From the NCBI GenBank assembly GCA_030614255.1, contig JAUWKI010000002.1, positions 4,449 to 68,448 of the forward strand: a DNA stretch of 64,000 nucleotides. Reading direction: 5' to 3'. The notes beneath the pieces were generated by a model. It made no database searches. It had not been told where the DNA came from and was given only the letters and a program-made list of their open reading frames with translations. The stretch is from Actinomycetes bacterium (GTDB taxonomy: Bacteria; Actinomycetota; Aquicultoria; UBA3085; Oleimmundimicrobiaceae). The translations under genes and the position numbers were made by a program. Within the stretch, counting starts at the first letter, position 1. The number at the start of each line of letters is the position of its first letter. Shown here one piece after another: positions 1-64,000 of the stretch.

Positions 1-546
1 TCGCTTTACGCGCTGCAAGGCATTGTCCACTGATTTTACATGTCTGCTCAGATTATCAGCAATCTCCTGATATGGCCTTCCCTCAATGTAAAGCTTAACA
101 ACCTTTGATTCATAATCGCTCAGTATCTCTTTAAAGCTCTCATGCATATTTTTGAGCTCTTCGCCGTTAATTACTAAATTAACCGGGTCATGGGCCTGAT
201 TCCCCTGTATGGTATCTTCTAGAGTCCGTTCCGATTCTTCCTCATAATAAGCGGACCTATTCAAAGAAATATACGAATTCAGGGGAATATGTTTCTGTCT
301 GGTCGCCGTCTTTATGGCAGTTATCATCTGTCTTGTTACACAAAGCTCCGAAAAGGCCTTAAAGGATGTTTGCTTGTCGTCACAGTAGTCCCTGATTGCC
401 TTATAAAGCCCAATCATCCCTTCTTGAATGAGATCTTCTTTGTCGGCACCGATTAGAAAGTAGGAACGAGCTTTGATTTTAACAAAAATTTTGTACTTAT
501 CAAGAATATATTCCAACGCTGCCTTGTTGTTATTCTTCGCAGCCAT
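1..546 (-). CDS. sigH: Sigma-70 family sigma factor, SigH (Spo0H)-like; C-terminus cut by the window edge
   Basis: Minus-strand frame from the ATG at 546 runs off position 1. The translation MAAAKNNNKAALEYILDKYKIF...LSDYESKVVKLYIEGRPYQEIADNLSRHVKSVDNALQRVKR matches SigH regions 2 and 4. It follows yacP as in the Bacillus cysS-rlmB-yacP-sigH arrangement. Confidence 0.75.
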   Translation of the reverse strand, partial: MAAKNNNKAALEYILDKYKIFVKIKARSYFLIGADKEDLIQEGMIGLYKAIRDYCDDKQTSFKAFSELCVTRQMITAIKTATRQKHIPLNSYISLNRSAYYEEESERTLEDTIQGNQAHDPVNLVINGEELKNMHESFKEILSDYESKVVKLYIEGRPYQEIADNLSRHVKSVDNALQRVKR

Positions 547-802
547 TACTATGTCTGATTCTTTAAAATTTCCAAACGATAAAGTGTCTTTCCTTCGGAT
601 CTGCTTGCCATTAGACGAGTTTGAGCTCTTCGGTGCCTCAGGTACTGCGGATTCAATAATCAAAGATGTAGTTAGTTTAGTGTCTGAATGCAAAAAATAC
701 CGCCCCCAACATTTTTTGGAATGCCAGTCTTGGGTTCCAGACCATCATCCCAAAAAAACAGGTTCCAAACCGAAAAAATTATATAAGATACAAGATTAAG
801 AA

Positions 803-1306
803 TCAAGGATTACGAGTCAAACGCCTAAGGGATTCTCTCACTTTCTCATCAAGGCGGTCCTCCAGAAATATCCTTTTGGACTTAATCCTCTTCATTTTAG
901 AAGATTGATTTTTCGCCTCAAGAATATCGTTTACCATTTCTTTAGGCGTCTTACGCAAAACGCCCTCTCTAAAGATCGTCTTCTGCTGGTTATAATCGGC
1001 TGTTACCACCATCACTCTTTTATCCGGTTTCGCTTCATACACAAACTTTTCGATAAGAGAATCGGCCGTCTGCCCCCGTCTGGTAAAAAAAACATTGACC
1101 CCGAGAATATTTGCTTTTCTGTTAAAATTTTCCTGACTGACAAAGGCATCAAACACAACCACTACATCACAGCCCATCACCATGCTAAAGTTTGCCAAAT
1201 CTTCTACCAACTTGACTCTAGACGTTTCCAAATCATCCATAAGCTGCCTATATCTTGATTCTTGATTTATGACGTTGTAACCATCGACAATTATAAGTTC
1301 TTTCAT
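803..1306 (-). CDS. YacP/Rae1-like NYN-domain ribonuclease
   Basis: The ORF-track protein is called here from its internal MKELIIVDGYNVIN start, which sits 8 nt after an AAGAGG RBS. The N-terminal extension in the track lies over the repeat spacer. NYN/YacP-like sequence, located between rlmB and sigH. Confidence 0.7.
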   Translation of the reverse strand: MKELIIVDGYNVINQESRYRQLMDDLETSRVKLVEDLANFSMVMGCDVVVVFDAFVSQENFNRKANILGVNVFFTRRGQTADSLIEKFVYEAKPDKRVMVVTADYNQQKTIFREGVLRKTPKEMVNDILEAKNQSSKMKRIKSKRIFLEDRLDEKVRESLRRLTRNP

Positions 1307-1417
1307 AAAGTACCTCTTAAGTCGGTAGTTAACTAGGTGGTTAGTTGGCTGGTTTGTTAGTTGGTTTTTTACTCTTTTAACCTTCAACTTTCCACTTTTA
1401 ACTTTACCCTATACCCT
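1307..1417. repeat. Heptad-periodic low-complexity spacer (GTTNNNN units, then TTTACCCTATACCCTTTACCCTC). It contains the ACTACCGACTTAAGAGG word on the minus strand, placed 14 nt before the yacP start codon
   Basis: Direct reading of the sequence shows 7-bp periodicity: gtcggta gttaact aggtggt tagttgg ctggttt gttagtt. Confidence 0.6.
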
Positions 1418-2152
1418 TTACCCTCTTATCCTTTGTCTCCTAGCTTCGCACATCAAAATGGCTCCGGCGACAGCCACATTTAAGGAATTTACCTTACCGA
1501 ACATGGGTATTTTGATAAGAAAATCGCACTTTTCCAACAAGAGCCGGGCAATTCCCTTATCTTCTCCACCTAAGACCAAACCCAATTTCCCTGATAAATC
1601 GGCCTCATAATAATTTTTTTCAGCTGACGCATCGGCTCCGAATATCCAAAAACCGTTCTCTTTTAACCTTTCAACTGCCTGCACTAAATTGCTTACTTTA
1701 ACTATGGGAATGTGTTCAATGGCCCCTGCAGAAGTTTTATAAACAACCGGCGTCACTCCCACCGAGCGTTTTTTTGAAATGATGATTCCGCTAATTCCAC
1801 AAGTCTCGGCAGAGCGAATGAGAGAGCCAAAATTCTGAGGATCGGTAATCTCATCGAGAATTAAGACTATCGGTTCAGAAATTTTTTCGACTCTAACCAA
1901 AAAATCTTCGATGGACTGGCATCTAAAATCCTCTGCGTGAGCGATGACTCCCTGGTGAACTTCGATGTGGGAAAGAGATTCTATTTTTTCTCTGGGAAGC
2001 ACCTCGACAGGCACATGTCTTTCCCCCGCTAAAACTCTAATTTTTTTAATAACTTCGGTTTCCTTGAGCCCCTGAGCAATCAATATCTTTTTGACTTCGC
2101 GCTCTCCTCTTAGCAGCTCAAAAACCGGGTTACGTCCCTCGATGATATCCAC
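1418..2152 (-). CDS. rlmB: 23S rRNA (guanosine-2'-O)-methyltransferase RlmB (SpoU/TrmH family)
   Basis: Full-length ORF with SpoU methylase motifs. It lies between cysS and yacP, the conserved position. Confidence 0.85.
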   Translation of the reverse strand: MDIIEGRNPVFELLRGEREVKKILIAQGLKETEVIKKIRVLAGERHVPVEVLPREKIESLSHIEVHQGVIAHAEDFRCQSIEDFLVRVEKISEPIVLILDEITDPQNFGSLIRSAETCGISGIIISKKRSVGVTPVVYKTSAGAIEHIPIVKVSNLVQAVERLKENGFWIFGADASAEKNYYEADLSGKLGLVLGGEDKGIARLLLEKCDFLIKIPMFGKVNSLNVAVAGAILMCEARRQRIRG

Positions 2153-2155
2153 AAA

Positions 2156-3652
2156 TCATTTCCCCTCAAAAATTATCTGGCAACCTTGAGGTGTATCTTT
2201 CAACACAAAATATTGAGCGCTAAGCTTATCTCGAATCAGATCAGCTTTTGCCCAATCTTTATCTTTCCGAGCCTTCTCCCTGGCTTCTATCAAGACTTTT
2301 AATGCTTCGTTTTTGTCCTCAAAAGTGCGCCCAAAAATCTTTTCGGCAATGCCAATCAGAGCATCCGGCAGCTCTTCAACAGCTTTCTCTACCCCGAGCT
2401 CGATGCCCAAAACCGTCATAAACCCAATCAGTTTATCGCGCGCTTCCAACAGTAAGCATTTGGCACTCTCGCTTAAATTCTTCTGATTTTTCTCCAGAAA
2501 GAAGTTCATCTCTTTAACAAATTCGAAAATGACTCCCAGAGCGGAAGCTGTATTAAAATCATCGTCCATCGCCTCAAGAAATTTGCTCTCAACCCCCACA
2601 ACAACTTCCTTGAACCGCTTTTCTCCCAAATCATCTTGTTCTGTTTTCGCGCCCGACTCAACCAGATAATTAATATTATGAATCACGGTTTTTATTCTCT
2701 CAAGCGCCGAGGCGACAGCATTCAGATTTTCCTCGCTGTAATTTATTGGGCTACGATAATGTGTTGAAACAAAGAACATCCTAAGGACATTGGGGTCATA
2801 TTCTTTTAAAATTTCTCTTACTAAAATCACATTTCCGAGCGATTTGGCCATCTTTTCTTCCTTGATATTTACAAAACCGTTGTGAAGCCAGTACTTTACG
2901 AACGGCACCTTGCCTGCACAGGCTTCCGCTTGAGCAATTTCGTTCTCATGGTGGGGAAATATTAAATCATGGCCTCCTCCGTGGATATCGAACCCCATGC
3001 CAAGATATTTGGACGACATTACCGAGCATTCTATATGCCAGCCGGGTCGTCCTTTACCCCAAGGGCTATCCCAACTGGGCTCCCTCGATTTTGCTGCCTT
3101 CCAAAGAGCAAAGTCCATCGGATGACGTTTCTTCATATCTACATCCACTCTCTCTCCGGCCCTCATCTCCTCAATCGTCCGACCGGACAACTTCCCGTAA
3201 TCCCCAAATCTCTGAATCTCAAAGAAGACGTCACCGTCTACCTCATAGGCAAAACCTTTTCTAATTAGACAGTTAATTGTCTCAATCATCTCACTTATAT
3301 GTTCGGTTGCCTTTGGTTCAATCCGAGAAGATCTGTTGCCAAGGTTCTTCATATCTTTATGAAATGCCTTAATATATTTATCGGCAATTTCCTTGGTAGT
3401 TAATCCTTCCTTGTTTGCCCGTTTTATTATTTTGTCATCGATGTCCGTTAAGTTGCGAACGTAAGTGACATCATAGCCCTTATGCTGCAAATAGCGATAT
3501 ATAACATCGAAGGCTACATAGCAACGAGCATTGCCGATGTGAATATAGTTATAGACGGTGGGCCCACAAACATACATCGAAACTTTTCCTTTTTCGCGGG
3601 GAACAAACTTCTCCTTCTTTCTGGCCAGCGTGTTATAGACCCTAAGACTCAT
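2156..3652 (-). CDS. cysS: Cysteinyl-tRNA synthetase
   Basis: 498 aa with the HIGH motif (HIGNAR) and the KMSKS motif (KMAKS). N-terminus [16 protein letters not shown] is typical of CysS. Confidence 0.95.
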
Positions 3653-4292
3653 TTTTCTTCTTCATCTCCTCAACCAGATGTTCGAGCTTGTCTATTCGAC
3701 GATGCAAAGAGTTAAACGTTTCTGCCACGGGATCGGGGAGGCGCTCATGATGAAGATCCATAGTCGGAATTTTTTTGCCTTCCCTCTTTACAACCCTTCC
3801 CGGTATGCCGACAACCGTACTGTTTGGCGGAACGGGGTTAATTACCACGGCTCCTCCTCCAACAACAGAATTTTCACCAATAGTAATCGCTCCAAGAACC
3901 GTGGCACCAACACCGATTACAACGTTATCACCAATCGTCGGGTGGCGTTTCCCTTTCTCTTTCCCTGTTCCCCCTAAGGTCACACCTTGATATAGGGTAA
4001 CATTATCACCAATTTCGGTGGTCTCTCCAACGACTATACCCATCCCGTGATCAATGAAGAAACCTTTTCCAATCTTTGCTCCGGGGTGAATTTCAATAGC
4101 AGTTAAAAAACGACTAAGATGTGATATTAATCTGGCGAAAAGCTTTAAATCCCTTGCGTAAAACCAGTGAGCTACTCTATGGGACCTAAGAGCGTGAAAG
4201 CCCGGGTAGGTCAAGAATATCTCCAAGGTATTTCGCGCCGCAGGATCTCTATCTTTAACTGCCTGGAAATCACTTCTTAAGGTATCAAACAA
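3642..4292 (-). CDS. cysE: Serine O-acetyltransferase
   Basis: Hexapeptide-repeat left-handed beta-helix sequence ([24 protein letters not shown]). Sits between gltX and cysS. Confidence 0.9.
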
Positions 4293-5751
4293 GCTCCATT
4301 GCCTCCTCGATTCTCTCCAAACATTTCTCTTTCCCTAAAACCGAGATTACATAAAACAACTCCGGGCCGGATATCCTGCCGGTGAGAGCCGCACGAATAG
4401 GATGATAAGTTCCTTTTCCTTTAATATTTTTCATCTTCAATCTGCCGGCAACTTCCTTGAGAAGTACTTTTGCCATGTCAATATCGATTTTGTCCTCTTT
4501 CTCTAAAACTTCCTTGAGTATTTTAAGCACAGTTGGAATCTGCTCGCCTTTTAATATCTCTAAAGCATCCTCACTATAATCAAGCTTTTCTTCAAAGAAA
4601 AGCTTGGCACTCTTTACCACATCAGAGAGGGTCACAAGATTCGTCTGCACCGCTTCCACGACCTTTTCAATCCAAGCAATTTCTTCAATCGAAGGCTCAG
4701 ACGCAATATATCCTGCTTCCTTAAGATAGGGCAAAACCAAAGAAGTTAATTTTTTAAGCGGCAATCGTCTTATGTGCTGGCCGTTTATCCATTTAAGCTT
4801 ATCAATATCGAAGATAGCCGGACTTTTTGAAATCCTGTCTATTGAAAAAGCTTGAATTAGTTCTTGGGGAGTGAAAATCTCTCTACCATCACTGGACGAC
4901 CAACCAAGAAGAACAAGGTAGTTGACGAGCGCGCTTGGAAGAAATCCTTGTTTTCGATACTCTCCTATCGATGTCGCCCCGTGCCTCTTGCTAAGCTTCG
5001 CGTGATCCGGGCCTAAAGCCATCGAATTGTGAGCAAACTTTGGAACCGGATAACCCAATGCCTCAAAGAGAAGGATATGCCTAGCGGAGTTTGCGAGGTG
5101 ATCTTCTCCCCTTATGACATGGGTTATTTTCATGGTTGCATCGTCAATTACAACGGCGAAGTTGAAACTCGCCATTCCATCGGAGCGAATTAAAACGAAG
5201 TCTCCGATAACATCGCTATCGAATTCGACGTCGCCTTTGACCAAATCGTGAACCACAATTTTTCTTTTTGGAATTCTAAAACGTATGGTGGGTTTACGAC
5301 CTTCTGAGATTAAACGCTGCTCATCCTCAGGGGTTAAATTCCTGCAACGCCCATCATATTTCGGCATAACTCCCCGCTCAAGCGCTCCCTTGCGGTTCCT
5401 TTCAAGCTCATCCTCGGTGCAATAGCACCGATAAGCGAGCTCTTTTTCCAAGAGCTCGATGGCCATCTTTTTGTATAGTTCCCCACGTTTGCTCTGATAA
5501 TAAGGTCCGTAGTCGCCGCCAACCTCCGGCCCCTCATCCCAATTCAGCCCCAACCACTTAATATCTTCAATAATGGACTGCTCGTACTCAACAGCTGAAC
5601 GGCTGCGGTCTGTATCCTCAATTCGTAATATAAAAACACCGTTCTGACTCCTAGCAAAGAGCCAGTTAAATAAGACTGTTCTGGATGCCCCTATATGCAG
5701 ATGCCCCGTGGGACTCGGAGCAAACCTTACCCGAACATTTTTCAAAAACAC
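4285..5751 (-). CDS. gltX: Glutamyl-tRNA synthetase (copy 1)
   Basis: 488 aa with HIGH-type motif ([10 protein letters not shown]) and KLSKR. Probable GTG start preceded by an AAGGAG RBS. Confidence 0.95.
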
Positions 5752-5825
5752 ACACTCCTTATAGTCATCAGTTGACAGTCGGTAGTCGGGAGCACATTCT
5801 AATTAAAAAATAAAGTATAAGAATG

Positions 5826-5871
5826 CCCTGCCGGCAGGCAGGAAAAACGATATAGAAAAATTTAAAATGGA
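5826..5871 (-). repeat. Dispersed element R2 copy a: CCTGCC-NN-GGCAGG hairpin plus the 21-mer TATAGAAAAATTTAAAATGGA, in the gltX upstream region
   Basis: The 21-mer at 5851-5871 is identical to 41567-41587. A palindrome of the same type lies 8-13 nt to its left in both copies. Confidence 0.6.
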
Positions 5872-5965
5872 GCAAAATTCTTAAAAAGATCATCTAGAAA
5901 CTTTTTTAATTCTTAATTTTAGTTTTTCGCTTTTCATTCTCCATTTTTCACTTAACTTTACCCTT

Positions 5966-6439
5966 TTATTTTTCCTTTAACAAAACAACCGCTTGAGCGG
6001 CCATGCCTTCGCGTCGTCCGGTAAAACCCATTCCTTCTGTAGTCGTAGCCTTGAGACTTATTTGCGATTTATCAACTTTTAAAACCTTAGCAATTTTTTC
6101 TCTCATTTCCTCCCAATAAGGAGATAGTCTGGGCTCTTGTAAAATCACTGTAACATCCAAATTCTCAACCTTATACCCCTTTGAAAACATAAGCTTCGCA
6201 ATATTCGCAAGTAAGTCTAGACTATAAATGTTCTTATAGTTACTGGAGATATCCGGAAAATGCCGACCTATATCGCCCTCGGCAATAGCACCTAAAATTG
6301 CATCGATGGCCGCGTGGATCAAGACATCGGCATCCGAATGACCCTCCAGGCCTAGGTGATAGGGTATTTCAACCCCCCCTAAAACCAGAGGACGCCCTTC
6401 TATAAATCTATGCGCATCATAACCGATTCCAATCCTCAT
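5966..6439 (-). CDS. ispF: 2-C-methyl-D-erythritol 2,4-cyclodiphosphate synthase
   Basis: 157 aa. [12 protein letters not shown]...GHSDADV motifs are typical of IspF. Confidence 0.95.
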   Translation of the reverse strand: MRIGIGYDAHRFIEGRPLVLGGVEIPYHLGLEGHSDADVLIHAAIDAILGAIAEGDIGRHFPDISSNYKNIYSLDLLANIAKLMFSKGYKVENLDVTVILQEPRLSPYWEEMREKIAKVLKVDKSQISLKATTTEGMGFTGRREGMAAQAVVLLKEK

Positions 6440-7128
6440 TTTGTAAATCCCTTTTTTCTTAAAATCCCCTCTGCCACCTCTAAATCTTCTTGTGTAGTAA
6501 TCTTTATATTGTCGTACGAACCCATAATCATTCTCACCTTATAACCAAGTCTTTCAAGAAGCATAGAATCATCTGTCCCATAAATATTATCTCTCCTGGC
6601 TTTCCCGTGGGCCTCCTTTAAAACAGAGGTTAAAAATACCTGTGGCGTTTGAGCGCACCAAATACTTTCTCTAGGTAGAGTTTTGTCAATACTCTCACCG
6701 CCAACTATTTTCATCGTATCCTTCGCTGGAACGCCAACCACCACACCATCCCAGCCCTCAAGAGAGGATATCGCCTCAACTAGAATTTCTTGGGTTACAA
6801 GCGGCCTCGCCCCATCATGAACCAATACAACTTCCGCCGTTGGAGGAATGAAGCTTAATCCATTGCAAACCGAATCTTGCCTTTCCTCACCACCTTCTAT
6901 TATTTTAGAGACCTTTTTAAAACCATACTTCTCTACGACCTTTTCTCTACAAAACTCCACATCATCTACGTTAACCACAAGCATCACTTCGTCAACCGCG
7001 GAACAATCTTCAAAGACAGACAAGGTATGTGATAAGACCGATTTTCCCAACAAGGGTAGATATTGCTTACTACATCCTGATTTCATCCGGCTACTTTTCC
7101 CCGCCGCGACAATAATGGCTATTTTCAT
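6436..7128 (-). CDS. ispD: 2-C-methyl-D-erythritol 4-phosphate cytidylyltransferase
   Basis: 230 aa. [15 protein letters not shown] and the overlap with ispF are typical of ispD-ispF. Confidence 0.95.
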
Positions 7129-8198
7129 TTGTCCTTCGCCATGCCTTTTTCCTCGTTTTTTAGCTTTGTAAAGATCATTCTTCCCGCCGAAGTCTGTAAG
7201 ACACTCGTCACAAAAACCTTAACTTCTTCGCCTGTGTAAGCGCTTCCACTCTCGACAACTACCATAGTGCCATCCTCTAGATAACCTACTCCCTGGCCAA
7301 CCTCTTTGCCTTCTTTAACGACGTATACATTCATTTCCTCGCCAGGGAGAACCACAGGTTTTAAGGCATTTGAAAGCTCGTTTATGTTGAGAACCATGAC
7401 ACTCTGCAACCCTGCAACTTTATTTAAATTGAAATCATTCGTAATTATGGGCAAATTCATGTCTTTACCCATTTGGACCAATTTCTCGTCAACACCCGAA
7501 GCTTTCGGGTAATCTTTTTCTACTATCTTTACTTTTACGTTTGATCCTCCTTGTAGTTCATGGAGAACATCTAAACCTCGACGGCCTCTGCTCCTTTTTA
7601 GCGAATCTTCTGAATCAGCTATGGTTTGGAGCTCTCTTAAAACAAAAATGGGAACAATCAACTCCCCACTTATAAAACCGGTTTTACAAATATCGGCGAT
7701 GCGTCCGTCTATAATTACACTAGTATCAAGAATTTTTTTTCGGGGAATGAGTGTTTTCCCATGTGCTTTAGGCTGACTTAAGAACCTGAAACTCAAACCA
7801 ATATCTTCCCTCTTTCGCAGCCCAAGCCACATCCCAAGATAGCCTAATATTACAAAGACGAGTACCGCTAAGTAAGGTCCAAATACTGTAACTCTCCAAA
7901 GAGGTAACGATATGAGGGTTGCTAAAATTAACCCAATAATCAAACCGGTAATCCCCACAATAATATCTAGAAGGGGTACTTTTTGAATAGCCCCTTCCAT
8001 CCAATTCAAACCCTTGGCGATCCGTGTGCCGACCGTGCCTCCTATTAAATACCCTACTCCAGCGCCAATTATAATATATAATATGATGCCTATAAACGGT
8101 GACCCCGGGATAGGAAGTTTATAGAAGCTCGCCAGTTCGGCTCCACAAACTGCGCCAAGGAGAGTAAACACCAAACGGATAATAGTAACTAACATCAA
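7125..8198 (-). CDS. yacL: PIN/TRAM-domain membrane protein (YacL-like)
   Basis: N-terminal transmembrane segments followed by PIN-like and TRAM-like regions. Conserved position upstream of ispD. Confidence 0.75.
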
Positions 8199-8344
8199 AC
8201 TCTCCTCCTGCTAATAATCTTTTTTTATATTTTTTTCCTTGCCTCCTTTCTTAAGTTTTCTTAAAAAAATGATAACACAATCTTGAAAACACAGTCAAAA
8301 AGAACATTGTTTAATAAGGATATTTAACAGGGATTTTTTCTTTC

Positions 8345-8374
8345 TTGACAATCAAAATAAATAAAATCTATAAT
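8345..8374 (+). promoter_or_regulatory. Near-consensus sigma-A type promoter: TTGACA, 18 nt spacer, TATAAT
   Basis: ttgaca atcaaaataaataaaatc tataat, about 35 nt upstream of an AAGGGTGA RBS and the ATG at 8410. Confidence 0.7.
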
Positions 8375-8409
8375 GGTTTCAGTCTAAACTATCTATAATA
8401 AAGGGTGAC

Positions 8410-8808
8410 ATGATGAGCGATAGGGTATGTAAGGAATTTCAAGGCACCGTTTCTGATTACTTAATAAGACATAGAAGCATTCTCGATGTAATGTCGAAAC
8501 TTCAAGAAGCAACCGCTCACGTGAACAGAGCGATAACCAAAGCCGTGACCAGTTGTGGGTGTCTAAAAATTGAGGCCTCGAAACAACCAATTCCTAAAGA
8601 AGCAAACTTATCTGAAATAGCAGAATATGTGCGAACTCACCTGGAAGGAAACCTTTGTCCCAACTGCCTTGATACTATCGAGGCTGAATTGGGAAACACA
8701 ATGTTCTACGTAGCAGCCACATGTACCCTTTTAAATTTAGACCTCGAAAAAATTATTACTCATGAGAACGATCGAATTTCCACTCTGGGCGTTTACAGCC
8801 TAACTTAA
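8410..8808 (+). CDS. Small Cys-rich hypothetical protein (C-x41-CGC-x31-CPNC) encoded on the opposite strand inside the radA-disA-yacL-ispDF block
   Basis: 132 aa ORF with a strong promoter and RBS. Possible metal-binding Cys motifs. I do not recognise a family. Confidence 0.5.
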   Translation: MMSDRVCKEFQGTVSDYLIRHRSILDVMSKLQEATAHVNRAITKAVTSCGCLKIEASKQPIPKEANLSEIAEYVRTHLEGNLCPNCLDTIEAELGNTMFYVAATCTLLNLDLEKIITHENDRISTLGVYSLT

Positions 8809-8826
8809 GTCAGCTACCAGTCTTCC

Positions 8827-8875
8827 GCCATCAGCCATCTGCCACCAGCCATCTGCCATCTGCCATCAGCCATCT
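8827..8875. repeat. Perfectly phased heptanucleotide tandem repeat (GCCATCW)x7
   Basis: gccatca gccatct gccacca gccatct gccatct gccatca gccatct. It is flanked by further 7-periodic spacer (gttaaag gttgaaa gtggaaa ... on the minus strand) up to the disA stop. Confidence 0.85.
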
Positions 8876-8971
8876 AGTTTTTTTGACTCTTGACTAGCGA
8901 AGTGGTTGACTTTTGACTTTCCTTTTACCTTATACCCTTATCTTTACTTTCCACTTTCAACCTTTAACTAA

Positions 8972-10042
8972 TCAGATATATCTTTCCAAAACACTGTGGT
9001 CTCGGAGTCTTTTTAGTCCTTCCCAGATAGCTTTCGCTCTAACCTCACCTATACCCTCAACCTCATCTAAATCTTCTATACTCGCTTCGAGAATAGTCTG
9101 CAAGTCCCCGAATTTCTTTATGATTTTACTCACTATTGTTGCCGGAAGACGTGGAATCTGTCTAAGGAGACGATAACCCCTGGGATGAACAACCTTGTCC
9201 AGAATATTTACAGTATCGCCCTCATATCCAAGTATCCGACATATATTGGTTAAATCCAGCAATTCATCGGAAGAAAGTTCTCCAAGTTCTCTCCCGGTTT
9301 TTTCAGCCCGCCTGCTGTCCTTGCAATAATCTTTTAGAACCATCATATTGTCTTCCTCGACGTGAGCCATAAGCTCATCTAACTGCATCTTTATCAATCG
9401 ACCTTCGGAGCCAAGCTCGCTTATGTAGCGTTCTACTTCATCAGAAACCCTTTTCACCATTTCAAACCTTTGAATAATCGTCGTTACATCCAAGAGCGTT
9501 ACAAAATCCTGAAATTCAAGAGAATTCAAGTTGGAAGAGACCTGATTGAGTCTAACTTTATATTTCTCAAGTGTCTGCAAAGCCTGATTGGCCTTGGCCA
9601 AAAGCGCTCTGATATCTTCGAGCGCATATTTGTAATTGTTCCAATATAATGATATTGCATCCCGTCGCTGTGAAATTGAGACTACTAAAGCGTTGGTCTG
9701 CTTCGCCACCCGCTCAGCGGTTCTGTGTCGCATTCCGGTTTCATCCGTTGTAAGCGTTGGATCTGGCACAAGGTGAATATTTGCACCCAAAATTTTCTTC
9801 AAATCCTCATCTAATACAATGGCACCATCCATCTTGGTTAATTCAAAAAGCTTCTGAGGTTGGAACTCAACATCCAGTCTAAAACCACCATCACAAAGCT
9901 TCCCAACTGCTTCAACATCGCCAATAACAATTAAGGCTCCTGTTTTCGCGCTTATAATTTGCTCCAAAGCATCGCGCACTGCAGTGCCTGGAGCCACCTT
10001 CTTCAAAACATCAATTAAAGTCGTCTTCTTTTTACCGCTCAA
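8972..10042 (-). CDS. disA: DNA integrity scanning protein DisA (diadenylate cyclase)
   Basis: 356 aa with a DAC domain (N-terminal GALIVIG... region) and a C-terminal HhH region. Follows radA. Confidence 0.9.
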   Translation of the reverse strand: MSGKKKTTLIDVLKKVAPGTAVRDALEQIISAKTGALIVIGDVEAVGKLCDGGFRLDVEFQPQKLFELTKMDGAIVLDEDLKKILGANIHLVPDPTLTTDETGMRHRTAERVAKQTNALVVSISQRRDAISLYWNNYKYALEDIRALLAKANQALQTLEKYKVRLNQVSSNLNSLEFQDFVTLLDVTTIIQRFEMVKRVSDEVERYISELGSEGRLIKMQLDELMAHVEEDNMMVLKDYCKDSRRAEKTGRELGELSSDELLDLTNICRILGYEGDTVNILDKVVHPRGYRLLRQIPRLPATIVSKIIKKFGDLQTILEASIEDLDEVEGIGEVRAKAIWEGLKRLRDHSVLERYI

Positions 10043-10059
10043 ACTTCAAACCACCCCAA

Positions 10060-11415
10060 TCATTGATTTAAATATTCCAACGCTTCTTGAACGTTTCTCA
10101 CGGGCAAAAGCTCGATATCTAAACCTTTTTCTTCTATATCGGCATCTTGTGCCGGTAAGATTACCCTCTTAAATCCAAGGCCTGCCGCCTCGGCTAAACG
10201 CTTCTCAACCTGGCCTACAAATCTTACCTCTCCAGCTAACCCGATTTCACCAAAAGCAACTATATCAGCCGGCACCTTTTTATCGAGATAGGATGAGGCC
10301 ACAACAAGCGCAATCCCTAAATCCACCACTGGCTCCACAACTCTTATTCCCCCCGTGATATTCGCATAAACATCGCATTTTTCAAGGTGGAAACCCATTT
10401 TTTTCTCAAGGACCGCCAAAACTAAAGAGAAGCGATTAGAATCTAGCCCCGAGCAAAGACGTCGGGGAAAATTTAAATAAGAGTTAGATGTCAAACCTTG
10501 CAACTCAACAAGAAGAGGACGATTGCCTTCCATCGTAACAACCACAACAGAACCCGGCACATTGGTAGGCCTCTCGGCTAAAAAAAGCGCCGATGGATTT
10601 ACAACTTCCGTAAGACCCTTTGAAGTCATCTCAAATATACCGACTTCATTAGTTGAACCAAAACGATTTTTAACCGCTCTTATCACTCGATAGTTGCGAT
10701 GTGTATCCCCCTCAAAATATAGAACTGTGTCAACTACATGTTCTAATATCTTAGGTCCAGCTATAGAGCCATCTTTTGTTACGTGCCCGACAATAAAAGT
10801 TGGGAGACCCCTCGTCTTAGCCATTCTAAGTAGCCGTCCCGTAAATTCTCTTACTTGGCTTACACTTCCCGGAGCAGAAGAAATATCGGAACAAAACATC
10901 GTCTGGATCGAGTCGATAATGAGAAGTGTCGGATCTATCTCCTCAATCTGACTCGCAATATAGTCAAAATCGGTTTCACACAAAATAAACTGGTTGGGGG
11001 AGAGTTGTCCTAGTCTGTCCGCCCTCATCTTTATCTGTCTGGCCGATTCTTCACCTGACACAATTAAAATTCTATCACCAGATAGTGCCATGTTGTTAGC
11101 GACTTGAAGAAGAAGGGTGGATTTCCCTATACCAGGAATTCCGCCAAGCAATACCAGAGAACCGTTTACAATGCCTCCTCCTAAAACTCTATCAAGTTCC
11201 GGAATTTGCGTCGGGAGGCGCTTTTTCTCTGCACCTTTTACACTGGTTATATCCTGAGCAGGATTAAATGAATTAAAAGCATTGCCTTTTGGGGTCTCCA
11301 TGATGGGCTCTTCAACAATCGTGTTCCATCCTCCACACCCTGGACACCTTCCTAACCACTTCGAGGAAGTATAACCACATTCTTGGCAACGCATTATGGA
11401 TTGAACTTTACGCAT
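10060..11415 (-). CDS. radA: DNA repair protein RadA (Sms)
   Basis: 451 aa with an N-terminal Zn finger (CQECGY...CPGC), a Walker A motif (GGIPGIGKST) and a Lon-like C-terminus. Confidence 0.95.
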   Translation of the reverse strand: MRKVQSIMRCQECGYTSSKWLGRCPGCGGWNTIVEEPIMETPKGNAFNSFNPAQDITSVKGAEKKRLPTQIPELDRVLGGGIVNGSLVLLGGIPGIGKSTLLLQVANNMALSGDRILIVSGEESARQIKMRADRLGQLSPNQFILCETDFDYIASQIEEIDPTLLIIDSIQTMFCSDISSAPGSVSQVREFTGRLLRMAKTRGLPTFIVGHVTKDGSIAGPKILEHVVDTVLYFEGDTHRNYRVIRAVKNRFGSTNEVGIFEMTSKGLTEVVNPSALFLAERPTNVPGSVVVVTMEGNRPLLVELQGLTSNSYLNFPRRLCSGLDSNRFSLVLAVLEKKMGFHLEKCDVYANITGGIRVVEPVVDLGIALVVASSYLDKKVPADIVAFGEIGLAGEVRFVGQVEKRLAEAAGLGFKRVILPAQDADIEEKGLDIELLPVRNVQEALEYLNQ

Positions 11416-11426
11416 ATTGACTCTTT

Positions 11427-13871
11427 CTAGCTTAGCCCCACCTTTTCCTTCTCAGAATAAAACACTATCCTATCATCTTTGGCGTCAGCTTTAATCTTAT
11501 GCTCTCCTGCAAAATTTCCACGCAAAATCGCCTCTGAGAGGGGATCTTCAACCAAACGCTGAATTGCACGTCTAAGTGGCCTCGCTCCAAGAGCACGGTC
11601 ATATCCTTTTTTAGAAAGCAATGTCTTTGCTTTGTCGGTCAAGGTAATTGATATATTTTTCGTCCTAAGTTGTTCTTCAATCCGCTTAATCATCAAATTG
11701 ACAATGACCTTGATATCTTCTTCTCGAAGCCTATGAAAAACAATAATATCATCCACCCTATTTAAAAACTCGGGGCGAAAGGTGCGCTTAAGTTCGCCTA
11801 TCACTTTTTCCTTCATTTCGTTATAAGATAAGGATTCGTTTGATTCCTTCGAGAAACCAACCCGAACGGCCTTCTGAATCATCTTGGCGCCAAGGTTGGA
11901 TGTCATAATCACGATGGTGTTCTTAAAATCAACAGCGCGACCCTGAGCATCTGTCAACTTCCCATCCTCAAGTATCTGTAAAAGGATGTTGAAAACGTCC
12001 GGGTGGGCCTTCTCGATTTCATCAAACAAAACAACTGAGTACGGTTTACGCCTTACGGATTCGGTAAGTTGACCTCCCTCATCGTAACCAACATATCCAG
12101 GCGGGGAGCCAATCAACCTCGATGTGGTATGTTTTTCCATATATTCCGACATATCGAATTGCAAAAGAGCATCCTCGTTCCCGAAAAGATACTCAGCCAA
12201 AGTGCGGGCTAGTTCCGTTTTACCAACCCCTGAAGGACCGAGAAAAATAAATGAGCCCATTGGCCTCCGAGGATCCTTCAAACCAGCCTTGGTCCTTCGA
12301 ATAGCTTTGGAAATGGCTTTAACTGCTTCGTCTTGCGCAATGACCCTTTTGTGAAGAGCTTCCTCCATGCGAAGTAGTTTAGCTGATTCCTCTTCCGTTA
12401 TTTCTACTACAGGAATTCCCGTCCATACAGAAACGACTTCTGACACCTCTTTCTCTTCGACTTTTTCCGCACTCCTGAGTTTGGGATTCTTCCAATCTTC
12501 ATCAGCTTGTCTCTTTTTCTTAATTAGAGACTTTTCTTTATCACGTAAATCGGCGGCCTTCTCAAAATCCTGTTCCTTTACCGCTGCCGCCTTTTCTTTC
12601 CTTACTTGTTGTAATTCGTTCTCAATCTCCCTCAAACTGGAAGGAGCCGTCATCGACATCAATCTGACCTTAGATGCCGCTTCATCTATTAAATCAATAG
12701 CTTTATCAGGCAAAAACCTATCGGATATATATCTATCTCCAAGATGAGCCGCGGCAGAAATTGCGTCGTCGGTAATACTTACACGATGATAAGCTTCATA
12801 GCGATCTCTTAACCCTTTTAAAATATTTATCGTCTCATCGACAGTAGGTTCATCGACCATAATCTGTTGAAACCTGCGCTCCAAAGCGGAATCCTTCTCG
12901 ATATATTTCCTATACTCATTCAATGTGGTAGCACCAATAGTTTGGATTTCACCACGCGCAAGGGACGGCTTGAGTATACTAGCTGCATCGATGGCTCCTT
13001 CGGCTGCACCAGCTCCAACAAGAGTATGAAGTTCATCAATAAATATGATGACATCGCCTCTGTTTTGAATCTCTTTCATAACCTTTTTTAATCTTTCCTC
13101 AAACTCTCCACGATACTTAGAGCCAGCAATCAACGAGCCCAAATCCAACGCATATATCTGTTTACCCTTTAATGTCTCAGGAACCTCATTTTTGGCTATG
13201 AGCTGAGCTAAGCCCTCAACTATCGCTGTTTTGCCCACCCCGGGATCACCTATTAACACGGGGTTATTTTTGGTTCTTCTCGAAAGAATTTGCATCATTC
13301 TCTCTATCTCTTTTCGCCGGCCTACTGTGGGATCAAGCTTATTCTCTAAAGCATAACGAGTAAGATTTCTTCCAAACTCATCGAGAAGAACTTTCTTGCC
13401 TTTTACCGCCTGTGATTCTATCATTTTATCCTCATAGTGCCCACTTAGAAGTTGAACAGTCTGTTCCTGAACACTTTCAAAACTAACTCCTGACTCCTCA
13501 AGAATCCTCGCCGCAATCCCTTCCTTCTCCCTTATCAAGCCAAGCAAAATATGCTCGGTTCCAATATAGTTATGTCCAAGTTTTAAAGCTTCTCTTAGGG
13601 AAAGTTCCAAAACCTTTTTGGCGCGGGGCGTGAAGGGAATATGGCCAGTTAGCTCAGCAGACCCCATCTCAACTTCTTCTTCGACCCGCTCCCGAACATC
13701 GTCTAGACTAACACCCAAATTCTCCAACACTCTGACGGCAATGCTTTCACTCTCACGAATTGCCCCCAATAGAAGGTGCTCCGTCCCGACATAGTTCTGT
13801 TTTAGAGTCTTAGCTTCTTCTTGAGCAGAAACAATTGCTCTCCTAGCTCGTTCGGTAAATCTCTCAAACAT
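11427..13871 (-). CDS. clpC: ATP-dependent Clp protease ATP-binding subunit ClpC
   Basis: 814 aa with two AAA+ modules ([16 protein letters not shown]), a UVR-like middle region and an N-terminal Clp_N repeat. Confidence 0.95.
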
Positions 13872-14936
13872 TTAAATCGTCCCCTCCCGCAATTCAAATA
13901 GCTTGCGTTTTATAAGGTTCGCTCGAGCTATAGACTCCGAGTCTTCATCAACATCTTTCCCAATAAAATCACGAAGGTGCGCGGTTCCTATGAGCATCAT
14001 CAGTTTTGCTATCTGATTACGATTCAAGTTGGGCAAAATCTTAAGATCGATACCCAAGCGAATCATCGAAAGGTACTCGATTGCTTCCTCGAAAGAGATT
14101 AATTTTGCATGGGCAAGAACCCCCCATGATCTCGAAATCTCGTCTAGTAACCCGATTTTTCTCTCCTTCATCAAAATTTGCCTAGCGGCCCTTTCTCTCT
14201 CTATTATATTTTTCGACACGCTCTGCAAGTTATCGACAATTTCGTCCTCGGACTTACCCAGCATCACCTGACTGGACACCTGATAAAAATTCCCCGCCAT
14301 ATTGGTTCCCTCTCCAAAGAGTCCTCTCACAGTTATACTGGAACTCGATAAACTCGAGAACAATGATTCCACTTCCTCGTTAATTACCAAACCCGGTAAG
14401 TGCATCATGACTGAAGCCCTCATGCCAGTACCGATATTAGTTGGACACTCAGTCAAATATCCCCAGCGCGTAGAGAACGCATAAGGCAAACGCGAGCTCA
14501 ACTTACTATCTATTCCGTCCGCAATTTTTAGGGCCTTTTGAAGTTGGAACCCAGACAAGAATGCCTGGATGCGAAGATGATCTTCCTCGTTAACCATGAT
14601 ACATAAATTGCTGTTTTCCTCGCTTAAAATAACTGCCAGGCCCTTCTTGTCGCTATCGAAGCTCGAACTTATCAAGTGTTTTTCGACCAAGATATTCTTT
14701 TCTTGCGGGACAAGCTCTTCAGAAAAGATTAGGGTGAAACCATTAAGGTCTTGGTCACGACCAATGGCTTTTGAGATAAAATTGCGAACTTCGCTTAATT
14801 GAACTTCGGTCGCCCAATAAGGAAAGACAAAATTTTCTAAATTTCTAGCGATCCTTACCCTGCTGCTTACAACCACGTCCGAGTCAGAACTATCGCTCTC
14901 TATCCAATTGCCGAAATCTGATTTTAAAGTAATCAA
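13872..14936 (-). CDS. mcsB: Protein-arginine kinase McsB (ATP:guanido phosphotransferase family)
   Basis: 354 aa. Phosphagen-kinase-like sequence, positioned between mcsA and clpC. Confidence 0.9.
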   Translation of the reverse strand: MITLKSDFGNWIESDSSDSDVVVSSRVRIARNLENFVFPYWATEVQLSEVRNFISKAIGRDQDLNGFTLIFSEELVPQEKNILVEKHLISSSFDSDKKGLAVILSEENSNLCIMVNEEDHLRIQAFLSGFQLQKALKIADGIDSKLSSRLPYAFSTRWGYLTECPTNIGTGMRASVMMHLPGLVINEEVESLFSSLSSSSITVRGLFGEGTNMAGNFYQVSSQVMLGKSEDEIVDNLQSVSKNIIERERAARQILMKERKIGLLDEISRSWGVLAHAKLISFEEAIEYLSMIRLGIDLKILPNLNRNQIAKLMMLIGTAHLRDFIGKDVDEDSESIARANLIKRKLFELREGTI

Positions 14937-14937
14937 A

Positions 14938-15462
14938 TCAACCTACCCTTAGAGAACTGTGCTCCTCAATATCCTTAATTTCATCTCTTACTTTGGCGGC
15001 CCTTTCATACTCCTCTTCTTTGACACATACCTTCAAATCATGTCGCAGTCGCACCAGTTTCAATTCCAGCCTAGTTTGCTCATCTAAATGACTTGGAATC
15101 TTGCCCATATGTTCCCCTCTGCCATGGATTTTTTTAAGTAACGGAGAAAGTTTTTTCTCGAACGATTTATAACAATCACTACACCCCAGTCTCCCGCTCT
15201 TACGAAAATCGCTCAATTTTATACTGCACGTGGGACAAGTCATTTCACTCTCCTCCTCAAAATCTTCAAGAAGATAGCTCTCTCCAGGATCAAAGGCATT
15301 ACTTAAAAACTGAGGTAGTTTAGAGAATTCATCTAGAGATAAGAGACTATCCCAAAATTTCTTCGCACAGTCTTCGCATAAGTGAGTTTTTAAGACTCTC
15401 CCATTTATGACTTTAACCATATAAATATAGGGTTTGTTTATGTGACATTCATCGCAAAACAT
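14938..15462 (-). CDS. mcsA: McsA (zinc-finger/UVR-domain activator of McsB)
   Basis: N-terminal CDEC...CEDC and TCPTC...CSDC zinc-finger pairs and a C-terminal UVR-like segment. No ctsR gene or CtsR box lies upstream. Confidence 0.7.
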   Translation of the reverse strand: MFCDECHINKPYIYMVKVINGRVLKTHLCEDCAKKFWDSLLSLDEFSKLPQFLSNAFDPGESYLLEDFEEESEMTCPTCSIKLSDFRKSGRLGCSDCYKSFEKKLSPLLKKIHGRGEHMGKIPSHLDEQTRLELKLVRLRHDLKVCVKEEEYERAAKVRDEIKDIEEHSSLRVG

Positions 15463-15581
15463 GAATTATATCTCCCAAAAAAGTTATCTAAATTCATTCT
15501 ATCACCCGTCGCAGTTTTTAGCCACGCGGCTTCAGCTTAGAAAATTTACGGGTGTTAATGCAGAAATATTCCGACCAGAAT

Positions 15582-17060
15582 TTAACTTTCAGGCCGCATT
15601 TGAGGAAAGAAAATTACTTCCTGAATCGAGTGAGAGTTGGTTAAAAGCATAATCAATCTGTCAACTCCAATACCGAGACCCCCCGTCGGAGGCATCCCAT
15701 ACTCTAACGCCCGAAGAAAATCTTCGTCTATACGCTGGGCTTCCTCATCATCTTCGTTTAATTGTTGCTCAAACCGCTCCCTCTGCTCTAATGGATTTAT
15801 CAGTTCGGAAAAGGCATTGGCTATCTCTCTTCCGGCAACAATTAACTCAAATCTCTCGGTAAGATTCGGGTTATCGGGATGCTGTTTAGCTAATGGGGTT
15901 ATTTCAATCGGATAATCTTTTATAAAGGTGGGTTGAACAAGTTGTCCCTCGACAAGTTTCTCAAAAATTTCCGCAATTATCTTGCCCTTACCAAAACCAT
16001 CTTCTACTTTTATTTGGTGGCGTTTGGCAATAATCTTCAGCTCATCAATTTTCATCTCAAATGAGAGCTTTATCCCTGCAAATTTTTCAATTGCTTCAAG
16101 CATAGTATACTCTCGCCAACCATTGGAAAAATCAAGTTGATTGCCTTCGTACTCAACCATTGTAGATTCATACAACTCTTCAGCAACAGAGCTTATGAGC
16201 TCTCGTGTAAGCTTCATCATATCCTTATAGTCAGCATATGCTTGATATATTTCAAGCATTGTGAATTCGGGATTATGTTTTGAGGACATCCCTTCATTTC
16301 TAAAGTTCCTATTGAGCTCATATACCCTCTCAAGCCCGCCCACAATTAAACGTTTCAGGTAAAGCTCGGGCGCTATGCGAAGATAAAGATCCACATCTAA
16401 AGCATTATGATGAGTAACAAAAGGTTTCGCGGTTGCGCCTCCGGGAATGGGTTGCAACATGGGAGTTTCTACCTCCAGAAAACCTCTTTCATCCAAAAAG
16501 TTTCGTATGGATTTGATTATCTTATTTCGTTTGATAAATAGCTCTTTAACATCGGGGTTTACTACCAAGTCAACATAACGTTGACGATGCCTGATCTCGA
16601 TATCCTTTAGTCCGTGCCACTTTTCCGGAAGAGACCGAAGGGACTTGGATAAGAGTTCAAATTCATCAACCATGATAGATAGTTCTCCGCGACGAGTTTT
16701 AAATGTCAGGCCAGACAACCCAATCCAATCACCGATATCTAAATCGATGAAGAAACGGTATCTTTCTTCTCCCAGCTTGTCTACCGCCAAGTAGAGCTGT
16801 ATCTTTCCTGAGATATCGCTAAGGACAGCAAAACTTGCTTTGCCATGCTTCCGTAAAGCCATAATTCTGCCAGCTACACAAACTTTATCACTTGTATTCT
16901 CACCGGGTTGAATATCTTTGTGGGTCGATATAATCTCAGAAATGTAGTTCGCTCGCTCAAATTTGCCCTTGTAAGGGCTTAGGTTTGAGGAAATCAATTC
17001 TTGTAATTTACGCCGGCGTTGAAGCATTAGTTCATTAAGTTCGAGTTCATTCTCTTCCAT
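15582..17060 (-). CDS. lysS: Lysyl-tRNA synthetase (class II)
   Basis: 492 aa with an OB-fold N-terminus and class II motifs (GGLGIGVDRL). Confidence 0.95.
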   Translation of the reverse strand: MEENELELNELMLQRRRKLQELISSNLSPYKGKFERANYISEIISTHKDIQPGENTSDKVCVAGRIMALRKHGKASFAVLSDISGKIQLYLAVDKLGEERYRFFIDLDIGDWIGLSGLTFKTRRGELSIMVDEFELLSKSLRSLPEKWHGLKDIEIRHRQRYVDLVVNPDVKELFIKRNKIIKSIRNFLDERGFLEVETPMLQPIPGGATAKPFVTHHNALDVDLYLRIAPELYLKRLIVGGLERVYELNRNFRNEGMSSKHNPEFTMLEIYQAYADYKDMMKLTRELISSVAEELYESTMVEYEGNQLDFSNGWREYTMLEAIEKFAGIKLSFEMKIDELKIIAKRHQIKVEDGFGKGKIIAEIFEKLVEGQLVQPTFIKDYPIEITPLAKQHPDNPNLTERFELIVAGREIANAFSELINPLEQRERFEQQLNEDDEEAQRIDEDFLRALEYGMPPTGGLGIGVDRLIMLLTNSHSIQEVIFFPQMRPES

Positions 17061-17089
17061 CGTTGTCTCTCAACAACTCCTTAAGTTCA

Positions 17090-17557
17090 TTATTTAATTT
17101 CCGATATTAAGTACTCCAGCTCCCCGACGGGAACTTGAACCTTCACCTTTTCTCCTGCCTTTTTACCCATAATCGCCATTCCGACAGGAGATTCATTGGA
17201 AATTCTGTGCTCACTAGGGTCTGCCTCGGCGGAGCCAACCAACATGTACTCGATAGTTTCATCGAATTCCAAATCTCGCAAAACCACTAACGAACCCAAA
17301 TCCACTTCATCGGTTCTACTATTATCGCTTATAATTTTAGCATCCTTAAGGATATTCTCTACCTGTTTTATTCGACCTTCGAGAAAAGCCTGCTCATTTT
17401 TGGCATCTTCATACTCAGCATTTTCGCTGATATCTCCAAACTCTATTGCTTCCTTTATTCGTTTTGCAACTTCTCTACGTTTTTGAGTCACCAAATGATT
17501 CAACTCATCCTCAAGTTTTTGGTGGCCTTCTTTTGTCAAGACAACTTCTTTATCCAT
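17090..17557 (-). CDS. greA: Transcription elongation factor GreA
   Basis: 155 aa. The sequence DISENAEYEDAK...VSLVS is typical of GreA. Confidence 0.95.
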   Translation of the reverse strand: MDKEVVLTKEGHQKLEDELNHLVTQKRREVAKRIKEAIEFGDISENAEYEDAKNEQAFLEGRIKQVENILKDAKIISDNSRTDEVDLGSLVVLRDLEFDETIEYMLVGSAEADPSEHRISNESPVGMAIMGKKAGEKVKVQVPVGELEYLISEIK

Positions 17558-17611
17558 CGAGTTATCATTCTCCTTTAACAGTTAATTAATAGAAAATAGC
17601 ACTGCATAGCA

Positions 17612-17630
17612 GTGCCAATATAAGTTACTA
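17612..17630 (-). terminator. Hairpin GCACTGC-ATA-GCAGTGC followed by T-rich sequence on the minus strand, downstream of the AAR-like operon
   Basis: A perfect 7-bp inverted repeat lies 80 nt after the stop at 17709. Confidence 0.5.
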
Positions 17631-17708
17631 GTTAAAGTTGTATTATAGAAAAATACTGCCTACCTGTCAAAATAAATCAACCTATCAAGAAAATGACCCG
17701 GAAGAATT

Positions 17709-18851
17709 CTAGCCTAGCTCGGAATATTTCAACATTCGACGCACTCGATAAAACCACTTTTTGTCGCTATTCAAGGCGGCATTCTTTCTTATTTCCTTGA
17801 TTTTTTCCCTGGTAATCTTCTCACCAAAACAGCGAAAGCCAGCTAGCTTAAACCCATGTTTCTTAGCAAGTTTAAAGATCTCCTCTACATTAGAGATTCG
17901 AACACTTCCCAAGTCAAAATTCTTTTGCACCCCTTCAAGACATAGAATCATGGTCTCAGCCATACACGCATAAGCATATTTATCAGGCTTCAACCTGAAG
18001 TCATAATCAAAACACGGTTTCCTTTTCACCCTCATCCCGGGTATTCTTATGATGCCCCCATCAAAAACTAAAATATCGTTTCTCTTTTTTAAAACAGAGT
18101 TAGATACATCGGGTGGTTGGGCAACATCGCAAACCACCGTCCCAGGCTCAAGATCAATAACATCAATTATAGTGTTGGCATCACTGGTAGCTGATATAAC
18201 AAGGTCCGTGTCTTTCAAAGCCTTCTTTACATCTGTAGAGACGCTAATCTCCGTAAATTTTTTCAATTTATCCGCTTGAAGTTTAAGAGCCTCTTGACGT
18301 CTTCCTACCAAAACCATCTCAGCAACCTCTGGTGCAAGAATTTCACTGCAAGCTCTTCCAATTGAACCAGTAGCGCCTACGACCACCAACTTAGCTTTAG
18401 AGATACGTATTCCCATCAATCTTGCCGCTTTTTTTATTCCCTCTACTGCAGCAGCAACCGTATAACTATTTCCGGTCGTAATCGGAAGGGTGGCTTGTTT
18501 CGCTATCGTCAACCCGCCGTTTACAGTGATAGATGTGAAACCACCTAACCCTACTATGCTGGCACCCAGCTCTTTACTTATGTCTATGGCCTCAAGAATT
18601 TTCCTTCGCGCAAGTTCGGGATGCTCTCTCATCTGCTCCGGTAAAAGGGGTACAGTTACAAACCATCCTTCAGCTTTCCTACCCGTTTTTGAGGTAAGGC
18701 CAGTAATATGCGACCCGATAAAAGGCGGCCTTTCGCACATCCAAAGGAGCAGTTTTTTTATCAGCACTATGGACTTACCAGCAGCCTTCTTCTCGAAGCT
18801 GATAACATCATCTAAGTCTAACGGATGGATTAAAAAAGCAAACTTTCTCAC
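17709..18851 (-). CDS. Acyl-ACP reductase (AAR)-family NAD(P)-dependent oxidoreductase
   Basis: Blocks LGGFTSI, TTGNSYTV, VVGATGSIG and CMAETMILCLEGVQKNFDLGSVRISNVEEIFKLAKKHGF align with the cyanobacterial AAR blocks LGGFTSI, TTGNTHTA, VVGATGDIG and [41 protein letters not shown]. Confidence 0.7.
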   Translation of the reverse strand: MRKFAFLIHPLDLDDVISFEKKAAGKSIVLIKKLLLWMCERPPFIGSHITGLTSKTGRKAEGWFVTVPLLPEQMREHPELARRKILEAIDISKELGASIVGLGGFTSITVNGGLTIAKQATLPITTGNSYTVAAAVEGIKKAARLMGIRISKAKLVVVGATGSIGRACSEILAPEVAEMVLVGRRQEALKLQADKLKKFTEISVSTDVKKALKDTDLVISATSDANTIIDVIDLEPGTVVCDVAQPPDVSNSVLKKRNDILVFDGGIIRIPGMRVKRKPCFDYDFRLKPDKYAYACMAETMILCLEGVQKNFDLGSVRISNVEEIFKLAKKHGFKLAGFRCFGEKITREKIKEIRKNAALNSDKKWFYRVRRMLKYSELG

Positions 18852-18856
18852 TCACA

Positions 18857-19300
18857 TCACCCTGTAGGTCTTTCCATCTTCGCCTTCATTCCTTTGAGCA
18901 TCATCTCCGAGTTCTCTTTCACCTTTAGCTCTAAAACAGGTCCGAGAAGATCTTCCATGTTAGGCATACCAAAATCGAAATCGACGGTCAAAGTGACTTT
19001 AGTATTTCCAGATATATCCTCAAATCTCCACTCTCCCTCAAACTTATCCAGATCACCCTCGACCAGCTCATACTTAATGAGATGATTCTCATCATCTAAT
19101 AATTCTTTTTCGGTCCAAGTTATGGCAACACCGTCAATATCGGTTACCCATTCTGTGACGGTCTCATTTTTCTCCTTCTTAATGAACCTTACTTCTTTTA
19201 CGTCCCTCATAAAGTCCGGAAACTTTTCCATATTCTTGGCTAACTCATAGACTTCTTTTTTTGGAGACTTAATCTCTATGGAACTCTTAATATAAGGCAT
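18857..19300 (-). CDS. SRPBCC (Bet v1/START-like, polyketide-cyclase-like) small protein
   Basis: 147 aa with SRPBCC-like composition. Placed tightly between the AAR-like gene and the aminotransferase. Confidence 0.6.
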   Translation of the reverse strand: MPYIKSSIEIKSPKKEVYELAKNMEKFPDFMRDVKEVRFIKKEKNETVTEWVTDIDGVAITWTEKELLDDENHLIKYELVEGDLDKFEGEWRFEDISGNTKVTLTVDFDFGMPNMEDLLGPVLELKVKENSEMMLKGMKAKMERPTG

Positions 19301-20593
19301 TTAATTTCCTCCTTCAATTTTAAACAATCGAGCATACATGGACTGTGCCTTCTCAACAGTCCCTTCAACTATCTTTAAAACTTTGTTTAACTGGTTTTCA
19401 GTAATAACAAGTGGTGGCTCAAATCTGATTACTCTTGGATTATTTAACGTATAAACGGCGGTTATTCCTCTCTTTGCCATCTCGGGAATAATAATTCCGC
19501 CAAGGCCCTCCTTGGTCAGCTCAAGGCCTATCATCAATCCTCTCCCTCTAACTTCGGAAATGATGTCAGGGTAATTTGCTTGCACACCTTTTAAACCAGC
19601 CACTAAATAATTTCCAAGATAGACGGCCCGCTCGCAGAGACCCTCTTCTAGAACAACCTCAATCATAGCTTTGGCCGCTACACAAGCCAGAGGATTTCCA
19701 CCAAAAGTCGAAGTGATAATGAGTGGGTTAGAACGAAAAACCTTCCAGACCTCAGGAGTCCCAATGAATGCCCCGATTGGGATAACCCCTCCGCTTAAAC
19801 CCTTCGCAAGCGTAATTATATCCGGAGCGACATTGTAGTGATCCACGGCAAACATCTCCCCGGTTCGCCCAAGACCAGTTTGAATTTCATCGGCTATTAA
19901 AAGAGCACCTGATTTATTACAGATATTTCTCAGCTTCGGCAGATAGTCCTCAGGAGGAATGATAATGCCTCCTTCACCTTGAATCGGCTCGACGATAACC
20001 GCCGCGGTGTTTTCACAGATTATTTCCCGAACTGCTTCAGCATCCCCAAACGGCACATGAGTAAAATCCCCCACTAGAGGCTTGAACGGGTCGCGGTAGA
20101 TATCCTTTCCGGTTGCAGATAAAGCTCCGAACGTCTTCCCATGAAAAGCATTGTGGGTTGAGATAATTTCAGTTCTACCTGTAGCCACTCGAGCGAGTTT
20201 CAAAGCTCCCTCAACGGCTTCAGCACCGCTGTTACATAAAAAAGAGTACTGAAGATTGCCCGGCGTTATCTCGGCCAAAAGTTCAGCCAAATCCGCAAGA
20301 GGCCTATTTAAAAACACTTTCGAAGATAAGGACATTTTTCCCAGTTGATTCCGGACAGCCTTTACGACTTTCGGATGACTATGCCCTATATTAAAAACGC
20401 CATACCCACCGGCACAATCTATGTACTCTTTGCCAAAAACATCGGCAATGATCGCTCCATGAGCCTCCCACTCGACGGTGTCGTACCCTGTTACCTTAAG
20501 GAGCCGAGTAAGGGATGGGTTGTGATAATTTTTCGTTTTTCGGAAAGTCTCTTCCGTTATTCTTTTTGCTGTCTCATCTTTGATATCTTCCAC
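19301..20593 (-). CDS. Class-III PLP-dependent aminotransferase (acetylornithine/omega-amine aminotransferase family)
   Basis: 430 aa. The segment DEIQTGLGRTG...TLAKGLSGG with the PLP lysine is characteristic of class III aminotransferases. Confidence 0.85.
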   Translation of the reverse strand: MEDIKDETAKRITEETFRKTKNYHNPSLTRLLKVTGYDTVEWEAHGAIIADVFGKEYIDCAGGYGVFNIGHSHPKVVKAVRNQLGKMSLSSKVFLNRPLADLAELLAEITPGNLQYSFLCNSGAEAVEGALKLARVATGRTEIISTHNAFHGKTFGALSATGKDIYRDPFKPLVGDFTHVPFGDAEAVREIICENTAAVIVEPIQGEGGIIIPPEDYLPKLRNICNKSGALLIADEIQTGLGRTGEMFAVDHYNVAPDIITLAKGLSGGVIPIGAFIGTPEVWKVFRSNPLIITSTFGGNPLACVAAKAMIEVVLEEGLCERAVYLGNYLVAGLKGVQANYPDIISEVRGRGLMIGLELTKEGLGGIIIPEMAKRGITAVYTLNNPRVIRFEPPLVITENQLNKVLKIVEGTVEKAQSMYARLFKIEGGN

Positions 20594-20601
20594 CCCATCA
20601 C

Positions 20602-21525
20602 CTAATTGAGCTCAATTATTCTGGGTCTAAATTTAAGCTTTTCAAGAAGATTAAGATAGTCATCTGACCTAATTTCATCCACTGGCTTTCCTAAAATCGC
20701 AACCATCGTGGCCTCCATAACATTGGTCCCAAAAGACCGGCCCTGTAATTCTGGGGTAGTTGTAATTAGTAACTTCACTCCCCGAGATTTCATATCTTCA
20801 ATATCACTGCCTGTTATCGTGTTTGTTAATATCCACTTACCCTCCATGCTCTGGGGCATATACTTTCGAATAAATAAATAATCTCCGGCAATTATATCCG
20901 CCTCTTCATAATATTTTGTATACTTCGGGTCCGGTTTCTCCTCTTGCTTCTCCCCTGTAGGATAAAGCTTTTCAAACCGCATCCTCACTACAAATGGCAA
21001 AGTGATTGAGGCTATAAGATTAAAAGTTGAAAGAGATCTGATAGCAATGGGAATATCCAATCCAAAGATGAGGTCACCAAATACCATTTCACACCCCGCC
21101 GCGTCCAGAGCTTCGGCCATTCCAAAGCGGTCAACTGCGCTCACCATCAAAACCTTTTTGCCCTTTAAGGACAAGCCTGCATCGTCAACAAGGTAGTGGA
21201 CAACTTCTTTTTCTAAGGTATTTTTTAAGCCACTCCCATCCGCAATGGGTGTCTTTTTGACGGCTTCTTTAAGCTTTTTTGCATCCTTTATTTCATATCT
21301 TCTTCCACCGGCGTAAAGATAGAGGTCTATCCCACCCAAACCAATGGCATCCACCTTGCCATCAAGCTCTTTAAGCATCTCTATGGCTTTGTCGAAGTCT
21401 CCATCGGTGCCAACTCTGCTTATACTAAACTCTTCCTCTAATAACTTTACTTTTACCCGATGATTTCTTTTTGAAGACCCAAGACTTACGCTTACGATTT
21501 TTTTCAATTCGCTTGCTCCCTTCAA
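20602..21525 (-). CDS. Conserved hypothetical protein (family not recognised)
   Basis: 307 aa ORF in the same operon. Its N-terminus overlaps the upstream regulator ORF by about 100 nt. Confidence 0.4.
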   Translation of the reverse strand: MKGASELKKIVSVSLGSSKRNHRVKVKLLEEEFSISRVGTDGDFDKAIEMLKELDGKVDAIGLGGIDLYLYAGGRRYEIKDAKKLKEAVKKTPIADGSGLKNTLEKEVVHYLVDDAGLSLKGKKVLMVSAVDRFGMAEALDAAGCEMVFGDLIFGLDIPIAIRSLSTFNLIASITLPFVVRMRFEKLYPTGEKQEEKPDPKYTKYYEEADIIAGDYLFIRKYMPQSMEGKWILTNTITGSDIEDMKSRGVKLLITTTPELQGRSFGTNVMEATMVAILGKPVDEIRSDDYLNLLEKLKFRPRIIELN

Positions 21526-22045
21526 TGCCGATAATATTTTCTAGAAGACCTCTAAGTTCCTCCACATCCACTTTCTTATCAGTCTTTAGTGGAGATTTAC
21601 CCAAAGAAATTCCAATTACTTCGCCATTTAAAATTTTCTCTAAAGACTCAACTCTTCTATCAGATGCTAAAAATATGACTGTGTCGAAACCCTGGAGCTC
21701 GGCAAGAACATCCAGAACTTCATTGAAGACAAAGGTTCCACCTTTCTCAACAAAAGAGAGCCGCTCCTTTTCGCTCAACAAGTAGATAAAATCGACGCCG
21801 CATTCCTTGACAACTTTCTTAACCTCTCTTTTGTTCTTCACTGGAAATCCGACGAGGGCGATTCTCTTCCCTCTTCTGACCTCTCCAAGACTTTCAAGGT
21901 GGGAAACGAAAGAGCGCTCAACACCAACTTCTGATGCAATCTCAGCTTGAGTAGCCCCACCAGAACGCTTCTTTAAGATTTCTCCCACTAAATCCATAAG
22001 TTTTTCGCGGCTTACCACTTTACTGCCGATACGAATTAACTCCAT
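21425..22045 (-). CDS. HTH-domain transcriptional regulator (putative operon regulator)
   Basis: Start taken at MELIRIGSKV. The N-terminal HTH-like segment is QAEIASEVGVERSFVSHL. It is the first gene of the 5-gene minus-strand operon. Confidence 0.5.
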   Translation of the reverse strand: MELIRIGSKVVSREKLMDLVGEILKKRSGGATQAEIASEVGVERSFVSHLESLGEVRRGKRIALVGFPVKNKREVKKVVKECGVDFIYLLSEKERLSFVEKGGTFVFNEVLDVLAELQGFDTVIFLASDRRVESLEKILNGEVIGISLGKSPLKTDKKVDVEELRGLLENIIGIEGSKRIEKNRKRKSWVFKKKSSGKSKVIRGRV

Positions 22046-22140
22046 GTTGGCCTTTCTTAAGAAGGGTGTACAAACTTGTGTACATTTTAGCACAGCTAAA
22101 AGAGGGCCTCAATAAAGATTAATTGCCAAGTTGGGAATAG

Positions 22141-22169
22141 AACAAGCCCCGCCTATGGCGGGGCTTGTT
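22141..22169. terminator. Perfect GC-rich hairpin AACAAGCCCCGCC-TATG-GGCGGGGCTTGTT between convergent/tandem units
   Basis: 13-bp stem with a 4-nt loop. It is a member of the CCCGCC-N4-GGCGGG hairpin family seen four times in the window. Confidence 0.6.
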
Positions 22170-22205
22170 CTATAGATTCACGAAGAAAAATTACCTTACT
22201 TTAAT

Positions 22206-24044
22206 TTACTGAAATGTTATATATGCAAATTTTGAAGTCCCGTCATCTAATTCTATTCTCAATCGCCAGGTTCCCCTCGTAAGATCTTTTGTCCTGAGTT
22301 TGTAAAAATATTTATTGACAAAGCTATTATAATCAAACTCGTTGTCAGTTACCTTCGAGCTACTTGAGGTAGCCGCTATCTCTTCGCCAAAAGTACCGTC
22401 GATGTTCTTCTTCGCTAACCAGAGCTTGGCAGATGCATCGGTAACAAAATCACCATTAGCATCCCACAACTGGAATTTTACGGATAAGCCACTGCCCAAT
22501 TTAAAAACACTGCTTCCATCGCTTCTAATGGGTGGAAAAACACCACTATAAACATAACGAACATAATAAGTTCTCGTCTCTATTGTTTGGTTTCCGGCTT
22601 TATCCACCGCAACCACACTAAAAGTCTTTTCACCAACCGTAGCTGTGTCAATTACTCCCCCGTCAGGAATAGTTGCCGTCACCGAAGCTATCCCCGAAAG
22701 CGAATCATCGGCCAGCCAGCCAGCTAAAGCCGGCTCGTTCAATATATACTCAGCTCCATCAACCGGTGTAATTATTGAGACCTCTGGCGCTGTATTATCT
22801 ATTAATATATCAACTTCATTACTGGTTATTACACTTTCCAAATCGAAGTCGAACTTCTGGATTCGGTCGTTGTCTGTGTCGGCCACATAAACATTGCCGC
22901 TTGAATCAACGGTTATACCTATTGGATTCCGGAACTCGCCATCGTATAAGAAGCCGTAACTTCCCCATTTCCCAAGGAAAATGCCGTTTGAGTCGAACTT
23001 CTGGATTCGATGGTTAGAAAAATCGACTACATAAACATTGCCGCTTGAGTCGACGGCTATACCTATTGGATTCCGGAACTCGCCATCGTATAAGAAGCCG
23101 TAACTTCCCCATTCGCCAAGAAACTTGCCGTCTGAGTCGAATTTCTGGATTCGGTCGTTATTACAGTCAGCCACATAAACATTGCCGTCTGAGTCGACGG
23201 TTACACCAGTGGGGCAATCAAACTCACCTTTATCCGTACCGTAACTTCCCCATTCGGTGAGGGAATCACCATCTGAGTCGAACTTCTGGATTCGGTGGTT
23301 ATTACAGTCAGTCACATAAATATTGCCGCTTGAGTTGACAGTTACACCGAACGGGTCAAATGGGCCGTCGAGTGTACCATAACTTCCCCATTCGGTGAGG
23401 AAATTGCCATCCGAGTCGAACTTCTGGATTCGGTGGTTGCCCCGATCAGCCACATAAATATTGCCGCTTGAGTCGACGGCTACACCAGTGGGACAGTTAA
23501 ACTGGCCATCGTCTATGTCAAGACTTTCCCATTCGAAGAAATTGCCATTTGAGTCAAATTTCTGGATTCGGTGATTGTACGTGTCGGCCACATAAACATT
23601 GCCGCTTGAGTCAACTACTATGTCATATGGGCGGTTAAATTGGTCGTCGAGTGTACCAGAACCTTCCCATTTCAGAGTAAACTTATAACTTCCAATAGAA
23701 ACATTGAGTCTGGAGACGTAGTCCCCTTCATTAACTGAACCGCCATCATCGTCTGTCCCGTCCCAGATGATGCTATGAGTTCCACTGTTTTGAACACCAC
23801 CGTTGACAGTTCTGATAGGCTCACTTTCCAAATCATAATCCGAATCATAAATTTCAAGCGAAACATTGCCATCGTCAACATCGATTAAAGTGTAATTTAT
23901 GCTGGTGCTACCCGTCTCTGAATTAAAAGCATAAGGATCTACGACAATGTCAATTATAGCTGAATTACCAGATGCTAACGAAGTTGGTAGTAAAAGGGCT
24001 AAAAATAAAACCACAACTGTAAAACTTGTAACTATTTTCTTCAT
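22206..24044 (-). CDS. Secreted NHL-repeat beta-propeller protein
   Basis: Signal peptide MKKIVTSFTVVVLFLALLLPTSLASG. At least 6 NHL-type repeats (GxFxxPxGVAVDSSGNIYVAD..NHRIQKFD). The DNA also carries about 130 bp tandem repeats from 22850 to 23620. Confidence 0.85.
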   Translation of the reverse strand: MKKIVTSFTVVVLFLALLLPTSLASGNSAIIDIVVDPYAFNSETGSTSINYTLIDVDDGNVSLEIYDSDYDLESEPIRTVNGGVQNSGTHSIIWDGTDDDGGSVNEGDYVSRLNVSIGSYKFTLKWEGSGTLDDQFNRPYDIVVDSSGNVYVADTYNHRIQKFDSNGNFFEWESLDIDDGQFNCPTGVAVDSSGNIYVADRGNHRIQKFDSDGNFLTEWGSYGTLDGPFDPFGVTVNSSGNIYVTDCNNHRIQKFDSDGDSLTEWGSYGTDKGEFDCPTGVTVDSDGNVYVADCNNDRIQKFDSDGKFLGEWGSYGFLYDGEFRNPIGIAVDSSGNVYVVDFSNHRIQKFDSNGIFLGKWGSYGFLYDGEFRNPIGITVDSSGNVYVADTDNDRIQKFDFDLESVITSNEVDILIDNTAPEVSIITPVDGAEYILNEPALAGWLADDSLSGIASVTATIPDGGVIDTATVGEKTFSVVAVDKAGNQTIETRTYYVRYVYSGVFPPIRSDGSSVFKLGSGLSVKFQLWDANGDFVTDASAKLWLAKKNIDGTFGEEIAATSSSSKVTDNEFDYNSFVNKYFYKLRTKDLTRGTWRLRIELDDGTSKFAYITFQ

Positions 24045-24349
24045 ACATTTTCACCTCATATAAGATTTCGTTAAGTTCAAATCGCCCCTCTACTTTTAAA
24101 TGCCCTTGATTTAAATGTTAAATTGCTTCTACTCGAGAAAAAATGCACCTGAACAGTAAAGATTTTCTTTATATTACAGCTATCATTCAAGACTTTTTTT
24201 GATGAATAGAACAAATTTCATAAACGATGCAGGTAATCCTATCTTTTTTATGGAAATTTTCTTTAAGTTTACCTTCATATAGTATTTTAGTGTACCTGGT
24301 GTGAGTCGAAAAGTCCACTATTTACTTAAATTCACACAGAAATGAGAAA

Positions 24350-25114
24350 TTAACAATTCATCTCAAAAATCTTCTTGAGCCCTTGAAGAGTTAGCGTTAA
24401 ATTTACTTCATCTACAAATTCACACTTGCTAGCAAACAAGCCGGCTAACCCTCCGGTAGCCACAACGGTTGAATTTTCTTCCATCTCTCCCTTAATCAAG
24501 CTAACAATTTTATCAACCTGGCCAACAAAACCAAGCATTATCCCAGATTGCAGGCTTTCTGTTGTATTTTTTCCGATAGCTTTTGAGGGTACTTTTAAAT
24601 CGACTTGCGAAAGTTTTGCCGCCATTTCAAAAAGAGCCTCAGCAGATGTTTCGATACCGGGGGCAATAGCTCCCCCAAGATATTCACCTTTACTCGAGAT
24701 AGCATCAAAGGTAGTAGCTGTCCCAAAATCAACGACGATAACAGGTCCACCGTAAATATCATAAGCGGCTACAGCGTTTGCAATTCTATCGGCGCCGACC
24801 TCATGAGGATTATCATAAAGAATAGGAATCCCGGTTTTTGTCCCAGGACCAACCACTATTGCTTCCAATTTGAAGATACTTTTAGCCATCTCAATTAAAG
24901 AAGCAGTACAATGAGGAACCACTGAGGAGATTATAATCGCATCGATATCTTTTAATTTTAAACCCTGTAAATTTAATAGATTGGTCAAGGTTACAGCCAG
25001 CTCATCGGCCGTTTCTTCTTTATTTGTAGAAATTCGCCAACTGCAACAAAGTTCATCCCCATCAAATACACCAAAACTCGTCTGAGTATTTCCAACATCA
25101 ACAGCAAGAAGCAT
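24350..25114 (-). CDS. coaX: Type III pantothenate kinase
   Basis: 254 aa. The MLLAVDVGNTQTSFGVF N-terminus is typical of CoaX. Confidence 0.9.
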   Translation of the reverse strand: MLLAVDVGNTQTSFGVFDGDELCCSWRISTNKEETADELAVTLTNLLNLQGLKLKDIDAIIISSVVPHCTASLIEMAKSIFKLEAIVVGPGTKTGIPILYDNPHEVGADRIANAVAAYDIYGGPVIVVDFGTATTFDAISSKGEYLGGAIAPGIETSAEALFEMAAKLSQVDLKVPSKAIGKNTTESLQSGIMLGFVGQVDKIVSLIKGEMEENSTVVATGGLAGLFASKCEFVDEVNLTLTLQGLKKIFEMNC

Positions 25115-25353
25115 CTTAATCCTCCATTGATATATTTATTATAAACATGGATAAATTATAACAGATACCGATTAATGAATTGAGTATAGAAGAAGAAACA
25201 AAAGTTAGGAGTCAAAAATTAAGATTAAGAAGAGATAATCATGGAAGTCATTGCGAGAGGTAAGGGCAGAATAATTTCGCCGGTAAACGCAGCTTCCTGT
25301 ACCAGGAAGAGATTACCTCACTTTGTTCACAATGATTTTTATTATAAATAAGG

Positions 25354-25794
25354 TTACAGAAGAGACCAGCCGCGCTTCAAACCCTCTTCACAATAACCTA
25401 AATTTTCCCATTCACAATCTCTGCAGATGCTCTTCATAAAATTTAAATTTATGCGTTCCTTAATCAAAGCCATCGCCCGATTGAATTGAACAACAGCTCC
25501 CGATGATATCCCCAGTTTCTCCAATAAATTTAAATCCATCGTCGTGGGTGAATTTTCGGCGAAGCTGTTGTTCTTTTGGCAACTTCCCCCTATATTATGG
25601 GGACAATATTTGCATACATCATCACACTGATGAATGAGTATAACCTCACGACTTTCATCGGCACGAAAAACTGTGATTATTTTTTTCAAGTTTGCCACAA
25701 ATTCCTCGCTATAACCTAAACCGCAAAATCCTAAAATGCAAAGAAGGTGATGAGCACGAATCTCTATGACTTCCGTTTTATCCTTTAAGAACAT
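25354..25794 (-). CDS. Cys-rich DUF1284-like protein
   Basis: 146 aa with multiple conserved Cys/His residues (HHLLCILGFCG, CKYCPH, CRDCEWENLGYC). Confidence 0.55.
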   Translation of the reverse strand: MFLKDKTEVIEIRAHHLLCILGFCGLGYSEEFVANLKKIITVFRADESREVILIHQCDDVCKYCPHNIGGSCQKNNSFAENSPTTMDLNLLEKLGISSGAVVQFNRAMALIKERINLNFMKSICRDCEWENLGYCEEGLKRGWSLL

Positions 25795-26315
25795 AAAGGT
25801 TTTACCCTTTGGATTAAGAATGAAGCCAGGGCGGCCTTAACCAGATCCACTCCAATAAAGGGAAGGACCCCAACAAGAAGTGCTTTTGAAAAACTTAATT
25901 TTGCAACGACCATAAGTTGTAAAGCTCCAATTAAATATATAAATAAAACGCCTATTATCAAGACTAAGAATATCCGAAGATAATGTAATTTGGGCTTATC
26001 CTCAGTCATTTTTCCTATAACATATGCAGCTAAGATGAAACCAAATATATAACCCCCCGTTGGGCCAATTAAAACCCCAAAACCGGAAGTTCCTCCCGCA
26101 AAAACGGGAAGCCCCAGGCAACCGAGAAGAACGTAAATTATTTGACTCAAAGCTCCCAATCTACTACCCAACAAAGCTCCAGAAAGCAACACAAAAAGAA
26201 CTTGAAGTGTGATGGGGACAGGGCTAAATGGAAGCGGAATTACCATAAGAGCCCCAACCGCCGTCAATGCTGCAAATAAAGCAACTAAAATCATACTTTT
26301 TACATCAATTTTCAT
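25785..26315 (-). CDS. bioY: Biotin transporter BioY
   Basis: 176 aa multi-pass membrane protein. The PITLQVLFVLLSGALLG segment is typical of BioY. A BirA operator lies upstream. Confidence 0.9.
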   Translation of the reverse strand: MKIDVKSMILVALFAALTAVGALMVIPLPFSPVPITLQVLFVLLSGALLGSRLGALSQIIYVLLGCLGLPVFAGGTSGFGVLIGPTGGYIFGFILAAYVIGKMTEDKPKLHYLRIFLVLIIGVLFIYLIGALQLMVVAKLSFSKALLVGVLPFIGVDLVKAALASFLIQRVKPLCS

Positions 26316-26327
26316 AAAATTTCTCCT

Positions 26328-26358
26328 TTGTTAACCAAATTTTTAAATAGGTTAACAA
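26328..26358. promoter_or_regulatory. BirA operator (bioO) palindrome TTGTTAACC-N13-GGTTAACAA
   Basis: Inverted repeat ttgttaacc aaatttttaaata ggttaacaa lies between birA and bioY, matching the Firmicutes BirA box TGTTAACC...GGTTAACA. Confidence 0.8.
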
Positions 26359-26387
26359 TTATAACAAAATAAAAACTTGATGTAAAA

Positions 26388-27362
26388 TCATTTTTTAATA
26401 ACTACATCCCCAGAGTAAATTGTACGCATTTCGCCAGAGAATAACTTCAATAATAATCCCCCATGTTCATCAATATCAAAGACCTCCCCTTCAATTTCAC
26501 CGTCCAGAACCGAAATCTTCACGTTTTTACCTAACATGTCGCAGAAATTTTTCCACTCCGACAGCACCTTCTTAAAACCACCCTCTTTTAAAGGAAAATA
26601 AACTTTTTCGAACTCTTTTAATATGGCTTTAATCAAAATCACCCTATCTACTTCAGCTCCCAATAATTCCTTCAAGGTAGTTACTTTGCCTTGCAACTCT
26701 TCGGGGAAAGCCATCAAACCAAAGTTAGTATTCACTCCCAGTCCAACCACAACAAAATTTATTTTATCGGTCTCGGCGCTCATCTCGGTTAAGATGCCGG
26801 CAACTTTTTTACTATCGATAAGAACATCGTTTGGCCACTTAAGTTGAACTTTTAATCCGGTTTCAATCTCAATAGCTTTCGCGACAGCAACTCCCGCAAG
26901 AATTGTTATCTTGGAAGCATCGATTGGTGAAATTTCAGGGCGTAAAATCATAGAAAGCCATATTCCTCCGCATGGGGAAATCCATTTTCTTCCAAGTCTA
27001 CCCTTGCCTGCAACTTGCTTTTCTGCTATAACAAGCGTCCCTTCCGAGACCCCTTTAACAGCATAAGTTTTAGCTACATCATTTGTCGAACCAACTTCAT
27101 CAAAATGATAGATCTCTTTGTTAAAAAAGGTTGTTTTTAATTTGTATCGTATTTCAGAGGGTAAAAGTTTACTGGATAATTCAATCAATCTATATCCCTG
27201 CCCTGGAACAGCTTCTATAAGATAACCCTCTTTTTTTAAATTCTGGATACTCTTCCAAATAGCAGTCCTTGATAAAGAAAGACTCCGAGAAATTTCTTCT
27301 CCTGAGACAAGCTCGCCAAAATTATCCCTTAAAAAAAATAAAACAGCTTCTTTTGAAGACAC
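26388..27362 (-). CDS. birA: Bifunctional biotin-[acetyl-CoA-carboxylase] ligase / biotin operon repressor BirA
   Basis: 324 aa with an N-terminal HTH, a BPL catalytic core (GRGRLGRKW) and a C-terminal SH3-like domain. Confidence 0.9.
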   Translation of the reverse strand: MSSKEAVLFFLRDNFGELVSGEEISRSLSLSRTAIWKSIQNLKKEGYLIEAVPGQGYRLIELSSKLLPSEIRYKLKTTFFNKEIYHFDEVGSTNDVAKTYAVKGVSEGTLVIAEKQVAGKGRLGRKWISPCGGIWLSMILRPEISPIDASKITILAGVAVAKAIEIETGLKVQLKWPNDVLIDSKKVAGILTEMSAETDKINFVVVGLGVNTNFGLMAFPEELQGKVTTLKELLGAEVDRVILIKAILKEFEKVYFPLKEGGFKKVLSEWKNFCDMLGKNVKISVLDGEIEGEVFDIDEHGGLLLKLFSGEMRTIYSGDVVIKK

Positions 27363-27586
27363 CCTATTCCCCCTTACGTTTTCTGCGATATAGATAAATT
27401 GGAAGCAAAAAGACGACTATTAACGTGCAAGCTCCCCAAAAAAAGAATGGTTTCTCCTGGAACAATTAACCCTAAAAAAATACATTTTCCAATAAGAGGG
27501 CAAAAAAGAATGTAGCACCCGTAAATTTTAAAATAGGTAAAAACTACATCTAGAATCCCTGACCCCATAAATCCATCTCTTAACAA

Positions 27587-28441
27587 TCAATCTGAGACAA
27601 GTTCAATGGAGATATTTAAGGGCGTCGAAGCCTGGGTTATCGCTCCAACAGAAATCCTGTCTATACCAGTTTTTGCCACCTCTTCAACATTGTTCAGATT
27701 TATGCCCCCCGAAGCTTCAAGAACCGCTCGTTTGCCAATAATCTCAACTGCTTCTCGTATTATCTCAATATCCATGTTATCCAACATTATAATATCAGCG
27801 CCTGTTTCTAGTGCTTCCTGGACTTGACTCAAGTTTTCGGTTTCAACTTCGATTTTTGCCTGTGGAAGAGATATCTTAACGAGCTCTATAGCCCGCTTTA
27901 TTCCTCCGGCACCAGCAATGTGATTATCCTTTATCAAAACAGTATCATATAAACCCATCCGGTGATTGCAACCTCCGCCAACTACAACAGCATACTTTTC
28001 AACCAACCTCAAACCCGGAGTCGTTTTTCTTGTGTCATAAATATCAACCCCATGTGGTCTTGCCCTCTTTACAAATTCAGATGTTAAGGTAGCTATACCA
28101 GAAAGGTGTTGAAGAAAATTAAGAGCTACTCTCTCAGCGGCCAAAACCTTAGAAACATCACCCTCTAACTCGGCAATTACCCCTTTTTCTTTGATAGTAT
28201 CGCCATCTTTGAACTTGGCCTTAAGAGTCGTGGATTCATCCACTATCTCAAATACCTTCGCGGCAACCTTAACGCCCGCCAATATGCCTCGGTCCTCACA
28301 CCGGATAAATCCCTTAATCCTCTTGGGTGCAGAGAAAATCGCATCCATGGTGATATCACCATGAACTCCTAGGTCTTCCTTAAGAGCATTCCTTATTATT
28401 CTTTCCAATTCTTCTCCGAATATCTCAACCATTTTTGCCAC
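27587..28441 (-). CDS. nadC: Nicotinate-nucleotide pyrophosphorylase (quinolinate phosphoribosyltransferase)
   Basis: 284 aa QPRTase sequence, in a nadA-nadB-nadC block. Confidence 0.9.
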   Translation of the reverse strand: MAKMVEIFGEELERIIRNALKEDLGVHGDITMDAIFSAPKRIKGFIRCEDRGILAGVKVAAKVFEIVDESTTLKAKFKDGDTIKEKGVIAELEGDVSKVLAAERVALNFLQHLSGIATLTSEFVKRARPHGVDIYDTRKTTPGLRLVEKYAVVVGGGCNHRMGLYDTVLIKDNHIAGAGGIKRAIELVKISLPQAKIEVETENLSQVQEALETGADIIMLDNMDIEIIREAVEIIGKRAVLEASGGINLNNVEEVAKTGIDRISVGAITQASTPLNISIELVSD

Positions 28442-30072
28442 TAAACCTCCAGATATATGGGTAATTCAAGATCTCGCTTCAAAATTATATGTTTTTTCCA
28501 CTTTAAATCATCGGTTTTGGGAAAATCGCTTCGAAAGTGCGCTCCTCTACTCTCTTCGCGCATCAGCGCAGATTGTGTTACTAATCTGGCAACAATGAGC
28601 ATATTTTGAAGCTCGAATTCCTCAACCCTATCAAATTTGGTCGCAAGAACTTCGCTGCTTAAATCAGAAATTTTATTAAGAGTCATCCTTAGTTCATCTT
28701 GTGTACGTATAACTCCGACGAAAGAGACCATTGCCTCACGCAATACTCTTTTACATTTGGAGATGTCGATATACTTTTTCTCTCCAACAAAATCATAACT
28801 CACATCAATGCCTGAAATGCCCTCCTTGGGCATTTCCTCAAAATCTTCCTTTAAAACATCACATATTCGCTTACTGAAAACCAATCCTTCTAAAAGGGAA
28901 TTGCTGGCCAATCTGTTTGCGCCGTGAATGCCCGAGCAAGTTACCTCACCGCTAGCATGCAAGCCGGGTAAACTTGTCCTTCCAAAAACATCCGTTTTAA
29001 CTCCCCCCATCATATAATGAGCGGCAGGCGAAACAGGTACTAAATTCTTGCTGAGGTCGTAACCATCTTCTTTACACCTATCCCAAATCATCGGAAATCT
29101 TTTCCTCAATTTCTCGGCCGGGATATGGGTAGCATCCAGATAGACATGGTCTTCTCCACAGCGCTTCATTGCTTTAACAATTTCCCTTACAACAATATCC
29201 CTCGGAGCAAGTTCGGCCATGGGATGGACTCCCACCATAAATCTCTTGTTCGCACAATCTCTTAAATAAGCACCCTCCCCCCTCAGCGCCTCCGTGATTA
29301 AAAAACGGGGACTTTTTTTGTCGCTTAAAGCAGTTGGGTGAAACTGTATAAACTCCATATCACAAACTTCTGCCCCCGCGCGGTAAGCCATTGCTACGCC
29401 ATCACCCGTTGCTATCAATGGACTGGTCGTAATATCATAAAGTTGCCCACATCCTCCCGCAGCCAAAATAACTGCTTTAGCAAAGTAAGCAACGAGTTTC
29501 TTTTCCTTGGAGTCAAATACCAAAACTCCGACGCAACGATTTTTATAGGTTAAAAAGTCTAGAGCGAAGACGTTTTCTTTAACTTGAATGCCCGGACATG
29601 ACTTCATGTTCGCAACCAGGGTCGATAAAATCTCAGCACCAGTAGAATCTCCCGAGTGAAGAACCCTCGATAAAGAATGACCACCCTCACGCCCGAGTTT
29701 AATCTCACCACTAAGGGCTCTGTCAAAATCGACACCAAGACTTATCAAATTTTCGATGGAATCACGAGCTTCATTTACAAGTACTTTAACGGCTTCAGAG
29801 TCGCATAACCCAGCACCCGCTTGCATTGTGTCTCGATAGTGAAGTTCGGGGGAGTCCTCTTTGCTCATCGCAGTCGCAACTCCACCCTGAGCATACCAAG
29901 TTGTCGTATCTTTAAGTTCGCCCTTGGTAAGAAGGATAACTTTATACTTTTGACAACATTTAAGAGCCATCGTCAACCCAGCGATTCCGCTTCCGATTAT
30001 CAACAAGTCGGATAACTGTCGCGACAGATTTCTGGTATTAAAGCTAGCTAAATAACGTGGGGTATCTTTCAA
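28441..30072 (-). CDS. nadB: L-aspartate oxidase
   Basis: 543 aa with a FAD-binding GSGIAGL motif and a succinate-dehydrogenase-like flavoprotein fold. Confidence 0.9.
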   Translation of the reverse strand: MKDTPRYLASFNTRNLSRQLSDLLIIGSGIAGLTMALKCCQKYKVILLTKGELKDTTTWYAQGGVATAMSKEDSPELHYRDTMQAGAGLCDSEAVKVLVNEARDSIENLISLGVDFDRALSGEIKLGREGGHSLSRVLHSGDSTGAEILSTLVANMKSCPGIQVKENVFALDFLTYKNRCVGVLVFDSKEKKLVAYFAKAVILAAGGCGQLYDITTSPLIATGDGVAMAYRAGAEVCDMEFIQFHPTALSDKKSPRFLITEALRGEGAYLRDCANKRFMVGVHPMAELAPRDIVVREIVKAMKRCGEDHVYLDATHIPAEKLRKRFPMIWDRCKEDGYDLSKNLVPVSPAAHYMMGGVKTDVFGRTSLPGLHASGEVTCSGIHGANRLASNSLLEGLVFSKRICDVLKEDFEEMPKEGISGIDVSYDFVGEKKYIDISKCKRVLREAMVSFVGVIRTQDELRMTLNKISDLSSEVLATKFDRVEEFELQNMLIVARLVTQSALMREESRGAHFRSDFPKTDDLKWKKHIILKRDLELPIYLEV

Positions 30073-30079
30073 ACCATCA

Positions 30080-30991
30080 TCAACTTATCTTTATCATTTT
30101 ATTTACCGCTTCTTCGGCCTTCACCCTAACTTCTTTGGGAACGACAACTCTGGTTCCCAGATTTTTAAGGGATTTTTCTATTCTATCGAGCGTAATAATT
30201 TTCATATCTTTGCAGATCGCTCCCTCAATTTTCACGAATTTTTTTTCAGGATTCTCTTTTTGCAAACGATATATCATGCCTTCTTCCGTACCCACAATTA
30301 TTTCCTTAGCAGAAGTTTCTTTTGCAAACCTAACCATTCCTGAGGTGCCCAATACCTCATCGGCCAAGTTGAGAACATCCGGGCGACATTCCGGGTGAGC
30401 TATAAAAACCGCGCCGGAGTAACTTTCTTTGAGTTTTTCAACTTGCCCCGGTTCTATATCATCATGAACAGGACAATACCCGTCCCAAAGAATTATCTCT
30501 TTACCCGTCATAGAAGCAACATAACTTCCGAGATTTTTATCCGGCACAAAGATAACTTTGTCAAAACCGTTTAAGGAATTTACCACCGCCAAAGCGTTAG
30601 CAGAAGTACAACAAATATCGCTTTCAGCTTTTACGGCCGCGGGAGAATTTACATAGCAGACTACAGCAGCATCGGGGTACTTTTTTTTCTTCTCTTTTAG
30701 AGCTTCAACGGTAATCATGTCTGCCAATTGACATCCTGCATGAGCATTCGGAAGCAATGTAATTTTTTCCGGGCTTAGAATATTGGCCGTTTCCGCCATA
30801 AAATAAACTCCGCAAAACACTATAATTTCAGCATCAACCTCTACGGCCTTGCGAGAGAGATCTAATGAATCGCCAACAAAATCGGAGATGTCTTGAATTT
30901 GAGAGGGCTGATAGTTATGCGCGAGTATAATTGCGTTTCTCTCTTTTTTGAGTCGTTTGATACGCTCTTCCAACCATCTACCTCCTAGCAA
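30080..30991 (-). CDS. nadA: Quinolinate synthase A
   Basis: 303 aa NadA-type sequence with conserved Cys ligands. Confidence 0.9.
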
Positions 30992-31368
30992 GCATCATAA
31001 GTAGCTTTATAATCCTCGACATCAACTATATGATTTTTTTCGTCTACATGAACAATTTTAGGCACCAGCTTCTTAACTTCCTCATCATCAACAAGCACAT
31101 AAGATAGAACGATTACCTTATCTCCTTTATGCACCAAATGTGCCGCGGCGCCGTTTACGCATATGACCCCCGAGCCAGCCGGGCCAGCGATGGCATAAGT
31201 CTCAAGCCGCGACCCATTGGTGATGTCCATAACTTGAACCTTTTCATGATTTAAAATGTCGGCGGCTTTCAGTAAATTTTCGTCGACAGTTATGCTCCCT
31301 ACGTAATCGAGGTTAGCTTCTGTAACAATCGCTCTATGTATCTTTCCTTTCAATATCACCCTGAACAT
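30985..31368 (-). CDS. panD: Aspartate 1-decarboxylase
   Basis: 127 aa. [29 protein letters not shown] is a classic PanD sequence. Confidence 0.95.
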
Positions 31369-31378
31369 AAACTAACAC

Positions 31379-32227
31379 CTAATTTCCTTTAATTAAAATA
31401 TTATCGATTAACCTTGCTTTGCCCACTCTAGCAGCCAAGGCAATCAAGGCTTCTCTTTTTATTATAGTCAGTTCTCGTAACGAAATAGTATCACAGATGG
31501 ACAGGTATTCTAAATTAACTAAGGGTTCTTTTTTAATTAACCTTATCATTGACTCTCTTATTTCCCCTGGATTTTTTTCACCGTTTTCTACCATTTCTGA
31601 TGCCAATCTAAGCGATTTACTTAAAACAAGCGCCGCTTTTCTTTCTTCGGAACTGAGATACCTATTGCGGGAACTCATAGCCAAACCATCTTCTTCTCTT
31701 ACTGTTGAAACACCGACCACTTGAAGATCAAAATTTAGGTCTTTAGCCATCCTCTTTACGACCATCAACTGTTGATAATCCTTTTCACCAAAGTACGCAA
31801 AATCAGGATTTACCATATTAAAGAGTTTGGAAACAACCGTGGCAACTCCTTGAAAATGACCGATTCTGCAAGCTCCGCAGAGAACATCGGTTATCTTCTC
31901 AACGTTAACATGAGTTAAGTTTTCCTCCGGATACATCTCTTCCACAGAAGGAGCAAAGAGATAATCGACTCCGACTTTCTCGGCCATCTTTGAATCACTT
32001 TTCAAGTCTCTAGGATAAGCTTCAAAATCTTCGGAGGGACCAAACTGAGTCGGATTTACAAAGATGCTGGTTACAGTAACATCGCACTCTTCTTTTGCCC
32101 TCCGCATTAGAGCAAGATGACCTTCGTGGAAACAACCCATCGTCGGGACTAACCCTATAGTTTTATCGCCTCTTCTTTCCTGCTTTAAGATTGCCTTAAT
32201 CTCTTTTATGGTTGTAACTATTTTCAT
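31379..32227 (-). CDS. panC: Pantoate--beta-alanine ligase
   Basis: 282 aa with PTMGCFHEGHLALM (HIGH-like) motifs. The ACTACCGACTTAAGGGTG word lies 13 nt before the start codon. Confidence 0.95.
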   Translation of the reverse strand: MKIVTTIKEIKAILKQERRGDKTIGLVPTMGCFHEGHLALMRRAKEECDVTVTSIFVNPTQFGPSEDFEAYPRDLKSDSKMAEKVGVDYLFAPSVEEMYPEENLTHVNVEKITDVLCGACRIGHFQGVATVVSKLFNMVNPDFAYFGEKDYQQLMVVKRMAKDLNFDLQVVGVSTVREEDGLAMSSRNRYLSSEERKAALVLSKSLRLASEMVENGEKNPGEIRESMIRLIKKEPLVNLEYLSICDTISLRELTIIKREALIALAARVGKARLIDNILIKGN

Positions 32228-32235
32228 AAAACACC

Positions 32236-32290
32236 CTTAAGTCGGTAGTATGCCTAGCTTCCAGCCCCCAGTCTCCAGCCGCCAGCATAA
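32236..32290. repeat. Heptad-periodic spacer (CTTCCAG CCCCCAG TCTCCAG CCGCCAG) between panB and panC, including the GTCGGTAGT word
   Basis: Direct reading shows 7-bp phasing of CCAG. The unit CCCCAGT is identical to cyanobacterial STRR1. Confidence 0.7.
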
Positions 32291-32461
32291 AAATTAATAA
32301 ATAAGAATGAAAAACCATAATATAAAATTAAAAATGCTTTTGTACTATTTTTGTTTTTTACTCTTTACCACTTGCCAGATTCTTATTCATACATCATTTG
32401 TTTTTCCTGGTAGCTAACGACTGATAACTGGTGGCTTCCTTCCTCTTTACCCTTTCTTTTA

Positions 32462-33265
32462 CTAACAAAACTCGTGCTCTTTGGTGGGAAACTTTTCTTT
32501 CTTTACTTCGGATATATAATCCGAAACCGCTCTCTTAATATCATTACTTAACTTCGCGTATTGTTTAACAAACTTTGGCACAAATTTATCGTACATCCCT
32601 AAAAGATCCTGAGTGACAAGAACCTGCCCATCACATTCACACCCAGCGCCAATTCCAATAGTAGGAATCGAAACCGCCCTGGTTATGTCCGCCGCAAGAC
32701 TTTTCGGGATACACTCCAGTACAATTGAAAAAACCCCTGCATCCTCAAGAATTTTTGCATCTTTAAGTAATTTTTTCTTTTGTTTATCCTCTTTGCCCTG
32801 AACCTTAAAACCTCCCATTTGGTGTACCGACTGAGGAGTAAGCCCCAAGTGTCCCATCACAGGAATTCCGGCTTTTACAATCTTATCGACTTTATCCGCC
32901 ACTTCTTCACCACCCTCGAGTTTTACCGCATGAGCGCCCGCTTCCTGTAGAAACCTACCCGCATTTCTAAGAGCTTCGTCCGCATTTACTTGATATGACA
33001 TAAAAGGCATATCCCCAATAACCATGCTCGATTTCACACCTTTAGATACCGCTTTCGTATGATGAAGCATATCATCCATAGTGACAGCCAGTGTAGTATC
33101 ATAACCAAGCACAACCATGCCCAAAGAGTCACCAACCAAAATCAAATTCACACCCAGCTCATCTAGAAGTTTTGCGGTCAAATAATCATATGCAGTTAAC
33201 ATGGTGATTTTATCGCCCTTTTGCTTCATTTCTGCAAGCTTAGTGACGGTGACTTTCTCTTTCAT
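32462..33265 (-). CDS. panB: 3-methyl-2-oxobutanoate hydroxymethyltransferase
   Basis: 267 aa PanB/KPHMT sequence. Confidence 0.95.
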
Positions 33266-33268
33266 CTT

Positions 33269-34141
33269 CTACTCCTTTTTAAAAAGTTGTTTAAGTTCCT
33301 TTGCGTTTTTCTCATCTACGCTTCCTTTTTCTATCGCCACATCGACCGTATAATGGCCCATTTCCTTATAGATTCCTGTAGCATCAGGCAACTTTGACTC
33401 GAAAGCCAACAGATGTTTTTTTATGGTATCCACATCACCGCGAGCAATGGGTCCGGTAAGCGCCTTAGAGGTACCTTTTTCTTTTATGTTCTTGAGTGTC
33501 CCCTCAATTAAGGGCCACACCGCTCTCAAGGAAATCTCGTTCGATATGCCGATATTGGAATAGATTTCTTGAGCAAGATATAGAAGAGCCACCAAATAGT
33601 TTGAGACTACACATGCAGCTGCATGATAAAGAGGCCTGTCTTCATCTTTTACTGCGATAGGTACTCCACCAAGGTCTTTGACTAGTTCAAAAACGAGGGG
33701 CTGAATTTCCTCCTCAGCCGTAACTCCAAAATAAGTTCCGGGCAGCTGCTCTATTGCCAAGTCAATATCGGCAAACGATTGTATTGGATGAATGCTCGCA
33801 ATAGATGCCCCCGCTCCTTTAGCGCTATTCAGCACCTCGACCGAGAGCACGCCACTCATGTGCAAAACCACATCGCCAGCCTTAAAACCACTTTCACGAG
33901 CAATTTTCTCACAAACCTTTTCGACCTGGTCGTCTCGAGTAGTAATAAAAATTAAATCTCCCAAATTTGCGGCTTTGACAACATCAGTCGTAAGCAATCC
34001 TGCCATATAAGAATAAGCTCTAGTGAGGGAGTCTTGACTTCTACTACCAACAGCCACCACCTCATATCCCTTAGTCTTCAATATATATGCGACGGCCGTT
34101 CCCACAATCCCAGCACCAATGATAGAAACTTTTTTGCTCAT
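33269..34141 (-). CDS. Rossmann-fold DUF2520-type protein, candidate ketopantoate reductase (PanG-like)
   Basis: 290 aa with an N-terminal GAGIVGTA dinucleotide-binding motif. Its position at the head of panB-panC-panD fits the PanG (alternative KPR) role described for DUF2520 proteins. Confidence 0.6.
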   Translation of the reverse strand: MSKKVSIIGAGIVGTAVAYILKTKGYEVVAVGSRSQDSLTRAYSYMAGLLTTDVVKAANLGDLIFITTRDDQVEKVCEKIARESGFKAGDVVLHMSGVLSVEVLNSAKGAGASIASIHPIQSFADIDLAIEQLPGTYFGVTAEEEIQPLVFELVKDLGGVPIAVKDEDRPLYHAAACVVSNYLVALLYLAQEIYSNIGISNEISLRAVWPLIEGTLKNIKEKGTSKALTGPIARGDVDTIKKHLLAFESKLPDATGIYKEMGHYTVDVAIEKGSVDEKNAKELKQLFKKE

Positions 34142-34286
34142 TTTTTACTCCAAAAATAAAAAAATCTTCTGACCAGCAGAAGATAAAGACTTTTAGCCAT
34201 CTTCCGTCCCGGTCACATTAGATCCAAGCGGTTTTACAGCAGTAGCCATAAAAATTTTGTACTATTTTAGCTTAGAATTATACCAC

Positions 34287-34778
34287 CTAGTCGTCCACCC
34301 TTCCAATTGATTTAACTTCAACACTGGTAAGTTTGTCAAAAAAGTGTCTCACGGGAACCCCTGAGGGAAGTTTCACGTTCGGTGCTATCTCTAAAAGAGG
34401 GACCAGAACAAAGTTTCGCTCGCACAATAAAGGATGAGGAATTTTTAGACCCTCCTCATCTATTTTGTCTCCATTGTAGATTAAGATATCCAAATCTATG
34501 GTTCTTGGTCCCCACTTAATATCCCTTTCTCTCTTCAACAACCCCTCAATAAAGTTGCAAATCTTTAATAGATCTTTTGGGGCAAGTGAGGTCTCAAGCT
34601 CCAAAACCAAATTGTAAAATTTCCGCTGTTTGATATAACCCTCGGGTTCCGTTTCATAAACGAACGATATCTTTCCAATTTCGATGTCTTTATGTTTCCC
34701 TAACAATCTTATCGCCGCACGTAAGTAAGCTTTTCTGTCACCGATGTTGGAGCCCAGACTTAAATAAGTTTTTGCCAC
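34287..34778 (-). CDS. folK: 2-amino-4-hydroxy-6-hydroxymethyldihydropteridine pyrophosphokinase
   Basis: 163 aa HPPK sequence (GPRTIDLDIL). Confidence 0.9.
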   Translation of the reverse strand: MAKTYLSLGSNIGDRKAYLRAAIRLLGKHKDIEIGKISFVYETEPEGYIKQRKFYNLVLELETSLAPKDLLKICNFIEGLLKRERDIKWGPRTIDLDILIYNGDKIDEEGLKIPHPLLCERNFVLVPLLEIAPNVKLPSGVPVRHFFDKLTSVEVKSIGRVDD

Positions 34779-34794
34779 TTAAACACCCCTGTTA

Positions 34795-34978
34795 TTAGCT
34801 ACCAGTCACCAGCTTACAGCCACCAGGATAAAGTGCAAGACTTGAAATTCAGAGAATGGATTTGTGGTTAGAAAGTTTGGTTTGCCGGATTATTGGTTGG
34901 ATAGTTTTCCCCATACTCCAACATTCTGCTCTATTTTTAGTTTTGCTGAAAGCTGAGAGCTGGAGGCTGACGGCTAAA
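34795..34978. repeat. Heptad-periodic spacer between folP and folK (TAGCTAC CAGTCAC CAGCTTA CAGCCAC; GCTGAAA GCTGAGA GCTGGAG GCTGACG)
   Basis: Two phased 7-mer arrays flank a GTTTGGT/GTTGGAT-rich middle. The 200 bp gap sits inside a presumably co-transcribed folate operon. Confidence 0.7.
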
Positions 34979-36187
34979 TTATCCTCTAACCATCGCATCG
35001 GTCATCCTGGCAACGCGAACCATCTCTCTTACATCATGAACCCGAACGATATTTGCACCCTGAGTTATGGAATAAGCAACGGTTGCGGCGGTTCCTTCAA
35101 TTCTCTCTTCAACAGGCAAATCTAGAGTTTCCCCGATGAAAGATTTCCTAGAGGTGCCCATCAAAATTGGATATCCTAAACTCTTTAATTCAGACAATCT
35201 TCTTGCTATCTCAAGGTTGTGCTCTCTCGTCTTACCAAAACCAATTCCCGGGTCAATAATGATTTTATCTTCTTGAACACCCGCTTTTAGAGCCACCTCC
35301 GCTTGTTCTCGCAGAAAAGATATAATTTCACCTATCAAGCAATCATAATGGGGATTATCCTGCATTATCTGGGGAGCCCCCTGCATATGCATAATAATCA
35401 CGGGGGCACCGGCTGTGGCAACAAGTTTCGGCATATCTTTATCTACTCGAAGTCCGCTTATATCATTTATTATTGTTGCGCCTGCCTCCAGTGCTCTCTT
35501 GGCAACTTTGGCCTTATAAGTATCAATTGATATGGGGCAATCGACCTTGGAAGTAAGCTCTTCTATAATCGGAATCACCTTTTTTAGCTCCTCCTCCAAG
35601 CTGACTGGCTTTGCTCCTGGACGTGACGATTCTCCGCCGACATCTATGATATCTGCCCCATCCTCAAACATTGAGACACCATGAGAGATAGCAGCTGATA
35701 TTTCAAGATAACTACCTCCATCATAAAAAGAATCGGGAGTGGCATTTAAGATGCCCATAACATGCGTGCGCTCGCTCAGATCAAGCTCAGACTTACCGGC
35801 TTTAATGATATGCGGCTTCATATCAAAATTTTTGAGAACCTCGCCTATCTCCTTCGAGATTCCCTTTAAACCAAAGGGCTGGCTCGTCAATCTCTCGCGA
35901 ACTCTATTAAGCTGCACGATTGTCCCCATTAAAATCGCATTCGTAAAACCGCGGACCGTTTTGGAGATGGCTACCTCTCCACCACAAACCGACATCTCTT
36001 GCTTTAAAATATTGGCCTGACACACGTCTAAGCCCTCGATTTTGACGACCCTAAGCATTGCATTTGGAGCCATAATATCTATACCTGCGGGGTCGACACC
36101 CGCTTTATTAAAAACCTTTTCTATATCTTTAAACGTCTTTAAGACTAAAATCCCGACGTTATGGAGCAACTTAGTACCTCCTGGCAT
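34979..36187 (-). CDS. folP: Dihydropteroate synthase with a ~150 aa N-terminal extension domain
   Basis: The C-terminal ~270 aa form a pterin-binding DHPS domain ([17 protein letters not shown]...[15 protein letters not shown]). The N-terminal domain is not recognised. Confidence 0.85.
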
Positions 36188-36755
36188 GAATCAACGATAA
36201 AGCTTCCTGACGAGAGACATCATTTGTTAGGAAAATCCCCCGTACGGCAGATGTCACAGTCAGTGTCCCTGGCTTTTGAACACCTCTCATACTCATACAG
36301 AGATGCTCGGCCTCCACAACAACAAAAACACCCAAGGGATTCAATGCTTTTATGAGACTATCTGCAATAACCGTCGTCAATCTCTCTTGAACTTGAGGAC
36401 GTTTTGAGACAACATCAACAACTCTGACCAACTTGCTGATTCCAGTTATCTTTCCATTTTCACCTGGTATATAAGCAACGTGAGCTCTTCCAATAAAGGG
36501 CATAAGATGATGTTCGCAAACCGAATATAGAGGAATATCTTTGACCAAAACCATTTCGTCATGATTTTCGGCAAACATTACTTGAATTACTTCTATAGGA
36601 TCCTTGTTCATCCCACAGAAAATTTCCTCATACATTCTCGCTACCCTAAAGGGCGTACCTTTTAATCCTTCTCTATTTAAGTTTTCGCCAATTCCTTCTA
36701 AGATAAGACGCACTCCCTGTTCAATTTTCCCCTTGTCCAAACATCCCACCTCCAT
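36171..36755 (-). CDS. folE: GTP cyclohydrolase I
   Basis: FolE core sequence. Start called at [10 protein letters not shown] (36755), because the ORF-track start at 36824 would overlap the upstream terminator hairpin. Confidence 0.85.
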
Positions 36756-36810
36756 CAATACTAAATTAGAAGTAATATAATCAAATATAATAGCTCTATT
36801 CCCCCAAAAT

Positions 36811-36841
36811 AACAAAAAGGCCACCCGATTAACAGCGGCCC
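36811..36841 (-). terminator. Intrinsic-terminator-like hairpin (GGCCGC...GGGTGGCC followed by TTTTTGTTATTTT) about 50 nt upstream of the folE start. Candidate attenuator or riboswitch expression platform
   Basis: On the minus strand: gataagGGCCGCtgttaatcggGTGGCCtttttgttattttggggg. The hairpin plus U-tract sits inside the 5' leader of folE. Confidence 0.55.
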
Positions 36842-36965
36842 TTATCTTGCCGACTTAAGTCGGCCCTGGTTTTAGTTATCATCATAAGGCCAATGCTTAG
36901 GATGCTATATTATTAAACCAATCACCGGCTCTCATCCTCCAGGAAAATCAAAAATAAAAGCTTTT

Positions 36966-37258
36966 TATTGGTTTTTTAAAACCCGAGTGGGTTGGGTAGA
37001 CAGCGACCCACCTCCGACACTCCGTCGGGCAGGCTCTCCAGAGGCGGGGTTTCGACTGAAGCTATCTATTGTTTTTAGTTTTTAAAACTCGGTGGGTCGG
37101 ACAAATCGAAACTTGAGGCCGCCCCGATGAAACGAGTGGAAGGCTGGAAAGTGAACAAAGTGAGTGTCCAAGAATCTGTCTGAGCGTAAGCGAGTTATTC
37201 TCGGCCCGCCCGGAGCGAGTAAAGTCGCGGATACGGCCGAGTGTGGAGCATATTCGAC
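36966..37258. other. GC-rich, highly structured ~290 bp non-coding island with a 105-nt-spaced direct repeat (TTTTAAAACYCGRGTGGGTYGG), many local hairpins and a long-range GTGGGTCGG/CGACCCAC complement. Possible structured RNA or regulatory leader of the fol operon
   Basis: Local GC content is far above the ~40% background. No ORF with a homolog. It lies between the ftsH terminator and the folE attenuator. Confidence 0.35.
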
Positions 37259-37369
37259 CCACAAAAAAGAAATAACTAATTAAACAAACAATAACAAATC
37301 AGCTGTTAAGATTAAAAACGAGATTACTTCGCCGTGCCTACAGGATAAACCGGCGGTTTATAGCACTAA

Positions 37370-37400
37370 CAAAAAGGCCACCCGTCAAACGAGTGGCCTT
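37370..37400 (-). terminator. Rho-independent terminator of ftsH (GGCCACTCGTTTGACGGGTGGCC + TTTTTGTT on the minus strand)
   Basis: Perfect 8-bp GC stem followed by a U-run, 20 nt after the ftsH stop. Confidence 0.8.
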
Positions 37401-37421
37401 TCTTACAGATAAATGTCCTGC

Positions 37422-39341
37422 TTAGTTTTCCGCGGGTCTGATTTTCCCTGGAATATCGATAATTCCCTTTTTCTTAAACGTTTTTGCTTTCTTATCACTC
37501 TTACTTTTTTCTTTAACATCTCCTTTGACCTTCGGAGGAGTCCGTCTCCGTCTCTTACCCTCCAGCAACTCCTTCAACTCGCCCTTCTCAAGAGTTTCTT
37601 TTTCAATTAAAGACTTGGCTATTTTATCCAGTTTTTTCCTGTACTTCGTGAGTATCTCTCTGGCCTCATCGTACGCTTCATCAACCATGCGCCTTATTTC
37701 TTTGTCAATTACATATGCTATTTCCTCGCTATAATCGGGGTGAGAAGCAAAATCGCGTCCTAAAAACACCTGTCCTTGCTTCTGGCCCAGGGTCAAAGGC
37801 CCGATTTTATCACTCATTCCATACTCGCAAACCATCTTGCGAGCTATCTTGGTTGTCCTTTCCAAGTCATTCTGAGCACCCGTAGTCACATCTCCAAACA
37901 GCATCTCTTCAGCAACCCGGCCACCCAACAACATGGCTAACTCATCTAACAGCTCGGACTTGCTCACTAAATACTTATCTTCCGTAGGCAAGGTTAGTGT
38001 GTAACCCAACGCCATCCCCCGTGAAATTATGGATATCTTATGCACCGGATCCGTGTTAGGCAAAGTGTGGGCCACCAATGCATGCCCGGCCTCATGGTAA
38101 GCTACAATCTCCTTCTCTTTATCGCTAATTAACCTGGTTTTTCTCTCAGGACCAGCAATAACCCTATCAATTGCCTCCTCGAGCTCAAGCATATCTATTT
38201 TCTTTTTGTCGTGACGAGCTGCGAGCAGCGCAGCTTCATTGACCATATTAGCCAAGTCGGCACCGGTAAACCCGGGCGTCCGCCTCGCAAGAACATCTAA
38301 ACTAATATCTTTCATCAAGGGCTTCCCATGCGTGTGGACCTTAAGAATTGCCTCGCGCCCTCTCAAATCGGGCCTATCCACAACGATCTGGCGGTCAAAT
38401 CTACCCGGCCTTAAAAGAGCAGGATCAAGAATATCAGGGCGGTTGGTCGCCGCGATGAGAATCACATTATCTTTTACATCGAAGCCATCCATCTCGACCA
38501 ACAACTGGTTGAGTGTCTGTTCCCTTTCATCGTGCCCTCCGCCTAAGCCAGCTCCTCGATGCCGCCCCACGGCATCTATCTCGTCCATGAAAATAATCGC
38601 GGGGGCATTTGCTTTAGCTTGTTCAAAGAGATCTCTCACCCTGGAGGCACCAACACCGACAAACATTTCAACAAAATCGGAACCGCTAATCGAAAAGAAT
38701 GGTACATTCGCTTCTCCGGCAACAGCTCGCGCTAGAAGTGTTTTGCCTGTACCTGGTGGGCCATAGAGAAGAACACCTCTGGGTATCTTGGCTCCCATTG
38801 CTTGAAACTTAGATGGGTTAGCAAGGAATTCCTCAATTTCTTTGAGCTCTTCCACGGCCTCATCGACACCGGCAACATCTTTGAAGGTTACCTTGGATTG
38901 ATCTTGGCTCAACCTTTTGGCTCGACTCTTGCCGAAAGACATCACTCGGTTGCCGCCTCCCTGCATTTGGTTCATCATGAACAACCAAATCCCGATAATT
39001 AATATAAAGGGAAACAAATTTATGAGGGCAATAAGCCAAACTGATTCCTTTTGTGGATCAACTTTAGTGCTTACATCTTTGTCGATTAATTTTTCGGTTA
39101 TATTATAATTCTCTTCATAAGTAACTGTAAATTTTTCGCCGTTTTTTAACTCTCCCTCGACTATGTGATCCTTGTTCTTAATTAGAACCTCGCTTACCTC
39201 TCCCGCGTCCAATTTCTTAAGAAAAGTATTGAGAGCATACTCTTTTGGTTCTGGCTGATTTCCTAAAAAGCTCTGTGCCAAAAATAGTACGAGAATCAAA
39301 ATCAGGAAGTAAAAACCAGCGCTCCTGATTACTTTCTTCAA
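37422..39341 (-). CDS. ftsH: ATP-dependent zinc metalloprotease FtsH
   Basis: 639 aa with two N-terminal TM segments, an AAA module (GPPGTGKT) and the HEAGHA zinc-protease motif. Confidence 0.95.
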
Positions 39342-39418
39342 CCCATTTCCTCCTCAAAATAGATTTATTTTACCACCTAAATCGTAGCACAATTTAAGAT
39401 AGGGAACAATTTAAGTAA

Positions 39419-39973
39419 TTAATCTTCGATATAAAGTCCGGGCTTAAGCATGCAAACACAAGGAAGGTTCCGATACTTCTCATCCCAGTCCAAACCATAT
39501 CCTACAAGAAATTTATCTGGAACATCAAATCCACAATAATTGACATCCAAAGATAACTGCTGTTTGCTCTCCTTTTTCAAGAGAGAACAAACTTTTAAAC
39601 TCGCCGGTTTGCGAGATTTTAAGTTCTTGAGAAGATACTTAAGAGTCAACCCGGTATCGATAATATCCTCAACGATAAGAACGTCTTTCCCTTTAATATC
39701 CGTGTCTAAATCCTTTAAAATTCTAACAACACCCGATGTCTTCGTCGAAGAACCATAACTTGAGACAGCCATGAAATCTATTTCCATCGGCACCTTAATT
39801 TCACGCACTAAATCCGCCAAAAAAATTACCGCTCCTCGCAATATTCCTATAAGCAATAGTTTTCTATCTTTATAATCCTCAGAAATACTTTCACCCAGCT
39901 CTTTTACGCGCTTCCGTATCTCCTTTTCACCAATTAAAACCTGTTCCAGATCCTCGTTCATAACTCCCTCCAA
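39419..39973 (-). CDS. hpt: Hypoxanthine-guanine phosphoribosyltransferase
   Basis: 184 aa with a PRTase motif (VLIVEDIIDTGLTL). Conserved tilS-hpt-ftsH order. Confidence 0.9.
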   Translation of the reverse strand: MEGVMNEDLEQVLIGEKEIRKRVKELGESISEDYKDRKLLLIGILRGAVIFLADLVREIKVPMEIDFMAVSSYGSSTKTSGVVRILKDLDTDIKGKDVLIVEDIIDTGLTLKYLLKNLKSRKPASLKVCSLLKKESKQQLSLDVNYCGFDVPDKFLVGYGLDWDEKYRNLPCVCMLKPGLYIED

Positions 39974-39974
39974 G

Positions 39975-41357
39975 CTATTTTTTAAATCGAGCCCTAATTT
40001 TGAGAATACGCTGTGTCTTTTTGGTCACCTTAAACCTGTCATCAATTCTATGTCCGACAACCCAAACTATCTCTCCTCCGGATACAACTATGGGAACGTA
40101 ATCCCTCAACCGCTCGGGCAATTTTGCGTCCACGAAATAGTCTTGTAGTTTTTTTTCACCCTTTAAGCCGAGTGGATAAAATTTATCACCGGGTAAACGA
40201 CTACGAATGTTGATAGGGAAACGTGCCTTGTCAGCATCCAAACATTCAACAAGGACTCCCCCTCTTTCCGCCAAACGAGATTCTTTTTTTGAAATATCTT
40301 CTCTTATAAACAAATCTTCTTTTTTTTCTATCACGTTCATCTCAAGTTTAATATTTAACTCCGGTACTTCAATCTTTCCCGGCTCATCGAGAATAACCTC
40401 AACATATTTTTTTCTTTCAAGCAAACCTCGTCTTACTAGAACGAGTTCATTATACTCCCTAATGATGGAGAGATGACCCGGAATATCCCGTCTAAATTTT
40501 GGCATCTTCTCCGCATCCAATAATATATCTTTTATATGCTTAAACTCAACTGCCTCAAGGTCTCCTTTTAAAACTTTGAGTCCTATGCGCAATACCCTGC
40601 GCCTTATTGCCAAAGGAAGTGATTTTAAATCTTTGAGCGAAAATCTAATCAAGCCATTTTCAATCAAGGATAGACGATTAAACTCCCGGGAAGCAGTTTC
40701 ATCTAAAAATTGTTCATCATCGCTAATAACTTCAATGGTCTGTAAAGTTGTCTCTCTAAGGTTTGGGTTGTATTTTTCCAGATAGGGAATCAAATCGTAG
40801 CGAACCTTGTTACGAAGATAGGTAAGGTCAAAATTTGAAGCATCCACCCTGAATTTAATTCCTTGAGCTTTACAATATTCTTCAATTTCCTTTCTTGAAA
40901 TTTCAATTAAAGGACGAACAAATATATCTCTCACAGGAGGAATAGCGCTTAGTCCTTTGAGTCCGCTTCCTCTTAAAAGACGCATCAAAAAGGTCTCCGT
41001 TTGATCATCGGCCGTATGCCCCAACGCTATCTTGTCCACACCTATCTCGTCCGCTACTTTCTTGAAGAGCATATAGCGAACCTCCCGCGCGCCATCTTCC
41101 ACGGAAAGGTTTTTCTCGGTAACATATGATGGAACATCGAAAGAGAGAATCGTCGAGGGCAAACTCTCTTTTTTAGCCAGCGCCTCTACAAACTGCGCGT
41201 CTTTCTTTGAAGCATCTCCTCGAAGCATGTGGTCTAAATGAAAAATATGCAGACTCAAATTAAAGTTATTTCTAAGTTGGAGTAAAAAATGAAGTAAGGC
41301 AACCGAATCTTGACCACCAGATACGGCAATCAATACTTTATCGCCGCGCTTTAACAT
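39975..41357 (-). CDS. tilS: tRNA(Ile)-lysidine synthetase
   Basis: PP-loop SGGQDS near the N-terminus. Start called at MLKRGDKVLIAVSGGQDS; the longer ORF-track N-terminus is probably an extension. Confidence 0.85.
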   Translation of the reverse strand: MLKRGDKVLIAVSGGQDSVALLHFLLQLRNNFNLSLHIFHLDHMLRGDASKKDAQFVEALAKKESLPSTILSFDVPSYVTEKNLSVEDGAREVRYMLFKKVADEIGVDKIALGHTADDQTETFLMRLLRGSGLKGLSAIPPVRDIFVRPLIEISRKEIEEYCKAQGIKFRVDASNFDLTYLRNKVRYDLIPYLEKYNPNLRETTLQTIEVISDDEQFLDETASREFNRLSLIENGLIRFSLKDLKSLPLAIRRRVLRIGLKVLKGDLEAVEFKHIKDILLDAEKMPKFRRDIPGHLSIIREYNELVLVRRGLLERKKYVEVILDEPGKIEVPELNIKLEMNVIEKKEDLFIREDISKKESRLAERGGVLVECLDADKARFPINIRSRLPGDKFYPLGLKGEKKLQDYFVDAKLPERLRDYVPIVVSGGEIVWVVGHRIDDRFKVTKKTQRILKIRARFKK

Positions 41358-41538
41358 ATTGTATTTTAAAACGGTGTCTTTAACCCTTTTAAATAGATTA
41401 TCGGTTGATATAGAAATCCACTCCCATAAAGCGGTTAATAGATAATAGTAATTCCGTTTAACTTCCACATTACTTTTATCCTTTTAACTGTCAGCCATCA
41501 GCAAATTAAAAAATAAAAGTGAAAAAAGAAAAACTACC

Positions 41539-41587
41539 TACCTGCCAACAGGTACAATAGACACAGTATAGAAAAATTTAAAATGGA
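41539..41587 (-). repeat. Dispersed element R2 copy b (TACCTG-TTGG-CAGGTA hairpin plus TATAGAAAAATTTAAAATGGA) in the tilS upstream region
   Basis: Its 21-mer is identical to the one at 5851-5871. Confidence 0.6.
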
Positions 41588-41687
41588 AATTTCTTTAAGG
41601 TAATGCTCATCATAAAATCAACATCTATTTCTCGGGTAAACTATGCTTGGAAATCATTTTTATTTTTTCATTATCGTTTTACATTCT

Positions 41688-41748
41688 TCATTTTTCATTT
41701 TTTCGTAAGACCAGGCAACCCTGTACCAGGTATCTGGCATTTAACTTC
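41688..41748 (-). repeat. Dispersed ~60 bp element R1 copy 1 (TTTTCGTAAGACCAGGCAACCCTGTACCAGGTATCTGGCATTTAACTT)
   Basis: About 90% identical to 51971-52036. Contains a CCAG-ATAC-CTGG mini-hairpin. Lies downstream of the amidase gene and upstream of tilS. Confidence 0.6.
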
Positions 41749-41759
41749 ACTCTATATCC

Positions 41760-42851
41760 TTACTTAAGGTATTTAACTATCCCGTTAAACAACCCCCGAG
41801 CCGCTTTATTCTGGAACGATTCGTCATTTAAGAGGGTATCTTCTTCGGGGTTGCTCAAAAAACAAATCTCAGACAGAACAACTGGAACCTGCGACCAATT
41901 AAAGCCCGTAATATCTCCTCTTGCAATTATTCCTTTATTTGCCCGCCCGCAAGCGATGACCATCTCCCGCTGAATAAGTTGAGCAGCTTTCCGGCTTTCA
42001 TCGTATATAGACCCACACCATTCATTTCTGGAAGGATAAAGAGTCATGATACCATTTGATGAAGTGCTTGAACTGCCATTACAATGAATTCGGACAAACA
42101 AGTCGGCCTTTGCCTCGTTGGCAATTTGAGCTCTTTCAGAGTTACTAATGTTTACATCGTTAGTAGTCCGAACCATCACAACCTTAATCCCTTCACTTTC
42201 AAGCATTTTCTTCAATTTTAACCCTATCTGTAAAACTATCTCATATTCGGGAGTTCTTGAATTTACTCCGGTTCCTCCTCCTCTGCATCTCTCTTTCGTT
42301 GTGGTAGAACCCGGTCCGATAGATTCTGGAGAGTTATCTGCATGCCCCTGATGACCTGGGTCTATACAGACTATAAACTCAAACGATGTTACCTTTAAGT
42401 CCTCAAAATCTTCGGAGTCCTCCTCGAATGCCTCAGGGGTAGCTTCCCCAAGCCCTTCGGAAAGATCAGTTTCAACATCTGTTGGAACTTCCTTAGCAGA
42501 TGTTCTCTCTGCCCCTTTGCTCACCGATATGACGATTAACTTGCCTCTTTTTACTCGACTTCCTGAGTCAGGTTTTTGAGAAATAACAGTTCCCTCGGGT
42601 AAATCGCTGAATTTTTCTGAAACTTCAAGATCAAACCCACTTTGGGAAACCAGACCTTTTGCTTCTTCTAAATTTTTTCCAACCAAATTCGGGACGACCT
42701 CGGAAACAATAACGTTTGTATAGATATAATAAAAACCAAGAATCAAAAGTATCAGTAGAAAGAAAACGCTGAGAAGTCCCCGCTTTCGGCGTTTTCTGTA
42801 AATTACGATGCCGTGTTTTAGTTTAACTTTTGGAGTAAAATTTCGCTTCAC
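41760..42851 (-). CDS. Membrane-anchored PASTA-domain / N-acetylmuramoyl-L-alanine amidase (Amidase_3) fusion protein
   Basis: N-terminal TM segment, then a PASTA-like domain (VPNLVGKNLEEAKGLVSQSGFDLEV), then a C-terminal amidase_3 core (CIDPGHQGH...NGSSS...). Confidence 0.7.
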   Translation of the reverse strand: MKRNFTPKVKLKHGIVIYRKRRKRGLLSVFFLLILLILGFYYIYTNVIVSEVVPNLVGKNLEEAKGLVSQSGFDLEVSEKFSDLPEGTVISQKPDSGSRVKRGKLIVISVSKGAERTSAKEVPTDVETDLSEGLGEATPEAFEEDSEDFEDLKVTSFEFIVCIDPGHQGHADNSPESIGPGSTTTKERCRGGGTGVNSRTPEYEIVLQIGLKLKKMLESEGIKVVMVRTTNDVNISNSERAQIANEAKADLFVRIHCNGSSSTSSNGIMTLYPSRNEWCGSIYDESRKAAQLIQREMVIACGRANKGIIARGDITGFNWSQVPVVLSEICFLSNPEEDTLLNDESFQNKAARGLFNGIVKYLK

Positions 42852-42860
42852 GCGAACCCC

Positions 42861-43463
42861 TTAAGTATTCCACCGCCTATAAAGATTGTGTTCTAAGCCA
42901 AGCACATCATAGACCCGGCCAACTACAAAACAGACCAAATCGTCAATGCTTCCCGGCCGATGATAAAAACCCGGCACAGCTGGAACAATAAAGGCACCAG
43001 CTCTGTGTAGAGAAAGCATATTTTTCAAATGAATTTCATTTAACGGAGTCTCCCTTGGCACAACAACCAGGGGACGTCTCTCTTTTAAAGTTACATCTGC
43101 CGCTCTCTCTAAAAGATTTGACGACATACCGGATTTAACCGCCGCCAATGTTGCCATAGAGCAAGGAACGATAATCATGCCATCAACTTTGTAAGAACCA
43201 CTGCAAATAGACGAATTTAAATCAGAAATCTCAATATATTCAAGACACTCATTTGCAGAATCGAGCCCAATCCACTCTCTTAGTTGCTTCTGCGCCTCTT
43301 CCCGTTTTCCTTCTAATTTAAAATCAAGCTCATGCGCCATAATACTCTTTGCCGCATCTGTAATAAGAAGCTTTACCTCGTGGTCGCCCAATAAAAGCTC
43401 TCTTAAAAGACACTCAGCATAGACAACCCCGCTTGCCCCGGTTATCCCCACAATAAATCTCAA
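42861..43463 (-). CDS. ubiX: Flavin prenyltransferase UbiX-type (prenyl-FMN synthase)
   Basis: 200 aa. MRFIVGITGASGVVYA flavoprotein sequence. Partner of the UbiD-like decarboxylase. Confidence 0.9.
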   Translation of the reverse strand: MRFIVGITGASGVVYAECLLRELLLGDHEVKLLITDAAKSIMAHELDFKLEGKREEAQKQLREWIGLDSANECLEYIEISDLNSSICSGSYKVDGMIIVPCSMATLAAVKSGMSSNLLERAADVTLKERRPLVVVPRETPLNEIHLKNMLSLHRAGAFIVPAVPGFYHRPGSIDDLVCFVVGRVYDVLGLEHNLYRRWNT

Positions 43464-44296
43464 ATCGCCACCCCTTTAACCATAAAATCCAGCAAAGTAA
43501 AGACAAATATAACGATGCTTATCCCCCCATTCATTACAAAGAAAGCGTCGTTGAGCTTGGAAAGATCATCCGGCGACACCAGTCTGTTCTCATATAAAAG
43601 AAGGAGAGATACAATCACCAGACCAAAAAAGTAAGTTAAACCAAGGTTCGCCAAGATTCCAACCAATAGGAGTATTCCAACTGAAAATAGATGAAAAACC
43701 CCCGCGGTTCTGAGAGCTTTTTCTATCCCAAACTCCGCCGGAATTGAATAAATATTTTGCTCCCTATCGATTCGAACATCCTGGCAAGCATAAATGACAT
43801 CAAAACCCGCCACCCAAAAACAGACAGCAGCTCCCAGTAGAATAGCTGCTAAGGAAACAGAATTTTCTATCGCAATCCATGCTCCAACCGGCGCAAGTCC
43901 CAGGCATATGCCCAAAAAAAGGTGGCAGAACCAGGTGAATCTTTTCGTATAGGAATAGATTGCGAGAGGTAAAACAAAAAAGGGCCAAAGCCAACGACAA
44001 AGTGGAGCCAAACTATAAACGGCGATAAGAAAAACAACCAGTGAAATTAAACTAAAGATTACAACATCTTTCTCCGACAACAACTTCTTCGGTAAAGCCC
44101 TGTTTCTAGTGCGCGGATTTTTTTCGTCTATTTCTTTGTCAATTAACCGATTTAAACTCATAGCAAGATTTCTTGCTCCCACCATAGCCATCGTTATCCA
44201 AAAAAATTGCCAAAAAGTAGGAACTCCTTTGGCCGCCAAGATTACTCCCATATAGGCAAATGGAAGAGCAAAAATTGAGTGTTCAAATTTTATCAT
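43460..44296 (-). CDS. UbiA-family polyprenyltransferase (MqnP-like in futalosine context)
   Basis: Multi-pass membrane protein with a UbiA-like DxxxD region. Start called at MIKFEHSIFALPFAY. Confidence 0.75.
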   Translation of the reverse strand: MIKFEHSIFALPFAYMGVILAAKGVPTFWQFFWITMAMVGARNLAMSLNRLIDKEIDEKNPRTRNRALPKKLLSEKDVVIFSLISLVVFLIAVYSLAPLCRWLWPFFVLPLAIYSYTKRFTWFCHLFLGICLGLAPVGAWIAIENSVSLAAILLGAAVCFWVAGFDVIYACQDVRIDREQNIYSIPAEFGIEKALRTAGVFHLFSVGILLLVGILANLGLTYFFGLVIVSLLLLYENRLVSPDDLSKLNDAFFVMNGGISIVIFVFTLLDFMVKGVAI

Positions 44297-44315
44297 CTTA
44301 AAAATGATAGCAATC

Positions 44316-45770
44316 TTATTCAATATTATAGTTTGACCACCTATCATCAACCAACCTCTTTGTTTTATCATCCATTACGATATCGTTTGGCCACTCTCTG
44401 GGATATCCTTCTTCCTTCCATTTCTTTGTGGCATCAATGCCAATCTTTGACCCATAACACGAAGTGTTTGAAGAGTGATCTAAAACATCCAAGGGCCCCT
44501 TGATAAAGACCATGTCTCTTTTGGGATCAACGTTATTGAACACCTTCCAGGCAACTTCGGAGCAATCATGAACATTCACATTTTCATCTACCACCACAAT
44601 CATCTTCGAAAACATCATTTGACCCATGCCCCATATAGCATTCATGATCTTATTAGCATGCAAAGGATAACTCTTGTTGATTGAGACAACCACGCAGTTA
44701 TGAAAAACTCCCTCAAACGGCAGATTGATGTCAACTATTTCAGGATACATCAGCTGAATTAAGGGAAGAAATATTCGTTCCGTGGCTTTGCCGAAATAAC
44801 AATCTTCCATTGGAGGCCGACCCACTATGGTTGCGGGATAAATTGGATTTTTCCTATGAGTAATACATTGAATATGAAAAACAGGATATTCATCGGCAAG
44901 AGAATAATAACCGGTATGGTCCCCAAAGGGACCTTCTCTGCGAAGCTCGTTCAAATCTACATACCCTTCCAAAATAATTTCCGCGCAAGCCGGAACCTTT
45001 AAGTCTACGGTCTTACACTTAACAATGTTCACAGGCTCCTTCCGGAGAAATCCGGAAAATATCAGCTCGTTAATCCCTTTTGGAAGCGGCGCGGTAGCCG
45101 AATAAATAGTTGCCGGGTCTGCTCCTAGAGCAACTGCGACCTCAAACTTATCCTTGCCCTCAATGGCCTTGCGGTAATTTTCCGCACCATCATGATGAGT
45201 ATGCCAATGCATCCCGGTTGTTTTTTTATCGAAAACCTGCATCCGATACATGCCTATATTTTGCTGACCCGTTACAGGGTCCTTTGTTATAACCAGCGGA
45301 AGAGTGATAAATTTTCCGGCATCACCGGGCCAACATTTGAGAATGGGGAAATCATCCAAGCTAAAATTCTCGGTTAAAACCACTTCCTGGCAAGGTGCTT
45401 TTTTAACAAGTTTTGGCGCATAGTTCGCAAAATCTTTAAGTTTTATAAGTGTGCTCAGTTTCTCAATTAAATTTCCGGGAAGATTGGCGGCTACTATTTT
45501 TCTTATCTGATTGGCAATTTCATCGAGATTATCTACCCCCAAAGACCAGCTCATGCGGTCAAAAGAACCGAAGGCATTGATAAGAACAGGGAGATTAGAA
45601 CCTTTAACATTTTCAAATAAAAGAGCAGGACCATTTTTCTTCGATATCCTATCAGTTATTTCAGTTATTTCTAAAACTGGGTCTACCTCGGTCCTTATCC
45701 TCTTTAGCTCGCCTTTTTCTTCGAGAAACTCAATAAATTCTCTTAAGTCTTTAAACGTCAAACAACTCAC
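44316..45770 (-). CDS. UbiD-family decarboxylase (MqnL-like)
   Basis: 484 aa UbiD-fold sequence adjacent to ubiX and the UbiA-like gene. Confidence 0.85.
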   Translation of the reverse strand: MSCLTFKDLREFIEFLEEKGELKRIRTEVDPVLEITEITDRISKKNGPALLFENVKGSNLPVLINAFGSFDRMSWSLGVDNLDEIANQIRKIVAANLPGNLIEKLSTLIKLKDFANYAPKLVKKAPCQEVVLTENFSLDDFPILKCWPGDAGKFITLPLVITKDPVTGQQNIGMYRMQVFDKKTTGMHWHTHHDGAENYRKAIEGKDKFEVAVALGADPATIYSATAPLPKGINELIFSGFLRKEPVNIVKCKTVDLKVPACAEIILEGYVDLNELRREGPFGDHTGYYSLADEYPVFHIQCITHRKNPIYPATIVGRPPMEDCYFGKATERIFLPLIQLMYPEIVDINLPFEGVFHNCVVVSINKSYPLHANKIMNAIWGMGQMMFSKMIVVVDENVNVHDCSEVAWKVFNNVDPKRDMVFIKGPLDVLDHSSNTSCYGSKIGIDATKKWKEEGYPREWPNDIVMDDKTKRLVDDRWSNYNIE

Positions 45771-45845
45771 CTCAAATTAAATAATAACTAAATACCCTAT
45801 GATATAATATCACCTGTTAATCAACTTTGGCAAAGCGAGGGAAAA

Positions 45846-46940
45846 GTGCAAGAAGCAACTGAGGAATCGGCTTTAATTAATATCCGAGAAAAAGTTCTGC
45901 ATGACAAGCGTCTCACAAAAGAAGATGGGATAACTCTTATCAACTGTAACAATATATTGTTTTTAGGAAACCTCGCAAGAAACATAAAAAATAAAAAAAC
46001 GACCGATTACGTCTACTTTAACGTAAACCGCCATATAAATCTCACAAACATTTGCATATCACGCTGCAAGTTTTGTGCCTTCAGTTGTAACAAAGATGAC
46101 TCTGACGCTTATACAATGACAGTCGATGAGGCGGTAAAGACCGCTCTTGAGTCGCCGAAGAATATGACGGAGCTTCATATTGTGAGCGGACTGCATCCGG
46201 ATAAACCATTCGACTACTATGTAAGCGTCGTGAAGGCTTTAAAGAAAGAGCTGCCAAATATCCACATTAAAGCATTTACGGCAGTAGAAATCGATTACTT
46301 CTCGAAAATTTCGAGCTTAAGTACAAAAGAGGTCATTCAGATCTTAAAAGATGCAGGGGTTAGTTCTCTACCTGGTGGAGGAGCCGAGATTTTTAATACT
46401 GAGGTGAGAGGAAAGGTGTGTCCAAGAAAAGCTACCACCAAAGAATGGCTTGACGTTGTTCGTACCGCTCATAAACTCGGCCTCAAATCCAACGCAACCA
46501 TGCTTTATGGTCATATTGAAACCCTTGAGGACAGAATAGACCACCTTATAAAAGTAAGAGAGCTTCAGGACGAAACAGGCGGCTTCCAAACTTTCATACC
46601 CCTTCCCTTCCATTCGGACAATACAGAGCTCTCTTATATTAAAAAACCAACAGCCGTTGAGAACCTCAAAATGATAGCAATATCTAGATTAATGCTTGAT
46701 AATTTCGACCATATAAAAGCTTACTGGATAATGATTGGACCCAAGGTCGCTCAGTTATCTCTTGATTTTGGCGCCGATGACATCGATGGAACCATAACCG
46801 AAGAAAAAATCACACATGCCGCAGGAGCTCAGACTGACAAATTCATCGAGAAAAACGAACTGATAAAGATGATAAAAGAGATGGGAAGAGTCCCGGTTGA
46901 AAGAGATACGCTTTATAATGTTGTAAGATTGTATGAATAA
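45846..46940 (+). CDS. Radical SAM menaquinone-biosynthesis enzyme of the MqnC/MqnE family (paralog 1)
   Basis: CxxxCxxC (CISRCKFC) radical SAM cluster motif and a TIM-barrel radical SAM core. 45% identical in spots to the paralog at 47928. Confidence 0.8.
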   Translation: MQEATEESALINIREKVLHDKRLTKEDGITLINCNNILFLGNLARNIKNKKTTDYVYFNVNRHINLTNICISRCKFCAFSCNKDDSDAYTMTVDEAVKTALESPKNMTELHIVSGLHPDKPFDYYVSVVKALKKELPNIHIKAFTAVEIDYFSKISSLSTKEVIQILKDAGVSSLPGGGAEIFNTEVRGKVCPRKATTKEWLDVVRTAHKLGLKSNATMLYGHIETLEDRIDHLIKVRELQDETGGFQTFIPLPFHSDNTELSYIKKPTAVENLKMIAISRLMLDNFDHIKAYWIMIGPKVAQLSLDFGADDIDGTITEEKITHAAGAQTDKFIEKNELIKMIKEMGRVPVERDTLYNVVRLYE

Positions 46941-46953
46941 ATAGCTGATGTTT

Positions 46954-47015
46954 GCCCGCCTCCCCGCCTGCCTACGCCTATGATGCCGTTAGGCATTGGC
47001 GGGCAGGTGGCGGAG
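46954..47015. terminator. Extended GC-rich inverted repeat (GCCCGCCTCCCCGCCTGCC ... GGCGGGCAGGTGGCGGAG) downstream of the radical SAM gene
   Basis: Member of the CCCGCC/GGCGGG hairpin family, with an inner GCCTA/TAGGC hairpin. Confidence 0.5.
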
Positions 47016-47033
47016 TTTATGACTAAAATAGTT

Positions 47034-47110
47034 ATTGGTCATTGGTTCTTGGTTATTAGCTGGGGGCTGAAGACTGGAAGCTGGAAGCTGCGCTATCGAC
47101 TAATTGGGGT
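47034..47110. repeat. Eleven phased heptamers upstream of mqnA (ATTGGTC ATTGGTT CTTGGTT ATTAGCT GGGGGCT GAAGACT GGAAGCT GGAAGCT GCGCTAT CGACTAA TTGGGGT)
   Basis: Direct reading. The TTGGTCA unit equals cyanobacterial STRR2. Confidence 0.8.
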
Positions 47111-47116
47111 GTAAAA

Positions 47117-47941
47117 ATGAGACCGAAAGTAGGACATATACAATTTTTAAACTGTTTCCCACTCTATCACGGATTGGTGACTAACAACGGACTTCTGGGG
47201 ATAGAATTAATTAAGGGTACTCCAACTGAGCTCAATAAAATGCTTGTTCAAGACGAGCTCGATGTGAGCCCTATTTCGGCAATGGAATACGGCCGTCACA
47301 GTAATAAACTTTATCTGTTACCTAATCTGACCGTAAGTTCAGATGACGAAGTAAAAAGTATTCTTCTAATAAGCAAGGTTCCACCAAATGAGTTAAATGA
47401 GAAGAAGGTCGCTTTAACAAATACCTCAGCTACCTCACAAGTGTTGGTACAAATAATTTTGAAAGATAAATATGGGGTAACTCCTGAGTATTTCCCTTGC
47501 CCGCCTGACCTGCCCCAGATGTTTCTCGAAGCAGACGCTGCTCTCCTAATCGGAGACGATGCGCTAAGAGCCCTATATAATCCCCAGGGTTTTCACATTA
47601 TCGACCTTGGTCAAGAGTGGAAAAATCTAACTGGCCAAAAAATGGTCTATGCAGTTTGGTGCGCAAGGAAAAAATTTGCTAAAGAAAATCCACACCTTTT
47701 AAAAGAAGTCTATGACACCCTTCAAAAATCCATGGAGTATAGTTTAAAAAACGTCGACGAAATATCCTTGGCCGCCTCGAAATGGGAGATATTTACCGCT
47801 GACTTTTTGAAGGATTATTTCCTTTCATTAAACTTTACTTTCGATGAGAATTATCAAGCAGGGCTTAAATGTTTCTTTAACAAAGCAAAAGAGCACGGAT
47901 TCTTAAAGAAGGTGCCGGAACTCAAGTTTGTGGAGGTATAG
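47117..47941 (+). CDS. mqnA: Chorismate dehydratase MqnA-like (futalosine pathway)
   Basis: 274 aa MqnA/MqnD-fold protein. N-terminus MRPKVGHIQFLNCFPLY. Confidence 0.75.
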   Translation: MRPKVGHIQFLNCFPLYHGLVTNNGLLGIELIKGTPTELNKMLVQDELDVSPISAMEYGRHSNKLYLLPNLTVSSDDEVKSILLISKVPPNELNEKKVALTNTSATSQVLVQIILKDKYGVTPEYFPCPPDLPQMFLEADAALLIGDDALRALYNPQGFHIIDLGQEWKNLTGQKMVYAVWCARKKFAKENPHLLKEVYDTLQKSMEYSLKNVDEISLAASKWEIFTADFLKDYFLSLNFTFDENYQAGLKCFFNKAKEHGFLKKVPELKFVEV

Positions 47942-49013
47942 ATTGAAAGCAACGGAGAATATTTTAAAAAAATCTCTTTCTGGAAAAAGAATTACAGAAA
48001 ACAAGGCACTCACCCTATTGAAAGAAGGCAAGCTAATTCAATTGGGAGAAGCTGCAAACGAATTGCGCAAAAAATTTCACCACGAAGGCATTGTCACATT
48101 TGTCATCGATAGAAACATAAATTACACCAACATATGCGAGAGTAAATGTAAGTTCTGCGCCTTCTATAGAGAAAAAACTGACCCGGACGCTTACGTTCTC
48201 GACAAAGATGAAATATTTTCAAAGATAGATGAGGCATTAGAGCTAGGCGGAACTCAAATTATGCTACAAGGAGGGCTTAACCCCGACTTAAAAATAGACT
48301 ATTACACAGATTTGCTTTCAGCTATAAAATCAAATTACAAGATACACATCCACTCCTTTTCCCCCCCGGAAATTGCTCACATCTCTAAAAACTCAGGACT
48401 TTCACTAAGAGAAACTCTTTCGGAGTTAAAGAAAGCGGGGCTTGATTCTTTACCCGGTGGAGGTGCCGAGATCTTAGTTGACCACATTAGACATCAGATA
48501 AGCCCAAACAAAATCGGAGCCGAACTCTGGCTTAAGGTTATGGAAGAAGCTCACAACGTTGGTCTTCGAGCAACCGCAACCATGATGATGGGAAGTTTGG
48601 AAACATTGGAGGAAAGAATCTCTCATCTCTCCAAATTAAGAGCTCTGCAAGATAAAACAGGAGTTTTCAGGGCCTTTATCCCCTGGACATTTCAACCCGG
48701 GCACACAGAACTAGGTGGGGAGAAAACAACGGGGGTTGAATATCTAAAAATGCTTAGCGTCTCGAGGATATTTTTAGATAATTTTGAGCATGTGCAGGGT
48801 TCATGGCTTACCCAGGGCAAAAAAATTGGGCAAATTGCTCTTCATTTCGGGGCAAACGACTTGGGAAGCATAATGATAGAGGAAAATGTCGTCGCCTCAA
48901 CAGGCGTCTGTTACAAGATGTCAAAGGACCAGATAATCAATATGATTAATAAAGCGGGTTTTATCCCGGCCCAAAGAAACACCAAATATGAAATTTTAGA
49001 AACCTTTAGTTAA
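47928..49013 (+). CDS. Radical SAM MqnC/MqnE family enzyme (paralog 2)
   Basis: CxxxCxxC (CESKCKFC). Colinear with paralog 1. Confidence 0.8.
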   Translation: MWRYRLKATENILKKSLSGKRITENKALTLLKEGKLIQLGEAANELRKKFHHEGIVTFVIDRNINYTNICESKCKFCAFYREKTDPDAYVLDKDEIFSKIDEALELGGTQIMLQGGLNPDLKIDYYTDLLSAIKSNYKIHIHSFSPPEIAHISKNSGLSLRETLSELKKAGLDSLPGGGAEILVDHIRHQISPNKIGAELWLKVMEEAHNVGLRATATMMMGSLETLEERISHLSKLRALQDKTGVFRAFIPWTFQPGHTELGGEKTTGVEYLKMLSVSRIFLDNFEHVQGSWLTQGKKIGQIALHFGANDLGSIMIEENVVASTGVCYKMSKDQIINMINKAGFIPAQRNTKYEILETFS

Positions 49014-49122
49014 TTGTAAGTCCGTGTTCACTTAATCAATGCTTCTAAGTTAAAAATTTACACTTGGACTTCTGCGAAAAATAAAAAACTTTTACTTTCA
49101 ACAAAGAACAGGCAGAAGCACC

Positions 49123-49956
49123 TTAAGCAATAAAATCCTCGCGGTAAGTTTTAAATATTTTCTTTTCATATCCCATTTTTAGCAAATATTTGATGGCCTC
49201 AATTCCTTCTTCCCCAAGGTCTATACTAAACCGGTTTACATAAAGCTCTATATGTTGTTTAATAACATCGTCCTCAAGCTCCTGCGCATATTCTTTTATA
49301 TACTCCATTGATTCTTCTCGATGTAGAAATGCATATTCAACGCTTTTTTTAATACAGGAATCAATTCTTCCGATAGTTTCTTTTCCCAAGCTCCTTTTGG
49401 CAAAAATTCCTCCAAGCGGGATGGGCAATCCCGTTGTCTCCTCCCACCAGTTACCAAGGTCAATCACCTTAAATAAACCCTCTTTTTTGTAGGTAAATCG
49501 ACCTTCGTGGATTATGACTCCGGCATCAACAATTCCTTCTTTTATGGCAGGCATTATCTTCTCAAAACCCATCTCTACTAAATTTTTACATTGGTTATTG
49601 TATAGTTTAAAAAGCATAGCAGCAGTTGTATGCTTTCCAGGTATAGCTATTTTTTTATCAGTGAGTTCTTCTGGCGCAAAAGGATGATGGGAAACAAGCA
49701 GCGGCCCACAACCTCGACCAAGAGCACTTCCGCTCCTAAGAAGTACATAATCGTTTACAAGATGGCCAAATGCCTGGTATGAAAGCTTGGTAACGTCGAA
49801 TTTACAATTAAAAGCAGCTTTATTTAACGTTTCAACATCAGCAAGAGTTTCGACAAAATTTAACTCACAATCATTTACCTTTTTCTTCATTAGCGGGTAA
49901 AAGATAAATGTATCGTTTGGACAAGTAGAAAAACCAATTGTGATGGGTTTCATCAA
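49123..49956 (-). CDS. mqnD: 1,4-dihydroxy-6-naphthoate synthase MqnD-like
   Basis: 277 aa MqnA/MqnD-fold protein. N-terminus MMKPITIGFSTCPNDTFIFYPL. Confidence 0.75.
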   Translation of the reverse strand: MMKPITIGFSTCPNDTFIFYPLMKKKVNDCELNFVETLADVETLNKAAFNCKFDVTKLSYQAFGHLVNDYVLLRSGSALGRGCGPLLVSHHPFAPEELTDKKIAIPGKHTTAAMLFKLYNNQCKNLVEMGFEKIMPAIKEGIVDAGVIIHEGRFTYKKEGLFKVIDLGNWWEETTGLPIPLGGIFAKRSLGKETIGRIDSCIKKSVEYAFLHREESMEYIKEYAQELEDDVIKQHIELYVNRFSIDLGEEGIEAIKYLLKMGYEKKIFKTYREDFIA

Positions 49957-50594
49957 AACACCTCAGGTAAAAGTTTTTTTAAAACCCTTGTGCCTTTATC
50001 TATCGCCTCATTTAATTTCCATTTTGACTTGTCACGATCTTCAACCATATTACTTACGCATCGAAGCTCAATCATAGGCACACGGTAAAGTTCACAAATA
50101 CGGGCTACGGCTGCGCCCTCCATATTTTCACAAATAGCGCCAAATTTATCCCGCAAGAAATTTCCTCTTTGAAGTGTTCCACTGCAAGAATTTACAGTAA
50201 CGAAGTTGCCAATTTTGTAGGGTATTTTAAGAACATTTAACTTGTTTTCAACTTTATCAAGCAAGTTGTTTCTTAAATTAAAGATGCGCTTGTTCTTCAG
50301 GGCATCATCGGTAAAATATTCCACCTCATTGCCCATTGCAACCCCAAGGTCACCAAAGTACTCCTTTTCAGCGAGGCATATGTCGAGAATATCTACACCC
50401 GTGTTTGAATATGCTCCCCCGACACCAAACAAAATCAGACCTTCCACTTCTCTTTCTGCAAATAATCTTGCGAGCGAAATCGCACTTTCCACCATTCCAA
50501 CGTTAGTGGTAAGAAAGTTGAAATCCCTCTCAAGCTCTTTGCTCTTTCTTAATTGGCCTATCTCTATCTCCGTAGAACTTACAATAAGATACAT
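49953..50594 (-). CDS. mqnB: Futalosine hydrolase MqnB (MTA/SAH-nucleosidase fold)
   Basis: 213 aa PNP/UDP-phosphorylase-like nucleosidase sequence overlapping mqnD. Confidence 0.75.
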   Translation of the reverse strand: MYLIVSSTEIEIGQLRKSKELERDFNFLTTNVGMVESAISLARLFAEREVEGLILFGVGGAYSNTGVDILDICLAEKEYFGDLGVAMGNEVEYFTDDALKNKRIFNLRNNLLDKVENKLNVLKIPYKIGNFVTVNSCSGTLQRGNFLRDKFGAICENMEGAAVARICELYRVPMIELRCVSNMVEDRDKSKWKLNEAIDKGTRVLKKLLPEVF

Positions 50595-50689
50595 ATAATG
50601 GCATTAAACTCCAGTTTGTTATTTGCGTCAATCCTTCTATGCTTTTGTTTGCCACTAAACTTTACTATAAGATTCGAGCTTCAGCATAG

Positions 50690-50780
50690 GTTTTCAGAAG
50701 AACAAAAGAAATTTAACCCAGCGAGTTTTATCCTCGCCAGAAGAAACACCAAATATAAAATCCTGGAGACTCTCAGTTAG
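50690..50780 (+). pseudogene. 3'-terminal fragment of a MqnC/E-like gene (relic duplication)
   Basis: 50719-50780 aligns at about 75% nucleotide identity with 48952-49013. The peptide ...ASFILARRNTKYKILETLS* matches the paralog-2 C-terminus ...AGFIPAQRNTKYEILETFS*. No radical SAM core precedes it. Confidence 0.5.
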
Positions 50781-50976
50781 TAAGTAAACTACCACCGGCC
50801 ACAGGGCTGGTGGCTTTCCTACCCCCGATGCAGGCGATATCATTGCTATAAGGGACCTTTTGGGATTAATTATTCACTGGGAAGAGAAAACCGAGTAAAA
50901 AAACAGAGTCATCGTTGCAGGGACCCTAAGATACACTGAGCTCAAACCGCACCTATAATTACCCAACCGGTTATCC

Positions 50977-51867
50977 CTAAACGTTTCCAAGATGGACATG
51001 TTTTAACTTCTTAAGTGCAATTTCCTCGGCCATCCTCAATGTTTTAAGAGACGTCGGCGGTTCCGAGTATTCAAGATAAGGAAAATAACGGCTAAAATGC
51101 AAGGGGGTTTCCTTGCCAACTTTAGATGCTACCCACTCAACAAGCTTTTCAATCTCCTCTCTTGAATCATTTAAGCCCGGAACTAATAAATTAGTCAATT
51201 CAACGTGACATTTTTTACTGGCAATTTCAACAGTGCGCAACACCGGAGCGAGCTTTCCACCAAGTTTTCTGTAAATCTCATCGGAAAATCCTTTCACGTC
51301 GATATTCATAGCATCAATATATGGCAACAACTTTTTAAGAGGTTCTTCATTAACATAACCGTTGGTGACCAAAACATTCTTCAGTCCGTTTTCGCGAGCA
51401 AGCTTGGCGGTTTCATAGACATACTCAAACCAGACAAACGGCTCATTGTACGTATATGCCAAACCAATATTATCATTTTTAAGATAAGCTAAGGCGAGGT
51501 CAACCGCCTGTTTTGGAGACAAAGAATCGGTCACCCTGGAGACAACCTTCTCCATATCCTCACCGGGGAAAACTTCACGAGGTTGAGCAATTTGCCAATT
51601 TTGACAGAAGGGACATGCCAAATTACAGCCAATGCTTCCCAAAGATAAAATCATTGTTTTGGGATGAAAATGATAAAGCGGCTTCTTTTCTATGGGGTCG
51701 AGATTGCAAGAGCAGATTCTACTGTAAGTCAACGCAACAAGAGTTCCGTCGATATTCTTTCTGATACAGCATATCCCTGTTTTACCAGGAGAAATTACAC
51801 ATTTATGGGGACAAAGAAGACACTTTACTTTCTTATCAGGCCTCTTTTCATAGAATTTAGCTTCCAT
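50977..51867 (-). CDS. Radical SAM enzyme, AmmeMemoRadiSam-system (AmrS) / PFL-activase-like
   Basis: N-terminal Cys cluster (CLLCPHKC...GIC) plus the CNLACPFCQNW radical SAM motif. 296 aa. Confidence 0.7.
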   Translation of the reverse strand: MEAKFYEKRPDKKVKCLLCPHKCVISPGKTGICCIRKNIDGTLVALTYSRICSCNLDPIEKKPLYHFHPKTMILSLGSIGCNLACPFCQNWQIAQPREVFPGEDMEKVVSRVTDSLSPKQAVDLALAYLKNDNIGLAYTYNEPFVWFEYVYETAKLARENGLKNVLVTNGYVNEEPLKKLLPYIDAMNIDVKGFSDEIYRKLGGKLAPVLRTVEIASKKCHVELTNLLVPGLNDSREEIEKLVEWVASKVGKETPLHFSRYFPYLEYSEPPTSLKTLRMAEEIALKKLKHVHLGNV

Positions 51868-51970
51868 GAACCACGCCCCCTTACCTCTCGATACAATTAT
51901 AACGTAAGTGCCCTTAATAAGACTTCAATTTTTCAACACAGGCATCAACTATAGATAAAACTTCCTTATG

Positions 51971-52036
51971 ATTTTCATTCTCCACTTTTTCGTAAGACCA
52001 GGCAACTCTGTGCCAGGTATTTGGCATTTAACTTTA
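51971..52036 (-). repeat. Dispersed ~60 bp element R1 copy 2
   Basis: About 90% identical to 41688-41748. Lies about 100 nt upstream of the AmrS-like gene start. Confidence 0.6.
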
Positions 52037-52039
52037 CCC

Positions 52040-52260
52040 ATTACCCTATACCAACCAGTCGGTAGTTTCTTAGTGGGAAGTCGGCAGTTTGCCGGCCAAA
52101 TTACTGATTTTACTATATTCCATATTCTATACTCTATATTCCATTCACCATCTGCTATCTGCCCCGCCAAAGGCGGGCAAGCATCTGCTATCAGCTATCT
52201 AGTCGGTAGTCCGTAGTCTGGAGTCGGTAGTTTGTTGGCTAGATTGCTGGTCTTACTATA
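52040..52260. repeat. 220 bp spacer built from phased heptamers (ATAYTCY units; AGTCGGT AGTCCGT AGTCTGG AGTCGGT) plus four GTCGGYAGT words and a CCCGCC-AAAG-GCGGG hairpin
   Basis: Direct reading. Lies between tRNA-Arg and the AmrS-like gene. Confidence 0.75.
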
Positions 52261-52262
52261 CT

Positions 52263-52338
52263 CTATACTGTTTGGCGCGCTCGACGGGATTCGAACCCAC
52301 GACACCAGGCTCCGGAGGCCTGTGCTCTATCCACTGAG
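52263..52338 (-). tRNA. tRNA-Arg (anticodon CCG)
   Basis: 76 nt cloverleaf GCGCTCGTAGCTCAGTGGATAGAGCA...CAGGC-CTCCGGA-GCCTG...GGTTCGAATCC...CGAGCGCGCCA with CCA encoded. Confidence 0.85.
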
Positions 52339-52446
52339 CTACGAGCGCATAAAACCAGTTAACAATAAGTAGTTGGTGGTTAATAGCAAGTGATGGTGAC
52401 CGTTTCTTCTATCTTTACTACTTATTTATTATGCTCGTACAATTAA

Positions 52447-53154
52447 TTAAAATAAATTGCTCTCAATTAACTCAAATAGGTTCTTGATTACCAAACAATC
52501 AGGGTCTTTGGAATTTAAATCACTCTTGCGACTAATAAGAACCGGCATAATGCCAACGTTTCTCGCACCCAAAACATCGGCATAGTAATGATCTCCAACA
52601 TGAACAACTTGAGCCGGCTCAATTCCTATTTTTTCGAGCCCAAGCTCAAAAATTTCGGGTTGAGGTTTAATGCTCCCGACAAGAGCTGAAGAAATTATAA
52701 ACTCCATGTACTTAGAGAGACCGAGCTCTTGGCAAAGCTCAGGCAACCTTCTATCCCAGTTTGAAATTATCCCAAGTTTAATCCCCTTCGATTTAAACTC
52801 CTTAAACGCGGGAACAACATCTGAGTAAGACTTCCATCTCTCTCTCCTCCCAAACTCATCGTAGATTGCTCGGGCTATCACCCGAGCATCGCCGTCAACA
52901 CCCACTTCGCGAAGGAGAAGCTCGTAAAAGTCCTCCCACATAGTAACGGCCTCTTTTTCGTTCATCCAGAAAGAGTCATCTTTTTCATATCTTTGCTCAT
53001 AATATTCATCGGCCATTTGCAAAGCCCTTGAAATCTCATCCAAGCTTGCCTTGTAACCATATCTGCACATAACCTCAAGACAAACTGCCCCAACAGAAGG
53101 ATGGGGATATAGTAACGTATTCCCTGCATCGAAAAAAACTGCTTTATAGCCCAT
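52447..53154 (-). CDS. HAD-superfamily phosphatase
   Basis: 235 aa. The FDAGNTL N-terminal motif I (DxG) is typical of HAD hydrolases. Confidence 0.8.
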   Translation of the reverse strand: MGYKAVFFDAGNTLLYPHPSVGAVCLEVMCRYGYKASLDEISRALQMADEYYEQRYEKDDSFWMNEKEAVTMWEDFYELLLREVGVDGDARVIARAIYDEFGRRERWKSYSDVVPAFKEFKSKGIKLGIISNWDRRLPELCQELGLSKYMEFIISSALVGSIKPQPEIFELGLEKIGIEPAQVVHVGDHYYADVLGARNVGIMPVLISRKSDLNSKDPDCLVIKNLFELIESNLF

Positions 53155-54420
53155 TTATTCGCTTCCCGCCTGTTCTCTTTCGGCTTTTGCCCATCTTCTC
53201 AAAAGATACGGCTTCATTCTCTCAAAAATGCTCGCCACTCCCCCGACAACAGCATCTGCTAACTCCTCAGAAACAACACTCGCTTCTAAAGCAAAGGCAG
53301 CCGTTCTTCCGTAATAAAGAGGTATTAAGCTCATCAATATTTTATCTTCATCTCCATCAAAACAATACGCAACGGCAAAATCGTAAACTATTCTTGCCCA
53401 TAAATCGGCAGGAAAATTAAAACCGTCGTTCTTAAGCCGCGCGAGATGATTCACCTGGCGAAAATTCCTATCGGAAAGAATCTCTTTCCATAATTCTCTA
53501 TACTGGAAGCTCCCTTGTCTAAATTTTTCAATCAACTCAGGGGTAGCCACCTTTATTTCTTCAAGCTCAACAAAGTGGAACTTGCCTATAACTCTTACTT
53601 CCGTACTTGCCTTAACCAGCTCCCACTTCATTTTATATCTTCTCATTAAACTAAAAAGGGTGCCGGTAACCTGTTTAAACATCGGGCTAATGTCTTTACC
53701 GGGGTCTCTCGCATCGTGAACCTTGGCTCCAAGAGATGCCTGGCAAATCCTAAACCCTTCAGTAATAGCTGTGGTGGTCATCCATATATCTATACCAAAT
53801 CTTGAAACATCGGTGTCATAATTCCATAAACGCTGATGATTAAGCGCGGTGATTAATCCACCGGAGAGGCCAAAATCGCCTCCGATTGGCTGTCTTATCC
53901 TTAAACCATATAGAGCTTGAGTAAGCGGGTAGACAAGTGAATTTGTTATCGTGGCGTCATGCTTATCCCTTAAATAATAAGGGGCAACATAGCCATAGCT
54001 GTGAAGATAGATGGGTTCAGCCAACGCTCTCACCCAAGCGGGAGTTATGCTACGAGTATCAGCATCCATCGTCAAGCACATCTTTGCCCCTAATCTTTCC
54101 GAAATCTCAAAAACGGTTCTCAAAGCGCTGCCTTTCCCCGGTATCCCCTTGTAACAAGTAGTAATCTTATCTATTCCGTCTGCAACGGGTGTTTTTAAGA
54201 ATATTTCACGCGTCCTATCTTTAGAGCCACCATCCGAATTAACAATAACCGCCTTAAGATCGGGGTAATAAGTAGTCAAACCTTTTCCAATGGCAGTCAC
54301 AACTTTGTTAATCGTTCTTTCGTTGTAATAACTTGGGATTCCAACGACAATATCGGCCCTATCTATCTTCTTAACTTTTGATGCGACTTCTTCGTGAAGA
54401 ATATCTGATTTCATAAGCAA
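53155..54420 (-). CDS. GT-A fold glycosyltransferase (glucosyl-/mannosyl-3-phosphoglycerate-synthase-like)
   Basis: 421 aa with an N-terminal IVVGIPSYYNE nucleotide-sugar-binding start and a DAD motif. Its pairing with a HAD phosphatase suggests a two-step glycoside (compatible solute) synthesis. Assignment is tentative. Confidence 0.5.
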   Translation of the reverse strand: MLMKSDILHEEVASKVKKIDRADIVVGIPSYYNERTINKVVTAIGKGLTTYYPDLKAVIVNSDGGSKDRTREIFLKTPVADGIDKITTCYKGIPGKGSALRTVFEISERLGAKMCLTMDADTRSITPAWVRALAEPIYLHSYGYVAPYYLRDKHDATITNSLVYPLTQALYGLRIRQPIGGDFGLSGGLITALNHQRLWNYDTDVSRFGIDIWMTTTAITEGFRICQASLGAKVHDARDPGKDISPMFKQVTGTLFSLMRRYKMKWELVKASTEVRVIGKFHFVELEEIKVATPELIEKFRQGSFQYRELWKEILSDRNFRQVNHLARLKNDGFNFPADLWARIVYDFAVAYCFDGDEDKILMSLIPLYYGRTAAFALEASVVSEELADAVVGGVASIFERMKPYLLRRWAKAEREQAGSE

Positions 54421-55241
54421 CTCCTTTTAGAAATTTTAATAGCTACCTTATCTCCTTCTTTTAAGCCAAAAAAACTGGCAGCATTACCTCCATTGATAGC
54501 TAAGCTAAGATAATTGGTAGAGTCAATCAAAACTAAAGAGCTACAAGTTAAAACATCCCCGAAGGTACGACAAAAAGGTATTACCGCACTTTCCTCCCGC
54601 CATGAAATTTCAATAATTGCCCCGTAAGATAAACCCAGTTCAACCAATTTTTTGCCTGAAATATTTAAATGGATTGTCCCAAATTTATCAATATCTACAA
54701 TCTCACACTCAATTTTGCCTTCTCTTGAAGCAACCGTTTCTTTCCATGGCGCCTGGCTCAAACTATTACTTGATATCTCGACTCCAATATCCTCCAAGTT
54801 TACACCATTAGCCAAATGACCGGCGACAGGAGCAAATATATCTCTCGCATGAAAAGTAGGGCAAGTAGGTTTGAGGATATATTCATCATTGCTAATTTCA
54901 ATTGCTCTAGCCACTCCCCCCAGTCCTTCCGCTACAGGAATTAAGAGTCCGTTGTCCGGCCCAACCAGATAATCGCCGCGCGCAACTTCTAAAACGATAG
55001 AACGTCTTTCGGTACCAACTCCCGGGTCCACGACCGCCAAATGGACACCTAGCGGCATAAAGGGAAGACTGGAAGACAGAACAAAAGAAGCTTTTTTGAT
55101 ATTGAAATTTGGGATACCGTGACTTATATCGATTATTTGAGCACCCGGCGCTATATTTAAGATGACACCCTTACAAACGCCGACCCATCCATCTTCAAAA
55201 CCAAAATCCGAGGTAAAACTGATAAATTTCTTCATTTCCAT
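54411..55241 (-). CDS. SAM hydroxide adenosyltransferase family protein (DUF62, fluorinase/chlorinase-like fold)
   Basis: 276 aa. The sequences SDFGFEDGWVGVCKGVI and DISHGIP are typical of DUF62 SAM-cleaving enzymes. Confidence 0.7.
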   Translation of the reverse strand: MEMKKFISFTSDFGFEDGWVGVCKGVILNIAPGAQIIDISHGIPNFNIKKASFVLSSSLPFMPLGVHLAVVDPGVGTERRSIVLEVARGDYLVGPDNGLLIPVAEGLGGVARAIEISNDEYILKPTCPTFHARDIFAPVAGHLANGVNLEDIGVEISSNSLSQAPWKETVASREGKIECEIVDIDKFGTIHLNISGKKLVELGLSYGAIIEISWREESAVIPFCRTFGDVLTCSSLVLIDSTNYLSLAINGGNAASFFGLKEGDKVAIKISKRSCL

Positions 55242-55420
55242 TAATCTTAAATTAACAGAGAAAATTTGACAAGGAAGAAGTAAAAAGGAGAGGTGATAAT
55301 TTACTTAAATGGTTATTAGTATTCAATTGTTACCGTCCTAGTAGCAGAATCCCAGCCAATGCCCTCTTCATCAATGCCAAGTGAAAAGACGATGTGTCTA
55401 CTTTTTAATTAGTAAATTTT

Positions 55421-55999
55421 CTAAATCAATCCTAACCGATATTCTTTCACTTTTGACCTAAGGGCCTTCGCGCCCCCAACAAACTTATCCAACTCTACCC
55501 AAAAGCTCTTGCTATGATTCTTTATTTTTAAATGAACAAGCTCGTGAAGGATTACATAATCAATTAATTCGTCTGGCAGATACACCAGTTTCATATTAAG
55601 ATTGATGTTGTTTTTGGAAGAGCAACTGCCTAACCGGGTCCTTTGATTCCGAATAAATACCTTGTTATAGATAAAACCATGTTTCTCTGCCAGCTCATTT
55701 AATCTATTGATAAGCATTTCCTTTGCTTTAACCCTGTCAATACTGATAGAGTTGTTTAAAAAAGAGATGTGCTCCTGCTCCACCTGTTTCATCTTATTCA
55801 GATGCTTTTGTATCCAGGTGACTCTGGAATAAACAATCTTCTCAGCTCTTCTGAAGGATAAACCATAAGGAATTGCGACCCGAACCCCTTTAAATGGCTT
55901 TACTGTAATATTTAAATGTTTGGCCCGCTTACTTCGCTCAAAAAGCACGGGGCCTATGCCATCAATCTCAATGGTTGTGGATTTAACCATTAGAAACAT
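55421..55999 (-). CDS. YgjP-like zinc metallo-hydrolase (DUF45, HExxH)
   Basis: 192 aa with HELVHL near the C-terminus. Confidence 0.65.
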   Translation of the reverse strand: MFLMVKSTTIEIDGIGPVLFERSKRAKHLNITVKPFKGVRVAIPYGLSFRRAEKIVYSRVTWIQKHLNKMKQVEQEHISFLNNSISIDRVKAKEMLINRLNELAEKHGFIYNKVFIRNQRTRLGSCSSKNNINLNMKLVYLPDELIDYVILHELVHLKIKNHSKSFWVELDKFVGGAKALRSKVKEYRLGLI

Positions 56000-56263
56000 C
56001 CTTTCCTCCTCCCTCAGAATAACGTAAAATCGCCATTTAGATAATAGAAATTATTAAAAGGGTAAGGAAACGAAGAGGCCTTTGGATTCGTTTGCAAAAA
56101 CTCAGGTTCTAAACATGAACTAATACTTTAGCAAAGGATAGTTTACCATTCGAAGCTCGAATTCATAAAATTAGCCCTTCTTCACTCTTACGAGTTACGG
56201 AAGGGCATTCTTCGCCTCAAGTATGATAAATTGGCTTACCATGAGCGAACAAAGTGAGCCGAA

Positions 56264-56340
56264 TGGTGGCGCATACGGGGCTCGAACCCGTGATCTCCGC
56301 CTTGAGAGGGCGGTGTCCTAGGCCACTAGACGAATGCGCC
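56264..56340 (-). tRNA. tRNA-Glu (anticodon CTC)
   Basis: 77 nt GGCGCATTCGTCTAGTGGCCTAGGACA-CCGCC-CTCTCAA-GGCGG...ACGGGTTCGAGCCCCGTATGCGCCACCA with a Glu-type D-arm and CCA encoded. Confidence 0.8.
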
Positions 56341-56512
56341 ACTAACTGCACTTTTACTTCCAAAGATTAACCCAATTTTATGGAGGGATGATATCTTGAA
56401 AGAAATTACAACGAAAAGTATAACTTTTTAAAGAATAATTGACAACTTCATTCGTCCTCGATATTTAAACGGAGCTCATAGTAAATCCAGTTCCTTAGAT
56501 TTCAAAATTTCT

Positions 56513-56809
56513 TTAGTCTTTCTTCTTTTTTAAGTTCCTTTGACTTTCTTCCAACTCTTTCTCTTTTCTATCATGTTCCGTCGAGTGCTTATTTAAAAAA
56601 TAAGCGGCTGCCAAGGCCGACAGCAAAACTGCTAAAAGCAATAAGAGATTGAATAAATCAACCAAGAAAATTCTTATCGACTCATATCCTCCACTCTTTG
56701 CCGCCTGGAACATGCCAAACGCACCTAAGAAAATTATTGCTATACTTAGAAAAATACCGACTCTGAACACATAATTTTTATAGCCATCGCTCACATTAAA
56801 TCTCCCCAA
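56513..56809 (-). CDS. Small hypothetical membrane protein
   Basis: 98 aa ORF with two hydrophobic helices and a Lys/Glu-rich tail. No homology recognised. Confidence 0.3.
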   Translation of the reverse strand: MGRFNVSDGYKNYVFRVGIFLSIAIIFLGAFGMFQAAKSGGYESIRIFLVDLFNLLLLLAVLLSALAAAYFLNKHSTEHDRKEKELEESQRNLKKKKD

Positions 56810-57208
56810 AAATACATAATTACTCGCTAATTATACTTTTATTTCAAAGCACTTTTTTCTATTTAAACTCTAATCACCTTTATGCTCTCAGCTTTTCATT
56901 TTACCACTTTATTAAACTTGGACTTAAACACCTAAAACTATTGAAACTTACTGAATATATCCTTTTGGGAAATTCCATCGAGAAAAGTTGTTGGCTCTCA
57001 CGAGGAACTCCTAAAAGAGAAATTTTTAAATTTGCCAATCAGCCAGATAATTATTAAATGAGATTTTCCACTTATGACATAATTAAACCTTTTAACTTCA
57101 ATAATAACCACTTGCTGATTTTCTCTTTATTTTGCTATTGTTATAAGCTAACTTTATCGCAACATTTTAAATCTTAAGCTCATTTATATTAACAGAAAGG
57201 GGATTTTC

Positions 57209-58444
57209 ATGAGTTCTAGCTTTTCCAAAAATCGAGGTTGGACCGTCACCCTGGCAGGTACTGGAATTAACCTGGCTCTCGGTGTCTTATATACTTGGAG
57301 CATCATCGCCAAAAAAATGACAACTGACTGGGGTTGGTCTTCATCAAACGCTTCTATGCCCTACGCGATTGCCTGTGGTGTTTTTGCAATAATGATGGTT
57401 TTTGCCGGTCGCGCGCAGGATAAATTGGGTCCGCGCATTGTCGCCTCCGTTGGTGGCGCCCTAACAGGCCTTGGCATGATTCTTGCCAGTTTTGCCACAA
57501 AAGGTAATATGACCTTGATGATTTTTGGTTTTGGAATTCTAGCGGGCACGGGCATCGGTCTTGGATATGCTTCTGCAACACCAGCGGCAATCAAGTGGTT
57601 CCCGCCAGCTAAAAAAGGTCTTATCACGGGGATAGTGGTTAGCGGCTTTGGTCTTGCTTCCGTTTATATTGCTCCCGTCACCGAAGCTCTGTTGAAGAAT
57701 TTCGGCATCAACCAAACTTTTTTGATTCTCGGTATCGCTTTCTTCATCATAACAGTTGGATTATCTCAATTTTTAAACAATCCCCCATCTGGATACATTC
57801 CTGCCGGTATGTCAGCTTCTTCGGCTTCAACCACGGCTAGCTCTAAAAAACACGAGTATGACTGGCACGAAATGATTAAGACTCCCCAATTCTACTTACT
57901 ATGGTTAATGTATGCCTTCGCTGCATTTGCGGGCCTTATGATTATTGGTCACTTGGCCAAAATCTCCGCTGCTCAACTACCCGGTGTTAATCTAGGATTC
58001 CTCTTGGTTGCCATCTTGGCCATTGGTAACGCTTCCGGTCGAATCATCGTTGGCAGTGTTTCTGATAAACTAGGCCGTACCCGCACAATGCTTCTGGTTT
58101 TTCTGTTTCAAGCGCTGATGATGGGGGTCTTGGCCATATCAACCACATCAATCCTTTTAATTGTTTCCGCTACTTTAATCGGCTTTAACTACGGCGCCAA
58201 TTTATCATTGTTCCCCGCAGCTACCGCAGACTACTTTGGCACTAAGAATCTTGGCGTCAACTATGGCCTAGTCTTTACAGCCTGGGGCGTTGGAGGCGTA
58301 TTCGGCTCACTGGTTGCGGGAAAAATTGTCGATGCTACCGGTTCTTACTCAACGGCTTACTTGATTGCAGCAGTTCTTTGTATTATTGCTTCAGGAATAA
58401 CCTTTATTACTAAAGCTCCAAAGGAAGTCTGTGCTAAAGCATAA
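57209..58444 (+). CDS. MFS transporter (oxalate:formate antiporter-like family)
   Basis: 411 aa, 12 predicted TM helices, MFS signature. Confidence 0.8.
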   Translation: MSSSFSKNRGWTVTLAGTGINLALGVLYTWSIIAKKMTTDWGWSSSNASMPYAIACGVFAIMMVFAGRAQDKLGPRIVASVGGALTGLGMILASFATKGNMTLMIFGFGILAGTGIGLGYASATPAAIKWFPPAKKGLITGIVVSGFGLASVYIAPVTEALLKNFGINQTFLILGIAFFIITVGLSQFLNNPPSGYIPAGMSASSASTTASSKKHEYDWHEMIKTPQFYLLWLMYAFAAFAGLMIIGHLAKISAAQLPGVNLGFLLVAILAIGNASGRIIVGSVSDKLGRTRTMLLVFLFQALMMGVLAISTTSILLIVSATLIGFNYGANLSLFPAATADYFGTKNLGVNYGLVFTAWGVGGVFGSLVAGKIVDATGSYSTAYLIAAVLCIIASGITFITKAPKEVCAKA

Positions 58445-58558
58445 GCGGTAGGGACTACATGAACCACAAACTAAAATATTATTTTCATATGAATTTTCCA
58501 GCTAGATTTCGCCAAAGCGATAGAGTAATTTCATTTTTCATTGAGGATTAAAGAATGT

Positions 58559-58632
58559 TGGCTGGGGAGGAAGGATTCGAACCCTCGCAACGGGATCCAG
58601 AGCCCCGTGTCCTACCACTAGACGACTCCCCA
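58559..58632 (-). tRNA. tRNA-Gln (anticodon CTG) with a U1-A72 first pair
   Basis: 74 nt TGGGGAGTCGTCTAGTGGTAGGACA-CGGGG-CTCTGGA-TCCCG...GAGGGTTCGAATCCTTCCTCCCCAGCCA. The CCCCAGCCA 3' end and U1-A72 pair are tRNA-Gln hallmarks. Confidence 0.75.
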
Positions 58633-58679
58633 CTATAACCAAGTATAAATATTATCATAAAATTAAGTTCCAAGTCCTT

Positions 58680-58916
58680 CTTGAGATTGCCGCGTCGCCT
58701 AACGGCTCCTCCCGCCAGAGGCGGGCAGGCATAATGACGGGGAAGTGTTGCTCTAATCTCTCTACTTGATTTCTACTGAGTGTTGATATTGAAATTAATG
58801 GTAATTCATTGAAACTAATAGTAATTTATGGTAACTAACTGAAATTTCCACCAATTACCACTTAATCTCCACTTAATTACAACTTAATTTCTATTTAATC
58901 CTTACCCCTATCCCCT
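58680..58916. repeat. Heptad-periodic spacer between the gltX copy 2 stop and tRNA-Gln (TTAAT/GGGTAAW units), with a CCCGCC-AGAG-GCGGG hairpin
   Basis: Minus strand reads GGGTAAT GGGTAAA GGGGATA GGGTAAG GATTAAA ... in phase for more than 150 nt. Confidence 0.7.
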
Positions 58917-60404
58917 TTACCCATTACCCTCTCGCTCTTCAGTTGCCTCTTGTGCCAATTCTATTCTCTTTAATGTCTTTTCTTTTCCAAGCACTTCAAT
59001 TGTTTCAAAAAGCGGAGGGCTTACTGTTCTTCCGGTTACGGCAACCCGAATCGGTTGAAAGACAAGTTTCGGCTTTACATCAAGCTCTGCAGGAATAGAG
59101 CGCAAGGCGGCTTCCACATTCTCGGTATCAAATTTTTCAAGTTCCTTTAACTTTTCATGCGCGGCTTCAAGCACTTTCGAAACTTCCGGGTTCTTTAATA
59201 CCTTATCTGCTGTTTTAGGATCAATTCCAATCTCCTCTTTAAAGAAGAAGTCTGTAAGTTCCAAAACATCTGTTAAACACTTTATCCGCTCTTGCACCAA
59301 AGCAGTTATCGTTTTAAGATTACCAATCCCGAAATCAGAGGGTTTTGCAAAAAAGCCGGCATCAACCCAGATTGGAATCAGCAAATCCATCAACTTATCA
59401 ACCGATAATTCACGAATATAACATCCGTTCATCCACTGAAGTTTGATATTATCAAAAATAGCGGGGTTTTTAGTAATTTTATCAAGTGTAAATTTTTCTA
59501 TTAAATCTTGGACTGAGAATATGGTCGTCTTCTCATCGTAAGACCAGCCCAAGAGAGCAAGATAGTTTAGTATCGCCCCCGGCAAATAGCCATCTTTCTT
59601 ATATTCCTCCACCGATGTGGCTCCGTGGCGTTTACTTAAAGGTTTTCCATCGGAACCCAAGATCATCGGCAGATGAGTAAAGACCGGAACTGATAAACCG
59701 AGCGCTTCATATAGAAGAATTTGTTTCGGTGTATTTGTTAGATGGTCAACACCTCTTATTATATGTGTTATTTTCATGGCGGCGTCATCGATAACGGCAG
59801 CGAAATTATATGTTGGAAGACCGTTTGCCCTGACGAGAATGAAATCCTCTAAAACAGTATTCTGAAAGACAACGTCCCCTCTTATGGTATCCGAGACAAT
59901 TGTTTCCCCTTCTTTCGGGCAAGCGAAGCGGATGGCACATTTTCGCCCTTCCTCTTCATAATCTTTTTGCTCCTTTTCAGTAAGTTTTCTGCACCGACCA
60001 TCATAGCCCGGAGGTTTGCCCGATTTTAAAGCCAACTTTCTCCGCTCTTCTAATTCCTCCGGGCTACAATAACATTTATAAGCCATCCTCGCCTTAAGCA
60101 ATTCAGCAACAGCTTCTTCATAAAAAGACAGACGTTCCGTTTGATGATAAGGCCCATAGGAGCCCCCGACCTCAGGGCCTTCGTCCCAATCCAGTCCCAG
60201 CCATTTAAGAGACGAAATGATTGCACTAGTGGCCTCTTCCGTAGAACGGCTTCTGTCAGTATCCTCTATCCTTAAGATAAACTTGCCACCGTGATGCCTG
60301 GCAAAAAGCCAGTTATAAAGAGCAGTTCTTGCCCCCCCGATGTGCAATACTCCGGTAGGGCTCGGAGCAAAACGAACCCGTATTTTTTTACTCAAAACAA
60401 TCAC
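58917..60404 (-). CDS. gltX: Glutamyl-tRNA synthetase (copy 2), candidate tRNA-Gln-charging non-discriminating GluRS
   Basis: 495 aa with HIGH-type motif (PSPTGVLHIG) and KLSKR. Paralog of the gltX at 4285. Lies immediately upstream of tRNA-Gln on the same strand. Confidence 0.9.
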   Translation of the reverse strand: MIVLSKKIRVRFAPSPTGVLHIGGARTALYNWLFARHHGGKFILRIEDTDRSRSTEEATSAIISSLKWLGLDWDEGPEVGGSYGPYHQTERLSFYEEAVAELLKARMAYKCYCSPEELEERRKLALKSGKPPGYDGRCRKLTEKEQKDYEEEGRKCAIRFACPKEGETIVSDTIRGDVVFQNTVLEDFILVRANGLPTYNFAAVIDDAAMKITHIIRGVDHLTNTPKQILLYEALGLSVPVFTHLPMILGSDGKPLSKRHGATSVEEYKKDGYLPGAILNYLALLGWSYDEKTTIFSVQDLIEKFTLDKITKNPAIFDNIKLQWMNGCYIRELSVDKLMDLLIPIWVDAGFFAKPSDFGIGNLKTITALVQERIKCLTDVLELTDFFFKEEIGIDPKTADKVLKNPEVSKVLEAAHEKLKELEKFDTENVEAALRSIPAELDVKPKLVFQPIRVAVTGRTVSPPLFETIEVLGKEKTLKRIELAQEATEEREGNG

Positions 60405-60931
60405 CTTTAAACCAATTATTACAACCTAAACAAATAGTTCACGCTGCTTGTGGATGCTAAATTACCTCATATCTAACCATGTGTCGTCAAAATAAGATAA
60501 CACAACTCAAATAATATTGACATGTTGGCATAGACAGTTCAGGTCTTTTATAAAATTTTCAAATTTCATTTTTTTTACCGAGAATCCACAACATCTTGTA
60601 TGTTGTCACAATTCTCTTGACATATTTTGTGTTTAAGCTAATATTGAAAATAACTTAGACTGGTTAGGAGGAGCGCAGATAACTCACTGGCCAAGATCGG
60701 GGATATTGATAATTTTCTTCTCCATTTTCCTCATTTCGAGGATGGTGGAAGTTTTATTTCCTAAATTATGTTCGGGACTAGGCGGTCTTTATATTGGGCC
60801 CCCTCAGATTAAAACAATTTCGTTCTTAAAAATTCATCCAACAACACATTTGATAGCAGTAGCCCGGTAAATGAATTGTAACTACAATTTATTGCTCAGC
60901 GCAAAACATTTCGCAAAATGGAGGATGAGAA

Positions 60932-61705
60932 GTGGAAACGTTTAAGCCGCAAAACGAGTGGAGTCAATATAAAGTATGTGGAGATAAAGACGCTCGCGAA
61001 AGATTAATTGTACAATACATGCCACTAGTTAAATACGTAGTTGAACGAACGGGGAGAACGTTGCCTTCTGATATCGAGGAAGATGACCTTTTAAGCTACG
61101 GAATTATTGGTTTGATAGATGCTATAGAAAAATTTGATTATAACAGGGGAATTAAGTTCGGAACATACGCAATACCCCGCATAAGAGGAGCTATCATAGA
61201 TGAACTGAGAATAAGCGACCACGCCCCTCGCTCTTTCAGACAAAAAGCAAAAAAAATGATGGGAGCATATGCAGAAGTAGAAAAACGCCTGGGACACGCC
61301 CCAAAAAATGAGGAAGTGGCCAAAGAGCTTGGTATGGATATGAAAGATTTTAATAATTTGCTTTGCGAGATAAGCAAAATATCGTTGCTCTCGCTTGAAA
61401 GTTTTGTAATTAAAGATGAGGGATCTAAGGTTACTATAGGAGAAAAGCTGAAGAACAAAGAGGCAGATAGACCTTCTAATGCCATAGAGCTAAAAGATAT
61501 CAAGGATGCTCTTGCAAAAAGTATCGAACATCTCACGGAGCAAGAGCAAATTGTTATAGCGCTCTATTATTATGATGGGCTTACACTGAAAAAAACGAGT
61601 AAAGTTTTAAATCTCTCAGAATCAAGAGTATCTCAAATACGCACAAAAGCTGTTTTACGATTGCGAGAACAACTAGACCATTTACATAAAGAAGATGCAC
61701 TTTAG
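60932..61705 (+). CDS. fliA: Flagellar/motility sigma factor FliA (sigma-28, SigD/WhiG family)
   Basis: 257 aa. YAIPRIRGAIIDELRISDHAPRSFRQ matches FliA region 2.4/3. Has a region-4 HTH. Confidence 0.8.
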   Translation: METFKPQNEWSQYKVCGDKDARERLIVQYMPLVKYVVERTGRTLPSDIEEDDLLSYGIIGLIDAIEKFDYNRGIKFGTYAIPRIRGAIIDELRISDHAPRSFRQKAKKMMGAYAEVEKRLGHAPKNEEVAKELGMDMKDFNNLLCEISKISLLSLESFVIKDEGSKVTIGEKLKNKEADRPSNAIELKDIKDALAKSIEHLTEQEQIVIALYYYDGLTLKKTSKVLNLSESRVSQIRTKAVLRLREQLDHLHKEDAL

Positions 61706-61722
61706 AAAAGAAAGAGGACTAT

Positions 61723-62103
61723 TTAACATTTACTCTCTTCTAGCACCTGGTAAACAGTTGTAACCAACGTATCAGTATCAAAGGGTTTTTTAAGATATCT
61801 TACCGCTCCTAGTTGCAATCCTTTAAACTCCTCAGCTATATAACCTAAGGCGGTTAGCATTATTATCGGTATATCTTTGCTCTCAGGTTTTGCTTTTAAC
61901 TTTTCACATACCTCCCAACCATCCATCTTCGGCATGCTTATATCCAAAATTATTAAATCGGGCTTATCCTCAGCGACCTTTTTGAGAGCTTCTTCCCCAT
62001 CCCCGGCCCCGATTACCTTAAAACCTTCATTTGCGAGTTTTAATGTAATCAATCTAACTATGTCTACTTCATCATCTACAACAAGAATCTTTTCTTTTTC
62101 CAT
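61723..62103 (-). CDS. Single-domain CheY-like response regulator receiver protein
   Basis: 126 aa with a phosphoacceptor Asp context (ILVVDDE...DLIILDISMP). Confidence 0.8.
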   Translation of the reverse strand: MEKEKILVVDDEVDIVRLITLKLANEGFKVIGAGDGEEALKKVAEDKPDLIILDISMPKMDGWEVCEKLKAKPESKDIPIIMLTALGYIAEEFKGLQLGAVRYLKKPFDTDTLVTTVYQVLEESKC

Positions 62104-62267
62104 AATAACTCTATCCCCCTCATAGCTAACTACTCTACTACTTTATATATCTTTACAAGTGATATTCTTCAAAAAAAAAAGTTTTCCTGCCACATCCCGC
62201 TAATTAAAAAATTTTTGAACAAGAGTTTATATTTCCATATCGCATTTACTAATAATGGGGAAGAAAT

Positions 62268-62636
62268 ATGAAACAATTTACTGAAATTAGAACCAGCAAC
62301 GCTCAGTTTGCACACTTGGTAAAGACAAAACAATTGGAATTCCAAATTGGGGAAATGGTCATAACTATCAAGTGCACAATAAGAAATTCCAAAATATTTG
62401 AAGTCATCTCCTTTAAACAGTATGACAAATTTATCATAGAAACTGAAGTAAAAATAAGACATCGGCTTATAGGAAAACATGACAAAAATTTAGATAGCCT
62501 TTTAAGGCCGATAAAGAATGAAACAAGCCAACTGTGTGGCCCACTTGAAGAATATAGATATATCAATGACTTCAAGGGGGTCATTGAGAAAGGAATGGGT
62601 TTTCTGGGAGAGACAGGTTTTTTAAAATTTGCTTGA
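62268..62636 (+). CDS. Hypothetical protein
   Basis: 122 aa ORF with no recognisable family. Weak call. Confidence 0.3.
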   Translation: MKQFTEIRTSNAQFAHLVKTKQLEFQIGEMVITIKCTIRNSKIFEVISFKQYDKFIIETEVKIRHRLIGKHDKNLDSLLRPIKNETSQLCGPLEEYRYINDFKGVIEKGMGFLGETGFLKFA

Positions 62637-62682
62637 TGTCCAATTTAATTTTTTACACAACTTTTCCTCGAATACCGACCCA

Positions 62683-63822
62683 CTAAACCTTCCTCAATTT
62701 ATTTTTGGCTTTCCTTAAAACTTCTGTTTCGCAATCTAAAAGTTGCATGGCAAGACGCGGCGGGAGAACAGCGGTTTTTAAACAACCATTTTCTTTGCAG
62801 ATTAAGAAACGCATGTTCTTATGAGAAACTGCCCTCCATTTTAGCTTGTACTTCTCCCCGCCTCTTAAAAAATCGAAATAAGAAAACTTCTTTGCTATTG
62901 AATCACGGATTGCTTCACCTGTAAGAAATGTCCCTATACTTAAATGCTCCCAACGTGGATCGAATCCACCAAGATAATAATAGAAACGGCCATCGTACTC
63001 GAAACCATATAATGAAGCCGCCGCTTCATCGTCCAGCTTCAAAAGATATAAGGCCAACCAACCTTTCTTATAAAAATGACTTGCTATATCAGAATGAAAA
63101 GCTCGATATCGCTTGCTCCAAAAAAGCCCCGGTAATTTTCTTGCTCGCCATCTCTTCTGGTGAAGATTAAAAAGAACATTCATCCCAAAAACAACGTCAT
63201 CGGCTCTTTCGTTTAAGTTGTAGATATCGACCTTGTGCTCTTTAAAAATACGTCTGGAGCAATAACTTAAGTTATGTCGAAACTTTTTACTTAATGTCCC
63301 CGCAAGCTCATCCCAATTGGATGGCAGTGAAAGCGTGAGTGAATCATCCTGAAAAAGTCCCACCTCCCCAAAACCACTCCCTTTAATTAAAGATTTAAAG
63401 AGATCAACATAGGGCAAATCTTCCGGTAGTTGTTGTAAGTCCACAACGTCCCAATTTACATATGTTGTGGAAAGATGTTTGAGCAACTCCTCGATAAACC
63501 TTTCTTTCTTTTCAGGCAAGACAATAAATCCTCCATAATCTGAAGGACCGGTTCCTAAAAGAGAAAGCACCTTAATTGGCAATCCATAATATGACTTACT
63601 CAAGCAAAAAGGAGCTATGCCGACTAAATCCTTCTCCGTAGCAACTAATATATATAACTTTTTATCTCTAGCATAATATTTCCACCACGACCATTGCCAT
63701 TCCCAGGTTTGGAATATATTCCCTCCGCTATTAGCAAGCAAAGCACCCCATCTCTCTCTAATAGCTTCAAATTCTTTTTTGGTAGTAATGACATCGATTT
63801 TCATTTCTCTTTGTTCCCCCAA
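62683..63822 (-). CDS. GNAT-fold acyltransferase of the CelD/BioF2-like (FemAB-related) family
   Basis: 379 aa with a C-terminal GNAT-like region (YYYLGGFDPRWEHLSIG). Tentative. Confidence 0.5.
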   Translation of the reverse strand: MGEQREMKIDVITTKKEFEAIRERWGALLANSGGNIFQTWEWQWSWWKYYARDKKLYILVATEKDLVGIAPFCLSKSYYGLPIKVLSLLGTGPSDYGGFIVLPEKKERFIEELLKHLSTTYVNWDVVDLQQLPEDLPYVDLFKSLIKGSGFGEVGLFQDDSLTLSLPSNWDELAGTLSKKFRHNLSYCSRRIFKEHKVDIYNLNERADDVVFGMNVLFNLHQKRWRARKLPGLFWSKRYRAFHSDIASHFYKKGWLALYLLKLDDEAAASLYGFEYDGRFYYYLGGFDPRWEHLSIGTFLTGEAIRDSIAKKFSYFDFLRGGEKYKLKWRAVSHKNMRFLICKENGCLKTAVLPPRLAMQLLDCETEVLRKAKNKLRKV

Positions 63823-63888
63823 AAAAACAAAAAGAAGATCAAAAATTGATCTTCTTTTTAAAATCTATGTAGGTTTTTTTGCTAAACT

Positions 63889-64000
63889 TCCTTTCCGGTC
63901 ACCCCAATATCTTCGTTATGTTTTATAAAGACCGGACAATCTTCGCAACTCGAATAAACCTTACACAAACAGCCATTTCTCTCTTCCCAGCAATTCTTCC
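63889..64000 (-). CDS. C-terminal fragment of a Cys-rich protein (runs off the window)
   Basis: The minus-strand frame ...CWEERNGCLCKVYSSCEDCPVFIKHNEDIGVTGKEV* ends at about 63889. Confidence 0.3.

Follow-up and report, generated by a model that had tools for sequence, protein, structure and literature searches.

Degenerate heptanucleotide arrays in intergenic spacers of an Aquicultoria genome, probably a lineage-specific family of mosaic repeats

The window is the whole 64,000-nt stretch of DNA analyzed here; the sampled part of the genome amounts to ~69 kb. The host belongs to the Actinomycetota, class Ca. Aquicultoria, near Ca. Oleimmundimicrobium. An earlier sequence-only reading had named the genes correctly; its suggestion of a Firmicutes affinity is not borne out by this placement. 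Tandem 7-nt units are found at the following places. The p values are from a shuffle test run on each spacer.

1307-1434, - strand (1307-1417 in the shuffle test): rlmB|yacP spacer, lag-7 identity 0.49 vs 0.33 at other lags, p = 0.002. On the sense strand, in this order, a C-free purine/U array (AGGGTAT AGGGTAA AGTTAAA AGTGGAA AGTTGAA GGTTAAA), a G-poor array (AACCAAC TAACAAA CCAGCCA ACTAACC), CTACCGACTTAAGAGGT (ribosome-binding site) and ATG.
5752-5965, - strand: ispF|gltX spacer, a copy of dispersed element A, p = 0.002. Head GGGTAAAGTTAAGTG, purine heptamers (AAAAATG GAGAATG AAAAGCG AAAAACT...), complementary T-rich arm, GC hairpin with T-rich tail (5843-5826), and CCGACTA CCGACTG TCAACTG ATGACTA abutting AAGGAG.
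8809-8974, no strand assigned (8809-8971 in the shuffle test): spacer between convergent disA and orf132, lag-7 identity 0.58, p = 0.002. (GCCATCW)x7 at 8827-8875; TTGACTY and CTTT/ACCC-type units at 8904-8974.
32228-32461, - strand: panB|panC spacer, p = 0.002. Sense 5' arm CCACCAG TTATCAG TCGTTAG CTACCAG; 3' arm GCTGGCG GCTGGAG ACTGGGG GCTGGAA GCTAGG, then CTACCGACTTAAGGGTG and ATG.
34779-34978, - strand: folP|folK spacer, p = 0.002. Sense 5' arm GCCGTCA GCCTCCA GCTCTCA GCTTTCA; non-repetitive center of ~110 nt; 3' arm CCTGGTG GCTGTAA GCTGGTG ACTGGTA GCTAA, followed by ribosome-binding site GGGGTG.
41469-41759, - strand: amidase|tilS spacer, p = 0.002, missed by the earlier reading. Element-A copy broken by a 35-nt insert (CCAGATACCTGGTACAGGGTTGCCTGGTCTTACGA); units AAAAATG AAAAATG AAGAATG TAAAACG, an inverted T-rich array, and TGATGGC near the 3' end.
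46941-47116, + strand: spacer between mqnE and VitK2_biosynth (MqnA/D family; Pfam PF02621), detected with TRF, p = 0.002. GC-rich hairpin (46953-47015), then array TTGGTCA TTGGTTC TTGGTTA TTAGCTG GGGGCTG AAGACTG GAAGCTG GAAGCTG; then CTATCGACTAA and TTGGGGTG (ribosome-binding site).
51868-52272, - strand: spacer 3' of tRNA-Arg(CCG), p = 0.002. In sense order, CTACCGA CTCCAGA CTACGGA CTACCGA; AGATAGC TGATAGC; GC hairpin GCCCGCCTTTGGCGGGGC; AGATAGC AGATGGT GAATGGA ATATAGA GTATAGA ATATGGA; a second CCGACT group; GGGTAAT GGGTAAA; element-A head with the 35-nt insert.
58894-58935, - strand: array GGGTAAT GGGTAAA GGGGATA GGGGTAA, spanning the stop codon of the second gltX (58917-60404), with four G-tracts on the sense strand.

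Pooled over ~6.9 kb of intergenic DNA, identity is 0.318 at lag 7, 0.301 at lag 14 and 0.292 at lag 21, and ~0.28 at other lags. The lag-7 value for coding DNA is 0.246. A strict sliding scan returned six segments at lag 7 and 0-1 at each of the other lags from 4 to 12. Four of the six were scored intergenic, and the other two (52107-52152 and 52183-52237) lie inside ORF 51968-52216. This ORF was rejected as a real gene, being a spurious reading frame composed of repeats; with it dropped, all six count as intergenic. A looser scan gave 21 segments (898 nt) at lag 7 and 2-7 at each of the other lags from 5 to 11; 18 of the 21 are intergenic, judged from coordinates. Both scans picked up segments in the rlmB|yacP spacer and the array at 58894-58935. 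The looser-scan segments in the tRNA-Arg spacer are 52019-52052, 52107-52153 and 52183-52237.

The shuffle test covered the 31 spacers of at least 40 nt. Periodicity at lag 7 is strong (p ≤ 0.002) in eight, about a quarter, and weak (p 0.01-0.04) in three (52349-52446, 55242-55420 and 58633-58916). The remaining 20 lack it in this test, including all four divergent spacers, which carry consensus promoters and no arrays. The 7-bp periodicity is therefore genuine, yet narrower than the earlier claim of heptameric spacers across the window. Seven of the nine regions it named are heptameric. Region 36966-37258, called weaker, is not (lag-7 identity 0.23, p = 0.33); it is enclosed in a separate ~540-nt insertion in the ftsH|folE spacer that has an 18-nt direct repeat at its flanks. 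Region 58680-58916 is heptameric only at 58894-58935 and otherwise mostly shows periods of 10, 11, 20 and 22 (p = 0.01 for spacer 58633-58916). The arrays themselves are short, degenerate and mosaic.

The spacers have a motif set in common. In the sense direction, GGGTAAA and purine-rich units follow stop codons; GATGGCW and RCTGGNR also belong to the set, as do NNNGACT units, which immediately precede the ribosome-binding site and lie 10-45 nt ahead of start codons. AGTCGG and CGGTAG are about 10-fold enriched in intergenic DNA, with strand biases of 9:1 and 7:0. Because nearly all genes lie on one strand, the effects of transcription and replication direction on orientation cannot be told apart. 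The mqnE operon, on the + strand, has RCTGGNR and CGACTAA in its own sense orientation, although most array-bearing genes are on the opposite strand; this + strand test consists of one spacer. The arrays are co-oriented with the flanking genes and, as we infer, most likely form part of their mRNAs.

The same DNA was recovered independently. The Logan assemblies of two runs match the window at 100% identity along 20 kb and 14 kb, and an ENA assembly differs by three SNPs in 7 kb and has the same arrays. In related genomes, arrays occur between the same pairs of genes. This agreement excludes the assembly artefact that the earlier reading had raised as a concern. The lag-7 excess is present in related loci L001/L013 and L002/L007, weaker in L008-L012, and absent from the more distant L014-L025 and L028; L026 and L027, with 122 and 405 nt of intergenic DNA, are too short to inform. 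The periodicity is restricted to this lineage. The junctions that could be compared in more distant relatives without arrays (rlmB|yacP, ispF|gltX and disA|orf132) measure 45-78 nt there and 111-214 nt here, in line with the earlier view that arrays replace short junctions. That view also placed several arrays within operons. Several do lie between co-directional genes (rlmB|yacP, panB|panC, folP|folK and mqnE|mqnA-family, 111-234 nt), but not all of the spacers are intra-operon junctions, since terminator-like hairpins are found in at least the ispF|gltX and amidase|tilS (41554-41539) spacers. In panB|panC, no terminator-like site was found, and the sole promoter-like match is a weak 9/12 on the opposite (+) strand (32294-32321).

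Orthologous spacers differ in units and in unit number. The rlmB|yacP spacer of L001 is likewise heptameric but has other units. The disA/orf132 spacers of L001 (109 nt) and L002 (61 nt) contain AGATGGC, GGTAAAA and CCGACTA units, ordered differently. Compared with the window, the panB|panC spacer of L029 (86-98% identity) is shorter by exactly one 7-nt unit, the kind of change the earlier reading had sought. This single between-species indel is the only 7-nt unit change; among strains 99.7-99.9% identical, the sole indels are unit changes in 8- and 9-nt tandem arrays. Unit-step indels thus occur. In the disA/orf132 array, TRF reports period 7 with 6.9 copies and 85% matches, and higher-order periods 14 and 21 at 88-92%. 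L030 contains a near-perfect GGATTAA array of ~5 copies. Across the 200-nt folP|folK spacer, a single substitution and a 1-nt indel separate the window from L029 (99.5% over 208 aligned nt). The flanking coding sequence is less conserved (~63-83%). Such near-identity is not predicted under a largely neutral model.

Our analysis also revealed composite modules at different junctions. Element A is found in the window at ispF|gltX, 41469-41759 and 51868-52446. Blast matches the ispF|gltX copy to the folP|folK and panB|panC spacers of L031 (93-96% over 67-69 nt), the amidase|tilS spacer matches 51868-52446 (94% over 49 nt), and alignment A1 sets the ispF|gltX and amidase|tilS copies beside those from other junctions. 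Within L031, two copies of element A share 90% identity across 175 nt. A GATRGC-GC hairpin-GATRGC module occurs at window 52150-52200 and in the folP|folK spacer of L030. Different window spacers have 58 12-mers in common, against a mean of 7 (maximum 17) in shuffles. Orthologous junctions in genomes of similar distance contain unrelated elements, as at folP|folK of L030 and L031. The presence of the same modules at different junctions of different genomes indicates dispersed elements, not only local slippage products. Judged by these similarities, modules have evidently been dispersed between junctions. We identified neither target-site duplications nor terminal inverted repeats of a known IS, nor any transposase/RAYT gene, which makes the case for 'mobility' purely one of distribution. 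The earlier reading had overlooked that arrays are parts of dispersed composite elements at non-orthologous junctions.

In MFE structures the panB|panC and folP|folK spacers fold end to end, with helices of 7-nt period. The panB|panC arms form 6-bp helices with 1-nt mismatches between them (arm-arm duplex z = -3.7), and folP|folK forms an end-to-end stem (z = -3.05). The rlmB|yacP duplex has z = -2.4. Whole-spacer folding z is modest (-0.7 to -2.9) and comparable in some array-free spacers. About half of the array-bearing spacers have no complementarity between their ends. For five element-A copies, RNAalifold gave only -3.2 kcal/mol with one compensatory pair.

On balance, these repeats are probably a lineage-specific family of mosaic intergenic repeats, built from degenerate tandem heptanucleotides, in Ca. 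Oleimmundimicrobium-like Aquicultoria. Slipped-strand mispairing would make and resize arrays by one or a few units per step. Composite modules, laid out as head GGGTAAAG, purine array, inverted arm, GC hairpin, GATGGCW or RCTGGNR arrays and RBS-adjacent NNNGACT array, would then spread or be exchanged between junctions by recombination or another mobilization mechanism. Slippage and module exchange together would place the same vocabulary at different junctions in different genomes. Arrays may survive where a 7-nt unit is harmless: 3' of genes, at co-directional or convergent junctions, and after tRNAs. Coding DNA and divergent promoter regions have none. In panB|panC, folP|folK and rlmB|yacP, the 5' array and its inverted 3' counterpart could pair into a long helix of 7-nt period, which would set the upstream stop codon beside the downstream ribosome-binding site. 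Such a helix could make the transcript more stable or couple translation, a role also proposed for cyanobacterial STRR hairpins. Hairpin formation in vivo, any regulatory effect and the reason for 7 nt are steps that we infer.

Chance or assembly artefact has only the shortness of individual arrays in its favor; eight spacers at p ≤ 0.002, specificity to lag 7, three identical or nearly identical assemblies and arrays at the same junctions in related species make it extremely improbable. A lineage-specific replication or repair bias could instead produce frequent 7-nt duplications in place, leaving functionless, immobile debris whose common motifs reflect shared composition and convergence. 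Unit-step indels, rapidly changing degenerate arrays at orthologous junctions, weak covariation and published accounts that explain the general heptamer excess of many bacteria by polymerase slippage (PMC4679880, PMC4692102) are consistent with this. It is nevertheless unlikely, as modules of 50-175 nt, non-repetitive parts included, are 90-96% identical at non-orthologous junctions, a similarity that seems greater than the divergence of the surrounding genes would permit. The excess of common 12-mers (58 vs ~7), the strong strand bias, the fixed place beside ribosome-binding sites and the near-unchanged folP|folK spacer also argue against it.

Classical non-autonomous transposable elements (MITE- or REP/BIME-like), served in trans by a transposase/RAYT encoded elsewhere, would account for dispersed copies and subfamilies (one with the 35-nt insert), inverted arms and whole spacers swapped between genomes; the heptamer period would then be merely an internal feature of inverted repeats. 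The ftsH|folE insertion indicates that insertions do happen in such spacers. However, neither termini nor target-site duplications could be defined for the heptamer elements, no transposase is among the genes checked, many arrays, (GCCATCW)7 for one, are plain tandem repeats that lack the boundaries of an element, and all copies have the same orientation relative to genes, unusual for MITEs. We consider such elements improbable. Equally doubtful is that the heptamers are tandem sites for an RNA-binding protein with a ~7-nt footprint (cold-shock-domain, S1-type or ring-shaped regulator), controlling where translation starts or stops at operon junctions, a role proposed for the TAACTGA repeats of Beggiatoaceae. 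NNNGACT/NAACTRA units are sense-oriented directly 5' of the Shine-Dalgarno in several genes and at least three species, and resemble TAACTGA in sequence and position (PMC4679880). Motif classes are ordered, from purine units after stops to GACT units before starts, and the spacer is more conserved than coding sequence. Yet no candidate binding protein was identified, two to three of seven positions vary, many genes are without arrays, and sister genomes swap motif classes at the same junction with gene order not obviously altered. Canonical Shine-Dalgarno sequences are present, so arrays are not needed to replace them.

The preferred reading, a family of mosaic heptamer repeats, has precedents. 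Heptamer excess in bacterial intergenic DNA was already described (Mrazek 2007, as summarized in PMC4679880; PMC4692102), and slippage was proposed as its origin (PMC4679880, PMC4692102). In cyanobacteria, inverted heptamer arrays between hupS and hupL have been described as forming STRR hairpins (PMC2670836). The canonical STRR units are not in use here. The earlier reading was literally right that some units are identical to STRR1 and STRR2, but they are single occurrences, never tandem, and STRR words number 1-7 per strand vs ~4 expected; exact TAACTGA units also occur only at chance frequency. Like cyanobacterial STRRs, the tandem 7-nt units here are confined to non-coding spacers, and some of these form predicted hairpins from inverted arrays as in hupS-hupL, so 'STRR-like' is a fair analogy. 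The spacer repeats belong to a known class, the STRR-like intergenic heptamer repeats, and any function of theirs is putative.

Intergenic DNA in the window shows an excess of base identity at a distance of 7 nt. Over about 6.9 kb of intergenic sequence, the identity is 0.318 at lag 7, 0.301 at lag 14 and 0.292 at lag 21, compared to about 0.28 at other lags. Coding DNA has an identity of just 0.246 at lag 7, with the usual 3-nt periodicity. A strict sliding scan over lags 4-12 (28 nt, at least 68% lag identity) gave six segments at lag 7, compared to at most one at any other lag. Two of the six are located inside an ORF at 51968-52216 that was judged spurious, so all six were counted as non-coding. 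A looser scan identified 21 segments (898 nt) at lag 7, 18 of them intergenic, compared to 2-7 segments at lags 5-11. Tandem Repeats Finder placed period-7 arrays at 1374-1424, 8827-8874, 32256-32286, 34945-34970, 41654-41702, 47031-47090, 52115-52144 and 52200-52231. For annotation the arrays carry a practical warning, as heptamer repeats create spurious ORFs. The 83-aa ORF at 51968-52216 consists of repeats and is likely a spurious annotation, and a TTG start at 1387 likely carries yacP (803-1387) in the 5' direction through an array.

The signal is restricted to a subset of the spacers. In a shuffle test on the 31 spacers of at least 40 nt, eight reached p<=0.002 and three gave a weak signal.

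Spacers with p<=0.002 in the per-spacer shuffle test
1307-1417, intergenic spacer
5752-5965, intergenic spacer
8809-8971, intergenic spacer
32228-32461, intergenic spacer
34779-34978, intergenic spacer
41469-41759, intergenic spacer
46941-47116, intergenic spacer, plus-strand operon
51868-52272, intergenic spacer

The other 20 spacers showed no lag-7 signal in this test, including all four divergent spacers, which contain consensus promoters instead of arrays (for example TTGACA-18-TATAAT at 8345-8374). A sequence-only reading had described the spacers across the window as made of heptamers. The periodicity is real, but with 20 of 31 spacers lacking it that description was overstated. Two of the nine regions it named fail. 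Region 36966-37258 has no lag-7 signal and is located inside an insertion of about 540 nt of another kind, and 58680-58916 is mainly composed of 10/11/20/22-nt repeats, with heptamers only at 58894-58935. The array spacer at 41469-41759 had been overlooked. An explanation by helical phase or curvature was rejected, as a 10-11-nt signal is found nowhere except at 58788-58900. This segment, between the second gltX gene and tRNA-Gln, has periods of 20 and 11/22 nt (ATTGAAACTAATAGTAATTC, 2.5 copies; AATTACAACTTAATCTCCACTT, 2.1 copies) and belongs to a class distinct from the heptamers.

The arrays are not an assembly artefact, as they are reproduced in independent Logan and ENA assemblies. Logan assemblies from two different runs are 100% identical to the window over 1-20042 and 5833-20042. 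The ENA assembly has three substitutions in 7,071 nt, and both arrays in it are unchanged. The gene identities proposed earlier (rlmB, yacP-NYN, gltX, ispF, disA, mcsAB-clpC, panB/panC, folE/folP/folK, mqnE and the VitK2_biosynth gene) were confirmed. The Firmicutes affinity inferred from them was not: the nearest genomes belong to Actinomycetota, class Ca. Aquicultoria. The nearest species-representative genomes by DisA identity are Ca. Oleimmundimicrobium americanum UBA3085 (83%) and an Actinomycetota MAG (80%), and the names of FolK homologues agree with this placement. Gene content can therefore mislead taxonomy, with a Firmicute-like synteny in an actinobacterial genome. A literature search for the genus name gave no match.

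Relatives were sampled as 22 metagenome loci, retrieved through the conserved gene at 8410-8808. This gene is real, being 91% identical in L001, a locus from a close relative. Located on the plus strand and convergent with disA, it encodes an uncharacterized 132-aa protein whose only match, to DUF1573, is sub-threshold. The protein is 87-91% identical in the closest relatives and 47-61% in distant Aquicultoria-like loci, a conservation above that of most neighboring housekeeping genes. The intergenic lag-7 excess is found only in the genome of the window and its close relatives (L001/L013 and L002/L007). A clade of about 50% GC (L008-L012) has a weaker excess, and the more distant loci L014-L025 and L028 have none; L026 and L027 contain 122 and 405 nt of intergenic DNA, too little to judge. 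The heptamer feature is real and lineage-specific. At disA|orf132, ispF|gltX and rlmB|yacP (x|y denotes the spacer between genes x and y), the junctions measure 111-214 nt in the window and 45-78 nt in distant relatives. The arrays therefore lengthen otherwise short junctions, in agreement with the earlier proposal that they stand in place of these.

Read in the sense of the flanking genes, the spacers are mosaics built from a small vocabulary.

Motif classes in the spacers, gene sense
(i) directly 3' of stop codons, GGGTAAA/GGGTATA/GGTAAAG with purine-rich GTGAAAA, ATGGAGA and ATGAAAA
(ii) GATGGCW/GATAGCW
(iii) RCTGGNR and its complement CCAGNNN
(iv) C/A-rich AACCAAC/ACTAACC
(v) immediately 5' of the canonical Shine-Dalgarno sequence, NNNGACT (CTACCGA, CCGACTG, CAACTGA, TGACTAT)
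(vi) placed within arrays, GC-rich hairpins GCCCGCC...GGCGGGC

The NNNGACT/NAACTRA units are located 10-45 nt upstream of start codons, in sense, and lie 5' of a canonical Shine-Dalgarno sequence without replacing it. For example, CTACCGACTTAAGRGGTG-N4-ATG precedes yacP and panC in the window and yacP in L001. AGTCGG and CGGTAG are enriched about 10-fold in intergenic DNA, with strand biases of 9:1 and 7:0. Orientation bears on whether the arrays are linked to transcription or to replication. At the mqnE junction (46941-47116), the sole array-bearing junction in a plus-strand operon, RCTGGNR and CGACTAA are again in the gene sense, so this single case favors the link to transcription.

Several other features of the window were noted. 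On the minus strand at 58894-58935, GGGTAAT, GGGTAAA, GGGGATA and GGGGTAA run across the stop codon of the second gltX gene; positions 12360-12435 in the relative L030 were noted alongside. The four sense-strand G-tracts could form a G-quadruplex. The two glutamyl-tRNA synthetase paralogues (4285-5751 and 58917-60404) are about 50% identical. tRNA genes are found at 56264-56340 and 58559-58632, and the second gltX adjoins tRNA-Gln(CTG), near tRNA-Glu(CTC). The two paralogues and these neighbors suggest a pair of discriminating and non-discriminating enzymes. The gene at 22206-24044 (minus strand) encodes an NHL/ScyF-like beta-propeller protein of 612 aa with a C-terminal PxKF domain. This gene contains tandem repeats of 138-144 nt (and 279 nt) at 22847-23671, which are coding and unrelated to the heptamers. 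The protein at 62683-63822, at the right-hand end of the window, is not on record.

Comparison with relatives revealed changes by whole repeat units, which is evidence for slippage. Precisely one 7-nt unit distinguishes the panB|panC arrays of the window (CCAGTTATCAGTCGTTAGCTACCAGG) and the relative L029 (CCAGTTGTCAGCTACCAGG). The (GCCATCW)7 array has higher-order periods of 14 and 21 nt with 88-92% matches, and L030 contains a near-perfect (GGATTAA) array of about five copies. Between near-identical strains (99.7-99.9%), the only indels are whole units of tandem arrays, with units of 8 and 9 nt. In the 50%-GC clade, (CCGATTCA) is present at 3, 4 or 5 copies, and a ATTCGCTCC unit is also variable. 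In the species of the window itself, one TTAATAGAA unit of a 9-nt repeat (2 versus 3 copies) is the sole indel between the strains L032 and L033, which are 99.7% identical. This repeat (L032 6000-6030) lies outside the window, about 950 nt from its start, and directly 3' of a tRNA gene.

Whole modules are also dispersed. All-against-all comparison of spacers and alignment of copies identified a recurring module of about 170-200 nt, element A. It combines the head GGGTAAAGTTAAATG with a purine heptamer array, a center that varies and a complementary T-rich arm; its head motif GGGTAAAGTTAAATGA has stop codons in all three frames. The window, L001 and L002 all carry element A at ispF|gltX. The relative L031 has it at both folP|folK and panB|panC. 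These two copies are 90% identical to each other over 175 nt, and over 67-69 nt they match the window ispF|gltX copy at 93-96% identity. Window spacers 41469-41759 and 51868-52446 form a subfamily with a common 35-nt internal insert, CCARATACCTGGYACAGRGTTGCCTGGTCTTACGA, absent from the remaining copies. The insert (41690-41724 and 51985-52020, minus strand) contains two small hairpins and occupies the equivalent position in both copies; it is either a sub-element nested in element A or a marker of a subfamily. Another module, GATRGC-hairpin-GATRGC, is found 3' of tRNA-Arg in the window and again at folP|folK in L030. Different window spacers share 58 exact 12-mers, whereas shuffled spacers share 7 on average and 17 at most; a control from coding sequence was set aside because its sampled segments overlapped. 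The presence of similar copies at non-orthologous sites is a property shared with MITE or REP/BIME-type elements. Comparison of occupied sites delimited no termini or target-site duplications, and the window proteins scanned included no transposase.

The ftsH|folE spacer measures 597 nt in the window, whereas L029 and L030 have just 78-123 nt at this junction. Two perfect copies of an 18-nt direct repeat, TAACAAAAAGGCCACCCG (36810-36827 and 37367-37384), enclose the additional stretch of about 540 nt. This stretch is rich in GC, has several hairpins, contains no ORF of at least 70 aa and has no Rfam match; short pieces of it match other L031 spacers (91% over 46 nt and 94% over 32 nt). It looks like the insertion of a different, non-heptameric element.

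The folP|folK junction shows both replacement and near-identity. Three unrelated elements occupy it in genomes about equidistant from the window (FolK 71-72% identical), which indicates that spacer content changes by replacement as well as by slippage. A single substitution and a single 1-nt indel separate the 200-nt spacers of the window and L029 (99.5% over 208 aligned nt). Conservation (window 34779-35005, L029 9770-10000) takes in roughly the last 30 nt of folP and ends at the folK start. The flanking coding DNA is only about 63-83% identical, and other spacers are 87-91% identical. Judged from the alignment, this near-identity may reflect either strong constraint or recent exchange. Neither folP|folK nor panB|panC contains a convincing small ORF; an 89-aa antisense ORF extends past the conserved tract.

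In the minimum free energy folds of rlmB|yacP, panB|panC, folP|folK and ispF|gltX, an array at the 5' end is paired with an inverted one at the 3' end. In the panB|panC fold, 6-bp helices are separated by 1-nt mismatches, giving a period of 7. The stem closes a few nucleotides past the upstream stop codon and just 5' of the downstream ribosome-binding site. Arm-arm duplex energies are significant at panB|panC (z -3.7), folP|folK (-3.05), rlmB|yacP (-2.4; -2.2 in L001) and L031 panB|panC (-2.3), and are not significant in the other array spacers. Whole-spacer folding z scores are modest and do not clearly differ from those of array-free spacers. RNAalifold on five element A copies gave -3.2 kcal/mol and one compensatory pair, essentially no covariation support, so we claim no conserved RNA structure for element A. 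Rfam searches of the window at gathering threshold and at E<=0.5 identified three tRNAs and one weak match in coding DNA, with no family over the spacers. No terminator-like site was found at panB|panC, folP|folK or mqnE|mqnA, where promoter-like matches are weak (9/12); the ispF|gltX and 41469-41759 spacers contain terminator-like hairpins. Hairpins in some co-transcribed junctions are plausible but unproven on these predictions.

The best-supported mechanism would combine slippage with dispersal or recombination of modules, acting in transcribed non-coding junctions. A role in mRNA folding or translational coupling is possible but unproven. A more far-reaching alternative, which we regard as a long shot, is that the arrays are not debris but a functional junction code. 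GGGTAAA and purine units next to the stop codon, the inverted CCAGNNN/NNNCTGG arms and NNNGACT next to the Shine-Dalgarno sequence would form an ordered series. This series would be recognized by a protein whose footprint is about 7 nt, or would fold into period-7 helices that hand ribosomes between cistrons. STRR, TAACTGA and the window repeats would then be one device, which cyanobacteria, giant sulfur bacteria and this deep actinobacterial lineage evolved or acquired independently. If so, a common heptamer-generating or heptamer-reading machinery would be implied, and the near-identity at folP|folK would reflect strong selection on the element.

Known heptamer repeats offer several comparisons. 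STRR are 7-bp repeats of heterocystous cyanobacteria; those between hupS and hupL form hairpins, for which functions in keeping transcripts stable or coupling translation have been suggested (PMC2670836). Like STRR in Calothrix, Nostoc and Anabaena, the window repeats are tandem 7-nt units restricted to intergenic sites, intra-operon junctions among them, with several unit families per genome and inverted arrays able to form hairpins. Unlike heterocystous cyanobacteria, the host belongs to Ca. Aquicultoria, in another phylum. STRR arrays are long and near-perfect, whereas those in the window have 3-7 units, are strongly degenerate or mosaic and lie within dispersed composite elements. For hairpins from inverted arrays at intra-operon junctions, arm-arm z is -2.4 to -3.7 at rlmB|yacP, panB|panC and folP|folK, other window spacers have no such signal, and covariation gave no support. 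Some units had been read as identical to STRR1 and STRR2. Single words do match, but in the 64 kb STRR1 CCCCAGT, STRR2 TTGGTCA and STRR3 CAACAGT occur 1-7 times per strand (about 4 expected) and never in tandem.

TAACTGA repeats sit just 5' of start codons in marine Beggiatoaceae and in certain Cyanobacteria and Bacteroidetes (MacGregor 2015, PMC4679880). The window shares with them 2-6 forward heptamers just 5' of start codons and a patchy phylogenetic distribution. Its CAACTGA, TGACTAT, TAACTAA and CCGACTA match TAACTGA at 4-6 of 7 positions, read by eye. Unlike TAACTGA repeats, the window units precede a canonical Shine-Dalgarno sequence and do not replace it, and they are one among several motif classes per spacer. 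Exact TAACTGA has 2 + 5 isolated occurrences in the window and no tandem pair. Exact STRR, TAACTGA and GGGAATC units all occur at chance level. With the defining units of STRR and TAACTGA at chance frequency and never in tandem, the window repeats are not strict members of either family.

Heptanucleotide repeats are over-represented in bacterial intergenic DNA, an excess tentatively tied to the contact segment of DNA polymerase (Mrazek et al. 2007, as cited in PMC4679880 and PMC4692102). LSSR have units of 5-11 nt, predominantly heptamers (Mrazek et al. 2007, as cited in PMC4679880). GGGAATC/GGGGAYT repeats of Xanthomonas and Nostoc differ among close relatives and sometimes form inverted pairs (PMC4692102). 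As in LSSR, the window arrays exceed chance length, their units, not multiples of 3, are kept out of coding DNA, and copy number changes by whole units between relatives. Also in common with LSSR and GGGAATC/GGGGAYT repeats are the intergenic 7-nt excess, length and sequence variation at one junction among close relatives, occasional inverted pairs, and G-tract units (GGGTAAA and GGGGATA here) that could form G-quadruplexes. The window units are far more degenerate, several motif classes are joined per spacer, and whole modules are dispersed.

Mosaic or palindromic intergenic repeats include REP/BIME and ERIC of enterobacteria, BOX/RUP of pneumococcus, Correia of Neisseria and MIRU of mycobacteria. 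Like these, the window elements are dispersed, modular and probably transcribed, measure about 100-250 nt and would fold into imperfect hairpins; like MIRU, they lie between operon genes and are co-oriented with them. We know of none of these families with an internal 7-nt periodicity. None is known to resemble the window repeats in sequence, and no transposase/RAYT or target-site duplications were found here. MIRU are 40-100-bp tandem units with small ORFs overlapping the flanking genes, whereas the window units are 7 nt, with no convincing small ORFs at panB|panC and folP|folK.

Overall, the window repeats share unit length, location, variability and hairpin potential with STRR, TAACTGA, LSSR and GGGAATC repeats, and their SD-proximal units resemble TAACTGA. 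To our knowledge, no class of longer simple repeat is more common in the intergenic DNA of bacteria than heptanucleotides, and we know of no established function of STRR, TAACTGA or GGGAATC repeats or reason for their 7-nt unit. The window repeats are not a new category, but an independent and tractable instance of this old puzzle, at phylum-level distance. They are tractable because the arrays are short, the small vocabulary is ordered relative to stop codons and ribosome-binding sites, the strand bias is clear, the modules are dispersed, and several related MAGs carry different elements at one junction.

What the first reader, a model, noticed from the sequence alone, without database searches (positions are those of the whole stretch)
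1321..52231. Recurrent 5'UTR word ACTACCGAC(TTAAGRG) placed right at the ribosome-binding site of several minus-strand genes
On the sense (minus) strand the 9-mer ACTACCGAC occurs 13-23 nt before the start codons of yacP (1321-1329), panC (32241-32249) and gltX (5775-5783). In the first two it is part of an identical 15-16-mer ACTACCGACTTAAGRG that supplies the Shine-Dalgarno. Four more copies (52058, 52080 variant, 52202, 52223) lie in the leader upstream of the AmrS-like radical SAM gene. A shared sequence that embeds the RBS suggests a common translational operator, for example an RNA-binding protein or sRNA target, or the terminus of a small mobile repeat that lands next to starts.
Basis: seen in the sequence. 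Interest (0 to 1): 0.7.

Follow-up and report, generated by a model that had tools for sequence, protein, structure and literature searches.

The report
Heptamer-repeat unit in front of ribosome-binding sites
The recurring word ACTACCGAC is real, but it is one spelling of a 7-base repeat unit that fills the spacers between genes in an uncultured low-GC actinobacterium; nothing shown here makes it a dedicated switch on the ribosome-binding site, although the repeat frame next to that site is unusually well conserved.

Summary
Observation partly confirmed. ACTACCGAC occurs 6 times (0.14 expected), always on the minus (sense) strand and always between genes. Only two copies (yacP, panC) abut the Shine-Dalgarno (SD). 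The gltX copy is 3 nt off the stated coordinates and 32 nt from the start. Three copies lie 190-355 nt upstream of the radical-SAM gene.

The word is ACTACCG+AC, a unit of ACT-phased heptamer arrays that run in register up to the SD (yacP ACTACCG|ACTTAAG|AGG; gltX five units|GGAG). Spacers in this genome, which lies near Candidatus Oleimmundimicrobium (Actinomycetota), are packed with period-7 arrays of several families, a ~200-nt dispersed cassette and small GC hairpins.

In relatives the exact 9-mer is not kept:
- yacP: ACTACTGAC and ACTGCCGAT in the two nearest relatives, with other arrays further out.
- panC: ACTTCCC|ACTAACA in four relatives, ACTGCCGAC in an outgroup.
- Inverted copies follow the panB stop codon.

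The ACT frame is kept better than the four variable bases (88% versus 66%), and the start-proximal units survive when the rest of the spacer is swapped.

Best reading: a unit of an STRR-like repeat system, with the SD belonging to the gene. A periodic ACU-N4 RNA operator is not excluded. A genome-wide test was not possible.

The parts
1316..1329 (-). Two ACT-phased heptamer units, ACTACCG|ACTTAAG, forming the end of the rlmB-yacP spacer. The word is at 1321-1329.
   Evidence: Orthologs read ACTACTGACTTAAG (L081) and ACTGCCGATTTAAG (L083).
1304..1318 (-). yacP SD AAGAGG (1313-1318), 6-nt spacer and ATG (1304-1306). The SD overlaps the last three bases of unit 2.
   Evidence: A 167-aa gene call is identical in L071-L073. 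NYN_YacP Pfam match from residue 5.
1330..1417 (-). Rest of the rlmB-yacP spacer. A C-free block of GGGTAAA/GTTAAAA-type arrays is followed by a G-poor block of CCAACTA-type arrays.
   Evidence: The spacer is 97.3% identical to L081, against 85% and 79% in the flanking coding DNA.
32236..32249 (-). Two ACT-phased units, ACTACCG|ACTTAAG, forming the end of the panB-panC spacer. The word is at 32241-32249.
   Evidence: Identical in four independent assemblies of the same species. Replaced by ACTTCCC|ACTAACA in L065, L069 and L077. L087 has ACTGCCGACTTAAA.
32225..32236 (-). panC SD GGGTG, TTTT spacer and ATG. GGTGTTTTATG is the part conserved in relatives.
32250..32461 (-). Rest of the panB-panC spacer: a GGGTAAAG start, an NNNNCAG array, an AT-rich middle and a GCTGGNN array (32256-32286).
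   Evidence: The fold pairs the 5' and 3' arrays, z -2.5.
5759..5793 (-). Five-unit array GCTCCCG|ACTACCG|ACTGTCA|ACTGATG|ACTATAA in the gltX leader, ending in register at the SD. The word is at 5778-5786.
   Evidence: Aligned with L081 and L083. The homology block with L081 starts at 5792.
5743..5760 (-). gltX SD AAGGAG (5755-5760), spacer and TTG start (5743-5745).
   Evidence: 486-aa gene call. Pfam.
5794..5962 (-). Copy of the ~200-nt dispersed intergenic cassette. It runs GGGTAAAGTTAAG..AATGGAGAATGAAAAG..AATTAAGAATTAAAAAAGTTT..TTTTAAATTTTTCTATA..hairpin 5826-5843 plus T-tract..TTTATTTTTTAATTAGA.
   Evidence: The same cassette sits at other loci in relatives (folK and panC spacers of L065, L069 and L077). 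Terminator-like hairpin reported.
52197..52231 (-). Five-unit array ACTACCG|ACTCCAG|ACTACGG|ACTACCG|ACTAGAT, downstream of tRNA-Arg and far from any start. It contains two copies of the word.
52053..52088 (-). Units ACTGCCG|ACTTCCC|ACTAAGA|A|ACTACCG|ACTGGTT, with the word at 52058-52066. They belong to a dispersed module that also occurs in a guaB-like to guaA spacer of a relative (L080).

Best explanation
ACTACCGAC is not a free-standing signal. It is one spelling (ACTACCG + AC) of the unit of ACT/GCT-phased heptanucleotide tandem arrays.

The organism is an uncultured actinobacterium with 41% GC. Its nearest named relative is Candidatus Oleimmundimicrobium (class Ca. Aquicultoria). Its intergenic spacers are assembled from several kinds of repeat:
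- short, degenerate period-7 arrays of several families (GGGTAAA just after stop codons, then GATGGCW, GCTGGNN, CCAACTA and ACTNNNN);
- a ~200-nt dispersed cassette;
- small GC-rich hairpins.

ACT-phased arrays form the last 14-35 nt of several leaders and run in register up to the Shine-Dalgarno. The SD itself (GAGG, GGTG or GGAG) belongs to the gene. The identical yacP and panC 14-mer is the same two units, ACTACCG|ACTTAAG, with the A-rich end of the last unit leading into the SD.

Shown:
- the period-7 structure;
- the register with the SD;
- turnover of the four variable bases;
- a length difference of two whole units (14 nt) in one leader pair, and one ambiguous case;
- wholesale swapping of the upstream spacer with retention of the start-proximal units;
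- inverted copies elsewhere.

Inferred:
- The arrays arise and spread by slippage, duplication and ectopic conversion, as is assumed for tandem repeats.
- The start-proximal units are tolerated, or mildly favoured, as a G-poor, weakly structured spacer in front of the SD rather than acting as a sequence-specific operator.
For: - Enrichment and strand.
- Period 7: lag-7 identity is 0.325 in spacers against a baseline of about 0.285, with no such peak in coding DNA. There are 34 period-7 arrays, and 24 of them lie wholly between genes. TRF rows agree. ACT-N4 triplets occur only at period 7, and other triplets are phased in the same way.
- Register with the SD.
- Orthologs, yacP: ACTACTGAC in L081, ACTGCCGAT in L083, and other R/GCT arrays in L085 and L086.
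- Orthologs, gltX: the word sits in unit 2 in the window and L083. In L081 the ungapped alignment puts it in unit 1, or else there is a one-unit indel.
- Orthologs, panC: ACTTCCC|ACTAACA or ACTAGCA|ACTAAAC in four relatives.
- Orthologs, folK: five units in L065 against three in L077.
- Inverted copies TTAGTCGGTAGTCGGGAGC follow the panB stop in L066, L069 and L077.
- The cassette occupies non-orthologous loci.
- Leaders are weakly folded, with z from -0.7 to +1.2.
- No Rfam family matches.
- The same sequences appear in 3-5 independent assemblies, so this is not an assembly artefact.
Against: - The start-proximal units are better conserved than a neutral repeat should be. Homology with L081 and L083 begins at the first ACT unit while the upstream spacer is unrelated.
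- The gltX leader is about 90% identical to L081, against 77% for the whole block.
- ACT positions are 88% identical across orthologous leaders, against 66% for N4 positions.
- An outgroup (L087) has ACTGCCGACTTAAAGGTG at panC.
- The whole rlmB-yacP spacer is 97.3% identical to L081, although the flanking coding DNA is 79-85% identical.
- CCGAYTTAAR is over-represented in the clade, 16 found against 2.3 expected.
- No genome-wide count could be made.
Confidence: 0.58

Rival explanations
1. Periodic RNA operator. The (ACU-N4)n tract directly 5' of the SD would be the binding platform of an oligomeric RNA-binding protein that reads a triplet every 7 nt, as HutP reads XAG-N4. It could also serve as a ribosome standby site. 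Binding would control translation of a set of housekeeping genes.
For: - ACT is phased only at 7 nt, and the arrays end in register at the SD in four gene families.
- The triplet is more conserved than the spacer, 88% against 66%.
- Orientation is always sense at these positions.
- The tract is retained when the rest of the spacer is replaced.
- The outgroup L087 keeps the panC motif.
- There is a precedent for recognition of triplets at a 7-nt period: HutP binds three XAG motifs with U4 spacers, and cleavage occurs at U498, U505 and U512 (PMC2425495).
Against: - yacP and panC have only two units.
- Many other heptamer families with different cores fill the same spacers.
- The same ACT arrays occur 190-355 nt from any start, and in inverted orientation after stop codons.
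- The genes are functionally unrelated.
- No candidate protein was identified.
- The conservation statistic uses non-independent pairs from few species.
Confidence: 0.2
2. Boundary of a mobile element. The word would be the terminal repeat, or the preferred target, of the ~200-nt dispersed intergenic cassette (MITE-like), which lands just upstream of gene starts.
For: - The cassette is found at different loci in different species, always in sense orientation. In the window gltX spacer and in the L065 and L077 folK spacers it ends in TTTATTTTTTAATTAGA followed by ACTACCGAC.
- Homology breakpoints fall at the first ACT unit.
- GCTCCCGACTACCGACT in the window gltX leader is the exact inverse of AGTCGGTAGTCGGGAGC at the other end of panC spacers in L069 and L077.
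- A 46-nt hairpin is inserted right after ACTACCGACT in L080.
Against: - The word stays with the gene when the cassette is absent (L081 gltX).
- yacP has the word without the cassette.
- L065 and L069 panC cassettes end without the word.
- The two inverted 17-mers were never seen flanking one and the same element.
- No target-site duplication was seen, and whole spacers rather than discrete inserts differ between species.
- No transposase is linked to it.
Confidence: 0.12
3. Extended Shine-Dalgarno or sRNA target. CCGACUUAAGG would pair with an unusually long 16S 3' tail, or with a trans-acting RNA.
For: - UUAAGG continues the SD in yacP and panC.
- CCGAYTTAAR is enriched, and in L065, L069 and L077 it also sits 5 nt from an AAAGGAGG.
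Against: - From general knowledge, the conserved bacterial 16S tail (..CACCUCCUUUCU or ..CCUCCUUA) does not contain GUCGG.
- gltX and folK copies are separated from the SD by 2-4 further units.
- No complementary copy lies on the sense strand in the window.
- The 16S gene of this organism was not available.
Confidence: 0.05
4. Chance recurrence of a 9-mer, with no underlying feature.
For: None beyond the small number of copies.
Against: Six copies against 0.14 expected, with 0 of 100 shuffles reaching 6. All copies are on one strand and all are intergenic.
Confidence: 0.01

Closest known systems
Cyanobacterial STRR (short tandemly repeated repetitive) heptanucleotide sequences
   Same: Both are 7-bp units in short tandem arrays, dispersed over many intergenic spacers, often within operons and sometimes able to pair. 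STRRs are described as usually made of 7-bp repeats of unknown function, possibly affecting transcript stability or translational coupling (PMC2670836). Small hairpin elements also sit inside the arrays here. From memory, this resembles the small dispersed repeats described in Nostoc.
   Different: The host is an uncultured actinobacterium, not a cyanobacterium. The canonical units recalled from memory (CCCCAGT, TTGGTCA, CAACAGT) are at chance level here. Arrays are short (2-7 units) and degenerate, with a 3-base core and four variable bases. They show polarity within the spacer, with GGGTAAA types after stops and ACT/GCT types in register with the SD.
Triplet-repeat RNA operators of HutP (XAG-N4) and TRAP ((G/U)AG-N2-3)
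   Same: A conserved triplet is repeated at a fixed period (7 nt for HutP), with non-conserved spacers, in the leader RNA. From general knowledge, TRAP sites can overlap an SD and block translation. HutP data are in PMC2425495.
   Different: The triplet is ACU, not XAG. Two of the leaders have only two units. No cognate protein is known. The genes form no regulon. The same arrays occur away from leaders and in both orientations.
Modular intergenic repeats: REP/BIME and REPIN, pneumococcal BOX, Neisseria Correia elements, mycobacterial MIRU
   Same: These are dispersed, non-coding, modular elements in intergenic spacers of operons. They are in part oriented with transcription, and some carry promoter- or terminator-like parts. 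The ~200-nt cassette and the GC hairpins behave this way. The features of the known families are recalled from general knowledge.
   Different: No sequence similarity was tested or is claimed. No RAYT or transposase link is evident. The word itself is a 7-nt array unit rather than a palindrome or terminal inverted repeat. MIRU units are 40-100 bp.

Membership tests
STRR-type heptanucleotide tandem repeats | Repeat unit of 7 bp | tested here: met
   TRF reports period 7 at 52200-52231 and at about ten other spacers. There is a lag-7 identity peak in spacers only. ACT is phased only at period 7.
STRR-type heptanucleotide tandem repeats | Tandem arrays dispersed over many intergenic loci of one genome | tested here: met
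   There are 34 arrays in 64 kb, 24 of them wholly intergenic. The same holds in relatives.
STRR-type heptanucleotide tandem repeats | Canonical cyanobacterial unit sequences (CCCCAGT, TTGGTCA, CAACAGT) and a cyanobacterial host | tested here: not met
   The three units occur at chance level. The nearest named relative is Ca. Oleimmundimicrobium, phylum Actinomycetota.
Triplet-repeat RNA operator (HutP/TRAP type) | At least three copies of a conserved triplet at a fixed spacing with variable spacers | tested here: inconclusive
   gltX has four or five units and the tRNA-Arg region five, but yacP and panC have only two. The triplet is 88% identical across orthologs and the spacer 66%.
Triplet-repeat RNA operator (HutP/TRAP type) | A cognate oligomeric RNA-binding protein and a coherent regulon | not testable with these tools
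   The genome could not be retrieved. The genes carrying the tract (yacP, gltX, panC, folK) are functionally unrelated.
MITE-like mobile element, with the word as its terminus | Terminal inverted repeats on one element, a target-site duplication, and precise empty versus filled sites | tested here: not met
   Inverted 17-mers were seen only at different loci. Whole spacers differ rather than discrete inserts. The word persists where the cassette is absent.
Extended SD / anti-SD pairing | Complementarity of the word to the 16S rRNA 3' end | not testable with these tools
   There is no rRNA gene in the window, and the organism is absent from the searchable genome collection.
Any curated RNA family (Rfam 15) | Covariance-model match in the leaders or spacers | tested here: not met
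   Only three tRNAs reach the gathering score, and nothing in the spacers reaches E<=0.5.

The most novel reading that the evidence does not exclude
In this actinobacterial lineage a periodic ACU-N4 (more broadly RCU-N4) tract, kept in register with the Shine-Dalgarno of several housekeeping genes, is a functional RNA element. It would be read by an as yet unknown oligomeric RNA-binding protein or by the ribosome. The genome-wide heptamer arrays would then be the raw material, or the footprint, of that system. This would also offer a functional handle on the long-unexplained cyanobacterial STRR heptamers.
Probability: 0.12. Interest if true: 0.8.

Novelty: new variant of a known kind. Interest (0 to 1): 0.5.

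Why it matters
As far as I know, heptanucleotide tandem arrays that colonise intergenic spacers have been described only in cyanobacteria, where their role has stayed unknown for decades. My literature searches found no report for this lineage.

Here a comparable system appears in an uncultured, deep-branching actinobacterial lineage, and it adds two things:
- The array families have a fixed polarity inside the spacer.
- One family keeps its 3-base frame in register with the ribosome-binding site across species, while everything upstream is swapped.

If the frame is functional, it would be a new type of leader element. If it is not, the lineage is still a second, independent system in which the origin and turnover of heptamer arrays can be studied. 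For annotation, the practical message is that identical words next to start codons in such genomes need not be operators.

Tried and rejected
1. A scan of genome contigs with an 18-mer of the window's 74-nt repeat (TTCGTAAGACCAGGCAAC) gave four unrelated single hits.
2. A scan of metagenome contigs with the cassette core gave only four loci (L077-L080). This was useful but far from a genome-wide sample.
3. A scan of viral contigs with the 14-mer gave 56 loci. All but L057, where two matches overlap on opposite strands, hold a single isolated match. I took them as chance hits and did not pursue them.
4. The idea that spacers form closing hairpins from complementary arrays was tested by folding four whole spacers. 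The z-scores were -0.65 to -2.5, and only panC was notable.
5. The idea that the word's UACC sequesters the SD (GGUA or GGUG) rests on a 4-bp helix of -2.9 to -5.5 kcal/mol that is no better than shuffles. I rejected it.
6. Rfam returned nothing at the gathering score or at E<=0.5.
7. The cyanobacterial STRR unit sequences are not enriched.
8. A sigma-70 consensus scan gave no convincing promoter in the cassette. It did report a terminator-like hairpin with a T-tract at 5826-5843.
9. A literature search for Oleimmundimicrobium returned nothing.
10. One Python folding script timed out. Searches failed on file or sequence handling and were rerun.

Full report
**1. The observation**

ACTACCGAC occurs six times in the 64-kb window. 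All copies are on the minus strand and all lie between genes: 1321-1329, 5778-5786, 32241-32249, 52058-52066, 52202-52210 and 52223-52231. Dinucleotide-preserving shuffles give 0.14 copies, and none of 100 reaches six. With one mismatch there are 15 hits against 5.2 expected, including ACTGCCGAC at 52080 and ACTACGGAC at 52209.

The yacP and panC copies share the exact 14-mer ACTACCGACTTAAG. In those two genes the word ends 14 and 13 nt before the ATG.

It ends 32 nt before the TTG start that the gene callers use (486 aa). A separate AAGGAG SD lies between the word and the start.

The other copies lie 190-355 nt upstream of the radical-SAM gene and just downstream of tRNA-Arg.

**2. What the word is**

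The word reads ACTACCG+AC. At 52197-52231 the sequence is ACTACCG|ACTCCAG|ACTACGG|ACTACCG|ACTAGAT, and TRF reports period 7 there. The three start-proximal copies parse as follows:

| Gene | Units, then SD |
|---|---|
| gltX | GCTCCCG, ACTACCG, ACTGTCA, ACTGATG, ACTATAA, then GGAG |
| yacP | ACTACCG, ACTTAAG, then AGG |
| panC | ACTACCG, ACTTAAG, then GGTG |

- ACTNNNNACTNNNNACT occurs seven times against 0.36 expected.
- ACT is phased only at period 7: six sense-strand hits, against 0-1 at every other spacing tested.
- The 'TTAAG' extension is therefore simply the next unit.

The word is one family among several. Identity at lag 7 is 0.325 in spacers against about 0.285 at neighbouring lags, and coding DNA shows no such peak. 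A simple detector finds 34 period-7 arrays, and 24 of them lie wholly in the 12% of the window that is intergenic. CTG/CAG, TGG/CCA, GGC and ATG are also phased at period 7.

The families have a polarity within the spacer:
- GGGTAAA-type purine arrays follow stop codons.
- AATGGAG and T-rich blocks occupy the middle.
- ACT- or GCT-phased arrays sit at the 3' end.

GCTGGNN arrays also run up to the SDs of folK (34779-34978) and of the plus-strand menaquinone gene at 47117.

**3. Organism and relatives**

The species is not in the searchable genome collection. The PanC and YacP proteins are found in an NCBI MAG contig of 129 kb and in several Logan and ENA assemblies. The nearest named relatives are Candidatus Oleimmundimicrobium sp. 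and 'MAG Actinobacteria', at 70-76% protein identity. That genus belongs to Actinomycetota, class Ca. Aquicultoria.

Independent assemblies of the same species carry identical spacers. The arrays are therefore real and are not hypervariable.

**4. Orthologous positions**

*yacP*
- L081 (Ca. Oleimmundimicrobium, GCA_030651595.1) has ACTACTGACTTAAGAGGTATTTTATG.
- L083 has ACTGCCGATTTAAGAGGTATTTTATG.
- L085 and L086, more distant, have other heptamer arrays (ACTGAAG|ACTGGCA|GCTAATT.. and GCTCTAA|GCTCCGT..).

*gltX*
- All three species have five units.
- In the ungapped alignment, the exact word lies in unit 2 of the window and in unit 1 of L081.
- L083 has ACTACCAAC in unit 2. A one-unit indel is the alternative reading.

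*panC*
- L065, L069 and L077 have ACTTCCC|ACTAACA|GGTG, and L066 has ACTAGCA|ACTAAAC|AGGTG.
- The outgroup L087 (PanC 64-67% identical to all the others) has ACTGCCGACTTAAAGGTG.
- All fit ACT.CC.ACT.AA..GGTG, which points to one old two-unit leader changing by point mutation.

*folK*
- L065 has five units and L077 three, a 14-nt difference.
- The window and L069 have GCTGG-type arrays there instead.

L088 has no visible heptamer arrays in the two spacers I read by eye, and no copy of the word.

**5. What is conserved**

blastn of the window against L081 and L083 gives 72-82% identity in coding DNA. The homology blocks start at the first ACT-phased unit: window 5792 against L081, and window 1329 against L083. 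The spacer upstream of that point is unrelated.

Across the orthologous leaders, ACT positions are 88% identical and the four spacer positions 66%. A naive Fisher test gives p of about 3e-4, but the pairs are not independent.

The whole 111-nt rlmB-yacP spacer is 97.3% identical between the window and L081, while the flanking 300 nt of coding DNA are 85% and 79% identical. In L083 the same spacer is replaced. Spacers therefore seem either to be kept almost intact or to be swapped wholesale. I cannot explain this.

**6. Larger repeats around the word**

A ~200-nt cassette lies in the window's gltX spacer. It also lies in the folK and panC spacers of L065, L069 and L077, and in diverged form in the L083 gltX spacer and the window tilS spacer. 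It is always in sense orientation. Its sequence runs GGGTAAAGTTAAATGGAAAATGGAGAATGAAAAG..AATTAAGAATTAAAAAAGTTT..TTTTAAATTTTTCTATA..TTTATTTTTTAATTAGA.

In several copies the cassette ends just before ACTACCGAC. However, the word is also present where the cassette is absent (L081 gltX, and yacP).

Inverted copies (TTAGTCGGTAGTCGGGAGC) follow the panB stop in L066, L069 and L077. They are the exact complement of GCTCCCGACTACCGACT in the window gltX leader.

The copies at 52058-52088 belong to a module that recurs in a non-orthologous spacer of L080. There, a 46-nt GC hairpin is inserted right after ACTACCGACT.

**7. Tests of function**

- Leaders containing the word fold weakly, at -1 to -8 kcal/mol with z from -0.7 to +1.2.
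- Whole spacers give z from -0.65 to -2.5.
- No Rfam family matches.
- No complementary copy lies on the sense strand in the window.
- There is no rRNA gene to test anti-SD pairing.
- CCGAYTTAAR is enriched in the clade sample, 16 found against 2.3 expected. It also occurs as the palindrome GCCGACTTAAGTCGGC in another dispersed element.

**8. Interpretation**

The best-supported reading (about 0.58) is that the word is a unit of an STRR-like heptamer repeat system, and that the SD belongs to the gene. Where the word abuts the SD, the cause is that ACT-phased arrays occupy the 3' end of spacers.

The conservation of the ACT frame and of the start-proximal units keeps a functional reading alive. 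That reading is a periodic ACU-N4 platform, by analogy with HutP's XAG-N4 sites (PMC2425495), or a standby region. I put it at about 0.2.

The mobile-element-terminus reading gets about 0.12, because the word stays with the gene when the cassette is missing.

Cyanobacterial STRRs are the closest known kind. They are described as 7-bp repeats in intergenic regions with unknown function (PMC2670836). The host and unit sequences differ here, and the register with the SD has not, to my knowledge, been described.

**9. Limits**

Only about 76 kb of this species and about 170 kb of relatives could be examined. The enrichment near starts rests on four gene families. Phylogenetic non-independence inflates the conservation statistics.

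Noticed in passing
window 1307-1417; L081 9890-10000: The rlmB-yacP spacer consists entirely of heptamer arrays: the first ~58 nt contain no C and the next ~45 nt almost no G. It is 97.3% identical to a relative whose flanking coding DNA is only 79-85% identical. In a third species the same spacer is replaced.
   Followed up: partly
window 5794-5962; L065 7240-7430 and 9800-9990; L069 9800-9990; L077 7540-7760 and 10560-10720: A dispersed intergenic cassette of about 200 nt, always in sense orientation, occupies different spacers in different species. It holds a promoter-like TTTTAAATTTTTCTATA block and, in the window copy, a hairpin plus T-tract.
   Followed up: partly
window 52163-52184, 5826-5843, 46950-47010 (+), about 58690-58720; L066 7290-7320; L080 about 7920-7965: Small GC-rich palindromic hairpins (core TGCCCGCC..GGCGGGCA) sit inside heptamer arrays. 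One 46-nt version is 96% identical between window 46956-47007 and L080.
   Followed up: partly
window 41687-41760 and 51974-52047: A 74-nt repeat (85% identity) with a hairpin-like core (AAATGCCARATACCTGGYACAGRGTTGCCTGGTCTTACG). It follows GGGTAAAG arrays and is followed by AATGAAAA-type arrays.
   Followed up: no
window 36825-37421; palindrome at 36849-36864; L077 9560; L080 1816: A 597-nt spacer between ftsH and folE contains a GC-rich stretch that looks structured and has no Rfam match. It ends with the palindrome GCCGACTTAAGTCGGC, which is part of another dispersed element seen in two relatives.
   Followed up: partly
window 48946-49012 and 50713-50779; L077 9497-9556: A 67-nt direct repeat (76% identity) is present twice in the window. 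A stretch just 3' of the second copy (window 50782-50841) matches relative L077 at 88% over 60 nt.
   Followed up: no
L065 5332, L069 5389, L077 12634 (strand opposite to folE): CCGACTTAAAACAAAGGAGG lies antisense in the spacer upstream of folE in three relatives. The motif sits next to an SD-like sequence, but no gene is called there.
   Followed up: no
window 22847-23673: Five to six coding repeats of 138-144 bp lie inside the 612-aa gene at 22206-24044.
   Followed up: no
L088 (GCA_964348135.1), 3936-4220 and 5895-6012: This relative, at 62-64% PanC identity, has no visible heptamer arrays in the two spacers read by eye. L087 (64-67%) and the YacP relative L086 (51%) do have arrays. This marks a possible boundary of the phenomenon.
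   Followed up: partly

Follow-up and report, generated by a model that had tools for sequence, protein, structure and literature searches.

A 21-nt repeat with an invariant 16-nt core upstream of gltX and tilS in an uncultured actinobacterial lineage: a candidate clade-specific module with separable GC hairpins

The window, that is, the whole stretch of 64,000 nt that was analysed, has a GC content of 42% with a strong skew and carries the repeat at two sites, called A and B. The gene order at site A was ispD (6436–7128), ispF (5966–6439), site A, gltX (4285–5745), cysE and cysS, and at site B it was the gene of a PASTA-domain amidase (41760–42851), site B, tilS, hpt and ftsH. The gltX gene was identified by TIGR00464 (560 bits) and has a TTG start 9 nt after the ribosome-binding site AAGGAG (5760–5755). 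The tilS gene (39975–41411) was identified by TIGR02432/02433; comparison with TilS homologues showed that the GTG at 41468 of the open reading frame is not the start, and the start annotated in the clade is ATG 41357. All genes around both sites are on the minus strand, so the element must be read on the minus strand too, a correction to the preliminary description. The closest named relative was Candidatus Oleimmundimicrobium sp. (Actinomycetota, Ca. Aquicultoria, Ca. Subteraquimicrobiales), with GltX and TilS 81% and 72% identical, respectively. We know of no account of regulation in this deep-branching, uncultured actinobacterial class.

The 21-mer TATAGAAAAATTTAAAATGGA (plus strand) was present in exactly two identical copies in the window (Table 1), as the preliminary description had stated, and a search permitting three mismatches still returned just those two. 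Dinucleotide-preserving shuffles gave a mean of 0.02 copies and no shuffle reached two. The repeat is not due to chance. The copy at site A is located 106–126 nt upstream of the gltX TTG start, and the copy at site B ~157 nt before the probable start of tilS (ATA 41411) and ~210 nt before the annotated ATG. The similarity between A and B goes beyond 21 nt and spans the entire spacer layout: the alignment extends over ~35–40 nt around the 21-mer (CTT(T)AAAGAA(A/T)TT..TCCATTTTAAATTTTTCTATA), and the two sites also have in common a purine-rich motif, TGAAAAATGRAGAATG (5950–5935 and 41697–41682, minus strand), and a T-rich stretch, CTTT(T)ATTTTTTAATT. Read from 5' to 3', the layout after the upstream stop codon is TGAAAAATGRAGAATG, 45–90 nt of AT-rich DNA, TCCATTTTAAATTTTTCTATA, 8–12 nt, a GC hairpin, CTTT(T)ATTTTTTAATT and a heptamer-like run (GACTACC... 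or GCTGATGG...), followed by the ribosome-binding site and the gene. Copy A contains A-rich heptamers, two copies of TTAAGAATT, the core, hairpin A and the T-rich stretch. The purine-rich motif at site A has counterparts at site B and, more weakly, at 51976–51991; the one at site B overlaps a consensus-level promoter-like match, ATGAAA-17-GATAAT (41698–41670).

Table 1. Positions of the repeat, the module copies and the associated features in the window.
Feature	Position	Strand	Remarks
Heptamer-like run GACTACC GACTGTC AACTGAT GACT	5764–5790	-	just 5' of gltX ribosome-binding site
Module copy A ('type 1')	5788–5951	-	ispF–gltX spacer
Hairpin A (uCCUGCC-ugcc-GGCAGGg)	5826–5843	-	REP-like
Site A 21-mer	5851–5871	-	TCCATTTTAAATTTTTCTATA on coding strand
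Site A invariant 16-nt core TTTTAAATTTTTCTAT	5852–5867	-	
Purine-rich motif TGAAAAATGGAGAATG	5935–5950	-	just after ispF stop
High-identity non-coding block (module B and tilS leader)	41412–41685	-	0.90–0.97 vs L031/L033
Module copy B ('type 2')	41504–41704	-	amidase–tilS spacer
Hairpin B CUAUU-g-UACCUG-uugg-CAGGUA-GGUAG (41560–41534) and tail (41533–41522)	41522–41560	-	
Site B 21-mer	41567–41587	-	invariant core 41568–41583
Purine-rich motif TGAAAAATGAAGAATG	41682–41697	-	

Orthologous spacers of relatives were compared on the gltX side in L027 (JGI 3300022547, GltX 83% identical), L028 (GCA_030651595.1, 81%) and L029 (JGI 3300033144, 76%), and on the tilS side in L030 (the MAG of L028), L031 (the sample of L029), L032 (the sample of L027) and L033 (the same as L031); two loci of one JGI sample were presumed to come from one organism. 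The 16-mer TTTTAAATTTTTCTAT was found exactly five times in 144 kb of lineage DNA, each time on the coding strand upstream of gltX or tilS. In the same 144 kb there were no variants of the core with one mismatch, and a profile HMM built from the five copies detected no further ones. The core was absent from ~25 other spacers of the window and from ~80 kb of the relatives. Its carriers were three organisms with coding DNA ~75% identical, at two loci. The gltX spacers of L027 and L029 contained TCCATTTTAAATTTTTCTATc and taAgTTTTAAATTTTTCTATg, respectively, at the same place and without a hairpin, and the tilS spacer of L031 contained cCCATTTTAAATTTTTCTATA with a hairpin. The module has been lost from the gltX spacer of L028, which retains the part with the heptamers and the ribosome-binding site, and it was absent from the tilS spacers of L030 and L032. 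The heptamer-like run at gltX was kept in all four close relatives, including L028. The nearest relative of module copy A was the gltX spacer of L029; copy B contains a 25-mer, GATAATGAAAAAATAAAAATGATTT, that is identical in the gltX spacer of L027 and the tilS spacer of L031. The core was invariant though its flanks diverge, even between orthologous gltX copies, and the 21-mer can be read as this invariant core with variable ends. By these comparisons the core is an old, invariant feature of a clade-restricted module, present in only a few related uncultured Actinomycetota (Ca. Oleimmundimicrobiaceae-like). Contigs of the same species from three samples (SRR12623522, SRR14865926 and ERZ4219663) were 99.9–100% identical and added no variation. 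The spacers of two more distant relatives, L034 and L035 (GltX 63% and 59% identical), were short or unrelated and had no module, and therefore gave no deeper footprinting.

Beyond the lineage, the exact 21-mer was found at seven places in one genome each of 185,579 species (596 Gb) and on 13 JGI metagenome contigs. These were single matches in unrelated organisms, mostly in coding sequence, with no hairpin nearby. An AT-rich sequence of this length is expected to match that often by chance, and the 21-mer is therefore neither a generic nor a widespread repeat. The preliminary description had named occurrence at many unrelated sites as the result that would speak against it; all five cores of the lineage are at gltX or tilS. 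A BLAST search of plasmids and phages with window positions 41412–41700, which cover most of the tilS-side module and the leader, gave no match, and a plasmid or phage origin was rejected. A literature search on the genus and on the regulation of tilS yielded nothing relevant.

The link to the translation apparatus that had been proposed is weak, as lysS, cysS, rlmB and three tRNA genes in the same window have no module.

Palindrome A (CCTGCCGGCAGG, 5827–5838; alternative fold CCTGCC-ggca-GGCAGG, 5827–5842) and palindrome B (TACCTG-ccaa-CAGGTA, 41539–41554) are perfect, and each ends 12 nt before its 21-mer on the plus strand, so the equal spacing reported earlier was reproduced. Their half-sites are CCTGCC and TACCTG, their spacers are 0 and 4 nt, and only CCTG...CAGG is common to both. 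The hairpin was missing from two of the five core copies (L027 and L029), and hairpin A is a small insertion relative to these two orthologous spacers, which show a gap in the alignment. The word GGCAGGCAGG of palindrome A was seen again directly behind the ispF stop in L028 and next to the 5' edge of the tilS module in L031, both times with an orientation relative to the genes opposite to that in hairpin A. Hence GGCAGGCAGG/CCTGCCTGCC was present at site A, in L028 and in L031 at differing spacer positions and orientations; hairpin B is only loosely similar to it. Other GC hairpins gave 10 intergenic hits and were scattered in the spacers of the window. On the coding strand, hairpin A is a marginal terminator with a 6–7 bp stem and an interrupted U-tail, GCAUUCUUAUACUUUAUUUUUU, and hairpin B, an 11-bp stem with one bulge followed directly by UUUUUCUUUUUU, has the predicted form of an intrinsic (Rho-independent) terminator. 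In L031 hairpin B is kept but weakened (CAGGTA to CAGGCA, with a shorter U-run). Terminator-like matches at the palindromes exceeded the shuffle expectation (3 vs. 0.5 and 2 vs. 0.3). Since the hairpin is absent from two of five copies, A and B differ and similar hairpins are scattered through the spacers, the GC hairpins are most probably REP-like insertions separate from the core and not an operator.

Repetitive extragenic palindromes (REP/BIME) are known from E. coli and other bacteria. The GC hairpins resemble them in that they are short and GC-rich, form imperfect palindromes, are limited to spacers and vary there in position and orientation, with the word CCTGCCTGCC/GGCAGGCAGG recurring across genomes; by analogy, those between co-oriented genes could terminate or stabilise transcripts. 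However, this comparison covers the hairpins and not the AT-rich 21-mer, the copy number is small, and hairpin B has only CCTG...CAGG in common with the others.

Further elements of this kind were observed. Spacer B contains a second GC hairpin element at 41705–41740 (minus strand), probably the 'R1' of the preliminary description. A 74-nt repeat at 41687–41760 matches 51974–52047 at 85%, with a GC cassette of ~35 nt (GCCAGATACCTGGTACAGGGTTGCCTGGTCTTAC) inserted in a backbone between GTTAA and GTGAAAAATGG; an empty, uninterrupted backbone is found at site A, at ~5951–5955, between GTTAAGTG and AAAAATGG. Another GC hairpin family, (T)GCCCGCC-nnnn-GGCGGG(GCA), was detected at 52163–52177, 58711–58725 and ~46985–47040 and in L031 at 9650–9694, in spacers adjoining tRNA genes and elsewhere, sometimes nested in CCTGCC...GGCAGG arms. 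In one independent assembly of the same strain, Logan contigs L010 and L013 (SRR14865926) overlap by 30 nt at 5833–5862 and end exactly at the junction of hairpin A and the core (a k=31 graph branch). Such a break may point to a variant in the same sample (one that has or lacks the hairpin, for example) or to a further copy of the junction there.

Between the window and L031, coding DNA (tilS, amidase and hpt) was 72–78% identical, the module was 94% identical (152/162) and the leader behind it 93%. In a sliding profile the identity was 0.90–0.97 only from ~41685 to ~41412, corresponding to 9690–9947 in L031. Outside this block it fell to 0.37–0.45 directly upstream and to ~0.75 inside tilS. 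The right-hand limit of the block coincides with the probable tilS start codon, which argues for constraint on the non-coding DNA. Other orthologous spacers were 73–83% identical and the gltX spacer 79%; because unconstrained spacer has decayed to 0.37–0.45, spacer that can still be aligned is probably constrained. Within the block the window was closer to L031 than to L032, though the three genomes are about equidistant in coding DNA, and this closeness, together with the identical 25-mer, argues for copying or transfer. Relative to the empty site of L032, L031 has an extra ~280 nt between GCAGATGGC and GCTGATGGC, and this insertion contains the module; both flanking sequences belong to the heptamer run, and the only duplication resembling a target site is a 9-nt repeat. 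In this comparison of two sequences, the high identity of the block may reflect either strong constraint on the leader or a recent recombination tract.

The tilS start was also considered. It is probably a non-canonical codon, ATA (41411–41409) or ATT (41417–41415), that precedes the annotated ATG. Translation of the 54 nt in front of the ATG gives ...LFKRVKDTVLKYNM, in agreement with the N-termini of distant TilS proteins (...FFDRVLTTIRKHQML...), and differences among four relatives in the region before the ATG (41357–41420, minus strand) were mostly synonymous. Given the in-frame stops of L031 and L032, no ATG, GTG or TTG is available there, and GGAG or GGGAG is found 9 nt before the ATA in all four sequences (window, L030, L031 and L032). 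The gene that makes AUA decodable may itself start with AUA.

The shared upstream module of gltX and tilS in the preliminary description is real and non-random; no promoter was located with confidence, as sigma-70-like matches were no commoner than in shuffles and their positions varied among the copies. Matches at 9/12 were TGGAGA-16-TAAAAT at A and ATGAAA-17-GATAAT at B and in L027; L029 and the sense strand of L031 had no such match. By eye, TTTAAA of the core was followed after 16–17 nt by TACATT (L027 and L029) or TATTGT (B and L031) in four of the five copies, a geometry that fails at site A, where the hairpin sits. With this reading at B, the transcript would start inside the hairpin and would escape its own terminator. 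The module thus resembles a sigma-70 promoter with an UP element in being AT-rich and upstream and in this spacing, and AAATTTTT resembles part of an UP element; however, the core has no -35 TTG. The spacer bases of a sigma-70 promoter would not need to be invariant. Clear promoters of this organism are canonical, for example TTGACA-17-TATAAT in the 17708–17558 spacer. No convincing match to the consensus sequences of CodY, Fur, SigH, SigD or ECF factors was seen by eye. An antisense promoter, TTTAAA-16-GATAAT in L031, was rejected because the window has GGTAAT and the motif is not conserved. The tiny open reading frames that run across the core do so in a frame that differs among the copies (three frames in all), so the conservation of the core is not explained by coding. 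L031 and the window both keep the putative leader peptides MISKHSLPEK and MMSI(T/I)LKKFPF (four of five substitutions are synonymous), but these were rejected, having no Shine–Dalgarno sequence and no counterpart at gltX.

The earlier model held that the GC palindrome is the operator of a dimeric regulator, that the 21-mer is an attached promoter and that the two genes are co-regulated. Perfect palindromes at one distance from both 21-mers, with CCTG...CAGG in common, suit this model, but the half-sites and spacers differ, the palindrome is absent from L027 and L029, which keep the core, and it is degraded in L031. Similar GC palindromes stand in other spacers in both orientations, the T-runs that follow the palindromes on the coding strand are terminator-like, and the core lacks the dyad symmetry usual in the site of a dimeric regulator. 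The comparative data largely refute this model, which we regard as highly unlikely. The 21-bp repeats are identical, in the same orientation and 35.7 kb apart, which would agree with attL and attR of an integrated element of ~35.7 kb; this is extremely improbable and was rejected, as the interval holds syntenic housekeeping genes (ispDF, the disA/radA neighbourhood, ftsH, hpt and tilS in the same order as in the relatives and in Firmicutes) and relatives carry a single core at orthologous sites. A structured-RNA reading of the module is also improbable, be it as a leader or attenuator in which the core and the terminator hairpin form a terminator/antiterminator switch or as an sRNA of ~130 nt from the GATAAT site to hairpin B. 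Hairpin B and its U-run do lie inside a conserved block that reaches from ~10 nt upstream of the -10-like GATAAT to the tilS start, each of the changes from the window to L031 at 41643 and 41640 makes a small CAAGC/GCUUG hairpin stronger, and the core is complementary to the upstream A-rich motif (13 of 15 pairs by hand; 80% over 15 nt computed). However, a core/A-rich-motif helix was rejected as an effect of composition (shuffles were at least as good in a fraction of 0.05–0.7), and the fold of five leader segments was not significant against shuffles (z = -0.56, -1.97, +0.54, -0.33 and -1.03), with predicted structures that were not common to the copies. Two of the five copies have no hairpin, and L031 has no -35. 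Rfam at gathering thresholds returned only three tRNAs in the whole window, and at E ≤ 10 only noise-level matches of snoRNA or miRNA type in both spacers, with no T-box. The module is similar to T-box and other aminoacyl-tRNA synthetase leaders in its position before genes for an aminoacyl-tRNA synthetase and a tRNA-modifying enzyme and in the terminator-like hairpin between conserved sequence and gene; it differs in these results and in an AU-rich core unlike that of a T-box.

A neutral or selfish low-copy mosaic repeat is the main alternative and a serious one, though on balance doubtful. Small dispersed spacer pieces, such as purine-rich words, REP-like hairpins, heptamer runs and the AT-rich module itself, would move by illegitimate or short-homology recombination, and the identity of the 21-mers and the 94% block would be due to recent copying or transfer and not to function. 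The varying presence of the module among close relatives agrees with this, as do the type-2 copy with its identical 25-mer at non-orthologous loci of different genomes, the flanked ~280-nt insertion in L031 against the empty L032 site, the block identity that is higher to L031 than to L032 despite nearly equal coding distance, the other small repeats and hairpins scattered through the spacers, and the assembly that breaks exactly at the hairpin/core junction. Against it, all five copies are at the same two genes in the same orientation, with none in the other spacers searched, the block of high identity does not run past the tilS start codon, inspection by eye revealed no terminal inverted repeats at the module, no plasmid or phage was matched, and the core is invariant with divergent flanks. 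The reading that we tentatively favour, and that may be correct, is a cis-regulatory module, specific to the clade and part of a promoter or leader, in which the 16-nt core serves as a recognition site and which was copied between the gltX and tilS operons. A sense-oriented, AT-rich, non-coding module of ~100–200 nt would occupy the 5' regions of the gltX–cysE–cysS and tilS–hpt–ftsH operons, its core would be recognised sequence-specifically in DNA or in the leader RNA, and the module would have been copied between the two loci and kept by selection. Hairpins would have been inserted independently a few bases 3' of the core, where they may serve as intrinsic terminators or insulate gltX or tilS from the gene before it, partially at A and well at B. 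We infer from sequence comparison that the conservation probably reflects function and that this function would be regulatory. Several points stand against the regulatory reading: the module is dispensable, being absent at gltX in L028, at tilS in L030 and L032 and in the more remote L034 and L035, and the type-2 version occupies the gltX spacer of one genome and the tilS spacers of two further genomes. Type-2 copies at differing loci, together with the L031 insertion, point to mobility or recombination, which could explain the identity without function.

Composite modular intergenic repeats that carry promoters or terminators include the Correia elements of Neisseria, BOX and RUP of pneumococci and ERIC of enterobacteria. 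By analogy, the module is like them, a mosaic of ~100–250 nt upstream of genes whose presence varies between close relatives and which may affect expression; however, it showed no terminal inverted repeats by eye and is restricted to two loci and one orientation, and those families are high-copy. Modular intergenic repeats are the broad class in which it would be placed, and nothing here shows a categorically new mechanism. It is distinctly improbable that the core is the recognition element of an undescribed regulatory circuit coupling glutamyl-tRNA synthetase and the lysidine synthetase TilS, with a tilS leader of ~270 nt, probably ending in an AUA or AUU start, as a new cis-regulatory RNA sensing tRNA or translation status. 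If the core is a true regulatory site, it would define a small lineage-specific regulon of the operons of an aminoacyl-tRNA synthetase and the tRNA-Ile2 lysidine synthetase, and the tilS leader would be a candidate for a new RNA element. If the module is a mosaic repeat, it has descriptive value, as spacers of this lineage would be assembled from a few short movable pieces. It would then also caution against taking a palindrome plus a repeat for an operator. Under both readings the earlier finding of a shared operator should be downgraded.

Other repeats were noted in the spacers of the window. Many minus-strand spacers open, right after the upstream stop, with the purine-rich words GGGTAAAG, GTGGAAAG, GTGAAAAATGGAGAATG and GGGTATAAGG (for example, 5965–5930, 8971–8905, 32461–32435, 58916–58840, 1443–1383 and 52073–52040), and these look like a grammar common to the spacers of the lineage. 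Units of 7 nt (AGATGGC/TGATGGC, GACTACC/GACTGTC and CTGGTAG) were repeated in runs just 5' of ribosome-binding sites at 8811–8875, 5764–5790, 34796–34825, 32240–32290, 52190–52240 and 47060–47100, as well as in the gltX leaders of L027–L029. They are reminiscent of the heptamer STRR repeats of cyanobacteria, and such runs flank the module insertion in L031. Tandem repeats of ~138–144 nt (5–7 units, 62–96% identical) at 22847–23673 lie inside the minus-strand open reading frame 22206–24044, which therefore encodes a protein with a repeated domain of ~47 aa. The spacer downstream of ftsH (36825–37421) is unusually long (597 nt) and partly GC-rich; it had no Rfam match at gathering thresholds, and the corresponding stretch of L030 measures only ~120 nt. 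A terminator hairpin and two GGGTTTTAAAAA(A)C motifs lie in the spacer of the window. A 67-nt direct repeat (48946–49012 and 50713–50779, 76% identical) contains a small hairpin (GCGGGTTTTATCCCGGC / GCGAGTTTTATCCTCGC); a plus-strand gene carries one copy at its 3' end, and the second copy is in the 382-nt spacer 50595–50976.

Follow-up and report, generated by a model that had tools for sequence, protein, structure and literature searches.

A four-cysteine protein family with a MazG-like fold conserved beside radA and disA across several bacterial phyla

The 64,000-nucleotide stretch of DNA that we analysed (the window) holds, between a yacL-like gene and disA, a gene for a small protein with four conserved cysteines (Cys4) that is real, old, widely conserved and under purifying selection. 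The best explanation of its product, on which our judgement is evenly balanced, is an abundant, MazG-derived Cys4 metalloprotein that binds a ligand or partner, as opposed to acting as a classical hydrolase, and whose role is tied to RadA or DisA. The protein is predicted to be a small (131-residue), acidic, cytoplasmic four-helix bundle that descends from the MazG-type all-α NTP-pyrophosphohydrolase fold, with a 35-residue insert between helices 2 and 3 that would carry the invariant Cys4 motif (C-G-C … C-x-x-C). To judge from the sequence, this motif most likely binds metal, for which zinc is the simplest candidate and an Fe–S cluster is possible, given that the lineages are mostly anaerobic. 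The canonical EExxE…ExxD motif, which binds Mg, has decayed, but the helix 2 face that would line the old active-site cleft is still conserved and charged. From this pairing of a decayed motif with a conserved charged cleft face we infer binding of a phosphorylated or nucleotide ligand, or of a partner, and not house-cleaning hydrolysis, as we also infer metal binding, oligomeric state and cellular role.

The original prediction of a real gene with its own strong promoter was borne out, with the open reading frame, the 12/12 promoter and a Shine–Dalgarno-like sequence all present in the stretch that it had marked:

8345–8374, plus strand: promoter of the Cys4 gene, of the sigma-A/sigma-70 type, TTGACA-18-TATAAT (12/12 in a promoter scan)
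8400–8408, plus strand: AAAGGGTGA, Shine–Dalgarno-like, preceding the start (direct reading of the sequence)
8410–8808, plus strand: Cys4 MazG-like coding sequence, 132 residues from 8410 or 131 residues (MSDRV…) from the likelier start at 8413
7125–8198, minus strand: divergent upstream neighbour, gene for a YacL-like membrane PIN/TRAM protein of 357 residues (tblastn synteny)
8972–10042, minus strand: convergent downstream neighbour, disA (Pfam DAC and DisA-linker, synteny), at a stop-to-stop gap of 163 bp
10060–11415, minus strand: radA (Pfam matches), the most constant neighbour of the Cys4 family across lineages

The ATG at 8413 is the likelier start because close relatives all open with MSD… and measure 131 residues; relatives have GGAGG or GGGTGA where the window gene has its Shine–Dalgarno-like sequence. 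Between positions 803 and 45770, every open reading frame of at least 120 residues lies on the minus strand, except the Cys4 gene and three shadow frames (at 12367, 18490 and 38239) that are nested inside larger minus-strand genes. The gene had been called the sole plus-strand gene in 45 kb, and it is indeed the only credible one in the first ~45.8 kb. No tRNA or Rfam features were found near it. Pfam searches of the window neighbours identified IspF, IspD, DisA, RadA, ClpC, McsB, a McsA-like protein, LysS and GreA. The 357-residue frame itself gave no Pfam match at E ≤ 1e-5, and we named it YacL-like because it aligned to syntenic frames of relatives that have YCF81_N, PIN and TRAM Pfam matches. 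There is no ctsR ahead of the mcsA-like, mcsB and clpC genes (14941–17557, minus strand); lysS and greA occupy their upstream side, as they do at an Anoxymicrobiaceae locus (L003). carD, which in most relatives separates the Cys4 gene from yacL, is missing at the window locus (8199–8409) and was not found elsewhere in the 64 kb; it is also missing at loci L005, L007, L014 and L085–L087 and at the Atribacterota loci.

A search of 5.8 billion proteins returned 167 clusters of homologues, all of about 130 residues. The nearest come from Candidatus Oleimmundimicrobium (Actinomycetota, class Aquicultoria), at 87–89% identity; others come from Anoxymicrobiaceae, and from Symbiobacteriaceae at about 52%. 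When GTDB was scanned at one genome per species, homologues appeared in at least 572 species. Among the matches listed, the carriers are basal Actinomycetota, many Clostridia-type Bacillota (Heliobacteria, Syntrophomonadaceae, Tepidanaerobacteraceae, Thermincola, Peptococcaceae and Acidaminococcaceae), Atribacterota and one Armatimonadota metagenome-assembled genome, and a metagenome scan with a narrower alignment added 501 clusters of a second, more divergent Clostridia subfamily. No relatives were found on viral contigs. Against the three closest relatives, dN/dS was 0.015–0.05 with synonymous sites saturated, and protein identity across phyla is 50%.

To compare synteny, we ran tblastn with the window neighbours and a CarD sequence over 167 fetched loci. 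The usual position of the Cys4 gene is between (carD-)yacL-ispD-ispF and (disA-)radA-clpC. Downstream sequence sufficed for scoring at 130 loci: in 115 of them disA or radA lies within 2.5 kb in convergent orientation, six (all actinobacterial) show the co-directional order radA-disA-X-carD, where X is the Cys4 gene, and the other nine fit neither pattern, with no radA or disA nearby. The stop-to-stop gap to disA or radA has a median of ~78 bp and does not exceed 26 bp in at least 12 loci. The upstream neighbour, scored at 134 loci, is carD in 71, yacL in 17 and something else in 46; one Clostridia group has metK there. The Cys4 gene occurs without disA in Atribacterota and Tepidanaerobacteraceae, and the window and its nearest relatives have it without carD. 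Its most constant neighbour is therefore radA, accompanied by disA in lineages that have it, and this pairing suggests that the protein serves DNA integrity or stress housekeeping. The comparison with related genomes that the original prediction had proposed thus found a conserved position, and its suggestion of a lineage-specific insertion fails, as genomes of at least four phyla have the gene in this slot, mostly with the convergent orientation seen in the window. In B. subtilis, disA and yacL presumably have no gene between them. The Cys4 gene is probably an ancestral part of the clpC-radA-(disA)/(carD)-yacL-ispDF neighbourhood, and its loss in Bacilli would be a simpler history than insertion. 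Its position within a very stable housekeeping block may reflect inheritance instead of function.

Several loci depart from the usual layout. In a metagenomic locus (L090), the homologue (6001–6408) lies directly upstream of and co-directional with rpoB (6756 onward), and not beside radA. A transposase C-terminal remnant lies between yacL and the Cys4 gene at L005 (~5700–5880), and a group II intron reverse transcriptase (RVT_1, GIIM) lies between disA and radA at L001 (10000–10698). N-terminally extended members of the family showed no additional Pfam domain. Two apparent fusions to the C-terminal half of the Cys4 protein, one with a DisA N-terminus including the DAC domain (P0210) and one with the N-terminus of a PP-loop ATPase (P0194), are probably chimeric assemblies and were set aside.

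We also examined the promoter across the family. The predicted TTGACA-18-TATAAT element is an exact match, and it is identical in the three closest relatives, in which the remaining intergenic sequence drifts. A 12/12 match was present in 74% of 133 distinct upstream regions of homologues, compared with 0% of shuffled copies and 0.9% of random 160-mers from the same loci. In the 158 evaluable loci (1.62 Mb counted), 138 exact consensus promoters lay less than 300 nt upstream of a homologue, with spacers of 18 nt (125), 17 nt (10) and 16 nt (3); elsewhere in the 1.62 Mb there were only 45, of which 28 were the divergent carD or yacL promoter. Both hexamers are therefore exact, with an 18-nt spacer, in 125 of 158 loci from several phyla (for example, the window, L010, L031, L057 and L084). 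The spacer is conserved across loci in length and not in sequence, and the median distance from the end of the −10 hexamer to the start codon is 45 nt. That the hexamers and the spacer length should be kept exactly over such distances without conservation of the spacer sequence is itself unusual, and may be a regulatory feature. We take this conservation as strong evidence that the gene has independent, high-level housekeeping transcription and, because it is transcribed alone from such a promoter, the protein is probably abundant.

On the other side of the intergenic region lies a further element:

8269–8298, minus strand: candidate divergent promoter of the yacL-ispD-ispF unit, TTGACT-18-TATCAT with TG (10/12 in the scan)

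This candidate is back to back with the Cys4 gene promoter, and its −35 region is kept in close relatives. Divergent carD, or yacL where carD is absent, often has an exact TTGACA-N17/18-TATAAT in the same back-to-back arrangement (28 cases), lying ~100–140 nt upstream of carD, for instance at L031, L039, L042, L044, L047, L065, L083, L084, L147 and L148. Between the two divergent promoters of the window is a 13-nt direct repeat, TTTAACAAGGATA (8310–8338, 2.2 copies), the second copy of which, GATATTTAACAGGGA, is kept in close relatives. Only one other exact consensus promoter was found in the window, at 17642–17670 (minus strand, 17-nt spacer), upstream of greA (17557..17090). Negative supercoiling is to be expected in the DNA between divergent promoters. 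Forquet et al. reported that strongly negative supercoiling favours long spacers (PMC9303308). We regard a link between the 18-nt spacer and local supercoiling as a lead, not a result.

The convergent gap downstream of the gene contains two groups of repeats:

8827–8875, plus strand: (GCCATCW)~7 tandem array, within the gene's 3′ untranslated region (Tandem Repeats Finder (TRF), 6.9 copies, score 68–84)
8883–8918, plus strand: four TTGACT copies in two 7-nt tandem pairs (direct reading; TRF 8906–8920, period 7)

Convergent transcription had been proposed to meet the first of these arrays. The array is real (6 pattern matches versus 0.09 expected), but it is specific to the window genome and absent from the three closest relatives (L005, L085 and L086), whose gaps measure 55–122 bp. 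Heptamer-like tandem repeats (GGGATTA, GGGAACA, GAGGTCG and their complements) occur in the gap before radA at L082, L072 and L040, which belong to unrelated lineages, and pair there into very stable long hairpins (z of −5 to −8). Given its absence from relatives and the repeats in other gaps, the array is therefore best seen as a genome-specific simple repeat in a repeat-prone region. Neither strand of the window gap folds significantly, and the gap lacks a terminator-like site; strong hairpins were present in ~39% of the relatives' gaps, some of them classic bidirectional terminators (L083). The array is C-rich and G-poor on the strand of the Cys4 gene (C/G 3.1). We considered it as a Rho (rut) loading site and found the case weak, as its C-over-G excess reaches only the 98th percentile and the strand is C-rich throughout. 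On the minus strand, the TTGACT copies read AGTCAAA or AGTCAAC and resemble CtsR half-sites, but with a 7-nt in place of a 10-nt period.

To examine conservation within the protein, we built a close alignment of 39 sequences (A1) and a divergent alignment of 40 sequences that reached 25–30% identity (A2). Three segments of the gene are central to what follows:

8554–8562, plus strand: codons of the first cysteine pair, C49-G50-C51, where helix 2 ends (invariant in 39/39 sequences of A1 and 40/40 of A2)
8656–8667, plus strand: codons of the second cysteine pair, C83-P-N-C86, where helix 3 begins (both kept in 39/39 sequences of the close set)
8674–8793, plus strand: residues 89–128 (helices 3–4), with detectable MazG homology (hhalign, PDB profile, phrog_229 and sub-threshold Pfam)

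In the divergent set, C83 is kept in 39 of 40 sequences and C86 in 37 of 40; of the sequences that deviate, two are frameshifted and one, P0151, reads CERDQ at the motif. The four cysteines are the sole invariant residues family-wide, consistent with the metal site at which the CGC and CPNC motifs had been taken to hint. Their spacing is C-x-C-x25-H-x5-C-x2-C. In the AlphaFold2 model (pLDDT 86.9 with the 39-sequence alignment), helices are predicted at residues 2–20, 24–49, 84–107 and 112–129, with a small two-stranded insert at 50–83. The cysteine pairs, one closing helix 2 and the other opening helix 3, flank its two short paired strands, and so the model would bring the two conserved pairs together in a zinc-knuckle-like or zinc-ribbon-like arrangement. 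Weak matches were to Zn_ribbon_20, HMA and the rubredoxin-like RUBY_RBDX. Among truncated family matches we found no selenocysteine-for-cysteine variants; the fragments were frameshifts or contig ends, with no clean stop at Cys49.

The model is a predicted four-helix bundle of the MazG type, and its best Foldseek matches were all MazG-like. At the sequence level, hhalign against a true MazG protein gave 94% probability (E 1.3e-7) over helices 3–4 only. The family profile found a genuine tandem-MazG protein among 1.84 billion representatives (E 9e-9), and 5ie9 (E 0.005) and YpjD in the PDB. phrog_229, 'MazG-like pyrophosphatase', matched all four members tried (down to E 3e-7), and Pfam MazG-like and MazG were the commonest sub-threshold matches among 40 diverse members. 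The N-terminal half resembles MazG by fold only, not by sequence. A PDB search with the single sequence gave no match, and scans of the window protein with Pfam, NCBIfam and PADLOC found no family above threshold. For the fold and for the C-terminal half, a remote place in the MazG superfamily is thus well supported. A clear match to a known family, which the original prediction said would remove the novelty, was found only in part, in that a remote superfamily relation exists but the protein falls within no family and the catalytic motif is not kept.

At the positions that align with EExxE of MazG, the Cys4 family has E/D33 (62% family-wide), A/S34 and R/K/H37, and at those that align with ExxD it has E93 (60% family-wide) and a variable residue 96. 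The divalent-metal motif is thus lost, and the canonical catalytic site is therefore not a feature of the family. Residues Q11, G95, Y100 and L126 are kept at 90% or more in the 40-sequence alignment. In the window subfamily (50% identity or more), E33, D/E88, E91, E93 and E119 are almost invariant, as are a charged stripe on helix 2 (D26, K30, E33, R37, R40, K44 and T47) and an RHRS loop. The near-invariance of these acidic residues makes a remodelled ligand site possible in this subfamily, or even a hydrolase site of non-canonical type. The proteins are acidic (median pI 5.5), which argues against direct nucleic-acid binding, and they end in a conserved tail, LGx[YF]x[LF], that is modelled with low confidence.

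Literature searches on a named protein in this genomic slot yielded nothing relevant, and we found no paper on the family, which is present in databases solely as 'hypothetical' or under the wrong 'DUF1573' name. The idea that the Cys4 protein is a true DUF1573 (PF07610) member is almost certainly wrong and, for practical purposes, refuted. A local PF07610 match does span the …TSCGC… stretch, five of 40 members match at E ≤ 1 and NCBI records carry the name. However, the score of 20.4 bits does not reach the gathering cut-off of 26.1, the match extends over only residues 41–67 and profile positions 34–60 (27 of 98), and the predicted fold is all-α and MazG-like, unlike that of DUF1573, which is a β-rich domain. 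The label 'DUF1573 domain-containing protein' on many NCBI homologues comes from this sub-threshold local match to the CGC motif, a short S-C-G-C-like motif being common to the two families. Reviews list DUF1573 as having a selenoprotein form whose motif is UGC (PMC9312934, PMC13188914), in contrast to the Cys4 family, in which the truncated matches held no selenocysteine variants.

Among alternatives that accept the MazG relationship, the most substantial, which we consider somewhat unlikely, is an active pyrophosphohydrolase of house-cleaning or signalling nucleotides that uses a rearranged acidic site (E33, D/E88, E91, E93 and E119), keeps a purely structural zinc at Cys4 and sanitises the dNTP pool alongside radA and disA. 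The MazG-like fold and helix 3–4 sequence would suit such an enzyme, its five acidic positions are 92–100% conserved in the window subfamily, conserved basic residues (R20, R22, K30, R40 and K44) could hold phosphates, and one JGI record names a member a MazG-superfamily NTP pyrophosphatase. Family-wide, however, the acidic positions are kept in only 60–88% of sequences whereas the cysteines are invariant, and an acidic residue is rare or absent at two of the three EExxE positions and at the Asp of ExxD. The small regulator or redox protein that the original prediction suggested was neither borne out nor contradicted. The invariance of the cysteines would suit a thiol or Fe–S sensor of redox state or oxygen, in which the state of Cys4 acts on RadA, DisA, CarD or RNA polymerase with a logic like that of Spx, RsrA or WhiB. 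The carriers are mostly anaerobic or thermophilic, with aerobic Bacilli not among the matches listed, the gene has a divergent promoter region in common with carD in 71 of 134 loci, and the conserved low-confidence tail could, in the model, be a docking motif. We nevertheless judge a sensor unlikely, as no selenocysteine variants were found, there is no DNA-binding or known sensor domain, and evidence for any of the candidate partners is lacking. Spx, the ZAS anti-sigma factor RsrA and the WhiB-like proteins, which we take to be small, cytoplasmic and cysteine-centred with links to stress genes (clpC, mcsAB), offer a functional analogy only; we know of no relation in sequence or fold between them and the Cys4 protein, the spacing of which matches neither the ZAS (Hx3Cx2C) nor the Wbl (Cx(n)Cx2Cx5C) motif. 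No sigma-factor gene was seen adjoining the Cys4 gene among loci with listed neighbours.

It is very unlikely, in our view, that the locus is chiefly a transcription unit, a strong promoter firing toward the end of the clpC-radA-disA operon for antisense, collision or insulator effects, with the protein secondary. The perfect promoter, the convergence in 115 of 130 loci, the gaps of at most 26 bp in 12 loci or more and the lack of a terminator in the window gap would fit. Yet selection on the protein is strong (dN/dS 0.015–0.05) and identity across phyla is 50%, the promoter is still kept in the six loci that are co-directional with radA and disA, and ~39% of gaps hold strong hairpins. A bolder version of the binder reading, to which we assign only a small probability, makes the protein an abundant Cys4 switch (Zn or Fe–S) on a catalytically dead MazG scaffold that controls RadA, and DisA where present, with the promoter spacer tying its level to negative supercoiling. 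If this were true, the switch would be a missing regulator of the DNA-integrity and c-di-AMP module in anaerobic Terrabacteria, and divergent transcription would generate the local negative supercoiling that sets the level of the protein.

Recombination repair and c-di-AMP signalling in Gram-positive bacteria depend centrally on RadA and DisA, the regulation of which is, to our knowledge, poorly known outside Bacillus and mycobacteria. An unnamed, mis-annotated and strongly promoted family that lies tail-to-tail with radA or disA in hundreds of species from several phyla is thus a concrete and cheap experimental target. Our analysis also corrects the propagated 'DUF1573' annotation, and the sequences suggest that the MazG superfamily gains a Cys4-bearing, probably non-catalytic branch.

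The nearest comparators of a MazG-derived binder are B. subtilis YpjD (PDB 2gta), the Bacillus-conserved MazG (5ie9), Sulfolobus SSO3215 (1vmg) and the integron iMazG (2q5z). Unlike small single-domain MazG-like pyrophosphohydrolases such as YpjD, the Cys4 protein does not keep the EExxE…ExxD Mg site. Relative to YpjD-type MazG it adds the ~35-residue insert with the invariant Cys4 site between helices 2 and 3, reaches no Pfam or NCBIfam threshold and has a fixed context beside radA or disA. The mammalian dCTPase DCTPP1/RS21-C6 and the phosphoribosyl-ATP pyrophosphatase HisE have the same superfamily fold at only 7–16% identity, but both are active enzymes, have complete acidic motifs and lack a cysteine cluster. 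Within the MazG superfamily, the Cys4 protein is best described as distinctive in its Cys4 insert, its decayed catalytic motif, its fixed genomic partner and its unusually conserved consensus promoter.
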